Shown here: positions 1 to 64,000 of the stretch, in pieces
Numbering within the stretch: position 1 is the first letter of the stretch
Layout of the letters: each line of letters opens with the position of its first letter
Source of the DNA: Lingula anatina
Lineage: Eukaryota; Animalia; Brachiopoda
Assembly: GCA_051362555.1 (NCBI GenBank)
Contig: CM120644.1
Coordinates: forward strand, 25,566,534 to 25,630,533
DNA: 64,000 nt
Direction of reading: 5' to 3'
Made by a program: the position numbers and the translations under genes
The notes under the pieces: generated by a model
The model's database searches: none
What the model saw: the letters and a program-made list of their open reading frames with translations, nothing else
Told to the model about the DNA's origin: nothing

Positions 1-491
1 TTCGGTTGATTTCTGTTGTCATATTAAAATTCAAATAGGGCGTACGTAGATCACATAACTAGTTTAAGTCCACTAAAGCTACCGGTTTCAAATATAAGTG
101 ACCAGCCTTTGTTTACAACACCTGTACGTCTCCGGGGTGAAGCGCATCATGAAAATGATCGTAGGTGAGGGAAATATATAATTAGAAATTATAATTGTCG
201 TCTTTTTTAATGTTAAGTAATGTTAGCACATATTGTACACAGCAAAATAAGATTTCAGAAGGAGGACAGAACATGCCTGAAACACGTGTTAGGCGAAAAT
301 TGCAGCTTATCTTGCGTAACACTTCCGGTAAAATGCAATACTTCCGGAAAGATGGACGTTTTGGCAGATGCCCCTAACAATTCGACGATATCAAAGGTTT
401 CCATTTGCTGTATTTTAATCAATTCGACCAAACTGACATTTCCATGAAATTAATTAATTAATCTTGGTCGAATTGTTTGGCATATTACCGT

Positions 492-935
492 AAGGGACTA
501 AATGTTTCAGTTTTGGAGTTACAATAATGTGCCATAAATTTTCTACAGAAAAAATTAATTAAAATAAAGAAAAGGTCATTTTGGTTGAAATTCTTGAAAT
601 GGGAGGTGCTCAGAAGTTCCAGATGTTCAAATTTCATGAAATAATGTCATTTTTGACCAGAAGTTGTCTGCCTCGCCAAGCCTTATGTTTTATTTTCCCG
701 AAGTTCAAAATTTGTTATCCATTACCGTATTGCACATTTTGCTTTCACCACCACAATGTACTTTTTGATACAGCATAACTCAAAAACCGTATGGAATACA
801 AAAAAACGGAGACCACCCCCAGTGTTGGGCTTTACATGCTCTACAAAATGCAAAAAAGAATGGGTCTCTAGCATTAACGGTTCCCGAATTAGAGACAGTT
901 TTCAGTTTCGTTATATTATGGCCGCTACTCCTGGA
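492..935 (-). mobile_element. Internal fragment of the HINE-like family
   Basis: Near-identical to 3040-3315 and to the reverse complement of about 56235-56675. Confidence 0.75.
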
Positions 936-1035
936 CTATTTAACACAATAATTTAAATGCATTCAAAAAGGAAAAGTAACTTTTTTTCAAACATAACTGG
1001 CCTTATCTTTTAACTGTCTTTAATTTTAAATTCAT

Positions 1036-1280
1036 TTCTGTTGGCGCTGTTAATACCTGCCCTGTCCTCCATCTTAACTCAACATACATACCAACACCTA
1101 TCCTGTCCTCCATCTTAACTCAACATATATACCAACACCTACCCTGTCCTCCATCTGAACTCAACACTTATACCAACACCTATCCTGTCCTCCATCTTAA
1201 CTCAACATATATACCAACACCTACCCTGTCCTCCATCTTAACTCAACATATATACCAACACCTACCCTGTCCTCCATCTT
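1036..1280. repeat. 41-bp tandem repeat (about 6 copies) containing the ELP2 exon 16 end and donor
   Basis: Unit cctaccctgtcctccatcttaactcaacatatataccaaca. Confidence 0.85.
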
Positions 1281-4200
1281 GTTGTCTATACACAGACCAT
1301 GTCCTGTCTCTAGATACAGTGAGTATAAACATACGTACTAATACCTACCCTGTCCTCCATCTTGTTGTCTGTACACAGACCATGTCCTGTCTCTAGATAC
1401 AGTGAGTAGAAACATATGTACTAATACCTACCCTGTCCTCCATCTTGTTGTCTGTACACAGACCATGTCCTGTCTCTAGATACAGTGAGTAGAAACATAT
1501 GTACTAATACCTACCCTGTCCTCCATCTTGTTGTCTGTACACAGACCATGTCCTGTCTCTAGATACAGTGAGTAGAAACATATGTACTAATACCTACCCT
1601 GTCCTCCATCTTGTTGTCTATACACAGACCATGTCCTGTCTCTAGATACAGTCAGTAGAAACATATGTAACTAGAGGATCAGAGAGGCGATACCGCCTCC
1701 GAATATTGTACCACCAGCTGGAGTAAGCGCATTCGCATGGAACCCCCCCCCAAAACAAAAAAGGGACACTATCACCAACTCTTGTGCTTGACAAGCTCTA
1801 TAAAATGCAATCAAAAAGAGTTCTCAAAATATGCAAAAAATATAACTAAAAATGGTACAATCAAGCAGATTTTCGAATTGACCTGCATTTTCCTACCATT
1901 GATCACTCGTGATTCTCTAGACAAAAAGCCTATTGGTTTTCCTTGAAATGTGTTGTCAGTGGTGCATATATGCTGACAAAAGAGAAAACCTAGGGGCAAC
2001 ACCGAGCACATCTCTCCTAGTTTTGAAGATATGAGGGGCAAGAAAATATACAAAGCTCAGTTCATGGTGAAAAAGTAGGTCAAAGGTCAATTTCAATATC
2101 ATTGTATATAAATTTCTATTCAAGTTCAATAGTAACCATGGGCATTTCTTTGCCAATTTTGCAGATTTAAAAGCCAGAAAAAAATGCAAAAAGCAGTTCA
2201 TCATAAAAAGTAGGTCAAAGGTCAATTTCAAGGTCACAGTAAAATTACCAGTATAAAACTTCCTATTCAACTTCAATAGTAACTATGGACCTATCTCTGC
2301 CAGTTTTGAAGATAAAAGGGAACGGACATTTGCAAAGTTCAGTTAATGGTGAAAAGTAGGTCAAAGGTCAATTTTAAGGTCATAGTAAATTGCCTCTAAT
2401 GACTTTCTATTCAAATTCAATAGTAACCATGGGCGTAGCTTTGCCAGTTTTGAAAGTATAAGCATTAAAAAAGTTGCAAAGTTCAGTTTATGGTGTAAAG
2501 TAGGTCAAAGGTCAATTTCAAGGTCACAGTAAGATTACCAGTATAAGACTTCCTATATTCAACTTCAACAGTAACTATGGACCTATCTCTGCCAGTTTTG
2601 GAGATAAAAGGGAACCAAATTTGAAAGTTCATTTCATGATGAAAAGTAGGTCAAAGGTCAATTTCAAGGTCACACTTAGATTGCCTGGATATGACTTCCT
2701 ATTCAAGTTCAATAGTAAGTATGGACCTATCTCAGCCAGTTTTGGTGATAAAAGGGAACGGAAATTTGCAAAGTTCAGTTAATGGTGAAAAGTAGGTCAA
2801 AGGTCAATTTTAAGGTCATAGTAAATTGCCTCTAAAGACTTTCTATTCAAATTCAATAGTAACTATGGACGTATCTTTGCCAGTTTTGAAAGTATAAGCA
2901 TTAAAAAAGTTGCAAAGTTCAGTTAATGGTGAAAAGTAGGTCAAAGGTCAATTTAAAGGTCACAGTTAGATTGCCAGTATATGACTTCCTATTCAAGTTC
3001 AATAGTAACTATGGGCATTTCTTTGCCAGTTTGGAGATATAAGGGACTAAACGTTGCAAAGTCTTATGTTTTATTTTCCCGAAGTTCAAAATTTGTTATC
3101 CATTACCGTATTGCACATTTTGCTTTCACCACCACAATGTACTTTTTGATACAGCATAACTCGAAAACCGTATGGAATACAAAAAAACGGAGACCACCCC
3201 CAGTGTTGGGCTTTACATGCTCTACAAAATGCAAACAAGAATGGGTCTCTAGCATTAACGGTTCCCGAATTAGAGACAGTTTTCAGTTTCTTTATATTAT
3301 GGCCGCTACTCCTGGGAAAATGCAGCGGTTGACCCCAAATTCACAGAGATGAAAGATGACCCGAAGGGTAGCACCTTCCAATAATATTATAGGTTAGGTC
3401 TGTGTAGTTTCTGAATATCAGCGCAAATAATTTTTTTTTTGAAAAAAATTTCGTTTTTTTGAAAATTTTGGCTCGTTTGACCTTGAAATAAAGGTCAAAG
3501 GTCAAATCCAAGGGCATATTTGAAATCTCCACATATGACTTTTGGATAGCCGTCTGTAGAAATTTTTCCCATAATTCCTTCCGTAGGGTAGATAATTAGC
3601 ATTTAATTTTGCCATTTTTGGACAAGGGTGTATTGCAATGAGTGCCACACCTAGACCCCAGCACCGACAAAGCCCAAATTTTACATGGAACGAGTTGAGA
3701 TTATAGGTGACCTAAATCCAAGAGATGGGTATTGAGGCCCTTACTGTCTAGGAGGAGAAGCGGTAACGGTGAGATGGCGGCGGAGCCAGAGGAGCCGGCG
3801 GAGCCGCAGGAGCCGGCGGAGCCGGTGGAACATGCGGGTCGGGACTAAAACCATGTGTACCGCCAGCGCCTACGCTGGTGGTACAATAATACCGACCCTG
3901 TCCTCCATCTTCTTGTCTATACACAGACCATGTCCTGTCTCTAGATACAGTGAGTAGAAACATATGTACTAACACCTACCCTGTCCTCCATCTTGTTGTC
4001 TGTACAGAGACCATGTCCTGTCTCTAGATACAGTGAGTAGAAACATATGTACTAATACCTACCCTGTCCTCTATTTTGTTGTCTATACACAGACCATGTC
4101 CTGTCTCTAGATACAGTGAGTAGAAACATATGTACTAATACCTACCCTGTCCTCCATCTTGTTGTCTGTACAGAGACCATGTCCTGTCTCTAGATACAGT

Positions 4201-4286
4201 GAGTAGAAACATATGTACTAATACCTACCCTGTCCTCCATCTTGTTGTCTGTACAGAGACCATGTCCTGTCTCTAGATACAGTGAG
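1258..4286. repeat. 83-bp tandem repeat (about 10 copies) of the ELP2 exon 16 3' end and donor, split by a HINE insertion
   Basis: Minus strand encodes [18 protein letters not shown] followed by gtaggt; copies at 1258-1668 and 3889-4286. Confidence 0.92.
1669..3890 (-). mobile_element. Non-autonomous Helentron/HINE (DINE-1-like) element with internal tandem core repeats
   Basis: SubTIRs attgtaccaccagc / gctggtggtacaat, end hairpin gtaccgccagcg-cgctggtggtac, opposite-end stem-loop gaggcgataccgcctc next to CTAG, about 140-bp core repeats, no TSD; other copies in window. Confidence 0.8.
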
Positions 4287-4412
4287 CAGATACTGTCCAG
4301 AGTTGGAGAAAGCCATCTGGGTGACAGTCAGGGAGTGGGACTGCAGACTACACAGCTGCTTCCAGGTGGAAATCTGCCATAAAATCACAGCTGCATGCTC
4401 GGCTTTGGCTGC
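4229..4412 (-). CDS. ELP2: ELP2 exon 16 ([12 protein letters not shown]...[11 protein letters not shown]...[17 protein letters not shown])
   Basis: ttccag / gtaggt. Confidence 0.9.
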
Positions 4413-7400
4413 CTGGAAAATTTAGGTTATAAACTTACAATCTGCCAAAAAATCACAGCTGCATGCTCGGCTTGGGCTGACTGGAAAATTGAAGTTATAA
4501 ACTTACAATCTGCCATAAAATCACAGCTGCATGCATCGTCTTTGGCTGCCTGGAAAAAAGTGGTTTTAAACTTAGAATCTGACATGAAATTATGGCTGTA
4601 TGGTTATTTCAGCTGCTTGGAAAGTTGTGGTTGTCATCTTAGGGACCATTCCCACAGATATTTGGATTGATATATCTCCCTGGGGTGTCTCACTAAATTG
4701 TGATCAACTTAATGGACTTAAATGTCTGTCACTGAAAGCTGTTAGGGGGTATTTATCTTTACTTCCTAGATAATTTGGTAGGCAGACATTTAAGCTGGCA
4801 AATTGAAAGCAATTTAGTGAGACTCCCCAGGGAGTCAGACTGATCCAGATGGCATGGGAACCCAGTCTTAGAATCTGCCATAAAATCTAAGCTACATGTT
4901 TGTTTAAGCTGCCTGGAAAGTTGTGGTTGTTGTCTTAAAAACTGCCATAAAAGCACAGATGTTCTGCAGAATGTGGGGTACTAATATCTCAAACATAGGC
5001 AAATTGTAGTTCATATTTTACTTAAAATGAAGGGAAGAACAATAATTATAACAGATCCCATACATTGTCATGTACAATACCACGCTGATCACAATACCTT
5101 ACAACTTGATGCCAGAATTGTCCCCTGAGGATTACAAGCCAATGCAAAGATTTCATAGCCATGACCATATAACTTGTGTGTCTCTGGCCACAGGGTGTTC
5201 TGTAGCAGGTTCTCCTCTGTGGGGGGCTCTGAAGTGAAACAAACCCTTGTACTGGATATGATAGCTATTATATATGTTAGACTACAGTGTACTGGATATG
5301 ATAGCTATAGCCACTGCTAACATAGACTACAGTGTACTGGCTTTGACAGCTACTATAGCCACTGCTAACATAGACTACAGTATTTTCACTTTCAACTTAC
5401 AGATATATGAAGAAGTTGTAGTTACTGTCCAAAGCATTGCAATTGTCACAGTTTTGCAGAGGTACTTACTGTCCATAAGAAAGGGTTTGAAGTAGACCTC
5501 AGCATACTGTTATCAGCTGTCACTGTACACAGGTACTTACTGTCCATAAGAAAGGGTTTGAAGTAGACCTCAGCAGACTGTTATCAGCTGTCACTGTACA
5601 CAGGTACTTACTGTTCAAAAGAAAGGGTTTGAAGTAGACCTCAGCAGACTGTTATCAGCTGTCACTGTACACATGTACTTACTGTCCATAAGAAAGGGTT
5701 TGAAGTAGACCTCAGCAGACTGTTATCAGCTGTCACTGTACACAGGTACTTACTGTTCATAAGAAAGGGTTTGAAGTAGACCTCAGCAGACTGTTATCAG
5801 CTGTCACTGTACACAGGTACTTACTGTTCATAAGAAAGGGTTTGAAGTAGACCTCAGCAGACTGTTATCAGCTGTCACTGTACACAGGTACTTACTGTTC
5901 ATAAGAAAGGGTTTGAAGTAGACCTCAGCAGACTGTTATCAGCTGTCACTGTACACAGGTACTTACTGTCCATAAGAAAGGGTTTGAAGTAGACCTCAGC
6001 AGACTGTTATCAGCTGTCACTGTACACAGGTACTTACTGTCCATAAGAAAGGGTTTGAAGTAGACCTCAGCAGACTGTTATCAGCTGTCACTGTACACAG
6101 GTACTTACTGTCCATAAGAAAGGGTTTGAAGTAGACCTCAGCAGACTGTTATCAGCTGTCACTGTACACAGGTACTTACTGTCCATAAGAAAGGGTTTGA
6201 AGTAGACCTCAGCAGACTGTTATCAGCTGTCACTGTACACAGGTACTTACTGTCCATAAGAAAGGGTTTGAAGTAGACCTCAGCAGACTGTTATCAGCTG
6301 TCACTGTACACAGGTACTTACTGTCCATAAGAAAGGGTTTGAAGTAGACCTCAGCAGACTGTTATCAGCTGTCACTGTACACAGGTACTTACTGTCCATA
6401 AGAAAGGGTTTGAAGTAGACCTCAGCAGACTGTTATCAGCTGTCACTGTACACAGGTACTTACTGTCCATAAGAAAGGGTTTGAAGTAGACCTCAGCAGA
6501 CTGTTATCAGCTGTCACTGTACACAGGTACTTACTGTCCATAAGAAAGGGTTTGAAGTAGACCTCAGCAGACTGTTATCAGCTGTCACTGTACACAGGTA
6601 CTTACTGTCCATAAGAAAGGGTTTGAAGTAGACCTCAGCAGACTGTTATCAGCTGTCACTGTACACAGGTACTTACTGTCCATAAGAAAGGGTTTGAAGT
6701 AGACCTCAGCAGACTGTTATCAGCTGTCACTGTACACAGGTACTTACTGTCCATAAGAAAGGGTTTGAAGTAGACCTCAGCAGACTGTTATCAGCTGTCA
6801 CTGTACACAGGTACTTACTGTCCATAAGAAAGGGTTTGAAGTAGACCTCAGCAGACTGTTATCAGCTGTCACTGTACACAGGTACTTACTGTCCATAAGA
6901 AAGGGTTTGAAGTAGACCTCAGCAGACTGTTATCAGCTGTCACTGTACACAGGTACTTACTGTCCATAAGAAAGGGTTTGAAGTAGACCTCAGCAGACTG
7001 TTATCAGCTGTCACTGTACACAGGTACTTACTGTCCATAAGAAAGGGTTTGAAGTAGACCTCAGCAGACTGTTATCAGCTGTCACTGTACACAGGTACTT
7101 ACTGTCCATAAGAAAGGGTTTGAAGTAGACCTCAGCAGACTGTTATCAGCTGTCACTGTACACAGGTACTTACTGTCCATAAGAAAGGGTTTGAAGTAGA
7201 CCTCAGCAGACTGTTATCAGCTGTCACTGTACACAGGTACTTACTGTCCATAAGAAAGGGTTTGAAGTAGACCTCAGCAGACTGTTATCAGCTGTCACTG
7301 TACACAGGTACTTACTGTCCATAAGAAAGGGTTTGAAGTAGACCTCAGCAGACTGTTATCAGCTGTCACTGTACACAGGTACTTACTGTCCATAAGAAAG

Positions 7401-9668
7401 GGTTTGAAGTAGACCTCAGCAGACTGTTATCAGCTGTCACTGTACACAGGTACTTACTGTCCATAAGAAAGGGTTTGAAGTAGACCTCAGCAGACTGTTA
7501 TCAGCTGTCACTGTACACAGGTACTTACTGTCCATAAGAAAGGGTTTGAAGTAGACCTCAGCAGACTGTTATCAGCTGTCACTGTACACAGGTACTTACT
7601 GTCCATAAGAAAGGGTTTGAAGTAGACCTCAGCAGACTGTTATCAGCTGTCACTGTACACAGGTACTTACTGTCCATAAGAAAGGGTTTGAAGTAGACCT
7701 CAGCAGACTGTTATCAGCTGTCACTGTACACAGGTACTTACTGTCCATAAGAAAGGGTTTGAAGTAGACCTCAGCAGACTGTTATCAGCTGTCACTGTAC
7801 ACAGGTACTTACTGTCCATAAGAAAGGGTTTGAAGTAGACCTCAGCAGACTGTTATCAGCTGTCACTGTACACAGGTACTTACTGTCCATAAGAAAGGGT
7901 TTGAAGTAGACCTCAGCAGACTGTTATCAGCTGTCACTGTACACAGGTACTTACTGTCCATAAGAAAGGGTTTGAAGTAGACCTCAGCAGACTGTTATCA
8001 GCTGTCACTGTACACAGGTACTTACTGTCCATAAGAAAGGGTTTGAAGTAGACCTCAGCAGACTGTTATCAGCTGTCACTGTACACAGGTACTTACTGTC
8101 CATAAGAAAGGGTTTGAAGTAGACCTCAGCAGACTGTTATCAGCTGTCACTGTACACAGGTACTTACTGTCCATAAGAAAGGGTTTGAAGTAGACCTCAG
8201 CAGACTGTTATCAGCTGTCACTGTACACAGGTACTTACTGTCCATAAGAAAGGGTTTGAAGTAGACCTCAGCAGACTGTTATCAGCTGTCACTGTACACA
8301 GGTACTTACTGTCCATAAGAAAGGGTTTGAAGTAGACCTCAGCAGACTGTTATCAGCTGTCACTGTACACAGGTACTTACTGTCCATAAGAAAGGGTTTG
8401 AAGTAGACCTCAGCAGACTGTTATCAGCTGTCACTGTACACAGGTACTTACTGTCCATAAGAAAGGGTTTGAAGTAGACCTCAGCAGACTGTTATCAGCT
8501 GTCACTGTACACAGGTACTTACTGTCCATAAGAAAGGGTTTGAAGTAGACCTCAGCAGACTGTTATCAGCTGTCACTGTACACATGTACTTACTGTTCAT
8601 AAGAAAGGGTTTGAAGTAGACCTCAGCAGACTGTTATCAGCTGTCACTGTACACATGTACTTACTGTTCATAAGAAAGGGTTTGAAGTAGACCTCAGCAT
8701 ACTGTTATCAGCTGTCACTGTACACAGGTAATTACTGTTCATAAGAAAGGGTTTGAAGTAGACCTCAGCATACTGTTATCAGCTGTCACTGTACACAGGT
8801 AATTACTGTTCATAAGAAAGGGTTTGAAGTAGACCTCAGCATACTGTTATCAGCTGTCACTGTACACAGGTACTTACTGTTCATAAGAAAGGGTTTGAAG
8901 TAGACCTCAGCATACTGTTATCAGCTGTCACTGTACACAGGTACTTACTGTTCATAAGAAAGGGTTTGAAGTAGACCTCAGCATACTGTTCATTGGCATG
9001 TGGCTGTAGCTGGCTGTCTTCATACAAGCTCTGTGTATTCACCTCATAGACAGCTTTGTTGGACAGACCTAGAGCAGGCACACTAGCTCCCTCTGGTATC
9101 ACACTGGTCTCCTGAAAACACGGGAAAACCTGTTATAATCAGATTTTATATAATATTCAACCACTATCTCTACTGATATCTGAGGCAACTTCTGAAAACA
9201 ATCCCCATGTTTAGTCACATAGCTCAAAAATATAGCTGCAGAAACATTCTACTGGGGTATCACTGACTAACAATGATCCACAAACCTTATCTTTAAGCCC
9301 TTGAATGTAATTCCTTCCTGTTATTTTCCCCAAATTCTCTATAAAGTTTCTTGGAGCCTGAAACACCCTGGTCACTTTCTCATCTGCACCTGAGGCAAAT
9401 TTGAACTTGTTAACCATGGCCAGGCATTGGAGGTCGTAACCATGGACTTGAGGGCGAGCCACCTCATGCCACGTCACCTGTAAAATGTAACAGTTAAGAT
9501 ATGTGCAGTAAATAACAACTGATCTTGACCTTCTTCATCTCAAATGTGCACATAACATAAAGCACATTGCTGAGCTTGTATATGACTTGGTGAAGCCTTT
9601 GATGCACATAAATCATGACAACAATCGTCTCTGTGCGTAAAAACTCACTGACCTCTCTCTTTCCCAAT

Positions 9669-9713
<45 letters not shown>

Positions 9714-9985
9714 GTGTCTGTACATAAAAACTCACTGACCTCTCCCTTTCCCTGGACCCAAGGTGCAAACAGTGTCTGTACATAAAAACTCATTGACCTC
9801 TCTATTTCCCTGGACCCAAGGTGCAAACAGTGTCTGTACATAAAAACTCACTGACCTCTCTCTTTCCCTGGACCCAAGGTGCAAACAGTGTCTGTACATA
9901 AAAACTCACTGACCTCTCTCTTTCCCTGGACCCAAGGTGCAAACAGTGTCTGTACATAAAAACTCACTGACCTCTCTATTTCCCA

Positions 9986-10038
<53 letters not shown>

Positions 10039-13000
10039 GTGTCTGTACATAAAAACTCACTGACCTCTGTCTTTCCCTGGACCCAAGGTGCAAACAGTGT
10101 CTGTACATAAAAACTCACTGACCTCTCTCTTTCCCTGGACCCAAGGTGCAAACAGTGTCTGTACATAAAAACTCACTGACCTCTCTATTTCCCTGGACCC
10201 AAGGTGCAAACAGGCGTGTGGTCTGGTCAGTACTGGTGGTCAGCAAGAAATGACCATCCTCTGGATCCCAAGCTATGTCCTGGACACCATCAAAGTGCCC
10301 ACTGGGTGTGACCCAAGGTTGCCAGCTGTCACCTGTCTTCTAATTTATCAGGAGTATAACAATATTATAAGAATACTTATCATCAATTAAAAAAAATTTT
10401 GTGAAAGTCAAAAAATAGATTTCTACATACAGATTTGTCTCATAAACAACTAGTTTACAATAAAATTAATGTTCTGCATATACTAAGAACTAAGTTCAAC
10501 TGCCTTCCCTGTACCAGAGATGTGGTCTGTCCTGGTAACCATGGTACCTTCCCCTTCCCTGTACCACGGATGTGGTCTGTCCTGGTAACCATGGTATCTA
10601 CCCCTTCCCTGTACCACAGATGTGGCCTGTCCTGGTAACCATGGTATCTACCCCTTCCCTGTACCACAGATGTGGTCTGTCCTGGTAACCATGGTACCTA
10701 CCCCTTCCCTGTACCACAGATGTGGCCTGTCCTGGTAACCATGGTATCTACCCCTTCCCTGTACCACAGATGTGGCCTGTCCTGGTAACCATGGTATCTA
10801 CCCCTTCCCTGTACCACAGATGTGGTCTGTCCTGGTAACCATGGTACCTACCCCTTCCCTGTACCACAGATGTAGTCTGCCCTGGTAACCATGGTACCTA
10901 CCCCTTCCCTGTACCAGAGATGTGGTCTGCCCTGGTAACCATGGTACCTACCCCTTCCCTGTACCACAGATGTAGTCTGCCCTGGTAACCATGGTACCTA
11001 CCCCTTCCCTGTACCAGAGATGTAGTCTGCCCTGGTAACCATGGTACCTACCCCTTCCCTGTACTAGAGATGTGGTCTGCCCTGGTAACCATGGTGTACC
11101 TACCCCTTCCCTGTACTAGAGATGTAGTCTGCCCTGGTAACCATGGTACCTACCCCTTCCCTGTACTAGAGATGTGGTCTGCCCTGGTAACCATGGTGTA
11201 CCTACCCCTTCCCTGTACTAGAGATGTGGTCTGCCCTGGTAACCATGGTGTACCTACCCCTTCCCTGTACTAGAGATGTAGTCTACACTGGTAACCATGG
11301 TACCTACCCCTTCCCTGTACTAGAGATGTAGTCTGCCCTGGTAACCATGGTACCTACCCCTTCCCTGTACTAGAGATGTGGTCTGCCCTGGTAACCATGG
11401 TGTACCTACCCCTTCCCTGTACTAGAGATGTGGTCTGCCCTGGTAACCATGGTGTACCTACCCCTTCCCTGTACTAGAGATGTAGTCTACACTGGTAACC
11501 ATGGTACCTACCCCTTCCCTGTACTAGAGATGTAGTCTACACTGGTAACCATGGTACCTACCCCTTCCCTGTACTAGAGATGTAGTCTACACTGGTAACC
11601 ATGGTACCTACCCCTTCCCTGTACCAGAGATGTGGTCTGTCCTGGTAACCATGGTACCTACCCCTTCCCTGTACCAGAGATGTGGTCTGTCCTGGTAACC
11701 ATGGTACCTACCCCTTCCCTGTACCAGAGATGTGGTCTGTCCTGGTAACCATGGTACCTACCCCTTCCCTGTACCACAGATGTGGTCTGTCCTGGTAACC
11801 ATGGTACCTACCCCTTCCCTGTACCACAGATGTGGTCTGTCCTGGTAACCATGGTACCTACCCCTTCCCTGTACCAGAGATGTGGTCTGTCCTGGTAACC
11901 ATGGTACCTACCCCTTCCCTGTACCACAGATGTGGTCTGTCCTGGTAACCATGGTACCTACCCCTTCCCTGTACCAGAGATGTGGTCTGTCCTGGTAACC
12001 ATGGTTCCTACCCCTTCCCTGTACCAGAGATGTGGTCTGTCCTGGTAACCATGGTACCTACCCCTTCCCTGTACCACAGATGTGGTCTGTCCTGGTAACC
12101 ATGGTACCTACCCCTTCCCTGTACCAGAGATGTGGTCTGTCCTGGTAACCATGGTACCTACCCCTTCCCTGTACCAGAGATGCAGCGCCCCCTGGTAACC
12201 GTGGGCTAGAATCGTGTCTCCAGAGGGGCTGAACTGGCAGCCATAGAAGCCCAGAGTATTGCCTCCCACTCCTCCAACACGGACCTGCAGAAAGTAAACT
12301 TCACCATGTTTACGTCACAAGACCAGAGAACAGATTGGGATGATTGTGAACATAAGTGTTATACCTACTATGAAAACATTTCTAAACATTACCAGAATAT
12401 CTACAGAATTTGATATTCCAAATTCCTTTTATACACTTTTAAGTTGACATCACAAAGGTACATCACCTCCATCCGAAGTATCACACACTCACCTCTTCTA
12501 CCCAAATTCCACTGTTAAGATCACATGTCCACAGTATTATACACTCACCTCTTCTATCCAAATTCCACTGTTAAGATCACATGTCCACAGTATCACACAC
12601 TCACCTGTTCTATCCAAATTCCACTGTTAAGAGCACATGTCCACAGTATTATACACTGACCTCTTCTATCCAAATTCCACTGTTAAGATCACATGTCCAC
12701 AGTATTATACACTCACCTGTTCTACCCAAATTCCACTGTTAAGATCACATGTCCACAGTATTATACACTGACCTCTTCTATCCATATTCCACTGTTAAGA
12801 TCACATGTCCACAGTATTATACACTGACCTCTTCTATCCATATTCCACTGTTAAGATCACATGTCCACAGTATTATACACTCACCTGTTCTATCCAAATT
12901 CCACTGTTAAGATCACATGTCCACAGTATTATACACTGACCTGTTCTATCCAAATTCCACTGTTAAGATCGCATGTCCACAGTATTATACACTCACCTGT

Positions 13001-16000
13001 TCTATCCAAATTCCACTGTTAAGATCACATGTCCACAGTATTATACACTGACCTGTTCTATCCAAATTCCACTGTTAAGATCACATGTCCACAGTATTAT
13101 ACACTGACCTGTTCTATCCATATTCCACTGTTAAGATCACATGTCCACAGTATTATACACTCACCTCTTCTATCCAAATTCCACTGTTAAGATCACATGT
13201 CCACAGTATTATACACTGACCTGTTCTATCCAAATTCCACTGTTAAGATCACATGTCCACAGTATTATACACTCACCTCTTCTATCCAAATTCCACTGTT
13301 AAGATCACATGTCCACAGTATTATACACTGACCTGTTCTGTCCATATTCCACTGTTAAGATCACATGTCCACAGTATTATACACTGACCTCTTCTATCCA
13401 AATTCCACTGTTAAGATCACATGTCCACAGTATTATACACTGACCTGTTCTATCCAAATTCCACTGTTAAGATCACATGTCCACAGTATTATACACTGAC
13501 CTGTTCTATCCAAATTCCACTGTTAAGATCACATGTCCACAGTATTATACACTGACCTGTTCTATCCATATTCCACTGTTAAGATCACATGTCCACAGTA
13601 TTATACACTCACCTCTTCTATCCAAATTCCACTGTTAAGATCACATGTCCACAGTATTATACACTGACCTGTTCTATCCAAATTCCACTGTTAAGATCAC
13701 ATGTCCACAGTATTATACACTCACCTCTTCTATCCAAATTCCACTGTTAAGATCACATGTCCACAGTATTATACACTCACCTCTTCTATCCAAATTCCAC
13801 TGTTAAGATCACATGTCCACAGTATTATACACTCACCTGTTCTATCCAAATTCCACTGTTAAGATCACATGTCCACAGTATTATACACTGACCTGTTCTA
13901 TCCAAATTCCACTGTTAAGATCACATGTCCACAGTATTATACACTGACCTGTTCTATCCAAATTCCACTGTTAAGATCACATGTCCACAGTATTATACAC
14001 TGACCTGTTCTATCCAAATTCCACTGTTAAGATCACATGTCCACAGTATTATACACTGACCTGTTCTATCCAAATTCCACTGTTAAGATCACATGTCCAC
14101 AGTATTATACACTTACCTCTTCTATCCAAATTCCACTGTTAAGAGCACATGTCCACAGTATTATACACTGACCTGTTCTATCCAAATTCCACTGTTAAGA
14201 TCACATGTCCACAGTATTATACACTGACCTGTTCTATCCATATTCCACTGTTAAGATCACATGTCCACAGTATTATACACTCACCTCTTCTATCCAAATT
14301 CCACTGTTAAGATCACATGTCCACAGTATTATACACTGACCTGTTCTATCCAAATTCCACTGTTAAGATCACATGTCCACAGTATTATACACTCACCTCT
14401 TCTATCCAAATTCCACTGTTAAGATCACATGTCCACAGTATTATACACTGACCTGTTCTATCCAAATTCCACTGTTAAGATCACATGTCCACAGTATTAT
14501 ACACTGACCTGTTCTATCCAAATTCCACTGTTAAGATCACATGTCCACAGTATTATACACTGACCTGTTCTATCCAAATTCCACTGTTAAGATCACATGT
14601 CCACAGTATTATACACTTACCTCTTCTATCCAAATTCCACTGTTAAGAGCACATGTCCACAGTATTATACACTGACCTGTTCTATCCAAATTCCACTGTT
14701 AAGATCACATGTCCACAGTATTATACACTCACCTGTTCTATCCATATTCCACTGTTAAGATCACATGTCCACAGTATTATACACTGACCTGTTCTATCCA
14801 TATTCCACTGTTAAGATCACATGTCCACAGTATTATACACTCACCTGTTCTATCCAAATTCCACTGTTAAGATCACATGTCCACAGTATTATACACTGAC
14901 CTGTTCTATCCATATTCCACTGTTAAGATCACATGTCCACAGTATTATACACTCACCTGTTCTATCCAAATTCCACTGTTAAGATCACATGTCCACAGTA
15001 TCATACTCTTGTCCATGGAGGCAGACAGCAGAGACAGGGGCTGGTGCCTCTTGCCATCTGGAATATCAGCAATTTAAACAATATGAAGTATGTTAAACTT
15101 TATTTAATATGAGACAAAAAGTACAACTTTTAACTGTATTCCTGCTGTAATTAAATGTACAAGTATTTCTGCATTGTTAACCTGTGAAGACATTGTATAT
15201 TTGAAGGTCAAGTTGTACACGTGAAGATATTGTATATTTGAAGATGAAGTTGTATACCTGTGAAGACATTGTATATTTGAAGATAATGTTGTATACCTGT
15301 GAAGACTTTGTATATTTGAAGATAAAGTTGTATACCTGTGAAGACATTGTATATTTGAAGATAATGTTGTATACGGTAATTCTCCAATCTATACGAACGC
15401 CGCAATAATTACGAACGAAACATTTTTTCTCTGAATCTGAATTTTTTGTCTCCGTTCTGTACGAACGATCGCTAAACTCACCTTGGGCACAATTTAAATT
15501 TTCCGAACGCAAGAAAGTGTGCCCAATTGAAACTCGCCCCATGATTCGTCAAAGCGAGTTTTCAGACCACCGTTCCAAACAAAGGAACTGCCACTTGACA
15601 GGAGAGATTGTTATCATGTATTTGTGCTGTTTTTGAATGAGACGATAGAAGGACTTAACCTGCCCGCCGGCAGCTGCAGGCCAGTTTTAAAACCCTATTG
15701 TTATTTAGAAATTATTGAAAGCATCAGTACACATAAATTACTTACTGTTTATTATCATTTCTTAACTTCTGCCGGCCGACTGGATCATCAACATCCACCA
15801 TCGGTGTTTCACCGATAACTGGTTTCCAGTAAAATCTACGCACAACAGAAGAGTATGAGAAATCCATAGTCAATGATCGAGTTTTTCTTTGTTTTTGGTA
15901 GTCATTAGGAAATTAAAATTTTTAAGAGGAGTTCTGTCTTGTATTGTATTTATTTTTCTAATTTGAGTTGTGATAAAGTTCATGCTTTTTTTTTTTGGTT

Positions 16001-19000
16001 TGTTTGTTTGTTTTTCCTTGTTAAAGACCTTGTATTATGAACAACTATTAGGTAAACCTTACTGATATTGGTGATTGTGAAAAATAAAGGTGCCGTATGA
16101 CTTTATACAAATTTGCCTGCAGTTTTCTGTATTTTTTCTAATTAAGTTTACATTGATTGTGTGCAAATTAATATGCTGTAAAAGACTTTCATAAATAGAC
16201 GTGAATTGAGCTGATGTTATTTTTTATATCAAGTATAATCTCTATTAACGTCAGTGATATCTACTGTGAGGAGTTTCAAGTATTTTGTTTTGGCGGAAGA
16301 AATTTATGTAGGCCGGGGGGGGGGGGGGGGGGGGGGGTGACATTATTTATATTGCAAATTTTCTATATGTGAAATCATATTAAAAGTAAACACGCATTAA
16401 ATAAAATATGCAACTGGATACGCAAATATTCTTGTCTGTTTTTGACAGAAGTTGGGAAAAACGATGTTGTCCTCTCTTGGTAAAACATAACAGGGAAAAA
16501 CGATGTTGTCTTGTCTTGGGAGAAATGTACCTCTTTAGTATGAAGAAATTGTTTCTTAACTTGAATTCCCGACTTTTGTTTAGTTTGTTTTAATTCATTG
16601 CAATATAGCAAGAATAATTTGTTTGTGCTAAAAGCTGATCACAGTGATTTAATCTGAAAGTAATGCTTACACTTAGCAATGTAGGTAAGTGGAGATAACT
16701 TCCGGTACAGACGTATTCCATTCGTTTTTCAATGGATACGAACGCGTGGCAATTTTTAGCAGACTGAATTTCAAGTCTTACGAACAAAATGATTATCTTC
16801 CAAAAATAATTAATTTAAATCGTTCGTATAGATTGGAGAATTACCGTACCTGTGAAGACTTTGTATATTTGAAGATGAAGTTGTATACCTGTGAAGACTT
16901 TGTATATTTGAAGATGAAGTTGTATACCTGTGAAGACTTTGTATATTTGAAGATGAAGTTGTATACCTGTGAAGACTTTGTATATTTGAAGATGAAGTTG
17001 TATACCTGTGAAGACATTGTATATTTGAAGATAAAGTTGTTTACCTGTGAAGACAGCAGGATGCCAGTGTACGGAGTATATCCAGTTTTCATGTCCTTGC
17101 AGCACAGACTCTAAGATGACTGCATAGTGGAGAACTGTATCTAAAATATACATATACAGCATGATAACAAACAAAGTTATTTGCATGTATTACACAAACC
17201 CATCCAGTACTTTGATTTCACCTCAGATAGAAGTGCTAGATTCTTTAACAGCATATGCAAAACTAGTGGATCAGAGAGGTGATACTGCCTCCGGATATTG
17301 TACCACCAGCTGGAGTAAGCACATTCGTATGGAACCCCCCCAAAAAAAAGGGACACCATCACCAGTCTTAACAAGCTCTATAAAATGAAATTAACAAGAG
17401 TTCTCAAAATATGCAAAAAAATGAAAAAAAAAAATCCAAAAATGGTCCAATCATGCAGGATTTTGAATTGACCTGTATTTTCCTTACAATGATCACTCCT
17501 GTGATTTTCTAGACAATTGGTTTTCCTTGAAATGTGTTATCATTGTTACATATGTAGTATGCTGATAAAAGAGTAAACCTTGGGGCAACACTGGGCATAT
17601 CTCTGCTAGTTTTGAAGATATGAGGGGCAAGAAAATATGCAAAGTTCAGTTCTTGGTGAAAAAGTAGGTCAAAGGTCAATTTCAAGGTCACAGTATATGA
17701 CTTCCTATTCAAGTTCAATATTAACCATGGACATTTCTTTGCCAATTTTGGAGATATAAATGCCAGAAAACATGCAAGGTATAGTTCATCCTAAAAAGTA
17801 GGTCAAAGGTCAATTTTAAGGTAATAGTCAGATTGCCAGTATATGACTTCCTATTCAAATTCAACAGTAACTTTGGGCATATCTCTGCCAGTTTTTGAGA
17901 TATAAAGGATAGAAAATTTGCAAAGTTCAGTTCATGGTGAAAATTAGGTCAAAGGTCAATTTCAGGGTCACAGATTGCCAATATATGACTTCCTATTCAA
18001 GTTCAATAGTAACTATGGTCGTATCTTTGCCAGTTTTGGAGATATAAAGATCAGAAAACTTGCAAAGTGCAGTTCATCATGAAAAGTAGGTTAAAGGTCA
18101 ATTTCAAGGTCACAGTTAGATTGCCAGTATATGACTTCCTATTCAAGTTCAATAGGGACTATGGGCATATCTCTGCTAATTTTGGAGTAATTCACATTTT
18201 ATTTTCACTACTGAATATTGCGTTGTACTGTTCTATATAGCGCAATGCCTAAACCGTATCGAAAACAAAAACGTGGACACCACCTCCAGTATTGCGCTTG
18301 ACAAGTTCTACACATTGCAAAATTCAAAAGGTCTCTGGCATTAAAGGTTCCAGAATTTGAGAGAGTTTTCAGTTTCACATCTTATGGCTGTTTCTCCCAT
18401 GATAATGCACTGATTGACCCCAAACTCTAAAAGATGAAAGGAATCCCTGATTGTAACCCCTCACCATAATATGAGTGCTTAGGTCTGTCTAGTTTCTGAA
18501 AATTGATACATACAAATATTTTTTTGCAGAAAAGTCCCATTTTTAGAAAATTTTGGCCTGTTTGACCTTGAAATAAAGGTCAAAAGTCAAATCTCAGGGC
18601 AAATTTGGAATCTCCACATATGACTTTGGGTCAGACATCTGTAGTAATTTTTCCCATAATTCCTTCGGTTTGGGAGATATTAAGCATTGAATTTTCAAAA
18701 ATTTTGACAAGGGTTCGTTTCAACAAGCCTCACGCCCAGGCCAAAGCACCGACTGAGGCAAAAATACCAGGGGGTTCAAGTTGAGATTATTTGTGACATA
18801 AATCCAAGATATGGGGACATAGGTCCTTGCGGTCTAGGAGGAGAAGCGGTAATGGTGACTTGTATCCCACGACACCCTGCGGAGCCAACGGAGCCGATGG
18901 AGCCGTACAAGAAGGGTCGGGACTAAAACCATGAGTACCGCCAGCATACAACTCCTTTAAATCCTTTAAATGCAGAAGATTATGCACACAAAAAACTGCA

Positions 19001-22000
19001 TATAAAAAGTAGGAGAATGTATGCAATATACACAGCTCATTTTCAATGAAGAAGAATGTGCACCAAGAGAATATCATTCAACTTTATGATTTAAAATATT
19101 TAAGATATTTAAGATTATTGACTGATATTACACTTCACCTTGGTGTACCACCTTGAAGGTGTTTTCTTTTAGTCTGATCTTGTCTTGAAGTGCCATCTGT
19201 GTGTAGTCTTGGACAACCTCTTCCTCACATCTTGGTGTAATTTTCCAGAGTCTGATGAAACAGTCCTGAGAACAGCTGGCCAACAGCAGGACCCCCTCAT
19301 CTGGAACATATATACATAATAACAGCTAGCCAACAGCAGGACCCCCTCATCTGGAACATGTATACATAACAGCTAGCCAACAGCAGGACCCCCTCATCTG
19401 GAACATGTATACATAACAGCTAGCCAACAGCAGGACCCCCTCATCTGGAACATGTATACATAACAGCTGGCCAACAGCAGGACCCCCTCATCTGGAACAT
19501 GTATACATAACAGCTAGCCAACAGCAGGGCCCCCTCATCTGGAACATGTATACATAATAACAGCTAGCCAGCAACAGGGCCACCTCACCTGGAAAGTGTA
19601 TGAACACTTCACAGCCATACCTACCATTGTGTGTAAACTCCACTCCTTGTACTCAGTTCTCATGACTAGACAACCCCTGACTTCTCTAACTGTAACCTGA
19701 ACACTTCATCGTCATACCTACCATTGTGTGTAAACTCCACTCCTTGTACTCAGTTCTCATGACTAGACAACCTCTGACTTCTCTAACTGTAACCTGAACA
19801 CTTCATCGTCATACCTACCATTGTGTGTAAACTCCACTCCTTGTACTCAGTTCTCATGACTAGACAACCTCTGACTTCTCTAACTGTAACCTGCACACTT
19901 CACAGCCATACCTACCATTGTGTGTAAACTCCACTCCTTGTACTCAGTTCTCATGACTAGACAACCCCTGACTTCTCTAACTGTAACCTGAACACTTCAT
20001 CGTCATACCTACCATTGTGTGTAAACTCCACTCCTCGTACCCAGTCTTCATGACCAGGTAAGCTTTGGCTCCTCTGGAACTGACAAAATATACATCTAGT
20101 TGAAATATACACTTTCACTATAATTACCATTATGCTAAATCATTACCACGTAAATAATTAATTTTGTTAGAATTAAGTCAATTTTTTTACAACTAACACA
20201 AGCTAACAACATCTCAACTAACACACTCTGACAACATCTCAACCAACACATTCTGACAATTGTCCAGTTGGACACCACTTCACACAGCCTTACCTGTCCA
20301 TGTTGCAGTACAAACAGGTGAATCTTGTGATCATCTGCACCACATGCCAACACTGGAACTAAAACACAGAACACAAACATTTCACTACGCAAGATATGGA
20401 TAACAGAATGGCATAAATGATGTGGGAAATTACATACTTTCTACTGCTTTCACCTTTTCCCAACTGACATTTTTATCAAATCCTGAGGTTTGAACAAATG
20501 TAGAAGGATCCAAACTTAATACATTACCTGCTGTTCCAGGTAACACAGCTAGGCTAACATCAACAGCAAAACATTACCTGCTGTTCCAGGTAACACAGCT
20601 AGGCTAACATCAACAGCAAAACATTACCTGCTGTTCCAGGTAACACAGCTAGGCTAACATCAACAGCAAAACATTACCTGCTGTTCCTGGTAACACAGCT
20701 AGGCTAACATCAACAGCAAAACATTACCTGTTGTTCCTGGCAACACAGCTAGGCTAACATCAACAGCAAAACCTTACCTGCTGTTCCTGGTAACACAGCT
20801 AGGCTAACATCAACAGCAAAACATTACCTGCTGTTCCAGGTAACACAGCTAGGCTAACATCAACAGCAAAACATTACCTGCTGTTCCAGGTAACACAGCT
20901 AGGCTAACATCAACAGCAAAACATTACCTGTTGTTCCAGGTAACACAGCTAGGCTAACATCAACAGCAAAACATTACCTGCTGTTCCAGGTAACACAGCT
21001 AGGCTAACATCAACAGCAAAACATTACCTGCTGTTCCAGGTAACACAGCTAGGCTAACATCAACAGCAAAACATTACCTGCTGTTCCAGGTAACACAGCT
21101 AGGCTAACATCAACAGCAAAACATTACCTGTTGTTCCTGGCAACACAGCTAGGCTAACATCAACAGCAAAACATTACCTGTTGTTCTGGTAACACAGCTA
21201 GGCTAACATCAACAGCAAAACATTACCTGTTGTTCTGGTAACACAGCTAGGCTAACATCAACAGCAAAACATTACCTGTTGTTCCTGGTAACACAGCTAG
21301 GCTAACATCAACAGCAAAACATTACCTGCTGTTCCTGGTAACACAGCTAGGCTAACATCAACAGCAAAACATTACCTGTTGTTCCTGGCAACACAGCTAG
21401 GCTAACATCAACAGCAAAACATTACCTGTTGTTCTGGTAACACAGCTAGGCTAACATCAACAGCAAAACATTACCTGTTGTTCCTGGTAACACAGCTAGG
21501 CTAACATCAACAGCAAAACATTACCTGCTGTTCCTGGTAACACAGCTAGGCTAACATCAACAGCAAAACCTTACCTGCTGTTCCAGGTAACACAGCTAGG
21601 CTAACATCAACAGCAAAACATTACCTGCTGTTCCAGGTAACACAGCTAGGCTAACATCAACAGCAAAACATTACCTGCTGTTCCTGGTAACAAAGCTAGG
21701 CTAACATCAACAGCAAAACATTACCTGCTGTTCCAGGTAACACAGCTAGGCTAACATCAACAGCAAAACATTACCTGCTGTTCCTGGTAACACAGCTAGG
21801 CTAACATCAACAGAAAAACCTTACCTGTTGTTCCTGGTAACACAGCTAGGCTAACATCAACAGCAAAACCACTGCCAAATGAAATACTTTGCTGATACTG
21901 GAAACCTCCTGAAATAGTCAATTAAACACAGCTGTCTATGCAGTTTGATATACTTGATAGATTTTGATTTGTGAATTGTAACCAAAGAGAGAAAGAAAGT

Positions 22001-24462
22001 GAACAATTACCTTCTTCACGTTGCCATATTCTTACTGTGGAATCTGAGGAGGCTGTAGCAATCAATGTTGTACAGAGTCCAGGCTCCATGTTGTGACAGT
22101 AGAGGGCGTCTAGAGCAGTGACAGGTCCAGTATGCCCTTCTAATATGGCTACAGGCTGAAACTATCCAATATCACTTAAAATTAGTCAAAGTCTGCAGGG
22201 TCTTTACTCAACCTCACGTCATTCACTTATATTTGCCTTACTTTTCCCTTTCATTCTTTTAATTACTTATTTCTCCATCTGTATATTTGTTTGCTTATTT
22301 TCAGATACCACTCTAGATTTTAGGCCCTAATTATCTCAATTTCATCTTCCATCTTTTTCTTATAGTTTCTGTTAGTCTCAGTTGAAACAATTCTTTCATA
22401 ATAATGAACTTGTATATTAATATATCTGGTATGATACGCCAGCTTGCATATGTGCTAATATAAAGAATATGAAAAAAATATTTCAGAAATTCAGGGACAA
22501 TAATGAAGACAAAATATCACATTAATCATAAATATACTTTGTCCATTGGTGAAGCAAATCAATCAGCATTCCTCACCTTTGTTCCAGTGCCTTGCCAAAC
22601 AATAGCAGTTCTATCTGAAGACCCAGATACAAGTTCTGTCTCATCTCCTGAAACACAAAACAATCATGTCACCAACATCTACCAACACAAAACAATGTCA
22701 CCAACATCTACCAACACAAAACAACAGCAGTTCTATCTGAAGACCCAGATACAAGTTTTCTCTCATCTCCTGAAACACAAAACAATCATGTCACCAACAT
22801 CTACCAACACAAAACAATGTCACCAACATCTACCAACACAAAACAACAGCAGTTCTATCTGAAGACCAAGATACAAGTTCTGTCTCATCTCCTTAAACAC
22901 AAAACAATCATGTCACCAACATCTACCAACACAAAACAACAGCAGTTCTATCTGAAGACCAAGATACAAGTTCTGCCTCATCTCCTGAAACACAAAACAA
23001 TCATGTCACCAACATCTACCAACACAAAACAACAGCAGTTCTATCTGAAGACCAAGATACAAGTTCCCTCTCATCTCCTGAAACACAAAACAACCATGTC
23101 ACCAACATCTACCAACACAAAACAACAGCAGTTCTATCTGAAGACCAAGATACAAGTTCCCTCTCATCTCCTGAAACACAAAACAACCATGTCACCAACA
23201 TCTACCAACACAAAACAATGTCACCAACATCTACCAACACAAAACAACAGCAGTTCTATATGAAGACAAAGATACAAGTTCTCTCTCATCTCCTGAAACA
23301 CAAAACAACCATGTCACCAACATCTAGCAACACAAAACAACCAGGCAATGGAGATTTACTGATTTGGAAAAGGTTAAATTCACAAACTTGCTGTAAATTT
23401 TTGGTCTTCCATTAATTCAAGAATAATTCTCAAGGAAAATCTATAGTTTGTTTTTATTTATAATATATATATTTTTAAAACATTTTTGCTTTTTACATCA
23501 TATCTTGCTGATAATGAACAATTGTTTTATTTTTTGACATAGCACTTGCGGTCAAATTTTACTGCCATTTAAAATTATCTATCAAGTGAGCATAAAGTCT
23601 CAGTATGACTTGCCTCCATCTTGCATTGAAATCCACTTGACACAGTTCACGCGGTCTTCATGAGCGACGAGATTCGCCACAATCCCTCCCGGACCCTCTG
23701 ATTGCTGAAAACAGATCAACAGTCACCCTGCACGCATACTAGTAAGCTAGCAACTGATACATTACAGGGGCGGATTTAGGCCGTCTTCTGGATCTTCCGG
23801 AAGATGGTCAGATTTTAAAGTTTATATTGACGGGTATCCATTATTTTCTGTTGGAAGACGGTCAAAAATTGAAGACGAATTAACAAAGATAATTTGGAAG
23901 ACTGTCAGAAAATATCTCTGGATCCGCCCCTGATTACTACCATGTAAGGAAGGTTGTAATCACCTTACAGACTCTGATGAACTGCTATAAGGATGTTTCA
24001 AAACTAAAGAAGCTGGAAGCATTTTTTTTTTTTTTTTTTTTTTTACTTGGTAGGTTCATTAAAAAGTCAATGTGAAAGCAGAGACTGTAAGCTACCGGAA
24101 AGTTTCATGTGTTTTCACAAGAATTACATATCAGAGACTGTAAATACTCTTACTACAGTTTTAGGTCTTACATGTTACGCATTAAGTTCCAAGCACGTAA
24201 CGCAGAAAACCGAGGCAAGTAAATAGGAGCGCACGAAACTAAAGTGTAAGTGCTACTATATATATAACTTAAGTAAGTCAACTTGATCAAAAGACTGGAT
24301 AAGGAAAATGTGTATTTTTCCTCATAATTCGTGTACCTGAGGTTGATACAAAGCCACCGCTCTGCAAGCTCCATAACAAACCAGGCCATTTCTCCCCCAG
24401 TCCACGCAGTGTGCAGTTCTATTACACCCGCAACTTGAAAAACACACGTGAATTGCGGCCAT
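4229..24462 (-). CDS. ELP2: Elongator complex protein 2 (WD40 repeat protein), 16 coding exons in window, 3' end beyond window start
   Basis: Exons splice with consistent phases into about 655 codons containing ELP2 motifs [111 protein letters not shown] (recognised from known ELP2 orthologues). Confidence 0.95.
4371..4960. repeat. About 68-bp degenerate tandem repeat of the ELP2 exon 16 acceptor and 5' end
   Basis: aatctgccataaaatcacagctgcatg...gcctggaaa recurs at 4371, 4439, 4507, 4576, 4872. Confidence 0.8.
4642..4867. mobile_element. Degenerate PIF/Harbinger-like MITE, TTA TSD, inserted in the exon 16 acceptor array
   Basis: ctccctgggg(t/a)gtctcactaaattg inverted pair at about 4676-4700 and 4810-4834; TTA on both flanks. 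Confidence 0.65.
5098..5228 (-). CDS. ELP2: ELP2 exon 15 ([27 protein letters not shown]...SSCK)
   Basis: cttcag / gtattg. Confidence 0.92.
5247..5381. repeat. Short tandem repeat (about 45 bp, 2-3 copies) just intronic of the ELP2 exon 15 acceptor
   Basis: actacagtgtactgg...tagccactgctaacatag. Confidence 0.7.
5460..8990. repeat. 71-bp tandem repeat (about 50 copies) of the ELP2 exon 14 3' end and gtaagt donor
   Basis: Unit ggtacttactgtccataagaaagggtttgaagtagacctcagcagactgttatcagctgtcactgtacaca. Confidence 0.95.
8949..9111 (-). CDS. ELP2: ELP2 exon 14 ([23 protein letters not shown]...YFKPFLMN)
   Basis: tttcag / gtaagt; phase 1 joins exon 15 as K-PPTE. Confidence 0.9.
9286..9477 (-). CDS. 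ELP2: ELP2 exon 13 ([19 protein letters not shown]...GLKDK)
   Basis: ttacag / gtttgt, 192 nt. Confidence 0.92.
9630..10213. repeat. 58-bp tandem repeat (about 8-9 copies) of the ELP2 exon 12 3' end and donor, two copies with (CA)n
   Basis: Minus strand [10 protein letters not shown]|gtcagtgag. Confidence 0.9.
10181..10339 (-). CDS. ELP2: ELP2 exon 12 ([26 protein letters not shown]...[16 protein letters not shown])
   Basis: aattag / gtcagt, 159 nt. Confidence 0.88.
10503..12200. repeat. 50-bp tandem repeat (about 34 copies) of the ELP2 exon 11 3' end and donor
   Basis: Unit ccccttccctgtaccagagatgtggtctgtcctggtaaccatggtaccta. Confidence 0.93.
12162..12284 (-). CDS. ELP2: ELP2 exon 11 ([18 protein letters not shown]...[10 protein letters not shown])
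   Basis: ctgcag / gtaggt, 123 nt. Confidence 0.9.
12478..15001. repeat. 56-bp tandem repeat (about 45 copies) of the ELP2 exon 10 3' end and donor
   Basis: Unit agtattatacact(c/g)acctgttctatccaaattccactgttaagatcacatgtccac. Confidence 0.95.
14957..15057 (-). CDS. ELP2: ELP2 exon 10 ([33 protein letters not shown])
   Basis: ttccag / gtgagt. Confidence 0.9.
15178..17055. repeat. 39-bp tandem repeat (about 11 copies) of the ELP2 exon 9 end and donor, split by a TIR element
   Basis: Unit tacctgtgaagactttgtatatttgaagatgaagttgta at 15178-15373 and 16847-17055. Confidence 0.9.
15374..16846. mobile_element. Non-autonomous Tc1/mariner-superfamily element, 26-bp TIRs, TA TSD
   Basis: cggtaattctccaatctatacgaacg ... 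cgttcgtatagattggagaattaccg flanked by TA; removal restores the host unit gttgtatacctgtg. Confidence 0.88.
17045..17140 (-). CDS. ELP2: ELP2 exon 9 ([31 protein letters not shown])
   Basis: ttttag / gtaaac; GHENW motif. Confidence 0.9.
17261..18946 (-). mobile_element. Second, more diverged copy of the same HINE-like family
   Basis: Same aactagtggatcagagagg...attgtaccaccagc end, core repeats, truncated hairpin at 18936-18945. Confidence 0.8.
19139..19300 (-). CDS. ELP2: ELP2 exon 8 ([20 protein letters not shown]...[10 protein letters not shown])
   Basis: ttccag / gtgaag, phase 1-1. Confidence 0.9.
19271..19600. repeat. 47-50-bp tandem repeat (about 7 copies) of the ELP2 exon 8 acceptor and 5' end
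   Basis: Unit aacagctagccaacagcaggaccccctcatctggaacatgtatacat. Confidence 0.9.
19601..20082. repeat. 97-bp tandem repeat: four decayed whole copies of ELP2 exon 7 plus the real exon
   Basis: Copies align across the full exon, including a cag acceptor and gtaggt donor. Confidence 0.85.
20013..20079 (-). CDS. ELP2: ELP2 exon 7 ([22 protein letters not shown])
   Basis: tgtcag / gtaggt; GHEDW motif. Confidence 0.9.
20294..20358 (-). CDS. ELP2: ELP2 exon 6 ([21 protein letters not shown])
   Basis: ttttag / gtaagg. Confidence 0.9.
20521..21870. repeat. 50-bp tandem repeat (about 27 copies) of the ELP2 exon 5 3' end and donor
   Basis: Unit acattacctgctgttccaggtaacacagctaggctaacatcaacagcaaa. Confidence 0.95.
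21825..21908 (-). CDS. ELP2: ELP2 exon 5 ([27 protein letters not shown])
   Basis: tttcag / gtaagg, phase 1-1. Confidence 0.88.
22011..22161 (-). CDS. ELP2: ELP2 exon 4 ([18 protein letters not shown]...[13 protein letters not shown])
   Basis: AG/GT boundaries; alternative in-frame acceptor 6 nt inside (22155) is possible. Confidence 0.88.
22577..22647 (-). CDS. ELP2: ELP2 exon 3 ([23 protein letters not shown])
   Basis: tttcag / gtgagg boundaries, WD40 motif. Confidence 0.9.
22604..23340. repeat. 93-bp tandem repeat (7 copies, some with an extra 29-bp subrepeat) of the ELP2 exon 3 acceptor and 5' end
   Basis: cagttctatctgaagac...tcatctcctgaaacacaaaac recurs at 22606, 22728, 22850, 22943, 23036, 23129, 23251. 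Confidence 0.9.
23614..23704 (-). CDS. ELP2: ELP2 exon 2 ([30 protein letters not shown]), GC donor
   Basis: ttttcag acceptor; ends G|gcaagt, phase 1 matches exon 3. Confidence 0.85.
23765..23932. mobile_element. Small MITE with caggggcggat TIRs
   Basis: caggggcggat...atccgcccctg, atta on both flanks. Confidence 0.7.
24337..24462 (-). CDS. ELP2: ELP2 exon 1 ([15 protein letters not shown]...YQPQ)
   Basis: ATG, 126 nt, GT donor; N-terminal CNR...DWG...YG pattern. Confidence 0.85.
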
Positions 24463-24776
24463 GTTTGGGGTAATAACTTGCCACCGATAACATCAAATCA
24501 ATATTTCAACAAAATGTGCACCCAGGTACTTAATACAAGATATTCGGCTAAAATCACGCTAAATTAGAAAATCGTCAAGTAAAACTCTGCAGTGTGTGAA
24601 TAACAATACTGATTTTATTGAAAATACAGAATATGCTTTAATTTTTGCGACATCTGTGACCAGGTACTTTCGCTATCCCATGACAGTCATGTGCCGAAGT
24701 CACAACACGGCGAGAAGTACTAGATATTAGAACACAAGTGGCGTCTTTGGACGAACAGCTAATGCCCAAGGTGAGT
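24463..24776. promoter_or_regulatory. Candidate bidirectional promoter ELP2/CPVL with candidate CPVL leader exon ending at AAG|gtgagt (24770/24771)
   Basis: CpG-containing stretch upstream of the ELP2 ATG; strong plus-strand donor; the CPVL ATG at 36079 directly follows an acceptor, so an upstream exon is expected. Confidence 0.45.
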
Positions 24777-25131
24777 TTATTCTGATTGGTGAAGAGAGTA
24801 GATTATGGTTATTTGGGTGAACTTGAAGGACAGGGGAAATGCCTGTCAGTGGGTTTCTGGGGCAGAGTGTTTGTGTGTGTGTGGTGGGGGGGGGGGGGGG
24901 GGGGGGTAGGCCGGGGGAGGGCTATTATATCACGTTACTTGTACAGTACGGCCCATACAGGAGTCTTTTCTAATAAAGTTAGAGACTTCAAATTTAATAC
25001 ACAGATACCTGTAGCTGAATATCTGGGTATAAATAAACCGTTCAATTTTTTTTTCAGATGCCCCTCTAAAAAAATGAGTCCAAATTTGCCTCACTTGATT
25101 TTCACCCCTAGAAATGCCATAGAAATTTAAT

Positions 25132-27484
25132 ATTGTCACATAATAAGTAAAGAAGCTAGGCATGAATACACATTTAGAATTGTCACATAATAAGTAAAGA
25201 AGTTAGGCATGAATACACATTTAGAATTGTCACATAATAAGTAAAGAAGCTAGGCATGAATACACATTTAGAATTGTCACATAATAAGTAAAGAAGCTAG
25301 GCATGAATACACATTTAGAATTGTCACATAATAAGTAAAGAAGTTAGGCATGAATACACATTTAGAATTGTCACATAATAAGTAAAGAAGCTAGGCATGA
25401 ATACACATTTAGAATTGTCACATAATAAGTAAAGAAGCTAGGCATGAATACACATTTAGAATTGTCACATAATAAGTAAAGAAGCTAGGCATGAATACAC
25501 ATTTAGAATTGTCACATAATAAGTAAAGAAGCTAGGCATGAATACACATTTAGAATTGTCACATAATAAGTAAAGAAGCTAGGCATGAATACACATTTAG
25601 AATTGTCACATAATAAGTAAAGAAGTTAGGCATGAATACACATTTAGAATTGTCACATAATAAGTAAAGAAGTTAGGCATGAATACACATTTAGAATTGT
25701 CACATAATAAGTAAAGAAGTTAGGCATGAATACACATTTAGAATTGTCACATAATAAGTAAAGAAGTTAGGCATGAATACACATTTAGAATTGTCACATA
25801 ATAAGTAAAGAAGTTAGGCATGAATACACATTTAGAATTGTCACATAATAAGTAAAGAAGTTAGGCATGAATACACATTTAGAATTGTCACATAATAAGT
25901 AAAGAAGTTAGGCATGAATACACATTTAGAATTGTCACATAATAAGTAAAGAAGTTAGGCATGAATACACATTTAGAATTGTCACATAATAAGTAAAGAA
26001 GTTAGGCATGAATACACATTTAGAATTGTCACATAATAAGTAAAGAAGTTAGGCATGAATACACATTTAGAATTGTCACATAATAAGTAAAGAAGTTAGG
26101 CATGAATACACATTTAGAATTGTCACATAATAAGTAAAGAAGTTAGGCATGAATACACATTTAGAATTGTCACATAATAAGTAAAGAAGCTAGGCATGAA
26201 TACACATTTAGAATTGTCACATAATAAGTAAAGAAGCTAGGCATGAATACACATTTAGAATTGTCACATAATAAGTAAAGAAGCTAGGCATGAATACACA
26301 TTTAGAATTGTCACATAATAAGTAAAGAAGCTAGGCATGAATACACATTTAGAATTGTCACATAATAAGTAAAGAAGCTAGGCATGAATACACATTTAGA
26401 ATTGTCACATAATAAGTAAAGAAGCTAGGCATGAATACACATTTAGAATTGTCACATAATAAGTAAAGAAGTTAGGCATGAATACACATTTAGAATTGTC
26501 ACATAATAAGTAAAGAAGTTAGGCATGAATACACATTTAGAATTGTCACATAATAAGTAAAGAAGTTAGGCATGAATACACATTTAGAATTGTCACATAA
26601 TAAGTAAAGAAGTTAGGCATGAATACACATTTAGAATTGTCACATAATAAGTAAAGAAGTTAGGCATGAATACACATTTAGAATTGTCACATAATAAGTA
26701 AAGAAGTTAGGCATGAATACACATTTAGAATTGTCACATAATAAGTAAAGAAGTTAGGCATGAATACACATTTAGAATTGTCACATAATAAGTAAAGAAG
26801 TTAGGCATGAATACACATTTAGAATTGTCACATAATAAGTAAAGAAGTTAGGCATGAATACACATTTAGAATTGTCACATAATAAGTAAAGAAGTTAGGC
26901 ATGAATACACATTTAGAATTGTCACATAATAAGTAAAGAAGTTAGGCATGAATACACATTTAGAATTGTCACATAATAAGTAAAGAAGTTAGGCATGAAT
27001 ACACATTTAGAATTGTCACATAATAAGTAAAGAAGTTAGGCATGAATACACATTTAGAATTGTCACATAATAAGTAAAGAAGTTAGGCATGAATACACAT
27101 TTAGAATTGTCACATAATAAGTAAAGAAGTTAGGCATGAATACACATTTAGAATTGTCACATAATAAGTAAAGAAGTTAGGCATGAATACACATTTAGAA
27201 TTGTCACATAATAAGTAAAGAAGTTAGGCATGAATACACATTTAGAATTGTCACATAATAAGTAAAGAAGTTAGGCATGAATACACATTTAGAATTGTCA
27301 CATAATAAGTAAAGAAGTTAGGCATGAATACACATTTAGAATTGTCACATAATAAGTAAAGAAGTTAGGCATGAATACACATTTAGAATTGTCACATAAT
27401 AAGTAAAGAAGTTAGGCATGAATACACATTTAGAATTGTCACATAATAAGTAAAGAAGTTAGGCATGAATACACATTTAGAATT
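25132..27484. repeat. 47-bp minisatellite (about 50 copies)
   Basis: Unit aattgtcacataataagtaaagaag(c/t)taggcatgaatacacatttag. Confidence 0.95.
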
Positions 27485-27510
27485 CAAATTCAGATTCTAG
27501 GATTTCCCCA

Positions 27511-30500
27511 GGGTCCTACGAAAATACGAAAACCGCGAAAACCGCGAAAACCAGAAGTTGCTAGGCGAAAACCTCACTATAACTTACCAATTCTCGATGT
27601 TCTTGACAAGTTGCTGTAATATTTGGATAACTTGGACCATATTACATACATCATGACCTTTGATAACGATGTTGTAATGAATTGAGTATGTAACAGCTGA
27701 GTTTTCTAGATCGGCAACTATAGTGCGTGGGAGCCATGTTTGGTTTACAATTGGCATATATAAACAGCAGTGTCCCCTCAGGCCAGTATTGCCATCTCAG
27801 GCCAGTATTGCCCTCTCAGGTTAGTAATGCTTTTCCAGGCAAGTAATACTCTCTCAAGTGCTATATGAAGTAGATAACACAGATTACCTGCATTCTTAGT
27901 AATACAAAGTTTATTAATAAATAGGAATTGATAAATATGCACAAAGTAGAACTTTTTTTTCATTCCAACCAGAAGTGAAACTACACATCAATGCTTGTAA
28001 AAAGTGCCCATTTTAATACACCATACATGTAGAGTCTATATTGTATGAGCTGTGAACCTGCATAGAATTTACACTCCTACTTTTCCAAATATAAAATGAG
28101 TAGCATTGTTTAATAAAGTGACCAGCATAGAGCAATTTATAAAGCATTATGAAAATGTAGGTTCCAATTAACATAATTGATAATATTCAATATATATAAT
28201 AATGGTGAATACAATTAAATTATTTTTATTAAAACATTTTTTCCTCTGAACTTGATCCATGGTCACTGATTTTGTTATTTAATCACATTTTATCTTACTC
28301 TTTTTGAAAAGATATTCATGCACAGCCATTTGTTACACTTATTGTTTTTCACTTAATAAACCAAATCCATTTCTAAAGCATCAATTAATTTATTGATTGT
28401 ATATATGTGCATCCTAAGGTGTCTAATACACATTTTACCTTCAAATCAATGTGTTTAATTGTTTTTACATTTGGGTTCTGTGTATGTGCCAGTATACAGA
28501 GGTAAGCTCTTTTAACTCTGAAAAAATGTCAATAGTCAGTTAATCATGCATATATATTATACGCACAATAATGGAGAAAAAAAAGGAAAAAAGAACACAC
28601 ATTAAACACATGTACTGGTACTCTGATTTGCAGGAGGCATTTTCTCTTGAAAGGAGATATAAGAGATTACAACTGCATGATGATATGTGATTGACATAAT
28701 AAATAGTTTACTCCTAGACTAGAGTTTTAGGCAGTGCACATCTAATTTCGTAATTGATATGATATGATAATCTTTCAATTCCATATCTATTTCATCATTT
28801 CTGTGTCTATGCTGTGTTTTAACACTTCAACTTTTTGTATGGTAAGTTTTTATCAGTTTGAAGCACCCTGCATGTGTTTTGTTGAAGATTGCCAAAAAGC
28901 AAATGAAGTTATGTATATCAAGATAGTCCATAACATATTAACACCTTGGTATTTTCCATTATTTGCTGAATATTGGCATGCTGTAATATTAAGGGACTGT
29001 TGACAGTTCTTATTTGCCAGGAAGTTGATCAATAGTAAATAATAGTGTGTGCTTGTATATTTCATTTGCCATATATTTAAAGCATGTAATATACCAAATT
29101 TGGGCCAGTTTTGGGCCTTGCTTTGTCTTGGGATTGCATTCTGCTTGGTATAATAAAAGGAATATGAAATAAAAAGTGTTAGTTTTCTTGTAAAGAATAT
29201 TATTACCTCTGCCAAGGAGGCTATGTTTTCACCCCTGTTTGTTTGTTTGTCATCATCATAACTAAAAAGTTATGGATAAATTTCGATGGCATTTTCAGGG
29301 TAGGTCAGAAATGGGTTAACTTAGAAGTGATTAGTTTTTGGTGGTGATCTGGATCTATAATCAATCAATAATAAAAAAACTAAATCATTATAGAATGAAA
29401 ATTTAGGAGTGAATTTGGATGGACATTCTTCTGCCTTAGTGGAGGTCTGCGGTCTCTTATTGCTTTTCTAGTTGCCATTATTAATAAACTATTGTGTACA
29501 CTTTGTACTTTAAAAGTATTATAAGTTCTCAACCAATGCACTTCTCAATGGTGTATAATATATTGGGAAAGGAAGGTAACATTTTTGAAACAGATCATTA
29601 GTCCACTATTCTGAATGTGGCCTATATTTGTAAAATTGTCAGCTCTCTACCGTATTAATTCTCCTCTAAAACTTTATTCCTTTAAATATCTGGCCAAATA
29701 AGAATTATGCTTTGGCAATAGCATATAGCTCCCATATGATTTGAACTACTTTTGAAAGGGGACATTATTCTAGGTCAAAAACAAATGTTGCTTTAGTTCT
29801 AAATGCTTTAGCCATCATAAATGGGTTTAAACCCTGATAAAACTATAATCAATACTTAGACAAATTATGAATCTACATAATTAAGGTCATAGATTGTGTT
29901 GCGCTTTACAGAGCACCCATACATATTCATATGTAACATGTTCTAAGGCCAAAATAAAAAAACTTCAGACACATGCATTGAACGATTTGGATGTGTTTAT
30001 TCTCAGAACTCGCTAGTCTGAAATGCAGACCGCATACACAGCACAAATTGCGTTTTCTTAAAAGAATTTTTGTATCTTTCTGATTACCATTGGGATTTAC
30101 TACCTACTGAATTCATGTCATTGTTTATATGTTATGATTGGATCAGTCCAATAAGTATTGTGGTTAGGAGGGTTAAGTTGACAATGGCTAACTGTTATCT
30201 GCAGGTGTAAAAGAAATGACTAAATTGCATATATTAAATTTGGTGTGGTAAAATGGTTCAAATTTTGTGAAGACCTGGGATTTCTTTCACACAAACAAGT
30301 TAACAAGCTAACAAACAGAAAAGTATTTTTTGAGACACACGTTATAAATACTTATTTCATCGAGTTAAAGATGCATCTAAAAATGCATATTCATCATATC
30401 TTCTAATATCATAAAACAGACAGAAGGCCAAGCACACAGTTGGGTAGAATTCTTATAGGAAAAAAACATACAGTCTGTGTATTCTGGAAATTCAACACCT

Positions 30501-32299
30501 ATGGGATCTTTAATTAACTGATGGTCATTATGATTGCATACTTTTCACAAACAAATGCACCCTTGGATTCTAATTAAAGTCAATTAATTAGATTCTGTTA
30601 ATTTTAAGTGCTCTCTGACCTTTTTTTAAATGAATTAACACAATCTATATACATCCATTTGAAAGAAACAGAAAATTGAAAAATTGAAAAATTAAGTGGC
30701 ATACAACATAATCCCCATCAATTTTTATTTATCTACTTTAAGTAATACTGTTTATTGTAACTGCTCTCTGACTTTTTTTTTAACGAATTAACACAATATT
30801 AAATATATACATCCATTTGAAAGAAACAAAATCGAAAAATGAAGTGATATACAACATAATAACCATCGATTTTTATTTATCTCCTCTAGGAGGTTTTCAT
30901 GCATTTTGATGCAATAATACATAATCTTTAACAGCATTACCACCAACAATGTTATGGATAACTAATAAATGGGTTTCATGCCCATATTGAAAATGCAAAA
31001 AAAAAAAAGAAAAAAAAAGTGAATGAAATTCTACCCTAAACTGCATAACTTTCAGACAAAAAATAATAAATAAATAAATAATGAGGTACAAGATAGAAAA
31101 TATCAATGCTGATGCAATAATACATTTTGCTCGACAGCAGAGTCAGCAACAAATATCACATGGCTTCAGGCCCATTAATTCAAATTCTCAGCTCTGTTTG
31201 AAAATGACAAAATGTGTAAAAAATTCACCAAGAAATTGCAAAAATTTATGGAAAATAAGTAGCAGTGAACTTAAATTTGTTGACACTGACAGCTAGATGG
31301 ACTTAATTAGTGACAGCTAAGACTGCAGCTGTAACTAGTTAAGTCTTGATCATTTCTTGATCATTATTGATTTAGCACTTACCTGAGGGCACAGAGCCAC
31401 AGAAGCATACCATTAATGACAACCAGATCCTAATGAGTGTAATGTCAAATGAACCTACAAGTTCTTTGATAAAACTGTTATTAATTTAAAATATACTACA
31501 ATCCATGCATTAAAAATAAAAAGCACGCAAGTCCACGGGTCAGTATTAACAATACACTGTAGTTTTCTCAGAATAAGACTTTAGTCCCTTTTCTTAAAAA
31601 ATAAATTGCCAGTGCACAAATTGACCAAATATGTATTGATAACTGTTTTGGTAAAATGGAATTTGGTATGCAGAGAGCCTTTATTTTAACATGATTTGAA
31701 CAAACAAAAACAACTTTTTTATGATGAAAAACATTTAATGATTCAATATTTCTTTTGTAAAGTTTAATGCAATACAAAGTTCTTACAACTTCATGTACAG
31801 TTAGAAGGAATTTTTCTCATGCACAAATAACACATTTACAAATAAAGCATTAATTAACTTAAAGTTGGTACAATGTTGTAAATGTTACTTGATAAATGTT
31901 TGTCAGTGTCTTATATGTATATATGTATTAAGTAAGCAGAAAATATTGTGCTGTTATCCACATTCATATGCCTGAGAGAGCATTACTGGCATGAGAGGGC
32001 AATACTGGCCTGAGATGGCAATACTGGCCTGAGGGGACACTGCTGTTTATATATGCCAATTGTAAACCAAACATGGCTCCCACGCACTATAGTTGCCGAT
32101 CTAGAAAACTCAGCTGTTACATACTCAGTTCATTACAACATCGTTATCAAAGGTCATGATGTATGTAATATGGTCCAAGTTATCCAAATATTACAGCAAC
32201 TTGTCAAGAACATCGAGAATTGGTAAGTTATAGTGAGGTTTTCGCCTAGCAACTTCTGGTTTTTGCGGTTTTCGCGGTTTTCGTATTTTCGTAGGACCG
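27511..32299. mobile_element. Non-autonomous long-TIR DNA transposon (MULE/Mutator-like), about 305-bp TIRs, 9-10-bp TSD
   Basis: 27512-27817 is the near-perfect reverse complement of 31992-32298; (g)atttcccca duplicated on both flanks; AT-rich interior with no transposase ORF. Confidence 0.88.
29200..29473 (+). mobile_element. Short HINE/DINE-like element nested in the long-TIR element
   Basis: ttattacctctgccaaggagg start, (gttt)n microsatellite, ccttagtggaggt subTIR, ctagtt end. Confidence 0.7.
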
Positions 32300-33015
32300 A
32301 TTTCCCCAAGCAGAGTTATATCTTTGGAAATAGCTAAAGATGTGTGCAATATAGGAAATGTACTGTTTATTTATTGATACAATGTTTCTTAAGTATATGC
32401 TGTACCTTGACTTTAAGCACTTGCGCTGTGCCGTTTTCTCATCGGGGTATTTTGGTGAGATTTTTGCCTCTTGCGCAACAGAGCAAAATATCTCACATGT
32501 TTGATATTTTTGGCCTCTTGAGGCAAATGGCTAAGGGTGTGCGGGGTGCAGGCACCGATTGCTCAAGTCATTGCAACAATGCACATGTGCCGGTAGCCGG
32601 AAACAAAAAAAAATGGCAGCCCCCAGTGAAGTCAACAAAATTGTACACAGTTATAGTTAGTCCGATTGATTAACGTGGTCACCATTTTCCATTACTTTCA
32701 GAAAAAAATCAATATGTAATGTTTCCTTAATCACATGATCCCACAGTTCATGGTGTGTCTGATAGAGGCAGGCCAGGCGGCTCTGCTAAGCAAAGAGCGC
32801 AGCACAAGTGGCACGCACCAATTGCTCACCATGTGTTGGGGGGGCTTTAGAAAGATGTTCAGTTTAAAAGTTTGGGCATCATTTTCACTTTCAACTTTTG
32901 ATTGATTGTCAAAAAACTTGTCCAGATGCAGTAGTTATATGAAGCAACATTTATTTTAAAAATGGGTAAAAATCTGGGGACACTATAAATGACAGTTTCG
33001 ATATATAAGCATATA

Positions 33016-34241
33016 ACTAGCACCACTTCTTATCATCTGACATCCTAGTTACCAGCACCACTTTTTATCATCTGACCTCCTAGTTACCAGCACCACTTCT
33101 TATCATCTGATATCCTAGTTACCAGCACCACTTCTTATCATCTGACATCCTAGTTACAAGCACCACTTCTTATCATCTGACATCCTAGTTACCAGCACCA
33201 CTTCTTATCATCTGACATCCTAGTTACCAGCACCACTTCTTATCATCTGATATCCTAGTTACCAGCACCACTTCTTATCATCTGACATCTTAGTTACTAG
33301 CACCACTTCTTATCATCTGACATCCTAGTTACCAGCACCACTTCTTATCATCTGACATCTTAGTTACTAGCACCACTTATCATCTGATATCCTAGTTACT
33401 AGCACCACTTCTTATCATCTGATATCCTAGTTACTAGCACCACTTCTTATCATCTGATATCCTAGTTACTAGCACCACTTCTTATCATCTGATATCCTAG
33501 TTACCAGCACCACTTCTTATCATCTGACATCTTAGTTACTAGCACCACTTCTTATCATCTGATATCCTAGTTACCAGCACCACTTCTTATCATCTGATAT
33601 CCTAGTTACTAGCACCACTTCTTATCATCTGATATCTTAGTTACCAGCACCACTTCTTATCATCTGACATCCTAGTTACTAGCACCACTTCTTATCATCT
33701 GATATCCTAGTTACTAGCACCACTTCTTATCATCTGATATCCTAGTTACTAGCACCACTTCTTATCATCTGATATCCTAGTTACCAGCACCACTTCTTAT
33801 CATCTGGCATTCTAGTTACCAGCACCACTTCTTATCATCTGACATCCTAGTTACTAGCACCACTTCTTATCCTCTGATATCCTAGTTACAAGCACCACTT
33901 CTTATCATCTGACATCCTAGTTACCAGCACCACTTCTTATCATCTGACATCCTAGTTACCAGCACCACTTCTTATCATCTGATATCCTAGTTACCAGCAC
34001 CACTTCTTATCATCTGATATCCTAGTTACTAGCACCACTTCTTATCATCTGACATCCTAGTTACTAGCACCACTTCTTATCATCTGACATCCTAGTTACT
34101 AGCACCACTTCTTATCATCTGACATCCTAGTTACCAGCACCACTTCTTATCATCTGACATCTTAGTTACTAGCACCACTTATCATCTGATATCCTAGTTA
34201 CTAGCACCACTTCTTATCATTTGACCTCCTAGTTACCAGCA
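33016..34241. repeat. 35-bp minisatellite (about 35 copies)
   Basis: Unit tagttaccagcaccacttcttatcatctgacatcc. Confidence 0.95.
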
Positions 34242-34472
34242 CACTGTTACTGATGGCAAATGTGCATTGATTACAAAATGTGGTCTGCCTAAATTGCACA
34301 ATACTGCACAAAACAAGTCCAGTTGCAATTAAACAAATGAAACGTATGGTCATTCCCAACAAAATTAGTTGCTATAAAAGTGAAATTAATCTCGTTGATA
34401 TATATCTCAACAAATCAGCAATACTTGTAAAGCTTTCGGTTAGCTGCCATGTTGGCGAGTGGCTCTTCTTGG

Positions 34473-35065
34473 CAATAATGTATTGTGTAATTTAGGCACA
34501 GCCAGTCATGTGTGGGAGGCCTGGTTAAGGCTGCTGTGAGGTTTGACTGTTCCATCACCATTATCAAGAATATATGGATCTGTTTATATATAATAATGTA
34601 TTGTGTAATTTAGGCACAGCCAGTCATGTGTGGGAGGCCTGGTTAAGGCTGCTGTGAGGTTTGACTGTTCCATCACCATTATCAAGAATATATGGATCTG
34701 TTTATATATAATAATGTATTGTGTAATTTAGGCACAGCCAGTCATAAGCGGGAGGCCTGGTTAAGGCTGCTGTGAGGTTTGACTGTTCCATCACCATTAT
34801 CAAGAATATATGGATCTGTTTATATATAATAATGTATTGTGTAATTTAGGCACAGCCAGTCATAAGCGGGAGGCCTGGTTAAGGCTGCTGTGAGGTTTGA
34901 CTGTTCCATCACCATTATCAAGAATATATGGATCTGTTTATATATAATAATGTATTGTGTAATTTATGCACAGCCAGTCATAAGTGGGAGGCATGGTTAA
35001 GGCTGCTTTGAGATATGATAGTTCCATCACCATTATCAAGAATATTTGGATCTGTTTATATATAA
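34473..35065. repeat. 119-bp tandem repeat (5 copies)
   Basis: ataatgtattgtgtaatttaggcacagcc...gatctgtttatatata. Confidence 0.93.
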
Positions 35066-35251
35066 TTCACATGGCATCCACTTTTAAATGTGGCGATGGT
35101 AAATTTTTGTAACATTCACAGCTCATTAGGTCATGTTTATGGAGTTGGTTGGATGGTAATCAATATTTCTAGCCTTCAGATTATAATTTTTTTCCATGAC
35201 ACTTAAAAACTTTTATCGACCATAACCTTTCACTAATTCACTGATGAAGAA

Positions 35252-36057
35252 TGATAATGATGTAATACCAGTACAGTGTTCCAGTAGCAGCGTAGTACTT
35301 TATAATGATGTAATACCTGTACATTGTACCAGTAGCAGTGTAGTACTTTATAATGATGTAATACCAGAACATTGTACCAGTAGCAGTGTAGTACTTTATA
35401 ATGATGTAATACCAGTACATTGTACCAGTAGCAGTGTAGTACTTTATAATGATGTAATACCAGTACATTGTACCAGTAGCAGCGTAGTACTTTATAATGA
35501 TGTAATACCAGTACATTGTACCAGTAGCAGCGTAGTACTTTATAATGATGTAATACCAGTACATTGTACCAGTAGCAGCGTAGTACTTTATAATGATGTA
35601 ATACCAGTACATTGTACCAGTAGCAGCGTAGTACTTTATAATGATGTAGTACCAGTACATTGTACCAGTAGCAGCGTAGTACTTTATAATGATGTAATAC
35701 CAGTACATTGTACCAGTAGCAGCGTAGTACTTTATAATGATGTAATACCAGTACATTGTACCAGTAGCAGCGTAGTACTTTATAATGATGTAGTACCAGT
35801 ACATTGTACCAGTAGCAGCGTAGTACTTTATAATGATGTAATACCAGTACATTGTACCAGTAGCAGCGTAGTACTTTATAATGATGTAATACCAGTACAT
35901 TGTACCAGTAGCAGCGTAGTACTTTATAATGATGTAATACCAGAACATTGTACCAGTAGCAGCGTAGTACTTTATAATGATGTAATACCAGTACATTGTA
36001 CCAGTAGCAGCGTAGTACTTTATAATGATGTAATACCAGAACATTGTACCAGTAGCA
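35252..36057. repeat. 51-bp minisatellite (about 16 copies) ending 20 bp before the CPVL first-coding-exon acceptor
   Basis: Unit tataatgatgtaataccagtacattgtaccagtagcagcgtagtactt, stop-free in two frames. Confidence 0.93.
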
Positions 36058-36078
36058 AGGGAATTTTTTTTTCTTCAG

Positions 36079-36268
36079 ATGAGATCCACATTCTTTGTCC
36101 TGTTGCTGATGGCAATGATAGGACTACTTGGACAGTTTACGGAGGGTAGACGTGGTCCTTTGGCTGCCATATTTGATAAGAAGATTCCTCCCATGAACAA
36201 CACTGGGGTGGATCCTGGGCAACCTCTCTTCCTGACCCCCCTCATAGAGAAAGGCCAGATAGCACAAG
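36079..36268 (+). CDS. CPVL: CPVL coding exon 1 ([11 protein letters not shown]...[17 protein letters not shown])
   Basis: ttcttcag|ATG, hydrophobic signal peptide, gtaggt donor. Confidence 0.9.
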
Positions 36269-39200
36269 GTAGGTATAGGACAAACTCTCTTCTGACATCT
36301 CTTATAGAGAAAGGACAGATAGCACAAGGTAGGTATAGGACAAACTCTCTTCCTGACCCCCCTCATAGAGAAAGGCCAGATAGCACAATGTAGGTATAGG
36401 ACAAACTCTCTTCCTGACATCTCTCATAGAGAAAGGACAGATAGCACAAGGTAGGTATAGGACAAACTCTCTTCCTGACATCTCTTATAGAGAAAGGACA
36501 GATAGCACAAGGTAGGTATAGGACAAACTCTCTTCCTGACATCTCTCATAGAGAAAGAACAGATAGCACAAGGTAGGTATAGGACAAACTCTCTTCTGAC
36601 ATCTCTCATAGAGAAAGGACAGATAGCACAAGGTAGGTATAGGACAAACTCTCTTCCTGACATCTCTCATAGAGAAAGGCCAGATAGCACAAGGTAGGTA
36701 TAGGACAAACTCTCTTCTGACATCTCTCATAAAGAAAGGACAGATAGCACAAGGTAGGTATAGGACAAACTCTCTTCCTGACATCTCTCATAGAGAAAGG
36801 ACAGATAGCACAAGGTAGGTATAGGACAAACTCTCTTCCTGACATCTGTCACAGAGAAAGGACAGATAGCACAAGGTAGATATAGGACAAACTCTCTTCT
36901 GACATCTCTCATAGAGAAAGGACAGATAGCACAAGGTAGGTATAGGACAAACTCTCTTCCTGACATCTGTCATAGAGAAAGGACAGCACAAGGTAGGTAT
37001 AGGACAAACTCTCTTCTGACATCTCTCATAAAGAAAGGACAGATAGCACAAGGTAGGTATAGGACAAACTCTCTTCCTGACATCTCTCATAGAGAAAGGA
37101 CAGATAGCACAAGGTAGGTATAGGACAAACTCTCTTCCTGACATCTCTCATAGAGAAAGGACAGATAGCACAAGGTAGGTATAGGACAAACTCTCTTCCT
37201 GACATCTCTCATAGAGAAAGGACAGATAGCACAAGGTAGGTATAGGACAAACTCTCTTCCTGACATCTCTCATAGAGAAAGGACAGATAGCACAAGGTAG
37301 GTATAGGACAAACTCTCTTCCTGACATCTCTCATAGAGAAAGGACAGATAGCACAAGGTAGCCTGGTTTGTGCAGATATGAACTTATTTTGAACATATAA
37401 CTTTCAGCTGTCAAATTAGTATGTTTCATTTGTCATTTTCTTGTCTTTAGCACGTGCAGCCAGTGCAGTGGGTCCATTAGAAGGAACTTCAGTGATGAGT
37501 TTTTCTGGATTTCTTACTGTTAACAAGACTTACAACAGCAATATGTTCTTCTGGTTCTTCCCAGCTCAGGTGTGTTATCTACCAAATGTCATACCTAACA
37601 CACTGTCACACCTAACACACTGTCACACCCAACACACTGTCACACCTAATACACTATCACACCTAACACACTGTCACACCTAACACACTCACATCCAACA
37701 CACTGTCACACCTAATACACTATCACACCTAACACACTGTCACACCTAACACACTGTCACACCTAACACACTCACATCCAACACACTGTCACATCCGACA
37801 CACTGTCACATGTAATACACTGTCACACCTAACACATTGTAACATCTAACACACCGTCACATCTAACACACCGTCATACCTAACACACTGTCACACCTAA
37901 CACACTGTCACACCTAACACACTCACATCCAACACACTGTCACATCCGACACACTGTCACATGTAATACACTGTCACACCCAACACGCTTTCACAACTTT
38001 CACACTGTCACATCTAACACACTGTCACACCCAACACGCTGTCACAACTTTCACACTGTCACATGTAATACACTGTCACACCCAACACGCTTTCACAACT
38101 TTCACACTGTCACATCTAACACACAGTCACACCCAACACGCAGTCACATCCAACACACTGTCACACCCAACACCCTGTCACAACTTTCACACTGTCACAT
38201 CTAACACACTGTCACATCCAACACACTGTCACATCTAACACACTGTCACATCCAACACACTGTCACATGTAATACACTGTCACATCTAACACATTGTCAC
38301 ACCCAACACACTGTCACATCCAACACACTGTCACATCTAACACACTGTCACATCCAACACACTGTCACATGTAACACACTGTCACATCCAACACATTGTC
38401 ACACCCAACACACTGTCACACCCAACACACTGTCACAACAAACACACTGTCTTATCCAACACACTGTCACACCCAACACACTGTCACATCCAACACACTG
38501 TCACATCCAACACACTGTCACAACAAACACACTGTCACAGCTAACACGCTGTCACATCTAACACTGTCAAAGCAACCAATACACCGTCACAACATCCATA
38601 TGTCACTGCTATCATACTTCTACACCAACTTAATGTTACACAAATTTTATGTCACACACACACATCTAGCAGTTTAACCTCAGAGCCATTAAATGGCGCG
38701 TATATGGGGGGGGGGGTTAACCAGCAGATTAGTTGGCTCTTCCTTCATGTAGGGTCCACCATATTTGATCTGTGGATCAATAGGTCCTTGGATCTTGTTT
38801 TCTGAATGGCCTCTTAGAATTCACATAACTGCCTCATTTGTACATCTATCACACTGTCACTTACAAGATTTGGCAAAGCTGTTTTTTTTTATATTCCAGA
38901 ATGATGCCAGTAATGCACCAGTGTTGCTATGGTTACAAGGTGGCCCAGGAGGGACATCTTTGTTTGGGTTGTTTAATGAACATGGCCCGTTTTATTTGAC
39001 AGCTGATCTCAAATGTGAGTACTGAACATCGTTGAAAATTATTTTATACACATAGAAAATAATTACCACTAAAGGTGCATTTTAAAGCTTTCCAAGCCAG
39101 GATGTTCTTGACAAAAATAAATTTTCTTAGGTAAATGCTGCTTGTCCAGACTAACCAACCTCTAATCATCCTTTACTTACCATCACTTTGTAACATTTTT

Positions 39201-42200
39201 GGAAAAAGCAAAAGATGAAAACCAGCACTTGCGCATCGGTTTTTCAGTTACCCAGATACCCTCTTCATGTCACTGATGTTCTTGATATTGTGAGATTCTT
39301 GTGATGTGACCTGCATTATTTTCAAACTCAAGATGGCAAACTACTGAGGATGATAAGGGGAGGGTGATTTTTTTTATTTTTTTTTTGTTTGTTTGTTTGT
39401 TTTTTTTTTATTTTTATTTATTTTTATTTTTGTTTTTGTTTTTTTTGCAAAACATAAATCTGTCAATTTTTTTTTTAGTTTTAATTGCCCTCAGGTAAGT
39501 TCAACAAAAAGCAATTCATGCCCTTATATTGTTTTCAAAATTCTGGCTTGGATGTCTCTGAGAGAGAACTTCTGTTTAATCATTGACACAAAGCCTGACC
39601 AAATGGCACCATAAAGAGGCAAATGGTAGAACATAGAGCAACACCACAGATTTCTGTTACGTATTTCCCACAAGACAGTTTACACAGATATTTTCTGCTG
39701 ACTTACTCTTCCTTAATGACTGGAAACACAAAAGTGCCATAAATATAAATATATAAATATAAATATATATAAATATATAAATATATAAATATAAATATAT
39801 AAGTTGGTTTTCTTGACTTATGGATTTTATTTGTGTGGTCTAGAAGCTAGAACTACATATTGAATTATATATTTTATTCAGTTCATGTGCATTTTAAATT
39901 GATTTACATATTTGAGTACCATCAGGGTTAACTGAAATTCATTGATCTTTGTAGTGAATCCAAGAAAATTTACCTGGACTTCTAAGTTCTCCATGCTGTA
40001 CATAGACAACCCAGTAAGTAGAGATCATATAATGCTGCTCACTCTGTCATAAACATAGGTAGGTAATCAACTAGTCTTGATATTTGTGATATGTTGTGTT
40101 CTAGGTGGGATGTTAAAGAGATAGGTAGATAATCAACTAGTCTTGATATTTGTGATATGTTGTGTTCTAGGTGGGGTGTTGGAGAGATAGGTAGATAATC
40201 AACTAGTTTTGATATTTCTGATATGTTGTGTTCTAGATAGGATGTTAAAGAGATAGGTAGATAATCAACTAGTCTTGATATTTGTGATATGTTGTGTTCT
40301 AGGTGGGATGTTAAAGAGATAGGTAGATAATCAGCTAGTCTTGATATCTCTGATATGTTGTGTTCTAGGTGGGATGTTAAAGAGATAGGTAGATAATCAA
40401 CTAGTCTTGATATTTGTGATATGTTGTGTTCTAGGTGGGATGTTAAAGAGATAGGTAGATAATCAACTAGTCTTGATATTTGTGATATGTTGTGTTCTAG
40501 GTGGGATGTTAAAGAGATAGGTAGATAATCAACTAGTCTTGATATTTGTGATATGTTGTGTTCTAGGTGGGATGTTAAAGAGATAGGTAGATAATCAACT
40601 AGTCTTGATATTTGTGATATGTTGTGTTCTAGGTGGGATGTTAAAGAGATAGGTAGATAATCAACTAGTCTTGATATTTGTGATATGTTGTGTTCTAGGT
40701 GGGATGTTAAAGAGATAGGTAGATAATCAACTAGTCTTGATATTTGTGATATGTTGTGTTCTAGGTGGGGTGTTAGAGAGATAGGTAGATAATCAACTAG
40801 TTTTGATATTTCTGATATGTTGTGTTCTAGATAGGATGTTAAAGAGATAGGTAGATAATCAACTAGTCTTGATATTTGTGATATGTTGTGTTCTAGGTGG
40901 GGTGTTAGAGAGATAGGAAAATAATCAACTAGTTTTGATATTTCTGATATGTTGTGTTCTAGATAGGATGTTAAAGAGATAGGTAGATAATCAACTAGTC
41001 TTGATATTTGTGATATGTTGTGTTCTAGGTGGGATGTTAAAGAGATAGGTAGATAATCAACTAGTCTTGATATTTCTGATATGTTGTGTTCTAGGTGGGA
41101 TGTTAAAGAGATAGGTAGATAATCAACTAGTCTTGATATTTGTGATATGTTGTGTTCTAGGTGGGATGTTAAAGAGATAGGTAGATAATCAACTAGTCTT
41201 GATATTTGTGATATGTTGTGTTCTAGGTGGGATGTTAAAGAGATAGGTAGATAATCAACTAGTCTTGATATTTGTGATATGTTGTGTTCTAGGTGGGGTG
41301 TTAGAGAGATAGGTAGATAATCAACTAGTTTTGATATTTCTGATATGTTGTGTTCTAGATAGGATGTTAAAGAGATAGGTAGATAATCAACTAGTACTGA
41401 TATTTCTGATATGTTGTGTTCGAGGTGGGATGTTAAAGAGATACGTAGATAATCAACTAGTCTTGATATTTGTGATATGTTGTGTTCTAGGTGGGGTGTT
41501 AGAGAGATAGGTAGATAATCAACTAGTTTTGATATTTCTGATATGTTGTGTTCTAGATAGGATGTTAAAGAGATAGGTAGATAATCAACTAGTCTTGATA
41601 TTTGTGATATGTTGTGTTCTAGGTGGGGTGTTAGAGAGATAGGTAGATAATCAACTAGTTTTGATATTTCTGATATGTTGTGTTCTAGATAGGATGTTAA
41701 AGAGATAGGTAGATAATCAACTAGTCTTGATATTTGTGATATGTTGTGTTCTAGGTGGGATGTTAAAGAGATAGGTAGATAATCAACTAGTCTTGATATT
41801 TCTGATATGTTGTGTTCTAGGTGGGATGTTAAAGAGATAGGTAGATAATCAACTAGTCTTGATATTTGTGATATGTTGTGTTCTAGATAGGATGTTAAAG
41901 AGATAGGTAGATAATCAACTAGTCTTGATATTTGTGATATGTTGTGTTCTAGGTGGGGTGTTAGAGAGATAGGTAGATAATCAACTAGTTTTGATATTTC
42001 TGATATGTTGTGTTCTAGATAGGATGTTAAAGAGATAGGTAGATAATCAACTAGTCTTGATATTTGTGATATGTTGTGTTCTAGGTGGGATGTTAAAGAG
42101 ATAGGTAGATAATCAACTAGTCTTGATATTTCTGATATGTTGTGTTCTAGGTGGGATGTTAAAGAGATAGGTAGATAATCAACTAGTCTTGATATTTGTG

Positions 42201-45200
42201 ATATGTTGTGTTCTAGGTGGGATGTTAAAGAGATAGGTAGATAATCAACTAGTACTGATATTTGTGATATGTTGTGTTCTAGGTGGGATGTTAAAGAGAT
42301 AGGTAGATAATCAACTAGTCTTGATATTTGTGATATGTTGTGTTCTAGGTGGGGTGTTAGAGAGATAGGTAGATAATCAACTAGTCTTGATATTTGTGAT
42401 ATGTTGTGTTCTAGGTGGGATGTTAAAGAGATAGGTAGATAATCAACTAGTACTGATATTTCTGATATGTTGTGTTCGAGGTGGGATGTTAAAGAGATAC
42501 GTAGATAATCAACTAGTCTTGATATTTCTGATATGTTGTGTTCTAGGTAGGATGTTAAAGAGATAGGTAGATAATCAACTAGTTTTGATATTTCTGATAT
42601 GTTGTGTTCTAGGTAAGATGTTAAAGAGATAGGTAGATAATCAACTAGTTTTGATATTTCTGATATGTTGTGTTCTAGATAGGATGTTAAAGAGATAGGT
42701 AGATAATCAACTAGTCTTGATATTTCTGATATGTTGTGTTCTAGGTGGGGTGTTAGAGAGATAGGTAGATAATCAACTAGTTTTGATATTTCTGATATGT
42801 TGTGTTCTAGATAGGATGTTAAAGAGATAGGTAGATAATCAACTAGTACTGATATTTCTGATATGTTGTGTTCGAGGTGGGATGTTAAAGAGATACGTAG
42901 ATAATCAACTAGTCTTGATATTTCTGATATGTTGTGTTCTAGGTAGGATGTTAAAGAGATAGGTAGATAATCAACTAGTTTTGATATTTCTGATATGTTG
43001 TGTTCTAGGTAAGATGTTAAAGAGATAGGTAGATAATCAACTAGTTTTGATATTTCTGATATGTTGTGTTCTAGATAGGATGTTAAAGAGATAGGTAGAT
43101 AATCAACTAGTCTTGATATTTCTGATATGTTGTGTTCTAGGTGGGGTGTTAGAGAGATAGGTAGATAATCAACTAGTCTTGATATTTCTGATATGTTGTG
43201 TTCTAGGTGGGATGTTAAAGAGATAGGTAGATAATCAACTAGTCTTGATATTTCTGATATGTTGTGTTCTAGGTGGGATGTTAAAGAGATAGGTAGATAA
43301 TCAACTAGTCTTGATATTTCTGATATGTTGTGTTCTAGGTGGGATGTTAAAGAGATAGGTAGATAATCAACTAGTCTTGATATTTCTGATATGTTGTGTT
43401 CTAGGTGGGATGTTAAAGAGATAGGTAGATAATCAACTAGTCTTGATATCTCTGATATGTTGTGTTCTAGGTGGGATGTTAAAGAGATAGGTAGGTAATC
43501 AACTAGTCTTGATATTTCTGATATGTTGTGTTCTAGGTGGGATGTTAAAGAGATAGGTAGGTAATCAGCTAGTCTTGATATCTCTGATATGTTGTGTTCT
43601 AGGTGGGATGTTAAAGAGATAGGTAGATAATCAACTAGTCTTGATATCTCTGATATGTTGTGTTCTAGGTGGGATGTTAAAGAGATAGGTAGGTAATCAG
43701 CTAGTCTTGATATCTCTGATATGTTGTGTTCTAGGTGGGATGTTAAAGAGATAGGTAGATAATCAGCTAGTCCTGATATCTCTGATATGCTGTGTTCTAG
43801 GTGGGATGTTAAAGAGATAGGTAGATAATCAGCTAGTCCTGATATTTCTGATATGTTGTGAGAGAACAGTTTCATTAGCTCTGTATGTATAAATTCAAAT
43901 TACTGTTTTTCTTTTTATCAAGAGCTTGTAAAATATGTGGGTATTACCTCCAATATTTCTGTGACTGTCAGTCACCATCATCAGGGAGTAAATGACTAGG
44001 GTCATTTCACCTGGAATGAAAATCCAGGTCAATTGCCCCTAATTGGAGGTAATACCCACATATTTTACAAGCTCTTGATAAAAAGAAAAACAGTAATTTG
44101 AACTGATATGTTGTGTTCTAGGTAGGATGTTAAAGAGATAGGTAGGTAATCAGCTAGTCTTGATATCTCTGATATGTTGTGTTCTAGGTGGGATGTTAAA
44201 GAGATAGGTAGATAATCAGCTAGTCCTGATATTTCTGATATGTTGTGTTCTAGGTAGGATGTTAAAGAGATAGGTAGGTAATCAGCTAGTCTTGATATCT
44301 CTGATATGTTGTGTTCTAGGTGGGATGTTAAAGAGATAGGTAGGTAATCAGCTAGTCCTTATATCTCTGATATGTTGTGTTCTAGGTGGGATGTTAAAGA
44401 GATAGGTAGATAATCAGCTAGTCCTGATATTTCTGATATGTTGTGTTCTAGGTAGGATGTTAAAGAGATAGGTAGATAATCAACTAGTCTTGATATCTCT
44501 GATATGTTGTGTTCTAGGTGGGATGTTAAAGAGATAGGTAGGTAATCAACTAGTCTTGATATTTCTGATATGTTGTGTTCTAGGTGGGATGTTAAAGAGA
44601 TAGGTAGGTAATCAGCTAGTCTTGATATCTCTGATATGTTGTGTTCTAGGTGGGATGTTAAAGAGATAGGTAGATAATCAGCTAGTCCTGATATCTCTGA
44701 TATGCTGTGTTCTAGGTGGGATGTTAAAGAGATAGGTAGATAATCAGCTAGTCCTGATATTTCTGATATGTTGTGAGAGAACAGTTTCATTAGCTCTGTA
44801 TGTATAAATTCAAATTACTGTTTTTCTTTTTATCAAGAGCTTGTAAAATATGTGGGTATTACCTCCAATATTTCTGTGACTGTCAGTCACCATCATCAGG
44901 GAGTAAATGACTAGGGTCATTTCACCTGGAATGAAAATCCAGGTCAATTGCCCCTAATTGGAGGTAATACCCACATATTTTACAAGCTCTTGATAAAAAG
45001 AAAAACAGTAATTTGAACTGATATGTTGTGTTCTAGGTAGGATGTTAAAGAGATAGGTAGGTAATCAGCTAGTCTTGATATCTCTGATATGTTGTGTTCT
45101 AGGTGGGATGTTAAAGAGATAGGTAGGTAATCAGCTAGTCCTGATATTTCTGATATGTTGTGTTCTAGGTAGGATGTTAAAGAGATAGGTAGGTAATCAG

Positions 45201-48200
45201 CTAGTCTTGATATCTCTGATATGTTGTGTTCTAGGTGGGATGTTAAAGAGATAGGTAGGTAATCAGCTAGTCTTGATATCTCTGATATGTTGTGTTCTAG
45301 GTGGGATGTTAAAGAGATAGGTAGATAATCAGCTAGTCCTGATATTTCTGATATGTTGTGTTCTAGGTAGGATGTTAAAGAGATAGGTAGGTAATCAGCT
45401 AGTCTTGATATCTCTGATATGTTGTGTTCTAGGTGGGATGTTAAAGAGATAGGTAGATAATCAACTAGTCTTGATATCTCTGATATGTTGTGTTCTAGGT
45501 GGGATGTTAAAGAGATAGGTAGGTAATCAACTAGTCTTGATATTTCTGATATGTTGTGTTCTAGGTGGGATGTTAAAGAGATAGGTAGGTAATCAGCTAG
45601 TCTTGATATCTCTGATATGTTGTGTTCTAGGTGGGATGTTAAAGAGATAGGTAGATAATCAGCTAGTCCTGATATCTCTGATATGCTGTGTTCTAGGTGG
45701 GATGTTAAAGAGATAGGTAGATAATCAACTAGTCTTGATATTTCTGATATGTTGTGTTCTAGGTGGGATGTTAAAGAGATAGGTAGATAATCAACTAGTC
45801 TTGATATTTCTGATATGTTGTGTTCTAGGTGGGATGTTAAAGAGATAGGTAGATAATCAACTAGTCTTGATATTTCTGATATGTTGTGTTCTAGGTGGGA
45901 TGTTAAAGAGATAGGTAGATAATCAACTAGTCTTGATATCTCTGATATGTTGTGTTCTAGGTGGGATGTTAAAGAGATAGGTAGGTAATCAACTAGTCTT
46001 GATATTTCTGATATGTTGTGTTCTAGGTGGGATGTTAAAGAGATAGGTAGGTAATCAGCTAGTCTTGATATCTCTGATATGTTGTGTTCTAGGTGGGATG
46101 TTAAAGAGATAGGTAGATAATCAACTAGTCTTGATATCTCTGATATGTTGTGTTCTAGGTGGGATGTTAAAGAGATAGGTAGGTAATCAGCTAGTCTTGA
46201 TATCTCTGATATGTTGTGTTCTAGGTGGGATGTTAAAGAGATAGGTAGATAATCAGCTAGTCCTGATATCTCTGATATGCTGTGTTCTAGGTGGGATGTT
46301 AAAGAGATAGGTAGATAATCAGCTAGTCCTGATATTTCTGATATGTTGTGAGAGAACAGTTTCATTAGCTCTGTATGTATAAATTCAAATTACTGTTTTT
46401 CTTTTTATCAAGAGCTTGTAAAATATGTGGGTATTACCTCCAATATTTCTGTGACTGTCAGTCACCATCATCAGGGAGTAAATGACTAGGGTCATTTCAC
46501 CTGGAATGAAAATCCAGGTCAATTGCCCCTAATTGGAGGTAATACCCACATATTTTACAAGCTCTTGATAAAAAGAAAAACAGTAATTTGAACTGATATG
46601 TTGTGTTCTAGGTAGGATGTTAAAGAGATAGGTAGGTAATCAGCTAGTCTTGATATCTCTGATATGTTGTGTTCTAGGTGGGATGTTAAAGAGATAGGTA
46701 GATAATCAGCTAGTCCTGATATTTCTGATATGTTGTGTTCTAGGTAGGATGTTAAAGAGATAGGTAGGTAATCAGCTAGTCTTGATATCTCTGATATGTT
46801 GTGTTCTAGGTGGGATGTTAAAGAGATAGGTAGGTAATCAGCTAGTCTTGATATCTCTGATATGTTGTGTTCTAGGTGGGATGTTAAAGAGATAGGTAGA
46901 TAATCAGCTAGTCCTGATATTTCTGATATGTTGTGTTCTAGGTAGGATGTTAAAGAGATAGGTAGATAATCAACTAGTCTTGATATCTCTGATATGTTGT
47001 GTTCTAGGTGGGATGTTAAAGAGATAGGTAGGTAATCAACTAGTCTTGATATTTCTGATATGTTGTGTTCTAGGTGGGATGTTAAAGAGATAGGTAGGTA
47101 ATCAGCTAGTCTTGATATCTCTGATATGTTGTGTTCTAGGTGGGATGTTAAAGAGATAGGTAGATAATCAGCTAGTCCTGATATCTCTGATATGCTGTGT
47201 TCTAGGTGGGATGTTAAAGAGATAGGTAGATAATCAGCTAGTCCTGATATTTCTGATATGTTGTGAGAGAACAGTTTCATTAGCTCTGTATGTATAAATT
47301 CAAATTACTGTTTTTCTTTTTATCAAGAGCTTGTAAAATATGTGGGTATTACCTCCAATATTTCTGTGACTGTCAGTCACCATCATCAGGGAGTAAATGA
47401 CTAGGGTCATTTCACCTGGAATGAAAATCCAGGTCAATTGCCCCTAATTGGAGGTAATACCCACATATTTTACAAGCTCTTGATAAAAAGAAAAACAGTA
47501 ATTTGAACTGATATGTTGTGTTCTAGGTAGGATGTTAAAGAGATAGGTAGGTAATCAGCTAGTCTTGATATCTCTGATATGTTGTGTTCTAGGTGGGATG
47601 TTAAAGAGATAGGTAGGTAATCAGCTAGTCCTGATATTTCTGATATGTTGTGTTCTAGGTAGGATGTTAAAGAGATAGGTAGGTAATCAGCTAGTCTTGA
47701 TATCTCTGATATGTTGTGTTCTAGGTGGGATGTTAAAGAGATAGGTAGGTAATCAGCTAGTCTTGATATCTCTGATATGTTGTGTTCTAGGTGGGATGTT
47801 AAAGAGATAGGTAGATAATCAGCTAGTCCTGATATTTCTGATATGTTGTGTTCTAGGTAGGATGTTAAAGAGATAGGTAGGTAATCAGCTAGTCTTGATA
47901 TCTCTGATATGTTGTGTTCTAGGTGGGATGTTAAAGAGATAGGTAGATAATCAACTAGTCTTGATATCTCTGATATGTTGTGTTCTAGGTGGGATGTTAA
48001 AGAGATAGGTAGGTAATCAACTAGTCTTGATATTTCTGATATGTTGTGTTCTAGGTGGGATGTTAAAGAGATAGGTAGGTAATCAGCTAGTCTTGATATC
48101 TCTGATATGTTGTGTTCTAGGTAGGATGTTAAAGAGATAGGTAGGTAATCAGCTAGTCTTGATATCTCTGATATGTTGTGTTCTAGGTGGGATGTTAAAG

Positions 48201-51200
48201 AGATGGGTAGATAATCAGCTAGTCCTGATATCTCTGATATGTTGTGTTCTAGGTGGGATGTTAAAGAGATAGGTAGATAATCAGCTAGTCCTGATATCTC
48301 TGATATGCTGTGTTCTAGGTGGGATGTTAAAGAGATAGGTAGATAATCAGCTAGTCCTGATATTTCTGATATGTTGTGTTCTAGGTAGGATGTTAAAGAG
48401 ATAGGTAGGTAATCAGCTAGTCTTGATATCTCTGATATGTTGTGTTCTAGGTGGGATGTTAAAGAGATGGGTAGATAATCAGCTAGTCCTGATATTTCTG
48501 ATATGTTGTGTTCTAGGTAGGATGTTGAAGAGATAGGTAGGTAATCAGCTAGTCTTGATATCTCTGATATGTTGTGTTCTAGGTGGGATGTTAAAGAGAT
48601 AGGTAGATAATCAACTAGTCTTGATATTTCTGATATGTTGTGTTCTAGGTAGGATGTTAAAGAGATAGGTAGGTAATCAGCTAGTCTTGATATCTCTGAT
48701 ATGTTGTGTTCTAGGTGGGATGTTAAAGAGATAGGTAGATAATCAGCTAGTCCTGATATCTCTGATATGTTGTGTTCTAGGTGGGATGTTAAAGAGATAG
48801 GTAGATAATCAGCTAGTCCTGATATTTCTGATATGCTGTGTTCTAGGTGGGGTGTTAGAGAGATAGGTAGATAATCAACTAGTCTTGATATTTCTGATAT
48901 GTTGTGTTCTAGGTAGGATGTTAAAGAGATAGGTAGGTAATCAGCTAGTCTTGATATCTCTGATATGTTGTGTTCTAGGTGGGATGTTAAAGAGATAGGT
49001 AGATAATCAGCTAGTCCTGATATCTCTGATATGCTGTGTTCTAGGTGGGGACTGGGTTCAGTTTTACTGATGATGACAAGGGCTATGCCACCAATGAAGA
49101 GGATGTAGCTGATAACTTGTACAGGTAAGTTTTCCCATTTGTTTTATGTTCTAATTTAAACTTGCCTGCTCAGTTTTAGATGTGATCTAACATTTTATGA
49201 GACACAAGGTGTAGTCTCCTACTGAACATATTGGTAAATTTCTTTCAGTGCACTTATCCAGTTTTTCACAGTTTTCCCAGAATTCCAGAAAAATGACTTT
49301 TATGCAACGGGAGAGGTGAGTTTTTGAATCAGAAACTCGCAGTGAGTCCTGAAGTCATGCTTGATTTTTGTAAAGTCAGCACCATTCTACCATTTTTTGT
49401 AGAGTGGTATCTAGGGTTTAGAAAGTCTTGTATGATGTCAACAATGAAATAAGAAATTAGGGTATAGGAAGTGTAGGGGATTTCTTCCATTTTCCAGCTT
49501 TGGCTTGTCCCATCCCAGCTTTCATGGAAATGGTGTTTTTTCTGTTGAAATGTTTGTTGAGAGAGGTGTTTTCAGTGGGTCTGTTCTTTCAGTCGTATGC
49601 AGGGAAATATGTCCCAGCTATCACCTACAAGATCCACATGATGAATCCCACAGCAAAGACCAAGATCTACCTCAGAGGGATGGCCATTGGAGACGGACTC
49701 TGTGAGCCAGAAACTGTATGTATAAATTTGAAGTTTCCATTTCATAAATTTACATATATGTTTATGTATGTTAATTTTTAAGCAATATTATATTCTTCTC
49801 AGGCAAATTGCATTGTTGTTCCAGATGCTGCCATCTCTAGGAAGTTTCATGTTCAATACTGGCCAGGCAGATGAAAGCCAGCGCAAATACATAGATGGAG
49901 CCACTGCCCAAGCCGTTCAGTATATTAAACAGCAACAGTGGATCAAGGCCTTTAATGTATTGGCATATTATGCAATTTTTAATTTTCTAATGGTTTATAA
50001 ATAGCTAGAACTTTTGTATATACTTATATGTATGAATGCATATTATTAGCAATTTTAGTGTTAAGCAAGATGTTTATATTTATTAAAACCTGATTTGGGT
50101 TAACTTTAATTATTACAGTCGTTACTACATGTGTCCTTACTATTCCAATATTCTTCCAGGTGTTTGATATCCTTCTAAATGGAGACACAATTCCATATCC
50201 ATCTTACTTCACCAATATCACAGGGTCCACATTTTACTACAACTACATGCTGATGAGGGTATGTTACACAATTCCATATCCATCTTACTTCACCAATATC
50301 ACAGGGTCCACATTTTACTACAACTACATGCTGATGAGGGTATGTTACACAATTCCATATCCATCTTACTTCACCAATATCACAGGGTCCACATTTTACT
50401 ACAACTACATGCTGATGAGGGTATGTTACACAATTCCATATCCATCTTACTTCACCAATATCACAGGGTCCACATTTTACTACAACTACATGCTGATGAG
50501 GGTATGTTACACAATTCCATATCCATCTTACTTCACCAATATCACAGGGTCCACATTTTACTACAACTACATGCTGATGAGGGTATGTTACACAATTCCA
50601 TATCCATCTTACTTCACCAATATCACAGGGTCCACATTTTACTACAACTACATGCTGATGAGGGTTTGAAACTAAGTTTATATTTTAAAAAATATACACT
50701 CAATCTGTGTTTGACAACAGTTATTTCATATTTGCCTTCCTATTTATTTAAATATTGATTGATATATTAAACAATCTACTCTTCATGCATGGGGAATGCT
50801 ATGTTTAAGATGAGTTAGAAGAAAGTTCCTTCCTTGTTAATGAAATATTATGAACTTCTGTGTGTCCTAGGAGAGCTTTAGAGTCTTAGGGGGTGTTCCC
50901 ATAAACCCAATGTACTAGCTGGATTGCCCTTACTCTGCTGGGATTCTCACTTAATTGCATTCCGTGTAAGCAGCTTAAGTGTCTGCATGCCCACTCCGGC
51001 TGCTAGACAATTTAGCTGCTTAAACTGAAAGCACTTTACTGAGGTACCCTGCTGAGTAAGATCAATCCAGCTAGTACATTGGGTTTATGGGAATTCATTT
51101 AACACAGTCTTATTGTCATTTTACTTTAGAAACTACAAGCATATTATGGGATGTGATTTAGGTATGCATTCTTTTTATCAAACATTTCTAAACTGCTGAC

Positions 51201-54200
51201 CACATTCTAGGAGCCGGAATCGTTTGGTTATTACAACAAGTACCTGGCCAGATCAGATGTGAGGAAGGCCATCCACGTGGGAAACCTGACCTTCCATGAT
51301 GGCAGCAAAGTGGAGCAGTTTCTGCTGCAGGATGTCATGAAGTCTGTGAAACCTTGGATGACAGAGATTTTCAACACAAGAAAGGTGGAAAACATGTTTT
51401 CTCTCAATACACAGTTGTGGAACGTCGATCTGTGCTCTTCCAGCTTTGTTGAATAAACAAGTTGAATACCAGACTTTTCATTTATGTGTAATGATTAATA
51501 TTTGTGCTTTATTGACATAAATATTATATTCTGAAATCATTCCATGGTTAAGTATTTAAGTATTTCGGCTTTGACAGAGAGTAGGATGTGTTGATGTAGT
51601 AGCCAGTTTCTGTTGCATGTAGATGATGTTCTGTCCTGTTCTTGTGACATTGTAGGTATTGATCTACAGTGGTCAGTTGGATGTGATAATTGCAGCAGTG
51701 ATGACAGAGTCTTTCCTAAGTACTGTAGTTATGTTCTGTTCTTGTGACATTGTAGGTATTGATCTACAGTGGTCAGTTGGATGTGATAATTGCAGCAGTG
51801 ATGACAGAGTCTTTCCTAAGTACTGTAGTTATGTCCTGTTCTTGTGACATTGTAGGTATTGATCTACAGTGGTCAGTTGGATGTGATAATTGCAGCAGTG
51901 ATGACAGAGTCTTTCCTAAGTACTGTAGTTATGTCCTGTTCTTGTGATATTGTAGGTATTGATCTACAGTGGTCAGTTGGATGTGATAATTGCAGCAGTG
52001 ATGACAGAGTCTTTCCTAAGTACTGTAGTTATGTTCTGTTCTTGTGATATTGTAGGTATTGATCTACAGTGGTCAGTTGGATGTGATAATTGCAGCAGTG
52101 ATGACAGAGTCTTTCCTAAGTACTGTAGTTATGTCCTGTTCTTGTGATATTGTAGGTATTGATCTACAGTGGTCAGTAGGATGTGATAATTGCAGCAGTG
52201 ATGACAGAGTCTTTCCTAAGTACTGTAGTTATGTTCTGTTCTTGTGACATTGTAGGTATTGATCTACAGTGGTCAGTTGGATGTGATAATTGCAGCAGTG
52301 ATGACAGAGTCTTTCCTAAGTACTGTAGTTATGTCCTGTTCTTGTGACATTGTAGGTATTGATCTACAGTGGTCAGTTGGATGTGATAATTGCAGCAGTG
52401 ATGACAGAGTCTTTCCTAAGTACTGTAGTTATGTCCTGTTCTTGTGATATTGAAGGTATTGATCTACAGTGGTCAGTTGGATGTGATAATTGCAGCAGTG
52501 ATGACAGAGTCTTTCCTAAGTACTGTAGTTATGTCCTGTTCTTGTGACATTGTAGGTATTGATCTACAGTGGTCAGTTGGATGTGATAATTGCAGCAGTG
52601 ATGACAGAGTCTTTCCTAAGTACTGTAGTTATGTTCTGTTCTTGTGACATTGTAGGTATTGATCTACAGTGGTCAGTTGGATGTGATAATTGCAGCAGTG
52701 ATGACAGAGTCTTTCCTAAGTACTGTAGTTATGTCCTGTTCTTGTGACATTGTAGGTATTGATCTACAGTGGTCAGTTGGATGTGATAATTGCAGCAGTG
52801 ATGACAGAGTCTTTCCTAAGTACTGTAGTTATGTCCTGTTCTTGTGATATTGTAGGTATTGATCTACAGTGGTCAGTTGGATGTGATAATTGCAGCAGTG
52901 ATGACAGAGTCTTTCCTAAGTACTGTAGTTATGTTCTGTTCTTGTGATATTGTAGGTATTGATCTACAGTGGTCAGTTGGATGTGATAATTGCAGCAGTG
53001 ATGACAGAGTCTTTCCTAAGTACTGTAGTTATGTCCTGTTCTTGTGATATTGTAGGTATTGATCTACAGTGGTCAGTAGGATGTGATAATTGCAGCAGTG
53101 ATGACAGAGTCTTTCCTAAGTACTGTAGTTATGTTCTGTTCTTGTGACATTGTAGGTATTGATCTACAGTGGTCAGTTGGATGTGATAATTGCAGCAGTG
53201 ATGACAGAGTCTTTCCTAAGTACTGTAGTTATGTCCTGTTCTTGTGACATTGTAGGTATTGATCTACAGTGGTCAGTTGGATGTGATAATTGCAGCAGTG
53301 ATGACAGAGTCTTTCCTAAGTACTGTAGTTATGTCCTGTTCTTGTGACATTGTAGGTATTGATCTACAGTGGTCAGTTGGATGTGATAATTGCAGCAGTG
53401 ATGACAGAGTCTTTCCTAAGTACTGTAGTTATGTCCTGTTCTTGTGATATTGTAGGTATTGATCTACAGTGGTCAGTAGGATGTGATAATTGCAGCAGTG
53501 ATGACAGAGTCTTTCCTAAGTACTGTAGTTATGTTCTGTTCTTGTGACATTGTAGGTATTGATCTACAGTGGTCAGTTGGATGTGATAATTGCAGCAGTG
53601 ATGACAGAGTCTTTCCTAAGTACTGTAGTTATGTCCTGTTCTTGTGATATTGTAGGTATTGATCTACAGTGGTCAGTAGGATGTGATAATTGCAGCAGTG
53701 ATGACAGAGTCTTTCCTAAGTACTGTAGTTATGTTCTGTTCTTGTGACATTGTAGGTATTGATCTACAGTGGTCAGTTGGATGTGATAATTGCAGCAGTG
53801 ATGACAGAGTCTTTCCTAAGTACTGTAGTTATGTCCTGTTCTTGTGACATTGTAGGTATTGATCTACAGTGGTCAGTTGGATGTGATAATTGCAGCAGTG
53901 ATGACAGAGTCTTTCCTAAGTACTGTAGTTATGTCCTGTTCTTGTGACATTGTAGGTATTGATCTACAGTGGTCAGTTGGATGTGATAATTGCAGCAGTG
54001 ATGACAGAGTCTTTCCTAAGTACTGTAGTTATGTCCTGTTCTTGTGATATTGTAGGTATTGATCTACAGTGGTCAGTTGGATGTGATAATTGCAGCAGTG
54101 ATGACAGAGTCTTTCCTAAGTACTGTAGTTATGTTCTGTTCTTGTGATATTGTAGGTATTGATCTACAGTGGTCAGTTGGATGTGATAATTGCAGCAGTG

Positions 54201-55135
54201 ATGACAGAGTCTTTCCTAAGTACTGTACCTTGGCAGTATCAAGATGAGTATCTGCGTGCTGACCGCTGGATCTGGAAGGTGAACAAAGCAGACTCTGAGG
54301 TGGCTGGATATGTAAGAAGAGTACATGACTTTTATCAGGTAGGGAGTGGAGCCAAGAGATCTTTCTTTTCTCAAGCACCCTCCTTAATTTTACCTCAGTT
54401 GATTCAGAATACCTCTGTCTCAGTAATAAACCTAAAATTATCATTTTCACTGCATTGTGCTATAATAAGTTGACTTGTAAATAAGATATGTTGTATCTAA
54501 AACCTAACATGGTAGATAACCTTGTTCTCACATAGAAATTCAGCATACAAGGTGGTGGTCATATTCTACCCTATGATCAGCTTTATAATGGACATGTTGT
54601 CATATAGAATATAAAGATATAATTTGATATATTCTAGGTTATAGTACGAGGTGGTGGTCATATTCTACCCTATGATCAGCTATATAATGGAAATGTTGTC
54701 ATATAGAATATAAAGATATAATTTGATATATTCTAGGTTATAGTACGAGGTGGTGGTCATATTCTACCCTATGATCAGCTATATAATGGAAATGTTGTCA
54801 TATAGAATATAAAGATATAATTTGATATATTCTAGGTTATAGTACGAGGTGGTGGTCATATTCTACCCTATGATCAGCTATATAATGGACATGTTGTCAT
54901 ATAGAATATAAAGATATAATTTGATATATTCTAGGTTATAGTACGAGGTGGTGGTCATATTCTACCCTATGATCAGCTATATAATGGAAATGTTGTCATA
55001 TAGAATATAAAGATATAATTTGATATATTCTAGGTTATAGTACGAGGTGGTGGTCATATTCTACCCTATGATCAGCCAGCTAGAAGTTTAGACATGATGG
55101 ACAGGTTCATCAACAACAAACCATTCAACAAGTAA
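36079..55135 (+). CDS. CPVL: Serine carboxypeptidase CPVL-like (peptidase S10), 12 coding exons, 480 aa, signal peptide
   Basis: Spliced ORF of 1443 nt with [50 protein letters not shown], catalytic GESYAG, GQLDVII and [11 protein letters not shown] motifs. Confidence 0.95.
36224..37361. repeat. 60-61-bp tandem repeat (about 19 copies) of the CPVL coding exon 1 3' end and gtaggt donor
   Basis: Unit ctctcttcctgacatctctcatagagaaaggacagatagcacaaggtaggtataggacaaa. Confidence 0.93.
37451..37569 (+). CDS. CPVL: CPVL coding exon 2 (RAASAVGP...FFWFFPAQ)
   Basis: ctttag / gtgtgt. Confidence 0.92.
37585..38595. repeat. 19-bp degenerate minisatellite starting just after the CPVL exon 2 donor
   Basis: Unit acactgtcaca(c/t)c(c/t)aacac. 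Confidence 0.9.
38900..39014 (+). CDS. CPVL: CPVL coding exon 3 ([30 protein letters not shown]...)
   Basis: ttccag / gtgagt. Confidence 0.92.
39955..40013 (+). CDS. CPVL: CPVL coding exon 4 ([19 protein letters not shown])
   Basis: ttgtag / gtaagt. Confidence 0.92.
40056..49050. repeat. 66-bp tandem array (roughly 120 copies) carrying the CPVL exon 5 acceptor, with four hairpin interruptions
   Basis: Unit gatatgttgtgttctag|gtgggatgttaaagagataggtagataatcaactagtcttgatatttct; the last copy runs into GTG GGG ACT GGG (VGTG). Confidence 0.95.
43894..44102. mobile_element. 209-bp foldback/MITE-like hairpin with 61-bp arms; further copies at 44809-45017, 46384-46592, 47299-47507
   Basis: ttcaaattactg...attacctccaat and its exact reverse complement. 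Confidence 0.75.
49045..49124 (+). CDS. CPVL: CPVL coding exon 5 ([26 protein letters not shown])
   Basis: ttctag / gtaagt. Confidence 0.92.
49249..49315 (+). CDS. CPVL: CPVL coding exon 6 ([22 protein letters not shown])
   Basis: tttcag / gtgagt. Confidence 0.92.
49593..49715 (+). CDS. CPVL: CPVL coding exon 7 ([10 protein letters not shown]...[13 protein letters not shown]; catalytic Ser)
   Basis: tttcag / gtatgt. Confidence 0.92.
49825..49956 (+). CDS. CPVL: CPVL coding exon 8 ([13 protein letters not shown]...WIKAFN)
   Basis: ttccag / gtattg. Confidence 0.88.
50160..50258 (+). CDS. CPVL: CPVL coding exon 9 ([33 protein letters not shown])
   Basis: ttccag / first gtatgt donor. Confidence 0.88.
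50186..50665. repeat. 81-bp perfect tandem repeat (6 copies) of the CPVL exon 9 3' part and donor, in frame
   Basis: ORF 50160-50669 repeats [27 protein letters not shown]. Confidence 0.95.
50889..51098. mobile_element. Harbinger-like MITE
   Basis: 31-bp perfect inverted repeat ttcccataaacccaatgtactagctggattg (50896-50926 / 51063-51093), TTA flanks. Confidence 0.7.
51211..51384 (+). CDS. CPVL: CPVL coding exon 10 (EPESFGYY...VRKAIHVGN...[14 protein letters not shown])
   Basis: ttctag / gtggaa. Confidence 0.88.
51632..54228. repeat. 100-bp tandem repeat (26 copies) of the CPVL exon 11 acceptor and first 72 nt
   Basis: Acceptors every 100 bp from 51655 to 54155; each encodes [24 protein letters not shown]. 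Confidence 0.96.
54156..54338 (+). CDS. CPVL: CPVL coding exon 11 ([12 protein letters not shown]...[15 protein letters not shown]; catalytic Asp)
   Basis: last ttgtag acceptor of the 100-bp array / gtaggg. Confidence 0.9.
54550..55077. repeat. 99-bp tandem repeat (5 acceptors plus a partial copy) of the CPVL last-exon acceptor and first 43 nt
   Basis: Exon-start copies at 54638, 54737, 54836, 54935, 55034. Confidence 0.94.
55034..55135 (+). CDS. CPVL: CPVL last coding exon ([33 protein letters not shown]; catalytic His)
   Basis: last ttctag acceptor of the 99-bp array; TAA at 55133-55135. Confidence 0.9.
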   Translation, partial: VIVRGGGHILPYDQPARSLDMMDRFINNKPFNK

Positions 55136-55593
55136 GCAGTGGTATGCTAACTGCCAGGGCCCCAATAGCTGCTGAAGAGGAAAGACAAATGCTGCATGAA
55201 CTTTAAAGACTTTAAATCATAAATAAATTTCTAAGGTTGGAAGTTAACTAAGGTGCATTCTGACCAGCATCAAGAGACACTGTGAATTTTAGAACATGAA
55301 AATGTCATGAAATCCAAGCATCCAGTTACTAGTCACTGTAACTTTATACAACTACCTGAAAGCCTTCTTAACATGCTGTCATTTTACATAGTACACAAAT
55401 TGTTAAATTTTAATGCCAGTAAGAGATTTTTCAAGTTTCATCCTGTCAGCTGTGTCAAGTTTGAATTCTCACTCATGATTCTCATGTTAATTTATAATAT
55501 GTTGGACTTATACCAGGTATATCACTTTTAAGTAATTAAAATTATTTTAAGAGACAGAAATCAATTTCATATATATAATCAATTTATTTGGTA

Positions 55594-55599
55594 AATAAA
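55594..55599 (+). terminator. Candidate CPVL polyadenylation signal AATAAA (another at 55222-55227)
   Basis: Hexamer downstream of the stop; the AT-rich context makes this weak. Confidence 0.3.
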
Positions 55600-55690
55600 T
55601 TTTAATATACTATTATCAGAGTGATTAAAATACTTCAAGCTCTATAAAGTGTGTCTAGTTCACCCTATTTATATCTTTAAAATACTGCTC

Positions 55691-57285
55691 TTATTGTACC
55701 ACCAGCGTAGGCGCTGGCGGTACACATGGTTTTAGTCCCGTCCGGATCATTCCACCAGCTCTGCCGGACGGCTACCGTTACTGCTTCTCCTCCAAGACGG
55801 TGAGGGCCCCCGTACCCATCTCTTGGATTTAGGTCACCTATAATCTTAACTTGTTCCACGTAAAATTTGGGCTTTGTCGGTATTGGGGTCTAGGTGTGGC
55901 ACTCATTGCAATGCACCCTTATCTAAAAATGGTAAAATTAAATGCTAATTATCTACCCTACGGAAGGAATTATGGGAAAAATTTCTACAGACGACTTTCC
56001 AAAAGTCATATGTGTAGATTTCAAATATGCCCTTGGATTTGACCTTTGACCTTTTTTTTCAAGGTCAAATAGGCCAAAATGTTCTAAAAAACATTTTTTT
56101 ACGAAAAAAAAAAAAAAAATTTGCCCTGTTATTCAGACACCACAAAGACTTAACCAATAATATTATTGGAAAGTGTTACCCTTCAGGTCATCTTTCATCT
56201 CCGTGAATTTAGGGTCAATCAGTGCATTTTCACGGGAGAAGCGGCCATAAGATACCGAAACTGAAAACTGTCTCTAATTCGGGAACCGTTAATGCTAGAG
56301 ACCCATTCTTTTTTGCATATTGTAGAGCAAGTAAAGCCCAACACTGATAGAGGTCTCCGTTTTTTTGTATTCCATATGGTTTTCGAGTTATGCTGTATCA
56401 AAAAGTACATATTGGTGGTGAAAGCAAAATGTACAGTACGGTAATGGATAATAAATTTTGAACTCTGGAAAAATAAAACATAAGGCTTGGCAAAGCAGAC
56501 AACTTGTGGTCAAAAATGACATTATTTCATCAAATTTGAACTTCTGGAACTTCAGAGGACCTCCCATTTCAAGAATTTTGACCAAAATGATCTTTTCTTA
56601 ATTTTAATTAATTTTTTCTGTAGGAAATTTATGGAACATTATGGTAACTCCAAAATTATAACATTTAGTCCCTTATATCTCCAAAACTGGCAGAGATAGG
56701 TACATAGTTACTATTGAAGTTGAATAGGAAGTAATATACTGGGAATCTTACTGTGACCTTGAAATTGACATTTGACCTACTTTTCACCATGAACTGAACT
56801 TTGCAAATTTTGCTTCCCTTTTATCTCCAAAACTGGTAGAGATAAGTCCATAGTTACTATTGAACTTGAATGGGAAGTCATAAACTGGCAATCTTACTGT
56901 GACCTTGAAATTGACCTTTGACCTACTTATTATCATGAACTGAACTCTGCTTATTTCTTTCTCTTTTAACTCCAAACCTGGCAGACATAGGTCCATAGTT
57001 ATATTGAAGTTGGATAGGAAGTCATATACTGGCAATTTACTGTGACCTTGAAATTGACCTTTGACCTACCTTACGATGAACTTAACTTTGATTGTACCAT
57101 TTTTAGTTATATATATTTTTTGCATATTTTGAAAATTCTTGTTGATTGCATTTTTACAGCTTGTCAAGCACAAGACTGGTGGCTGTGTCCCTTATTTTGT
57201 GTATGTGGGGGGTCTATACGAATGCGCTTACTCCAGCTGGTGGTACAATATTCGGAGGCGGTATCGCCTCTCTGATCCTGTAATT
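55691..57285 (+). mobile_element. Third copy of the HINE-like family (opposite orientation)
   Basis: Starts ttattgtaccaccagcgtaggcgctggcggtac, ends gctggtggtacaatattcggaggcggtatcgcctctctgatcc. Confidence 0.82.
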
Positions 57286-57890
57286 ATATATGGTGCAGTA
57301 GCTAACCAAATTTAATATATTTTTTTAAAAAGTCTACAAGCTTTATAGGTTGTTTAAGTACAGCCCATTTACATTATTATACACGTACTAAAGAGGATGC
57401 CATTGTTTACCCAATTTATATCATTAAAACATTGCGTGTACATATTTAATAAGTCATGACTGCTATTTAATTAAAATTAGGACGCTGCTTAGATTCACAT
57501 ATCACTGGAATGCTGCCTTCAGTAAGGAGTAAACTTAAGGTAAAAGGGTTAGGGTGCCACCTGCATGTAGGGAGACACATTAAACCCTCATGTACCGGTA
57601 GGTTGACACCTGGCACCATATAAAGGTTGACAGCTGGGTAACATCTGACAACCTAAAATAAGGTGACACCTGATATCTTGATGTAGGGTGGCACCTGAAA
57701 TTTTGATAGAGTAACCCCTGGCAGATTAATATATGGTGATACCTGACACCTTCATCGATACAGGTAGGTGGCTGAAAGTAGGATGATACCTGTCTGCTAC
57801 ATATAGGATGACACTTGACACTTCTACAGGGTAACACCTTACATTTATATTCAGTGGCACCTGAAATTTTCATGTAGGTAACACCTCACA

Positions 57891-58127
57891 TTATTGCACC
57901 ACCAGTGTGGCACTGGCAGTACACACATATGGTTTTAGTCCTGTATCATCCACCAGCTCCACCGGGCTCCGCTGGCTCTGTCACCACGTCACCATTACTG
58001 CTTCTCCTAGACTATCAGAGCCTCGGTATAGGTCAAATATAATCTTAATTAACTCAATCCATGTAAATTTTTGTAATTTTTTGCCAGTGCAGTGGTCTAG
58101 GTGTGGCACTTAATTAACGCAATGCCC
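57891..58127 (+). mobile_element. Degenerate terminal fragment of the HINE-like family
   Basis: ttattgcaccaccagtgtggcactggcagtacac...atggttttagtcc resembles 55691-55920. Confidence 0.65.
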
Positions 58128-58696
58128 CACCAAGCGCCTTGAGTTGTCACCGGGACCTCAAAGTCTCGGGTAGTACTGTGCGGTAAAGCACGTTCCCAGA
58201 TTTAATGTAAGGTGAGCTGAGATGGTCTTCCTGGCAAATGTTTCACACATAGTAATGTTAAGGTCCACCTTGTACCCCATACCATATCTGACAAAACACG
58301 CGTCTCTATATACAATTACTTTAAACTGAGTGGGAACGCCTACAGTGTTCACTTCAAAAATATTTTAACTGCATTTGTTTGACATCCCTTCTACGTAACG
58401 TCCTTTCTCTCACGTTAATTCTATGCATCATATTATTAGATGAAAATAGTAAATGGAAGCAAACATGTCAATCCACCGGTATACTACCCTCTACCATTGT
58501 CGCAGTTATTATTGTGGACATTTTTTGCTGAATCGACTGAGTGCCCTAGTGATCGTCTATTTATCTACAGAGATATCTGTGAATATATCTTGTGAAAAAA
58601 TCAATCAGTCGCCCTGGTAGAGGGTACCCGTATACAGTTGGGCTCAGAAAGAACTCTCCATATTGTTATCTGTTTGTTACCTCTTGTTACCAAAAG

Positions 58697-58860
58697 TGGG
58701 GCCGTAGCAATAGTCCGAAGGTTCATTGGTCCGAATGTTAGCCATAGAATCTTCGGACCAATGAACCCTTGATTAACAAAAACCGATGAAAATGTTACCG
58801 TTTTTCGAGCCAATGAACCTTCGGACCAATGAACCTTAATTCGGCCATCGAGACACCCCG
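58697..58860. mobile_element. Small MITE-like element with repeated ttcggaccaatgaacc motifs in inverted orientation
   Basis: ccgaaggttcattggtccgaa versus ttcggaccaatgaacc copies. Confidence 0.5.
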
Positions 58861-58972
58861 CACAAAGAGTAACTATCTAGCTAACAGTGATAGTTATGGG
58901 GTATTAAAGCTGACACCTCTGTGGTCACAGTCTGTTTACACAGGGGATAACATCTTATGCTACAATGAGTAA

Positions 58973-59220
58973 TCAAGCTATACTGACCCACAGTAACACA
59001 GTGTCAAGCTATACTGACCCACAGTAACACAGTGTCAAGCTATACTGACACACAGTAACACAGTGTCAAGCTATACTGACCCACAGTAACACAGTGTCAA
59101 GCTATACTGACCCACAGTAACACAGTGTCAAGCTATACTGACACACAGTAACACAGTGTCAAGCTATACTGACCCACAGTAACACAGTGTCAAGCTATAC
59201 TGACACACAGTAACACAGTG
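58973..59220. repeat. 31-bp minisatellite (8 copies)
   Basis: Unit tcaagctatactgac(c/a)cacagtaacacagtg. Confidence 0.92.
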
Positions 59221-59281
59221 AGCAAACATGCATTAATTGTGTGCAAGTAACACAATCCGTCAGTGAAAGAGGGGCGGCTAA

Positions 59282-61329
59282 AGCCTGGCCCCACTGCAAC
59301 GTCAGTCGCAAGGAGGTTGCCATAGGTTTTTAAGTGGTCGCATAAGGTTGCTAACAGGTCGCCTGCGATTGTTGACACATGAAGGCGATTTTTTGTGGAC
59401 CGACAACCAGTGAGACTAAAGATGAAAATTATTGGTATCCTAAAGGTTGCCTATCGGTCTCTTCTTGGTTGTCAGTAGGTTGCTATAACCAGTAGCATAC
59501 CATTTGCAACTGCACGGTCGATTGACCGTATTTAGACGACTGGCCGTTTACAAGTTTTTTACCAGTCGCAAGTAGTCGGCAGCAGGTCGCTAGAAGGTTG
59601 CAGTTGTAACTGCATGGTCGATTGACGGTCTTTAGTATCTTGGTCGCTAACAGGTTTTTTACCAATCGCAGGCGTTCTAAAATATGTGGCAGGAAGGTTG
59701 CAAGCGACTGCAATAAAATAGGCGTAGGATGGTGGTCTATTTGGGCAAAGACTTTTTTCATAATTTGTTATGTAAGACTTCTAAATATCAAGGTAATAAA
59801 TTATAATATATTAGAAAAAGAAAACATAAATTGCATTTGTTGGCAATATTTTAAACCAGTTGCCAAGGCTTTCATATACCAGGTATTTCACACTTACGAA
59901 ACCAAAATAAAAAAAAAGGTGATGATAAAAGCAATGAAAGATTTTTTTGACGCTACGTTTATTTATTTTATCATTTTGCGAAAATCATAGGTAAAATGCC
60001 GAAAACCTCTATTATATATCGTTGTATGTTATTTAAACTTTGCAAAGACATATTATCAGAGTAAACAATGAAATAAATACACGAATGCAGAGAAAACGGA
60101 AAATAAAAGCAATTTAATCAGCAAGGTACAACCACAAATAATTGAACAAATCGTAAAATATGTCCAATAGACTTAAATAAAAATAGTTTCAACACAAACA
60201 ATTTAACATCTTCCCAGTGCTTGGTACCCACACTACAAGGATGAGAGTGTAAAAAGTACACGATGCGCATGACTTGTCACGATTTAATTACGTTGTATTG
60301 TAAGTGGCAAACGCCGAGGGTTAAAAAGACAAAGGGAAAACCACACATTCGGTTGCAAATCAGTTGCAAAGCAGTCGGCGACCTGTTAGCAACCGGTTGG
60401 ATACCACAAGTAGGTTTTTCGGTCGCCAGGAGGTTATCGGTGCTGCACCGAAAACCGGCGCAACCGGATATTAACCCTGCGTTCATTTGGAAACCACTTG
60501 GCGAGTTGTTGCAACCGGTCGCCGACCTTTTTGCAACCGGTGACAATTGCAAGTCGCAAAGAGGTTTTTTGTTCAGTGTGACCGTAACTGCACAGGCCTT
60601 GCGACCTCAAAGAGACCAAGTATTTGACCAAGAAAATATTAAAGAGTATTGTGAGATTAATAAGGATTATGCAAGTTTATTTTTATTACAGCACTGGTTT
60701 CGTTAGGTGTGGGTGTACTCTTTTCAAAACACTGTTGGTTCTATTTTTAGGAAGGAAATGAAAACTTCCTGATTTTCAAGTCGAAGTTCTTTCATCAAAT
60801 GTTTGTAATCGCCGTACAATGGGCGTCTTGCAATCCATGGGTTTTCCCAGTATTTTCGAGTTTTTTACTCGTTTTACTTCTTAGGTAAACAAAGTCAATG
60901 ATTATAGCAGTCCTGTCTTTTTGAAAAGGAGTCGTTTCACTAGAACATTTTTGACTTTTGAGAGGGGAATTTATGGGAAAGCAGCTACTGTCACAAGTTG
61001 GCAACATATATATTCTGTGCGACCTTGCTGCTACCAGTTGACAAGCGATTGCTACAGTCCTGCAACCGGTTTTCGGTCACCAAGTGGTTGCAGACAGGTT
61101 GTGTATCGCTCGGCAAACAGTGTGCGACTGGTAACCTATAACTTGAAGATGGTCTATAAGAGGTTGCAGATACCATACTGCAACCTTGTTACAACCGGTT
61201 TGCGACTGCTTGCCGATCAAAATTGGCCGCACCTTCTTAATTAGCTTGCAAAGTGATCGCAAGCGACCGCCAGATTTTGTGGTTGCAAAAAGGTTGCAAA
61301 AAGGTCGCAAGCGCAGTGTGACCCAGCCT
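59282..61329. mobile_element. Non-autonomous PIF/Harbinger-like element, TAA TSD
   Basis: Imperfect TIRs agcctggccccactgc / gcagtgtgacccagcct, TAA on both flanks, many ggt(c/t)gca subterminal motifs, no transposase ORF. Confidence 0.65.
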
Positions 61330-62406
61330 TAATAAAAAGTATGCAATACACAGCCTACATACAATTTCCCATATGCAATTCATAGTACACATATGTTCCC
61401 ATATGTTATACATTGTATACAAACATGTTCCCACATAAAATACATAGTTTGCAATTGCATACGTTCCCACGTGCACTGCATAGTACTTATACATGTCCCC
61501 ATATGCTATGTCACCCATTTTCTGTTCATAGCAAGATAATTGTCGGCTGCTCTTAAATGTTCAAGAAAAAAACCCTGTGAGTCCTTGTGTATTTGTGTGT
61601 ATCCCGTTTGCAAAATAAAAAAATGAAGAATGCCGGGAGACCTAAGTGTAACACACCTCCCATGATACCACTAAAAGCGCTATTTGACCTTCTTTATAAT
61701 AATGATAAAATAATAAGTAATATAATTAATGTTACGTAATTATAAGGATTCATACGGAGTCATATGCACGGTTATTTAAGATATACCCAATAGCTGGCCT
61801 TTTTAAATAGTTTTTAATTTAAACGTTTCTGTATTTTCAAACATTTTTAAATAGAAAAAAAATTGAAAGACAATTCTTGTTCTTTGTAAAGTTTATACGA
61901 TGTTTTTTCCATGGCCCTGTTACAAAGGCCAAATAGCGTGTGTCTTGATCCAGGCACGAACGTAATAAATAAGAAACCAAGAGTCGGGTTCACGTTTAAC
62001 ACAAAAGAAAATAATATATAAGAGTGCATTGCTAAAATTACAATGCAAATCTGCATACTTTTCACTATTGGATGAAATCTTGGTGACAGATGACACTTAG
62101 AGCAATATTTATCTTAGAAATACCTGATAGTTGTCAGTTATTAAAATCCAGAATGTCGTTACCACCATAACAGTGGCTTAAAGTCAAGCATTTGACCAAA
62201 AATCTTACCTTGAAAAATAACACTGACACTCAAATAAAACGATTGGTTCACATGCGGACATTAATTGAAATAAATGCTAAGTATATATAAGTGAAGATAA
62301 CATTATAGTGCTTGGTTTAAATATCGGTTTAGACTGTCTCAGTGAAAAGACAAGTCATTCCTTTTCTATTATATCCAACTGGGCCGATTTCCATCTTTCA
62401 CTGAAG

Positions 62407-62610
62407 ATGAAGTTTGTCGCGCTGGTATTGCTGGTTGCTGTCGGAATGGTCTTTACTGTGCTGACACAAGAGGCTCTCCCACCCGACCAGATTATGGAGG
62501 ATCTGATGAGTAATTCTACTCCCTACCAGTACTGGAAAGTGATGTTTGCTTTGGACAGTAGCCTCAGCGTTAGCGACAATGAATGGAATGATTGCTTATT
62601 ACCGTGCATG
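62407..62610 (+). CDS. Candidate first exon of a small secreted protein (MKFVALVLLVAVGMVFTVLTQEALPP...CLLPCM), possibly a pseudogene
   Basis: Signal-peptide-like N terminus, aagATG context, gtgaga donor, TATA-like gtatatataag at 62281; next strong acceptor (62808) is followed by in-frame TAA. Confidence 0.45.
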
Positions 62611-64000
62611 GTGAGATAATTTATATAAATACAACGCTGGGATTGGCCGGTCATATTAAGAAATATACATTTTTGCTCAAAACGGTTATCATAATCTCTA
62701 GATTATGATTATGATATACTCTCTAGATTTTGGGATTTAAATAATGTTGTAGGTTTTAAATCTATATTTACCAGTATGCACATATTTCGAATTCTTTCTT
62801 CCCCACAGTAACCAATGGCTATTTGACACTACTTAAGTCTAATGTGAGCATATGGCAATAGCTGGTGGCTCCACAGTTAATTTTTGTTCAAAGGATTTAC
62901 GACAGACCATCTGATCAGAATGACCTAACAGAGCGTGTCCCTCAGCAAGCATACCCAATTTGTGATCCTTTTAATCAAAATACACAATGTTTTGTTGTTT
63001 ACAGTGGCTTCCTCCAAAGTCGTCTGGTATTCGTACCTGTTAAAACCAGTCTGGTGTTCTCAAGGGACTTGAAGAACGTGTTCTTGTGACAATTTGTACC
63101 TCATTCTGAACGGAAAGGGTGGTATTTGTTTAGTTGCAGTGGCTTATCCGGAAGGACGGTGAGTCTTGTACCCTGGTGGTAAGATTTCGATACGCTGGGC
63201 GTGGCCTTTGTGCGGACTGTTGCGTGGACACAATGATCTGTCTGGCAATGCCTGTTTTTTTTTTTTTTTTCGCGCCATTCTTGCACAGGTTATACAGTTT
63301 TGTAACATAGTGATATTTACGAACTGCAAAACCGACCGCTTGCATGCAAAATTTCAAATTGTTCTGTGCAGTAGTTGCCGACGTATGGATACTTCTTTGA
63401 CAGAACCAAGCTTTGACCTGCCCCGAGGAGCATTCCCCAATTAAACCACAGCATATTACACACTGCAGCATTAATTGGTAGTCAGTTAATTGGTAGCGAC
63501 ACACCTGACTGTGCACTTCTCCATTCAGTTTTTTTAAATAAAGCATTTTTCCTATGCATGTCTTCTTATCTGAAATATTCTATATTAAATAATAAGTCTG
63601 TATATTAGGCCCCTTTAGAACAAATTGATCCGCGGATTAACTGGTCCACTGTTCAAATATGGCACTCACCCAGTCCCCTTACGATCTCCTCGACTACCAC
63701 ACGTGCCAGCCTTCCAGGGACACATCAACATATCCCCGGTGCCGAGATTTAAACCGTTGAATCTCTAGCTCCCTGCAGGCCTGTTGCATGTGGTAGACAT
63801 GGAGACCATTAAGGGATTAACGGTATCCCTTTCAAGTGGGCTGGGCCATATTTGATCTGCAGACCATTTAGTCCATGGATCATCTGTTTTGAATGCGGCC
63901 ATGCACCACTACCCTTTGATTTCATGTACTGGAAAGTGCCCGGGTTCTAAATAATCAAATTACCGCGAGCTATTAGGATTTTACAACATGAAAATAATAA

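Follow-up and report, generated by a model that had tools for sequence, protein, structure and literature searches.

Tandem arrays across splice junctions of ELP2 and CPVL in Lingula anatina resemble amphioxus mirage minisatellites

Introduction

Why do tandem arrays gather at the exon-intron boundaries of two adjacent genes in the brachiopod Lingula anatina, and how are these genes spliced in their presence? The question is raised by a 64,000-nucleotide stretch of the genome (hereafter, the window), in which the original prediction placed about 16 of roughly 24 tandem arrays on splice junctions. It bears on the placement of duplication breakpoints, which might track exons, chromatin or splice sites. 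It also bears on the choice that the spliceosome makes when as many as 120 acceptors are identical, a case in which exon definition and first-come scanning predict opposite copies. The figures given below come from two genes only, picked for their striking look.

Results

Gene models

ELP2 (coding exons 1-16, 4229..24462, minus strand) was modelled as 653 residues without stops and shares 52-57% identity with four ELP2 proteins from molluscs across 647-650 residues; the gene runs past the left end of the window. The neighbouring CPVL gene (24762..55135, plus strand) has 13 coding exons that encode a stop-free protein of 483 amino acids, of which 482 agree with P0001, a protein labelled Lingula anatina, leaving a single mismatch. 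Its first coding exon, of 9 nt (24762-24770), was absent from the earlier model; the array names used here keep the earlier exon numbering, in which this exon is not counted. The 27 modelled introns have GT-AG ends, with ELP2 intron 2 (GC-AG) as the sole exception, and CPVL introns 5-9 are confirmed by RNA read joints. The introns retain unique sequence outside the arrays and, with the arrays collapsed, have a median length of about 200 bp. The original argument that junctions form a tiny fraction of the DNA is therefore overstated and inflates the effect, because the introns were this short before amplification.

Array census

Tandem Repeats Finder (TRF) returned 65 rows, which were merged by hand into 24 loci after exclusion of microsatellites, of 144-146-bp repeats within transposon-like elements and of five short 9-19-bp repeats. 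Sixteen of the 24 loci contain a splice junction, exactly those named in the original prediction, so that 29% of the 55 junctions of the two genes bear an array. The junction arrays have periods of 39-100 bp (one with 122-bp variants) and comprise ten donor and six acceptor arrays (P=0.46); arrays take up 55% of the window.

In ELP2 (minus strand throughout), the donor arrays belong to exons 16 (1055..4290; 83-bp unit with a distal 41-bp sub-array, interrupted by a 2.2-kb transposon-like insert), 14 (5460..8990; 50 copies of 71 bp), 12 (9653..10213; about nine copies of 58 bp with interleaved AC microsatellites), 11 (10503..12182; 33 copies of 50 bp), 10 (12477..15006; 45 copies of 56 bp), 9 (15180..17054; ten copies of 39 bp, interrupted by a 1.5-kb element with terminal inverted repeats), 7 (19601..20054; five copies of 97 bp) and 5 (20521..21869; 27 copies of 50 bp). 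ELP2 acceptor arrays were found at exons 16 (4371..4590; three decayed copies of 68 bp), 8 (19271..19601; seven copies of 47 bp) and 3 (22597..23340; seven units of 93 or 122 bp). In CPVL (plus strand), donor arrays lie at the exon 36079-36268 (CPVL donor 1; 36220..37361; 19 copies of 61 bp) and at exon 9 (50185..50665; six identical 81-bp copies, in frame and without stops), and acceptor arrays at exon 5 (40055..49049; about 121 copies of 66 bp, in which a 243-bp palindromic insert occurs four times and forms a higher-order repeat), exon 11 (51628..54227; 26 copies of 100 bp) and the terminal exon 12 (54546..55076; five copies of 99 bp).

Eight of the 24 arrays lie off known junctions, three of them 18-33 bp from one. 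Among these non-junction arrays, five genic ones are long or well preserved (5-58 copies) and two are reduced to 2-3 decayed copies. None of the 24 arrays in the window is wholly exonic. Gene bodies hold 23 of the 24 (P=0.002) and have a CpG observed/expected ratio of about 0.2, compared with 0.8 at 58000-64000.

Unit anatomy and polarity

Each unit was copied from its own exon, and no array unit occurs among interspersed repeats of at least 60 bp, in line with the proposed independence of the arrays. Without exception, the real site is the first copy in the ten donor arrays and the last in the six acceptor arrays. The invariant polarity that had been claimed thus stands, but it carries no mechanistic weight: in 15 of 16 arrays the unit covers only part of the exon, so the coding copy has to be the end one, to which the rest of the exon is attached. 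Polarity is a matter of geometry, not evidence for a mechanism. The remaining case is ELP2 exon 7, where by alignment the unit corresponds to the whole exon in a decayed copy; a pattern search for pseudo-exons in this 97-bp array matched the real exon alone.

Breakpoints show no fixed register to the splice site: units include 5-61 intronic and 5-74 exonic bases, and their exonic share ranges from 0.08 to 0.91, a distribution for which uniformity is not rejected (KS P=0.10). Four donor units have just 5-12 intronic bases. By eye, short imperfect matches were seen at several breakpoints, most clearly in the 56-bp array. As predicted, decoy sites are largely intact, with GT or AG kept in 363 of the 368 decoys found by a probe that may miss strongly decayed copies. 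Only 5 of 16 periods are divisible by 3, giving no sign of selection for frame-keeping units among the junction arrays; in-frame, stop-free extensions would result from the decoys of the 39-bp and 81-bp donor arrays. At 13 of the 16 arrays, splicing to the nearest decoy would place an early stop in a non-terminal exon.

Across arrays, decoy identity to the real exon varies from 0.68 to 1.00 and reaches 96-100% in nine of 16; three arrays carry transposon inserts, one of which was re-amplified four times. These identities, inserts and the re-amplification indicate that the arrays differ in age. Identity to the real exon drops with distance at P<0.05 in three of ten arrays tested, several arrays have a truncated or replaced distal end, and some arrays are 99-100% homogeneous.

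DNA contigs and RNA

Short-read contigs collapse arrays; for the 81-bp array of CPVL exon 9, X2 DNA contigs (from a sample and study other than those of the best-matching run) contain an 86-base piece across a unit-to-unit joint, at a depth of 74 versus about 6 on either flank.

RNA runs labelled as this species were examined on one stretch, CPVL introns 5-9, which includes the 81-bp array. Forty-one reads are joined at its first donor, and depth inside the array is 0-3 versus an exon depth of 30-37 in two runs and 12 in the third. A further 22 reads were assigned to the last donor copy; they are compatible with any identical copy and may reflect minor decoy use. In run X15, sense depth is 0.6-5.7 across the array and 0 in the unique remainder of that intron, a weak hint of minor read-through into the array in one of three runs. 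At CPVL exon 9, the sole array of the 16 with RNA, it is mainly the first donor that is used.

Enrichment at junctions

The excess at junctions exceeds chance under every null, with 2.4-8.0 arrays expected where 16 are observed. In the array-collapsed window, 2.4 of 24 arrays would fall on a junction; in the collapsed genes with a survival filter, 3.7-4.4 of 23; and under the most generous null, 6.1 of 19. The probability of at least 16 is at most 1.8e-6 under these array-collapsed nulls, which rules out uniform origin with simple survival. GC matching raises the expectation to 6.3-8.0 of 23 (P 9e-6 to 2e-4); as the enrichment persists, GC composition alone is ruled out as well. Junction bias in these two genes is thus 2-7-fold above fair nulls. 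Of the seven non-junction genic arrays, six exceed the median GC of introns (mean quantile 0.66-0.71; P=0.11 and P=0.047). Weighting exonic breakpoints 5-20-fold, a fitted value and not an independent test, gives 12.8-18.7 expected junction arrays versus 16 of 23 observed, in keeping with exon origin plus survival, a candidate that the original prediction had itself named.

Discussion

We lean towards the view that the 16 arrays are "mirage" minisatellites produced by exon-biased local duplication, survival, amplification and splicing tolerance. Seeding would likely occur by short local duplications that arise more often in exon sequence of transcribed genes; the 16 of 23 would call for a breakpoint bias of the fitted size, for which exon nucleosomes, methylation and GC-linked recombination are candidate causes. 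Wholly exonic events would likely be lost, and surviving units likely amplified by slippage or, as we infer, unequal exchange. Decoys are likely harmless if the spliceosome chooses the copy joined to the complete exon, which might reflect exon definition together with 5'-to-3' scanning for donors of the kind described for human F7, while nonsense-mediated decay may clear mis-spliced RNA, given the early stops in most nearest-decoy products. The spare splice signals are thus likely tolerated rather than used.

A splicing-coupled mutational process, in which germ-line breaks, R-loops or polymerase pausing at splice sites seed the duplications, is conceivable but doubtful. It accords with an enrichment that survives every null, GC-matched ones included, and with arrays at 16 of 55 junctions; the three near-junction intronic arrays and the four donor units with short intronic overhangs likewise suit a junction-centred process and run against the reading we prefer. 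It does not explain why breakpoints lack a fixed register or why eight of 24 arrays sit off known junctions, and plain exon bias plus survival reproduces the count. We also doubt the broader proposal that germline splicing-coupled breakage and re-copying at exon edges of expressed genes places mirages at a large share of junctions and is the main driver of intron growth, with some in-frame arrays, such as that of CPVL exon 9, already giving extended isoforms. Even origin with longer persistence at junctions, where the selected copy re-seeds or homogenises its neighbours while intronic arrays are deleted or decay beyond detection, appears unlikely: truncated or replaced distal ends, the closely matching decoys of nine arrays and the two decayed non-junction remnants would fit it, but the nulls reject a uniform origin followed by simple survival, and the five long or well-kept non-junction genic arrays indicate that intronic arrays do persist.

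That the arrays are functional, with decoys tuning expression through alternative splicing and decay or permitting stepwise splicing, we regard as very unlikely. The nearly complete preservation of GT/AG would fit such a role but is expected of young or homogenised copies; the in-frame extensions of the 39- and 81-bp arrays and the read-through hint in X15 are set against periods without bias to multiples of 3, almost no sense depth inside the 81-bp array in two of three RNA runs, and published mirages that are described as leaving splicing unaltered (PMC3087553, PMC3902484). Assembly artefacts are extremely improbable: although some arrays are near-homogeneous and copy numbers come from the assembly alone, the differences between copies are ordered, transposon inserts occur among them, and the X2 joint largely refutes an artefact for the 81-bp array.

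A genome with arrays at 29% of its junctions, the two-gene figure, would offer thousands of natural experiments on breakpoint choice and splice-site choice. In practical terms, mirage arrays lengthen introns, mislead gene predictors and fragment short-read assemblies. Our literature search found no paper on junction-spanning repeats in Lingula, no genome-wide test and no quantified junction bias; the main text of the Lingula genome paper does not mention such repeats, and its supplements may bear on them (PMC4595640).

CPVL intron positions recur in homologues from other animals, L071, L074 and L078 (breaks near residues 67, 106, 165, 190, 213 and 255), so that the introns are likely older than the arrays. 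For CPVL, this approximate agreement in position and the unique intron sequence outside the arrays rule out the Rogers model (named in PMC3087553), in which a tandem duplication gives rise to the intron itself. Among 79 loci with CPVL homologues in metagenome contigs, 46 gave split matches and none showed an array over a match end, a weak negative since short-read assemblies collapse arrays and the taxa are mostly distant. The original paper on amphioxus Adh3 is reportedly that of Canestro (2002).

The repeat type is already known, and the Lingula arrays are not new in kind, contrary to the original statement that no named system matches. Amphioxus mirages are described in Adh3, the globins BflGb6 and BflGb9, troponin C (TnC) and PGBD5 as tandem repeats of 10-160-bp units over the 5' or 3' exon-intron boundary, with splice signals kept in most copies, divergent edge copies and unaffected normal splicing (PMC3087553, PMC3902484), and with an origin that one account calls unclear (PMC3087553). 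The human F7 intron 7 37-bp VNTR also matches, its first unit crossing the exon-intron boundary; of its 5-9 identical donors the most upstream alone is reported to be used, though the others are functional (PMC1557585). This VNTR is a single donor-side locus, whereas in Lingula each of the two genes has many arrays, on donor as well as acceptor sides. Human duplicated genes contain variable internal tandem repeats at exon-intron boundaries that, as described, often yield new introns or alternative transcripts (PMC2812944), while the CPVL intron positions of Lingula recur in homologues from other animals. Like amphioxus mirages, the Lingula units are locus-specific, span the boundary on both 5' and 3' sides (ten donor, six acceptor), fall within 10-160 bp and keep GT/AG in most copies; unlike them, they occur in a brachiopod, as 16 arrays over 55 junctions of two adjacent genes, with up to about 121 copies, in a window of which arrays make up more than half, and with their enrichment quantified against nulls.

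Gene models

Exon boundaries of both genes were placed by tblastn and GT/AG positions. ELP2 lies on the minus strand (exons 1–16, 24462-4229) and encodes 653 amino acids without stops, 52-57% identical to four mollusc proteins; CPVL lies on the plus strand (24762-55135), with 13 coding exons and a 483-amino-acid translation showing one mismatch to P0001, a protein labelled Lingula anatina. CPVL exon 54156-54338 is identical to P0001, ELP2 exon 5098-5229 matches ELP2 proteins of many animals, and five CPVL introns within 49050-51620 are supported by RNA reads from three runs. The genes are arranged head to head with their ATGs 300 bp apart, and the stretch between them (24337-24770; CpG o/e 0.65 vs 0.2) is likely a bidirectional promoter. 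CPVL coding exon 1 has just nine coding bases, followed by an 11.3-kb intron, and the sole stop-free ELP2 model found includes a GC-AG intron 2 (22648-23613).

Arrays at splice junctions

We merged 65 TRF rows by hand into 24 array loci, leaving out microsatellites, 144-146-bp repeats in transposon-like elements and five 9-19-bp repeats, none of which touches a junction and without which the nulls were also computed. Sixteen of the 24 loci contain an exon-intron junction (55 junctions in both gene models), exactly those listed in the original prediction. Probes allowing at most two mismatches found 368 decoy copies of donor or acceptor sites, with GT or AG intact in 363.

The real site occupies the first copy in 10 of 10 donor arrays and the last in 6 of 6 acceptor arrays, so that the predicted invariant polarity is observed throughout. 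As a clue to mechanism it is uninformative, since the repeated unit includes an incomplete exon in 15 of the 16 arrays and therefore just the end copy, joined to the remaining exon, can be coding. The exception is the ELP2 exon 7 array, where the whole exon was copied; these copies show a gap of 2 bases, divergence in the 5' half and a degraded acceptor.

ELP2 intron 7 (19301-20012) is almost entirely array, with donor-side and acceptor-side arrays abutting and 72 bases left when collapsed. Three arrays are confined to introns, each with a splice junction just 18-33 bp away (20190-20259, 35254-36057 and 37587-38564). The unit of a 118-bp array in 32300-35066 contains an AG...GT pair, and the region includes a stretch of CpG o/e 0.5, the second CpG-richer one; it could represent an alternative promoter with a duplicated non-coding exon, which would make a 17th junction array.

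Junction enrichment

As background we used the pre-amplification sequence, with each array collapsed to one unit; the window, 64,000 bases long, thereby fell to 28,848, and median intron length became 203 bases. Against 16 observed junction matches, 2.4 of 24 were expected in the whole collapsed window, 3.7-4.4 of 23 in collapsed genes once duplications lying entirely within exons were discarded, and 6.1 of 19 under the most permissive null; P(≥16) was at most 1.8e-6 across these nulls. When unit GC was matched, the expected number rose to 6.3-8.0 of 23 (P between 9e-6 and 2e-4). The proposed enrichment is thus borne out as a real, 2-7-fold excess in two genes that were selected as striking.

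Age and inserted elements

Transposon-like inserts occur in three arrays, one of them amplified fourfold along with its array. Identity between decoys and the real exon varies from array to array (0.68-1.00), and the process is thus ongoing rather than a single burst. The 39-bp donor array (ELP2 exon 9) contains an element at 15372-16848 with 28-bp perfect terminal inverted repeats (flanking TA included), presumably of non-autonomous Tc1/mariner type. At 1670-3886 a 2.2-kb element interrupts the exon-16 donor array; it contains tandem repeats of 144-146 bp and has relatives at 491-931, 17261-18945 and 55691-57292. In the 66-bp array (CPVL exon 5 acceptor), four copies of a largely palindromic 243-bp insert form a higher-order repeat (43860-47508). 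In CPVL intron 1, 330-bp inverted repeats (27512-27841 and 31969-32298) surround 4.1 kb of AT-rich sequence; the whole (27512-32298) is probably a large DNA transposon of the non-autonomous type.

RNA run X18, of the same species label, shows 25 differences from the window in about 670 exon bases (~4%; 49050-51386). Judged by this divergence its source may be a divergent population or cryptic species, which could be used for dating the arrays.

Splicing across the 81-bp array

At the 81-bp array (CPVL exon 9 donor), which is in frame without stops and would add 27 amino acids, the first donor is mainly used. It was joined to exon 10 in 41 reads (15, 25 and 1 per run); 22 further reads (5, 15 and 2) were placed at the last donor copy, and these are compatible with any copy because all six share the final 74 bases of the exon. 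Depth in the three inner array bins was 0-0.1 in run X12 and 0 in X18, far below the exon depths of 31 and 12, whereas a downstream main donor would require the two to be equal. Counting against the first-donor reading, run X15 hints that a small number of reads, at most about a tenth, pass from one unit into the next: sense depth across the array was 5.7, 1.4, 0.6 and 3.2, with 37 in the exon and 0 in the unique remainder of the same intron. Were the nearest decoy used, 13 of the 16 arrays would yield an early stop within a non-terminal exon, two a stop-free extension and the terminal one a shortened C-terminus.

Origin of the arrays

We favour over all rivals, at somewhat better than even probability, a scenario in which duplications would be seeded with an exon bias, those crossing junctions would survive, unequal exchange would then amplify them, and decoy sites would be tolerated through exon definition. 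Weighting exon-breakpoint duplications 5-20-fold, with wholly exonic ones removed, gives 12.8-18.7 of 23 expected, a fit rather than a test. Direct targeting of splice sites by the duplication process is unlikely: the breakpoint register is not fixed (units of the 16 arrays include 5-74 bases of exon and 5-61 of intron), the exonic share of the unit is compatible with uniform (P=0.10), and donor and acceptor arrays occur in proportion (P=0.46). Short imperfect matches at some breakpoints, judged by eye, are consistent with slippage or with repair through microhomology.

Gene bodies contain 23 of the 24 arrays (P=0.002), and non-junction arrays tend to be GC-rich (P=0.11 and 0.047). CpG o/e, about 0.2 in gene bodies vs 0.8 at 58000-64000, may reflect methylation of gene bodies in the germ line. 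That exon-anchored arrays simply persist longer is slightly less likely still than splice-site targeting. That the arrays are functional seems improbable: the periods show no bias towards multiples of three (5 of 16 divisible). An assembly artefact is scarcely credible. In DNA run X2, whose sample and study differ from those of the best-matching dataset, an 86-base contig piece spans the 81-bp unit-to-unit joint at depth 74 vs ~6 on each flank, a depth that is no measure of copy number.

Comparison with known systems

The original prediction named no system of matching density, but repeats of this type are already described. Tandem repeats of exon-intron boundaries were termed mirages in amphioxus Adh3 and globin genes, with either boundary duplicated, units of 10-160 bp, regular splicing and an origin called unclear (PMC3087553); troponin C and PGBD5 provide further cases (PMC3902484), and intron 7 of human F7 carries 5-9 identical donors, of which the most upstream alone is used (PMC1557585). 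A search of mostly open literature and of the main text of the Lingula genome paper (PMC4595640) found no description of such repeats in brachiopods. Human exon-intron-boundary repeats can create introns (PMC2812944), whereas the Lingula CPVL introns probably predate their arrays: in three loci (L071, L074 and L078) the homologues are interrupted at nearly the same residues as Lingula CPVL. The Lingula arrays are real, correctly described and enriched, and belong to a repeat type already known; what they add is their density and measured junction bias, which make the origin of such repeats amenable to genome-wide testing.
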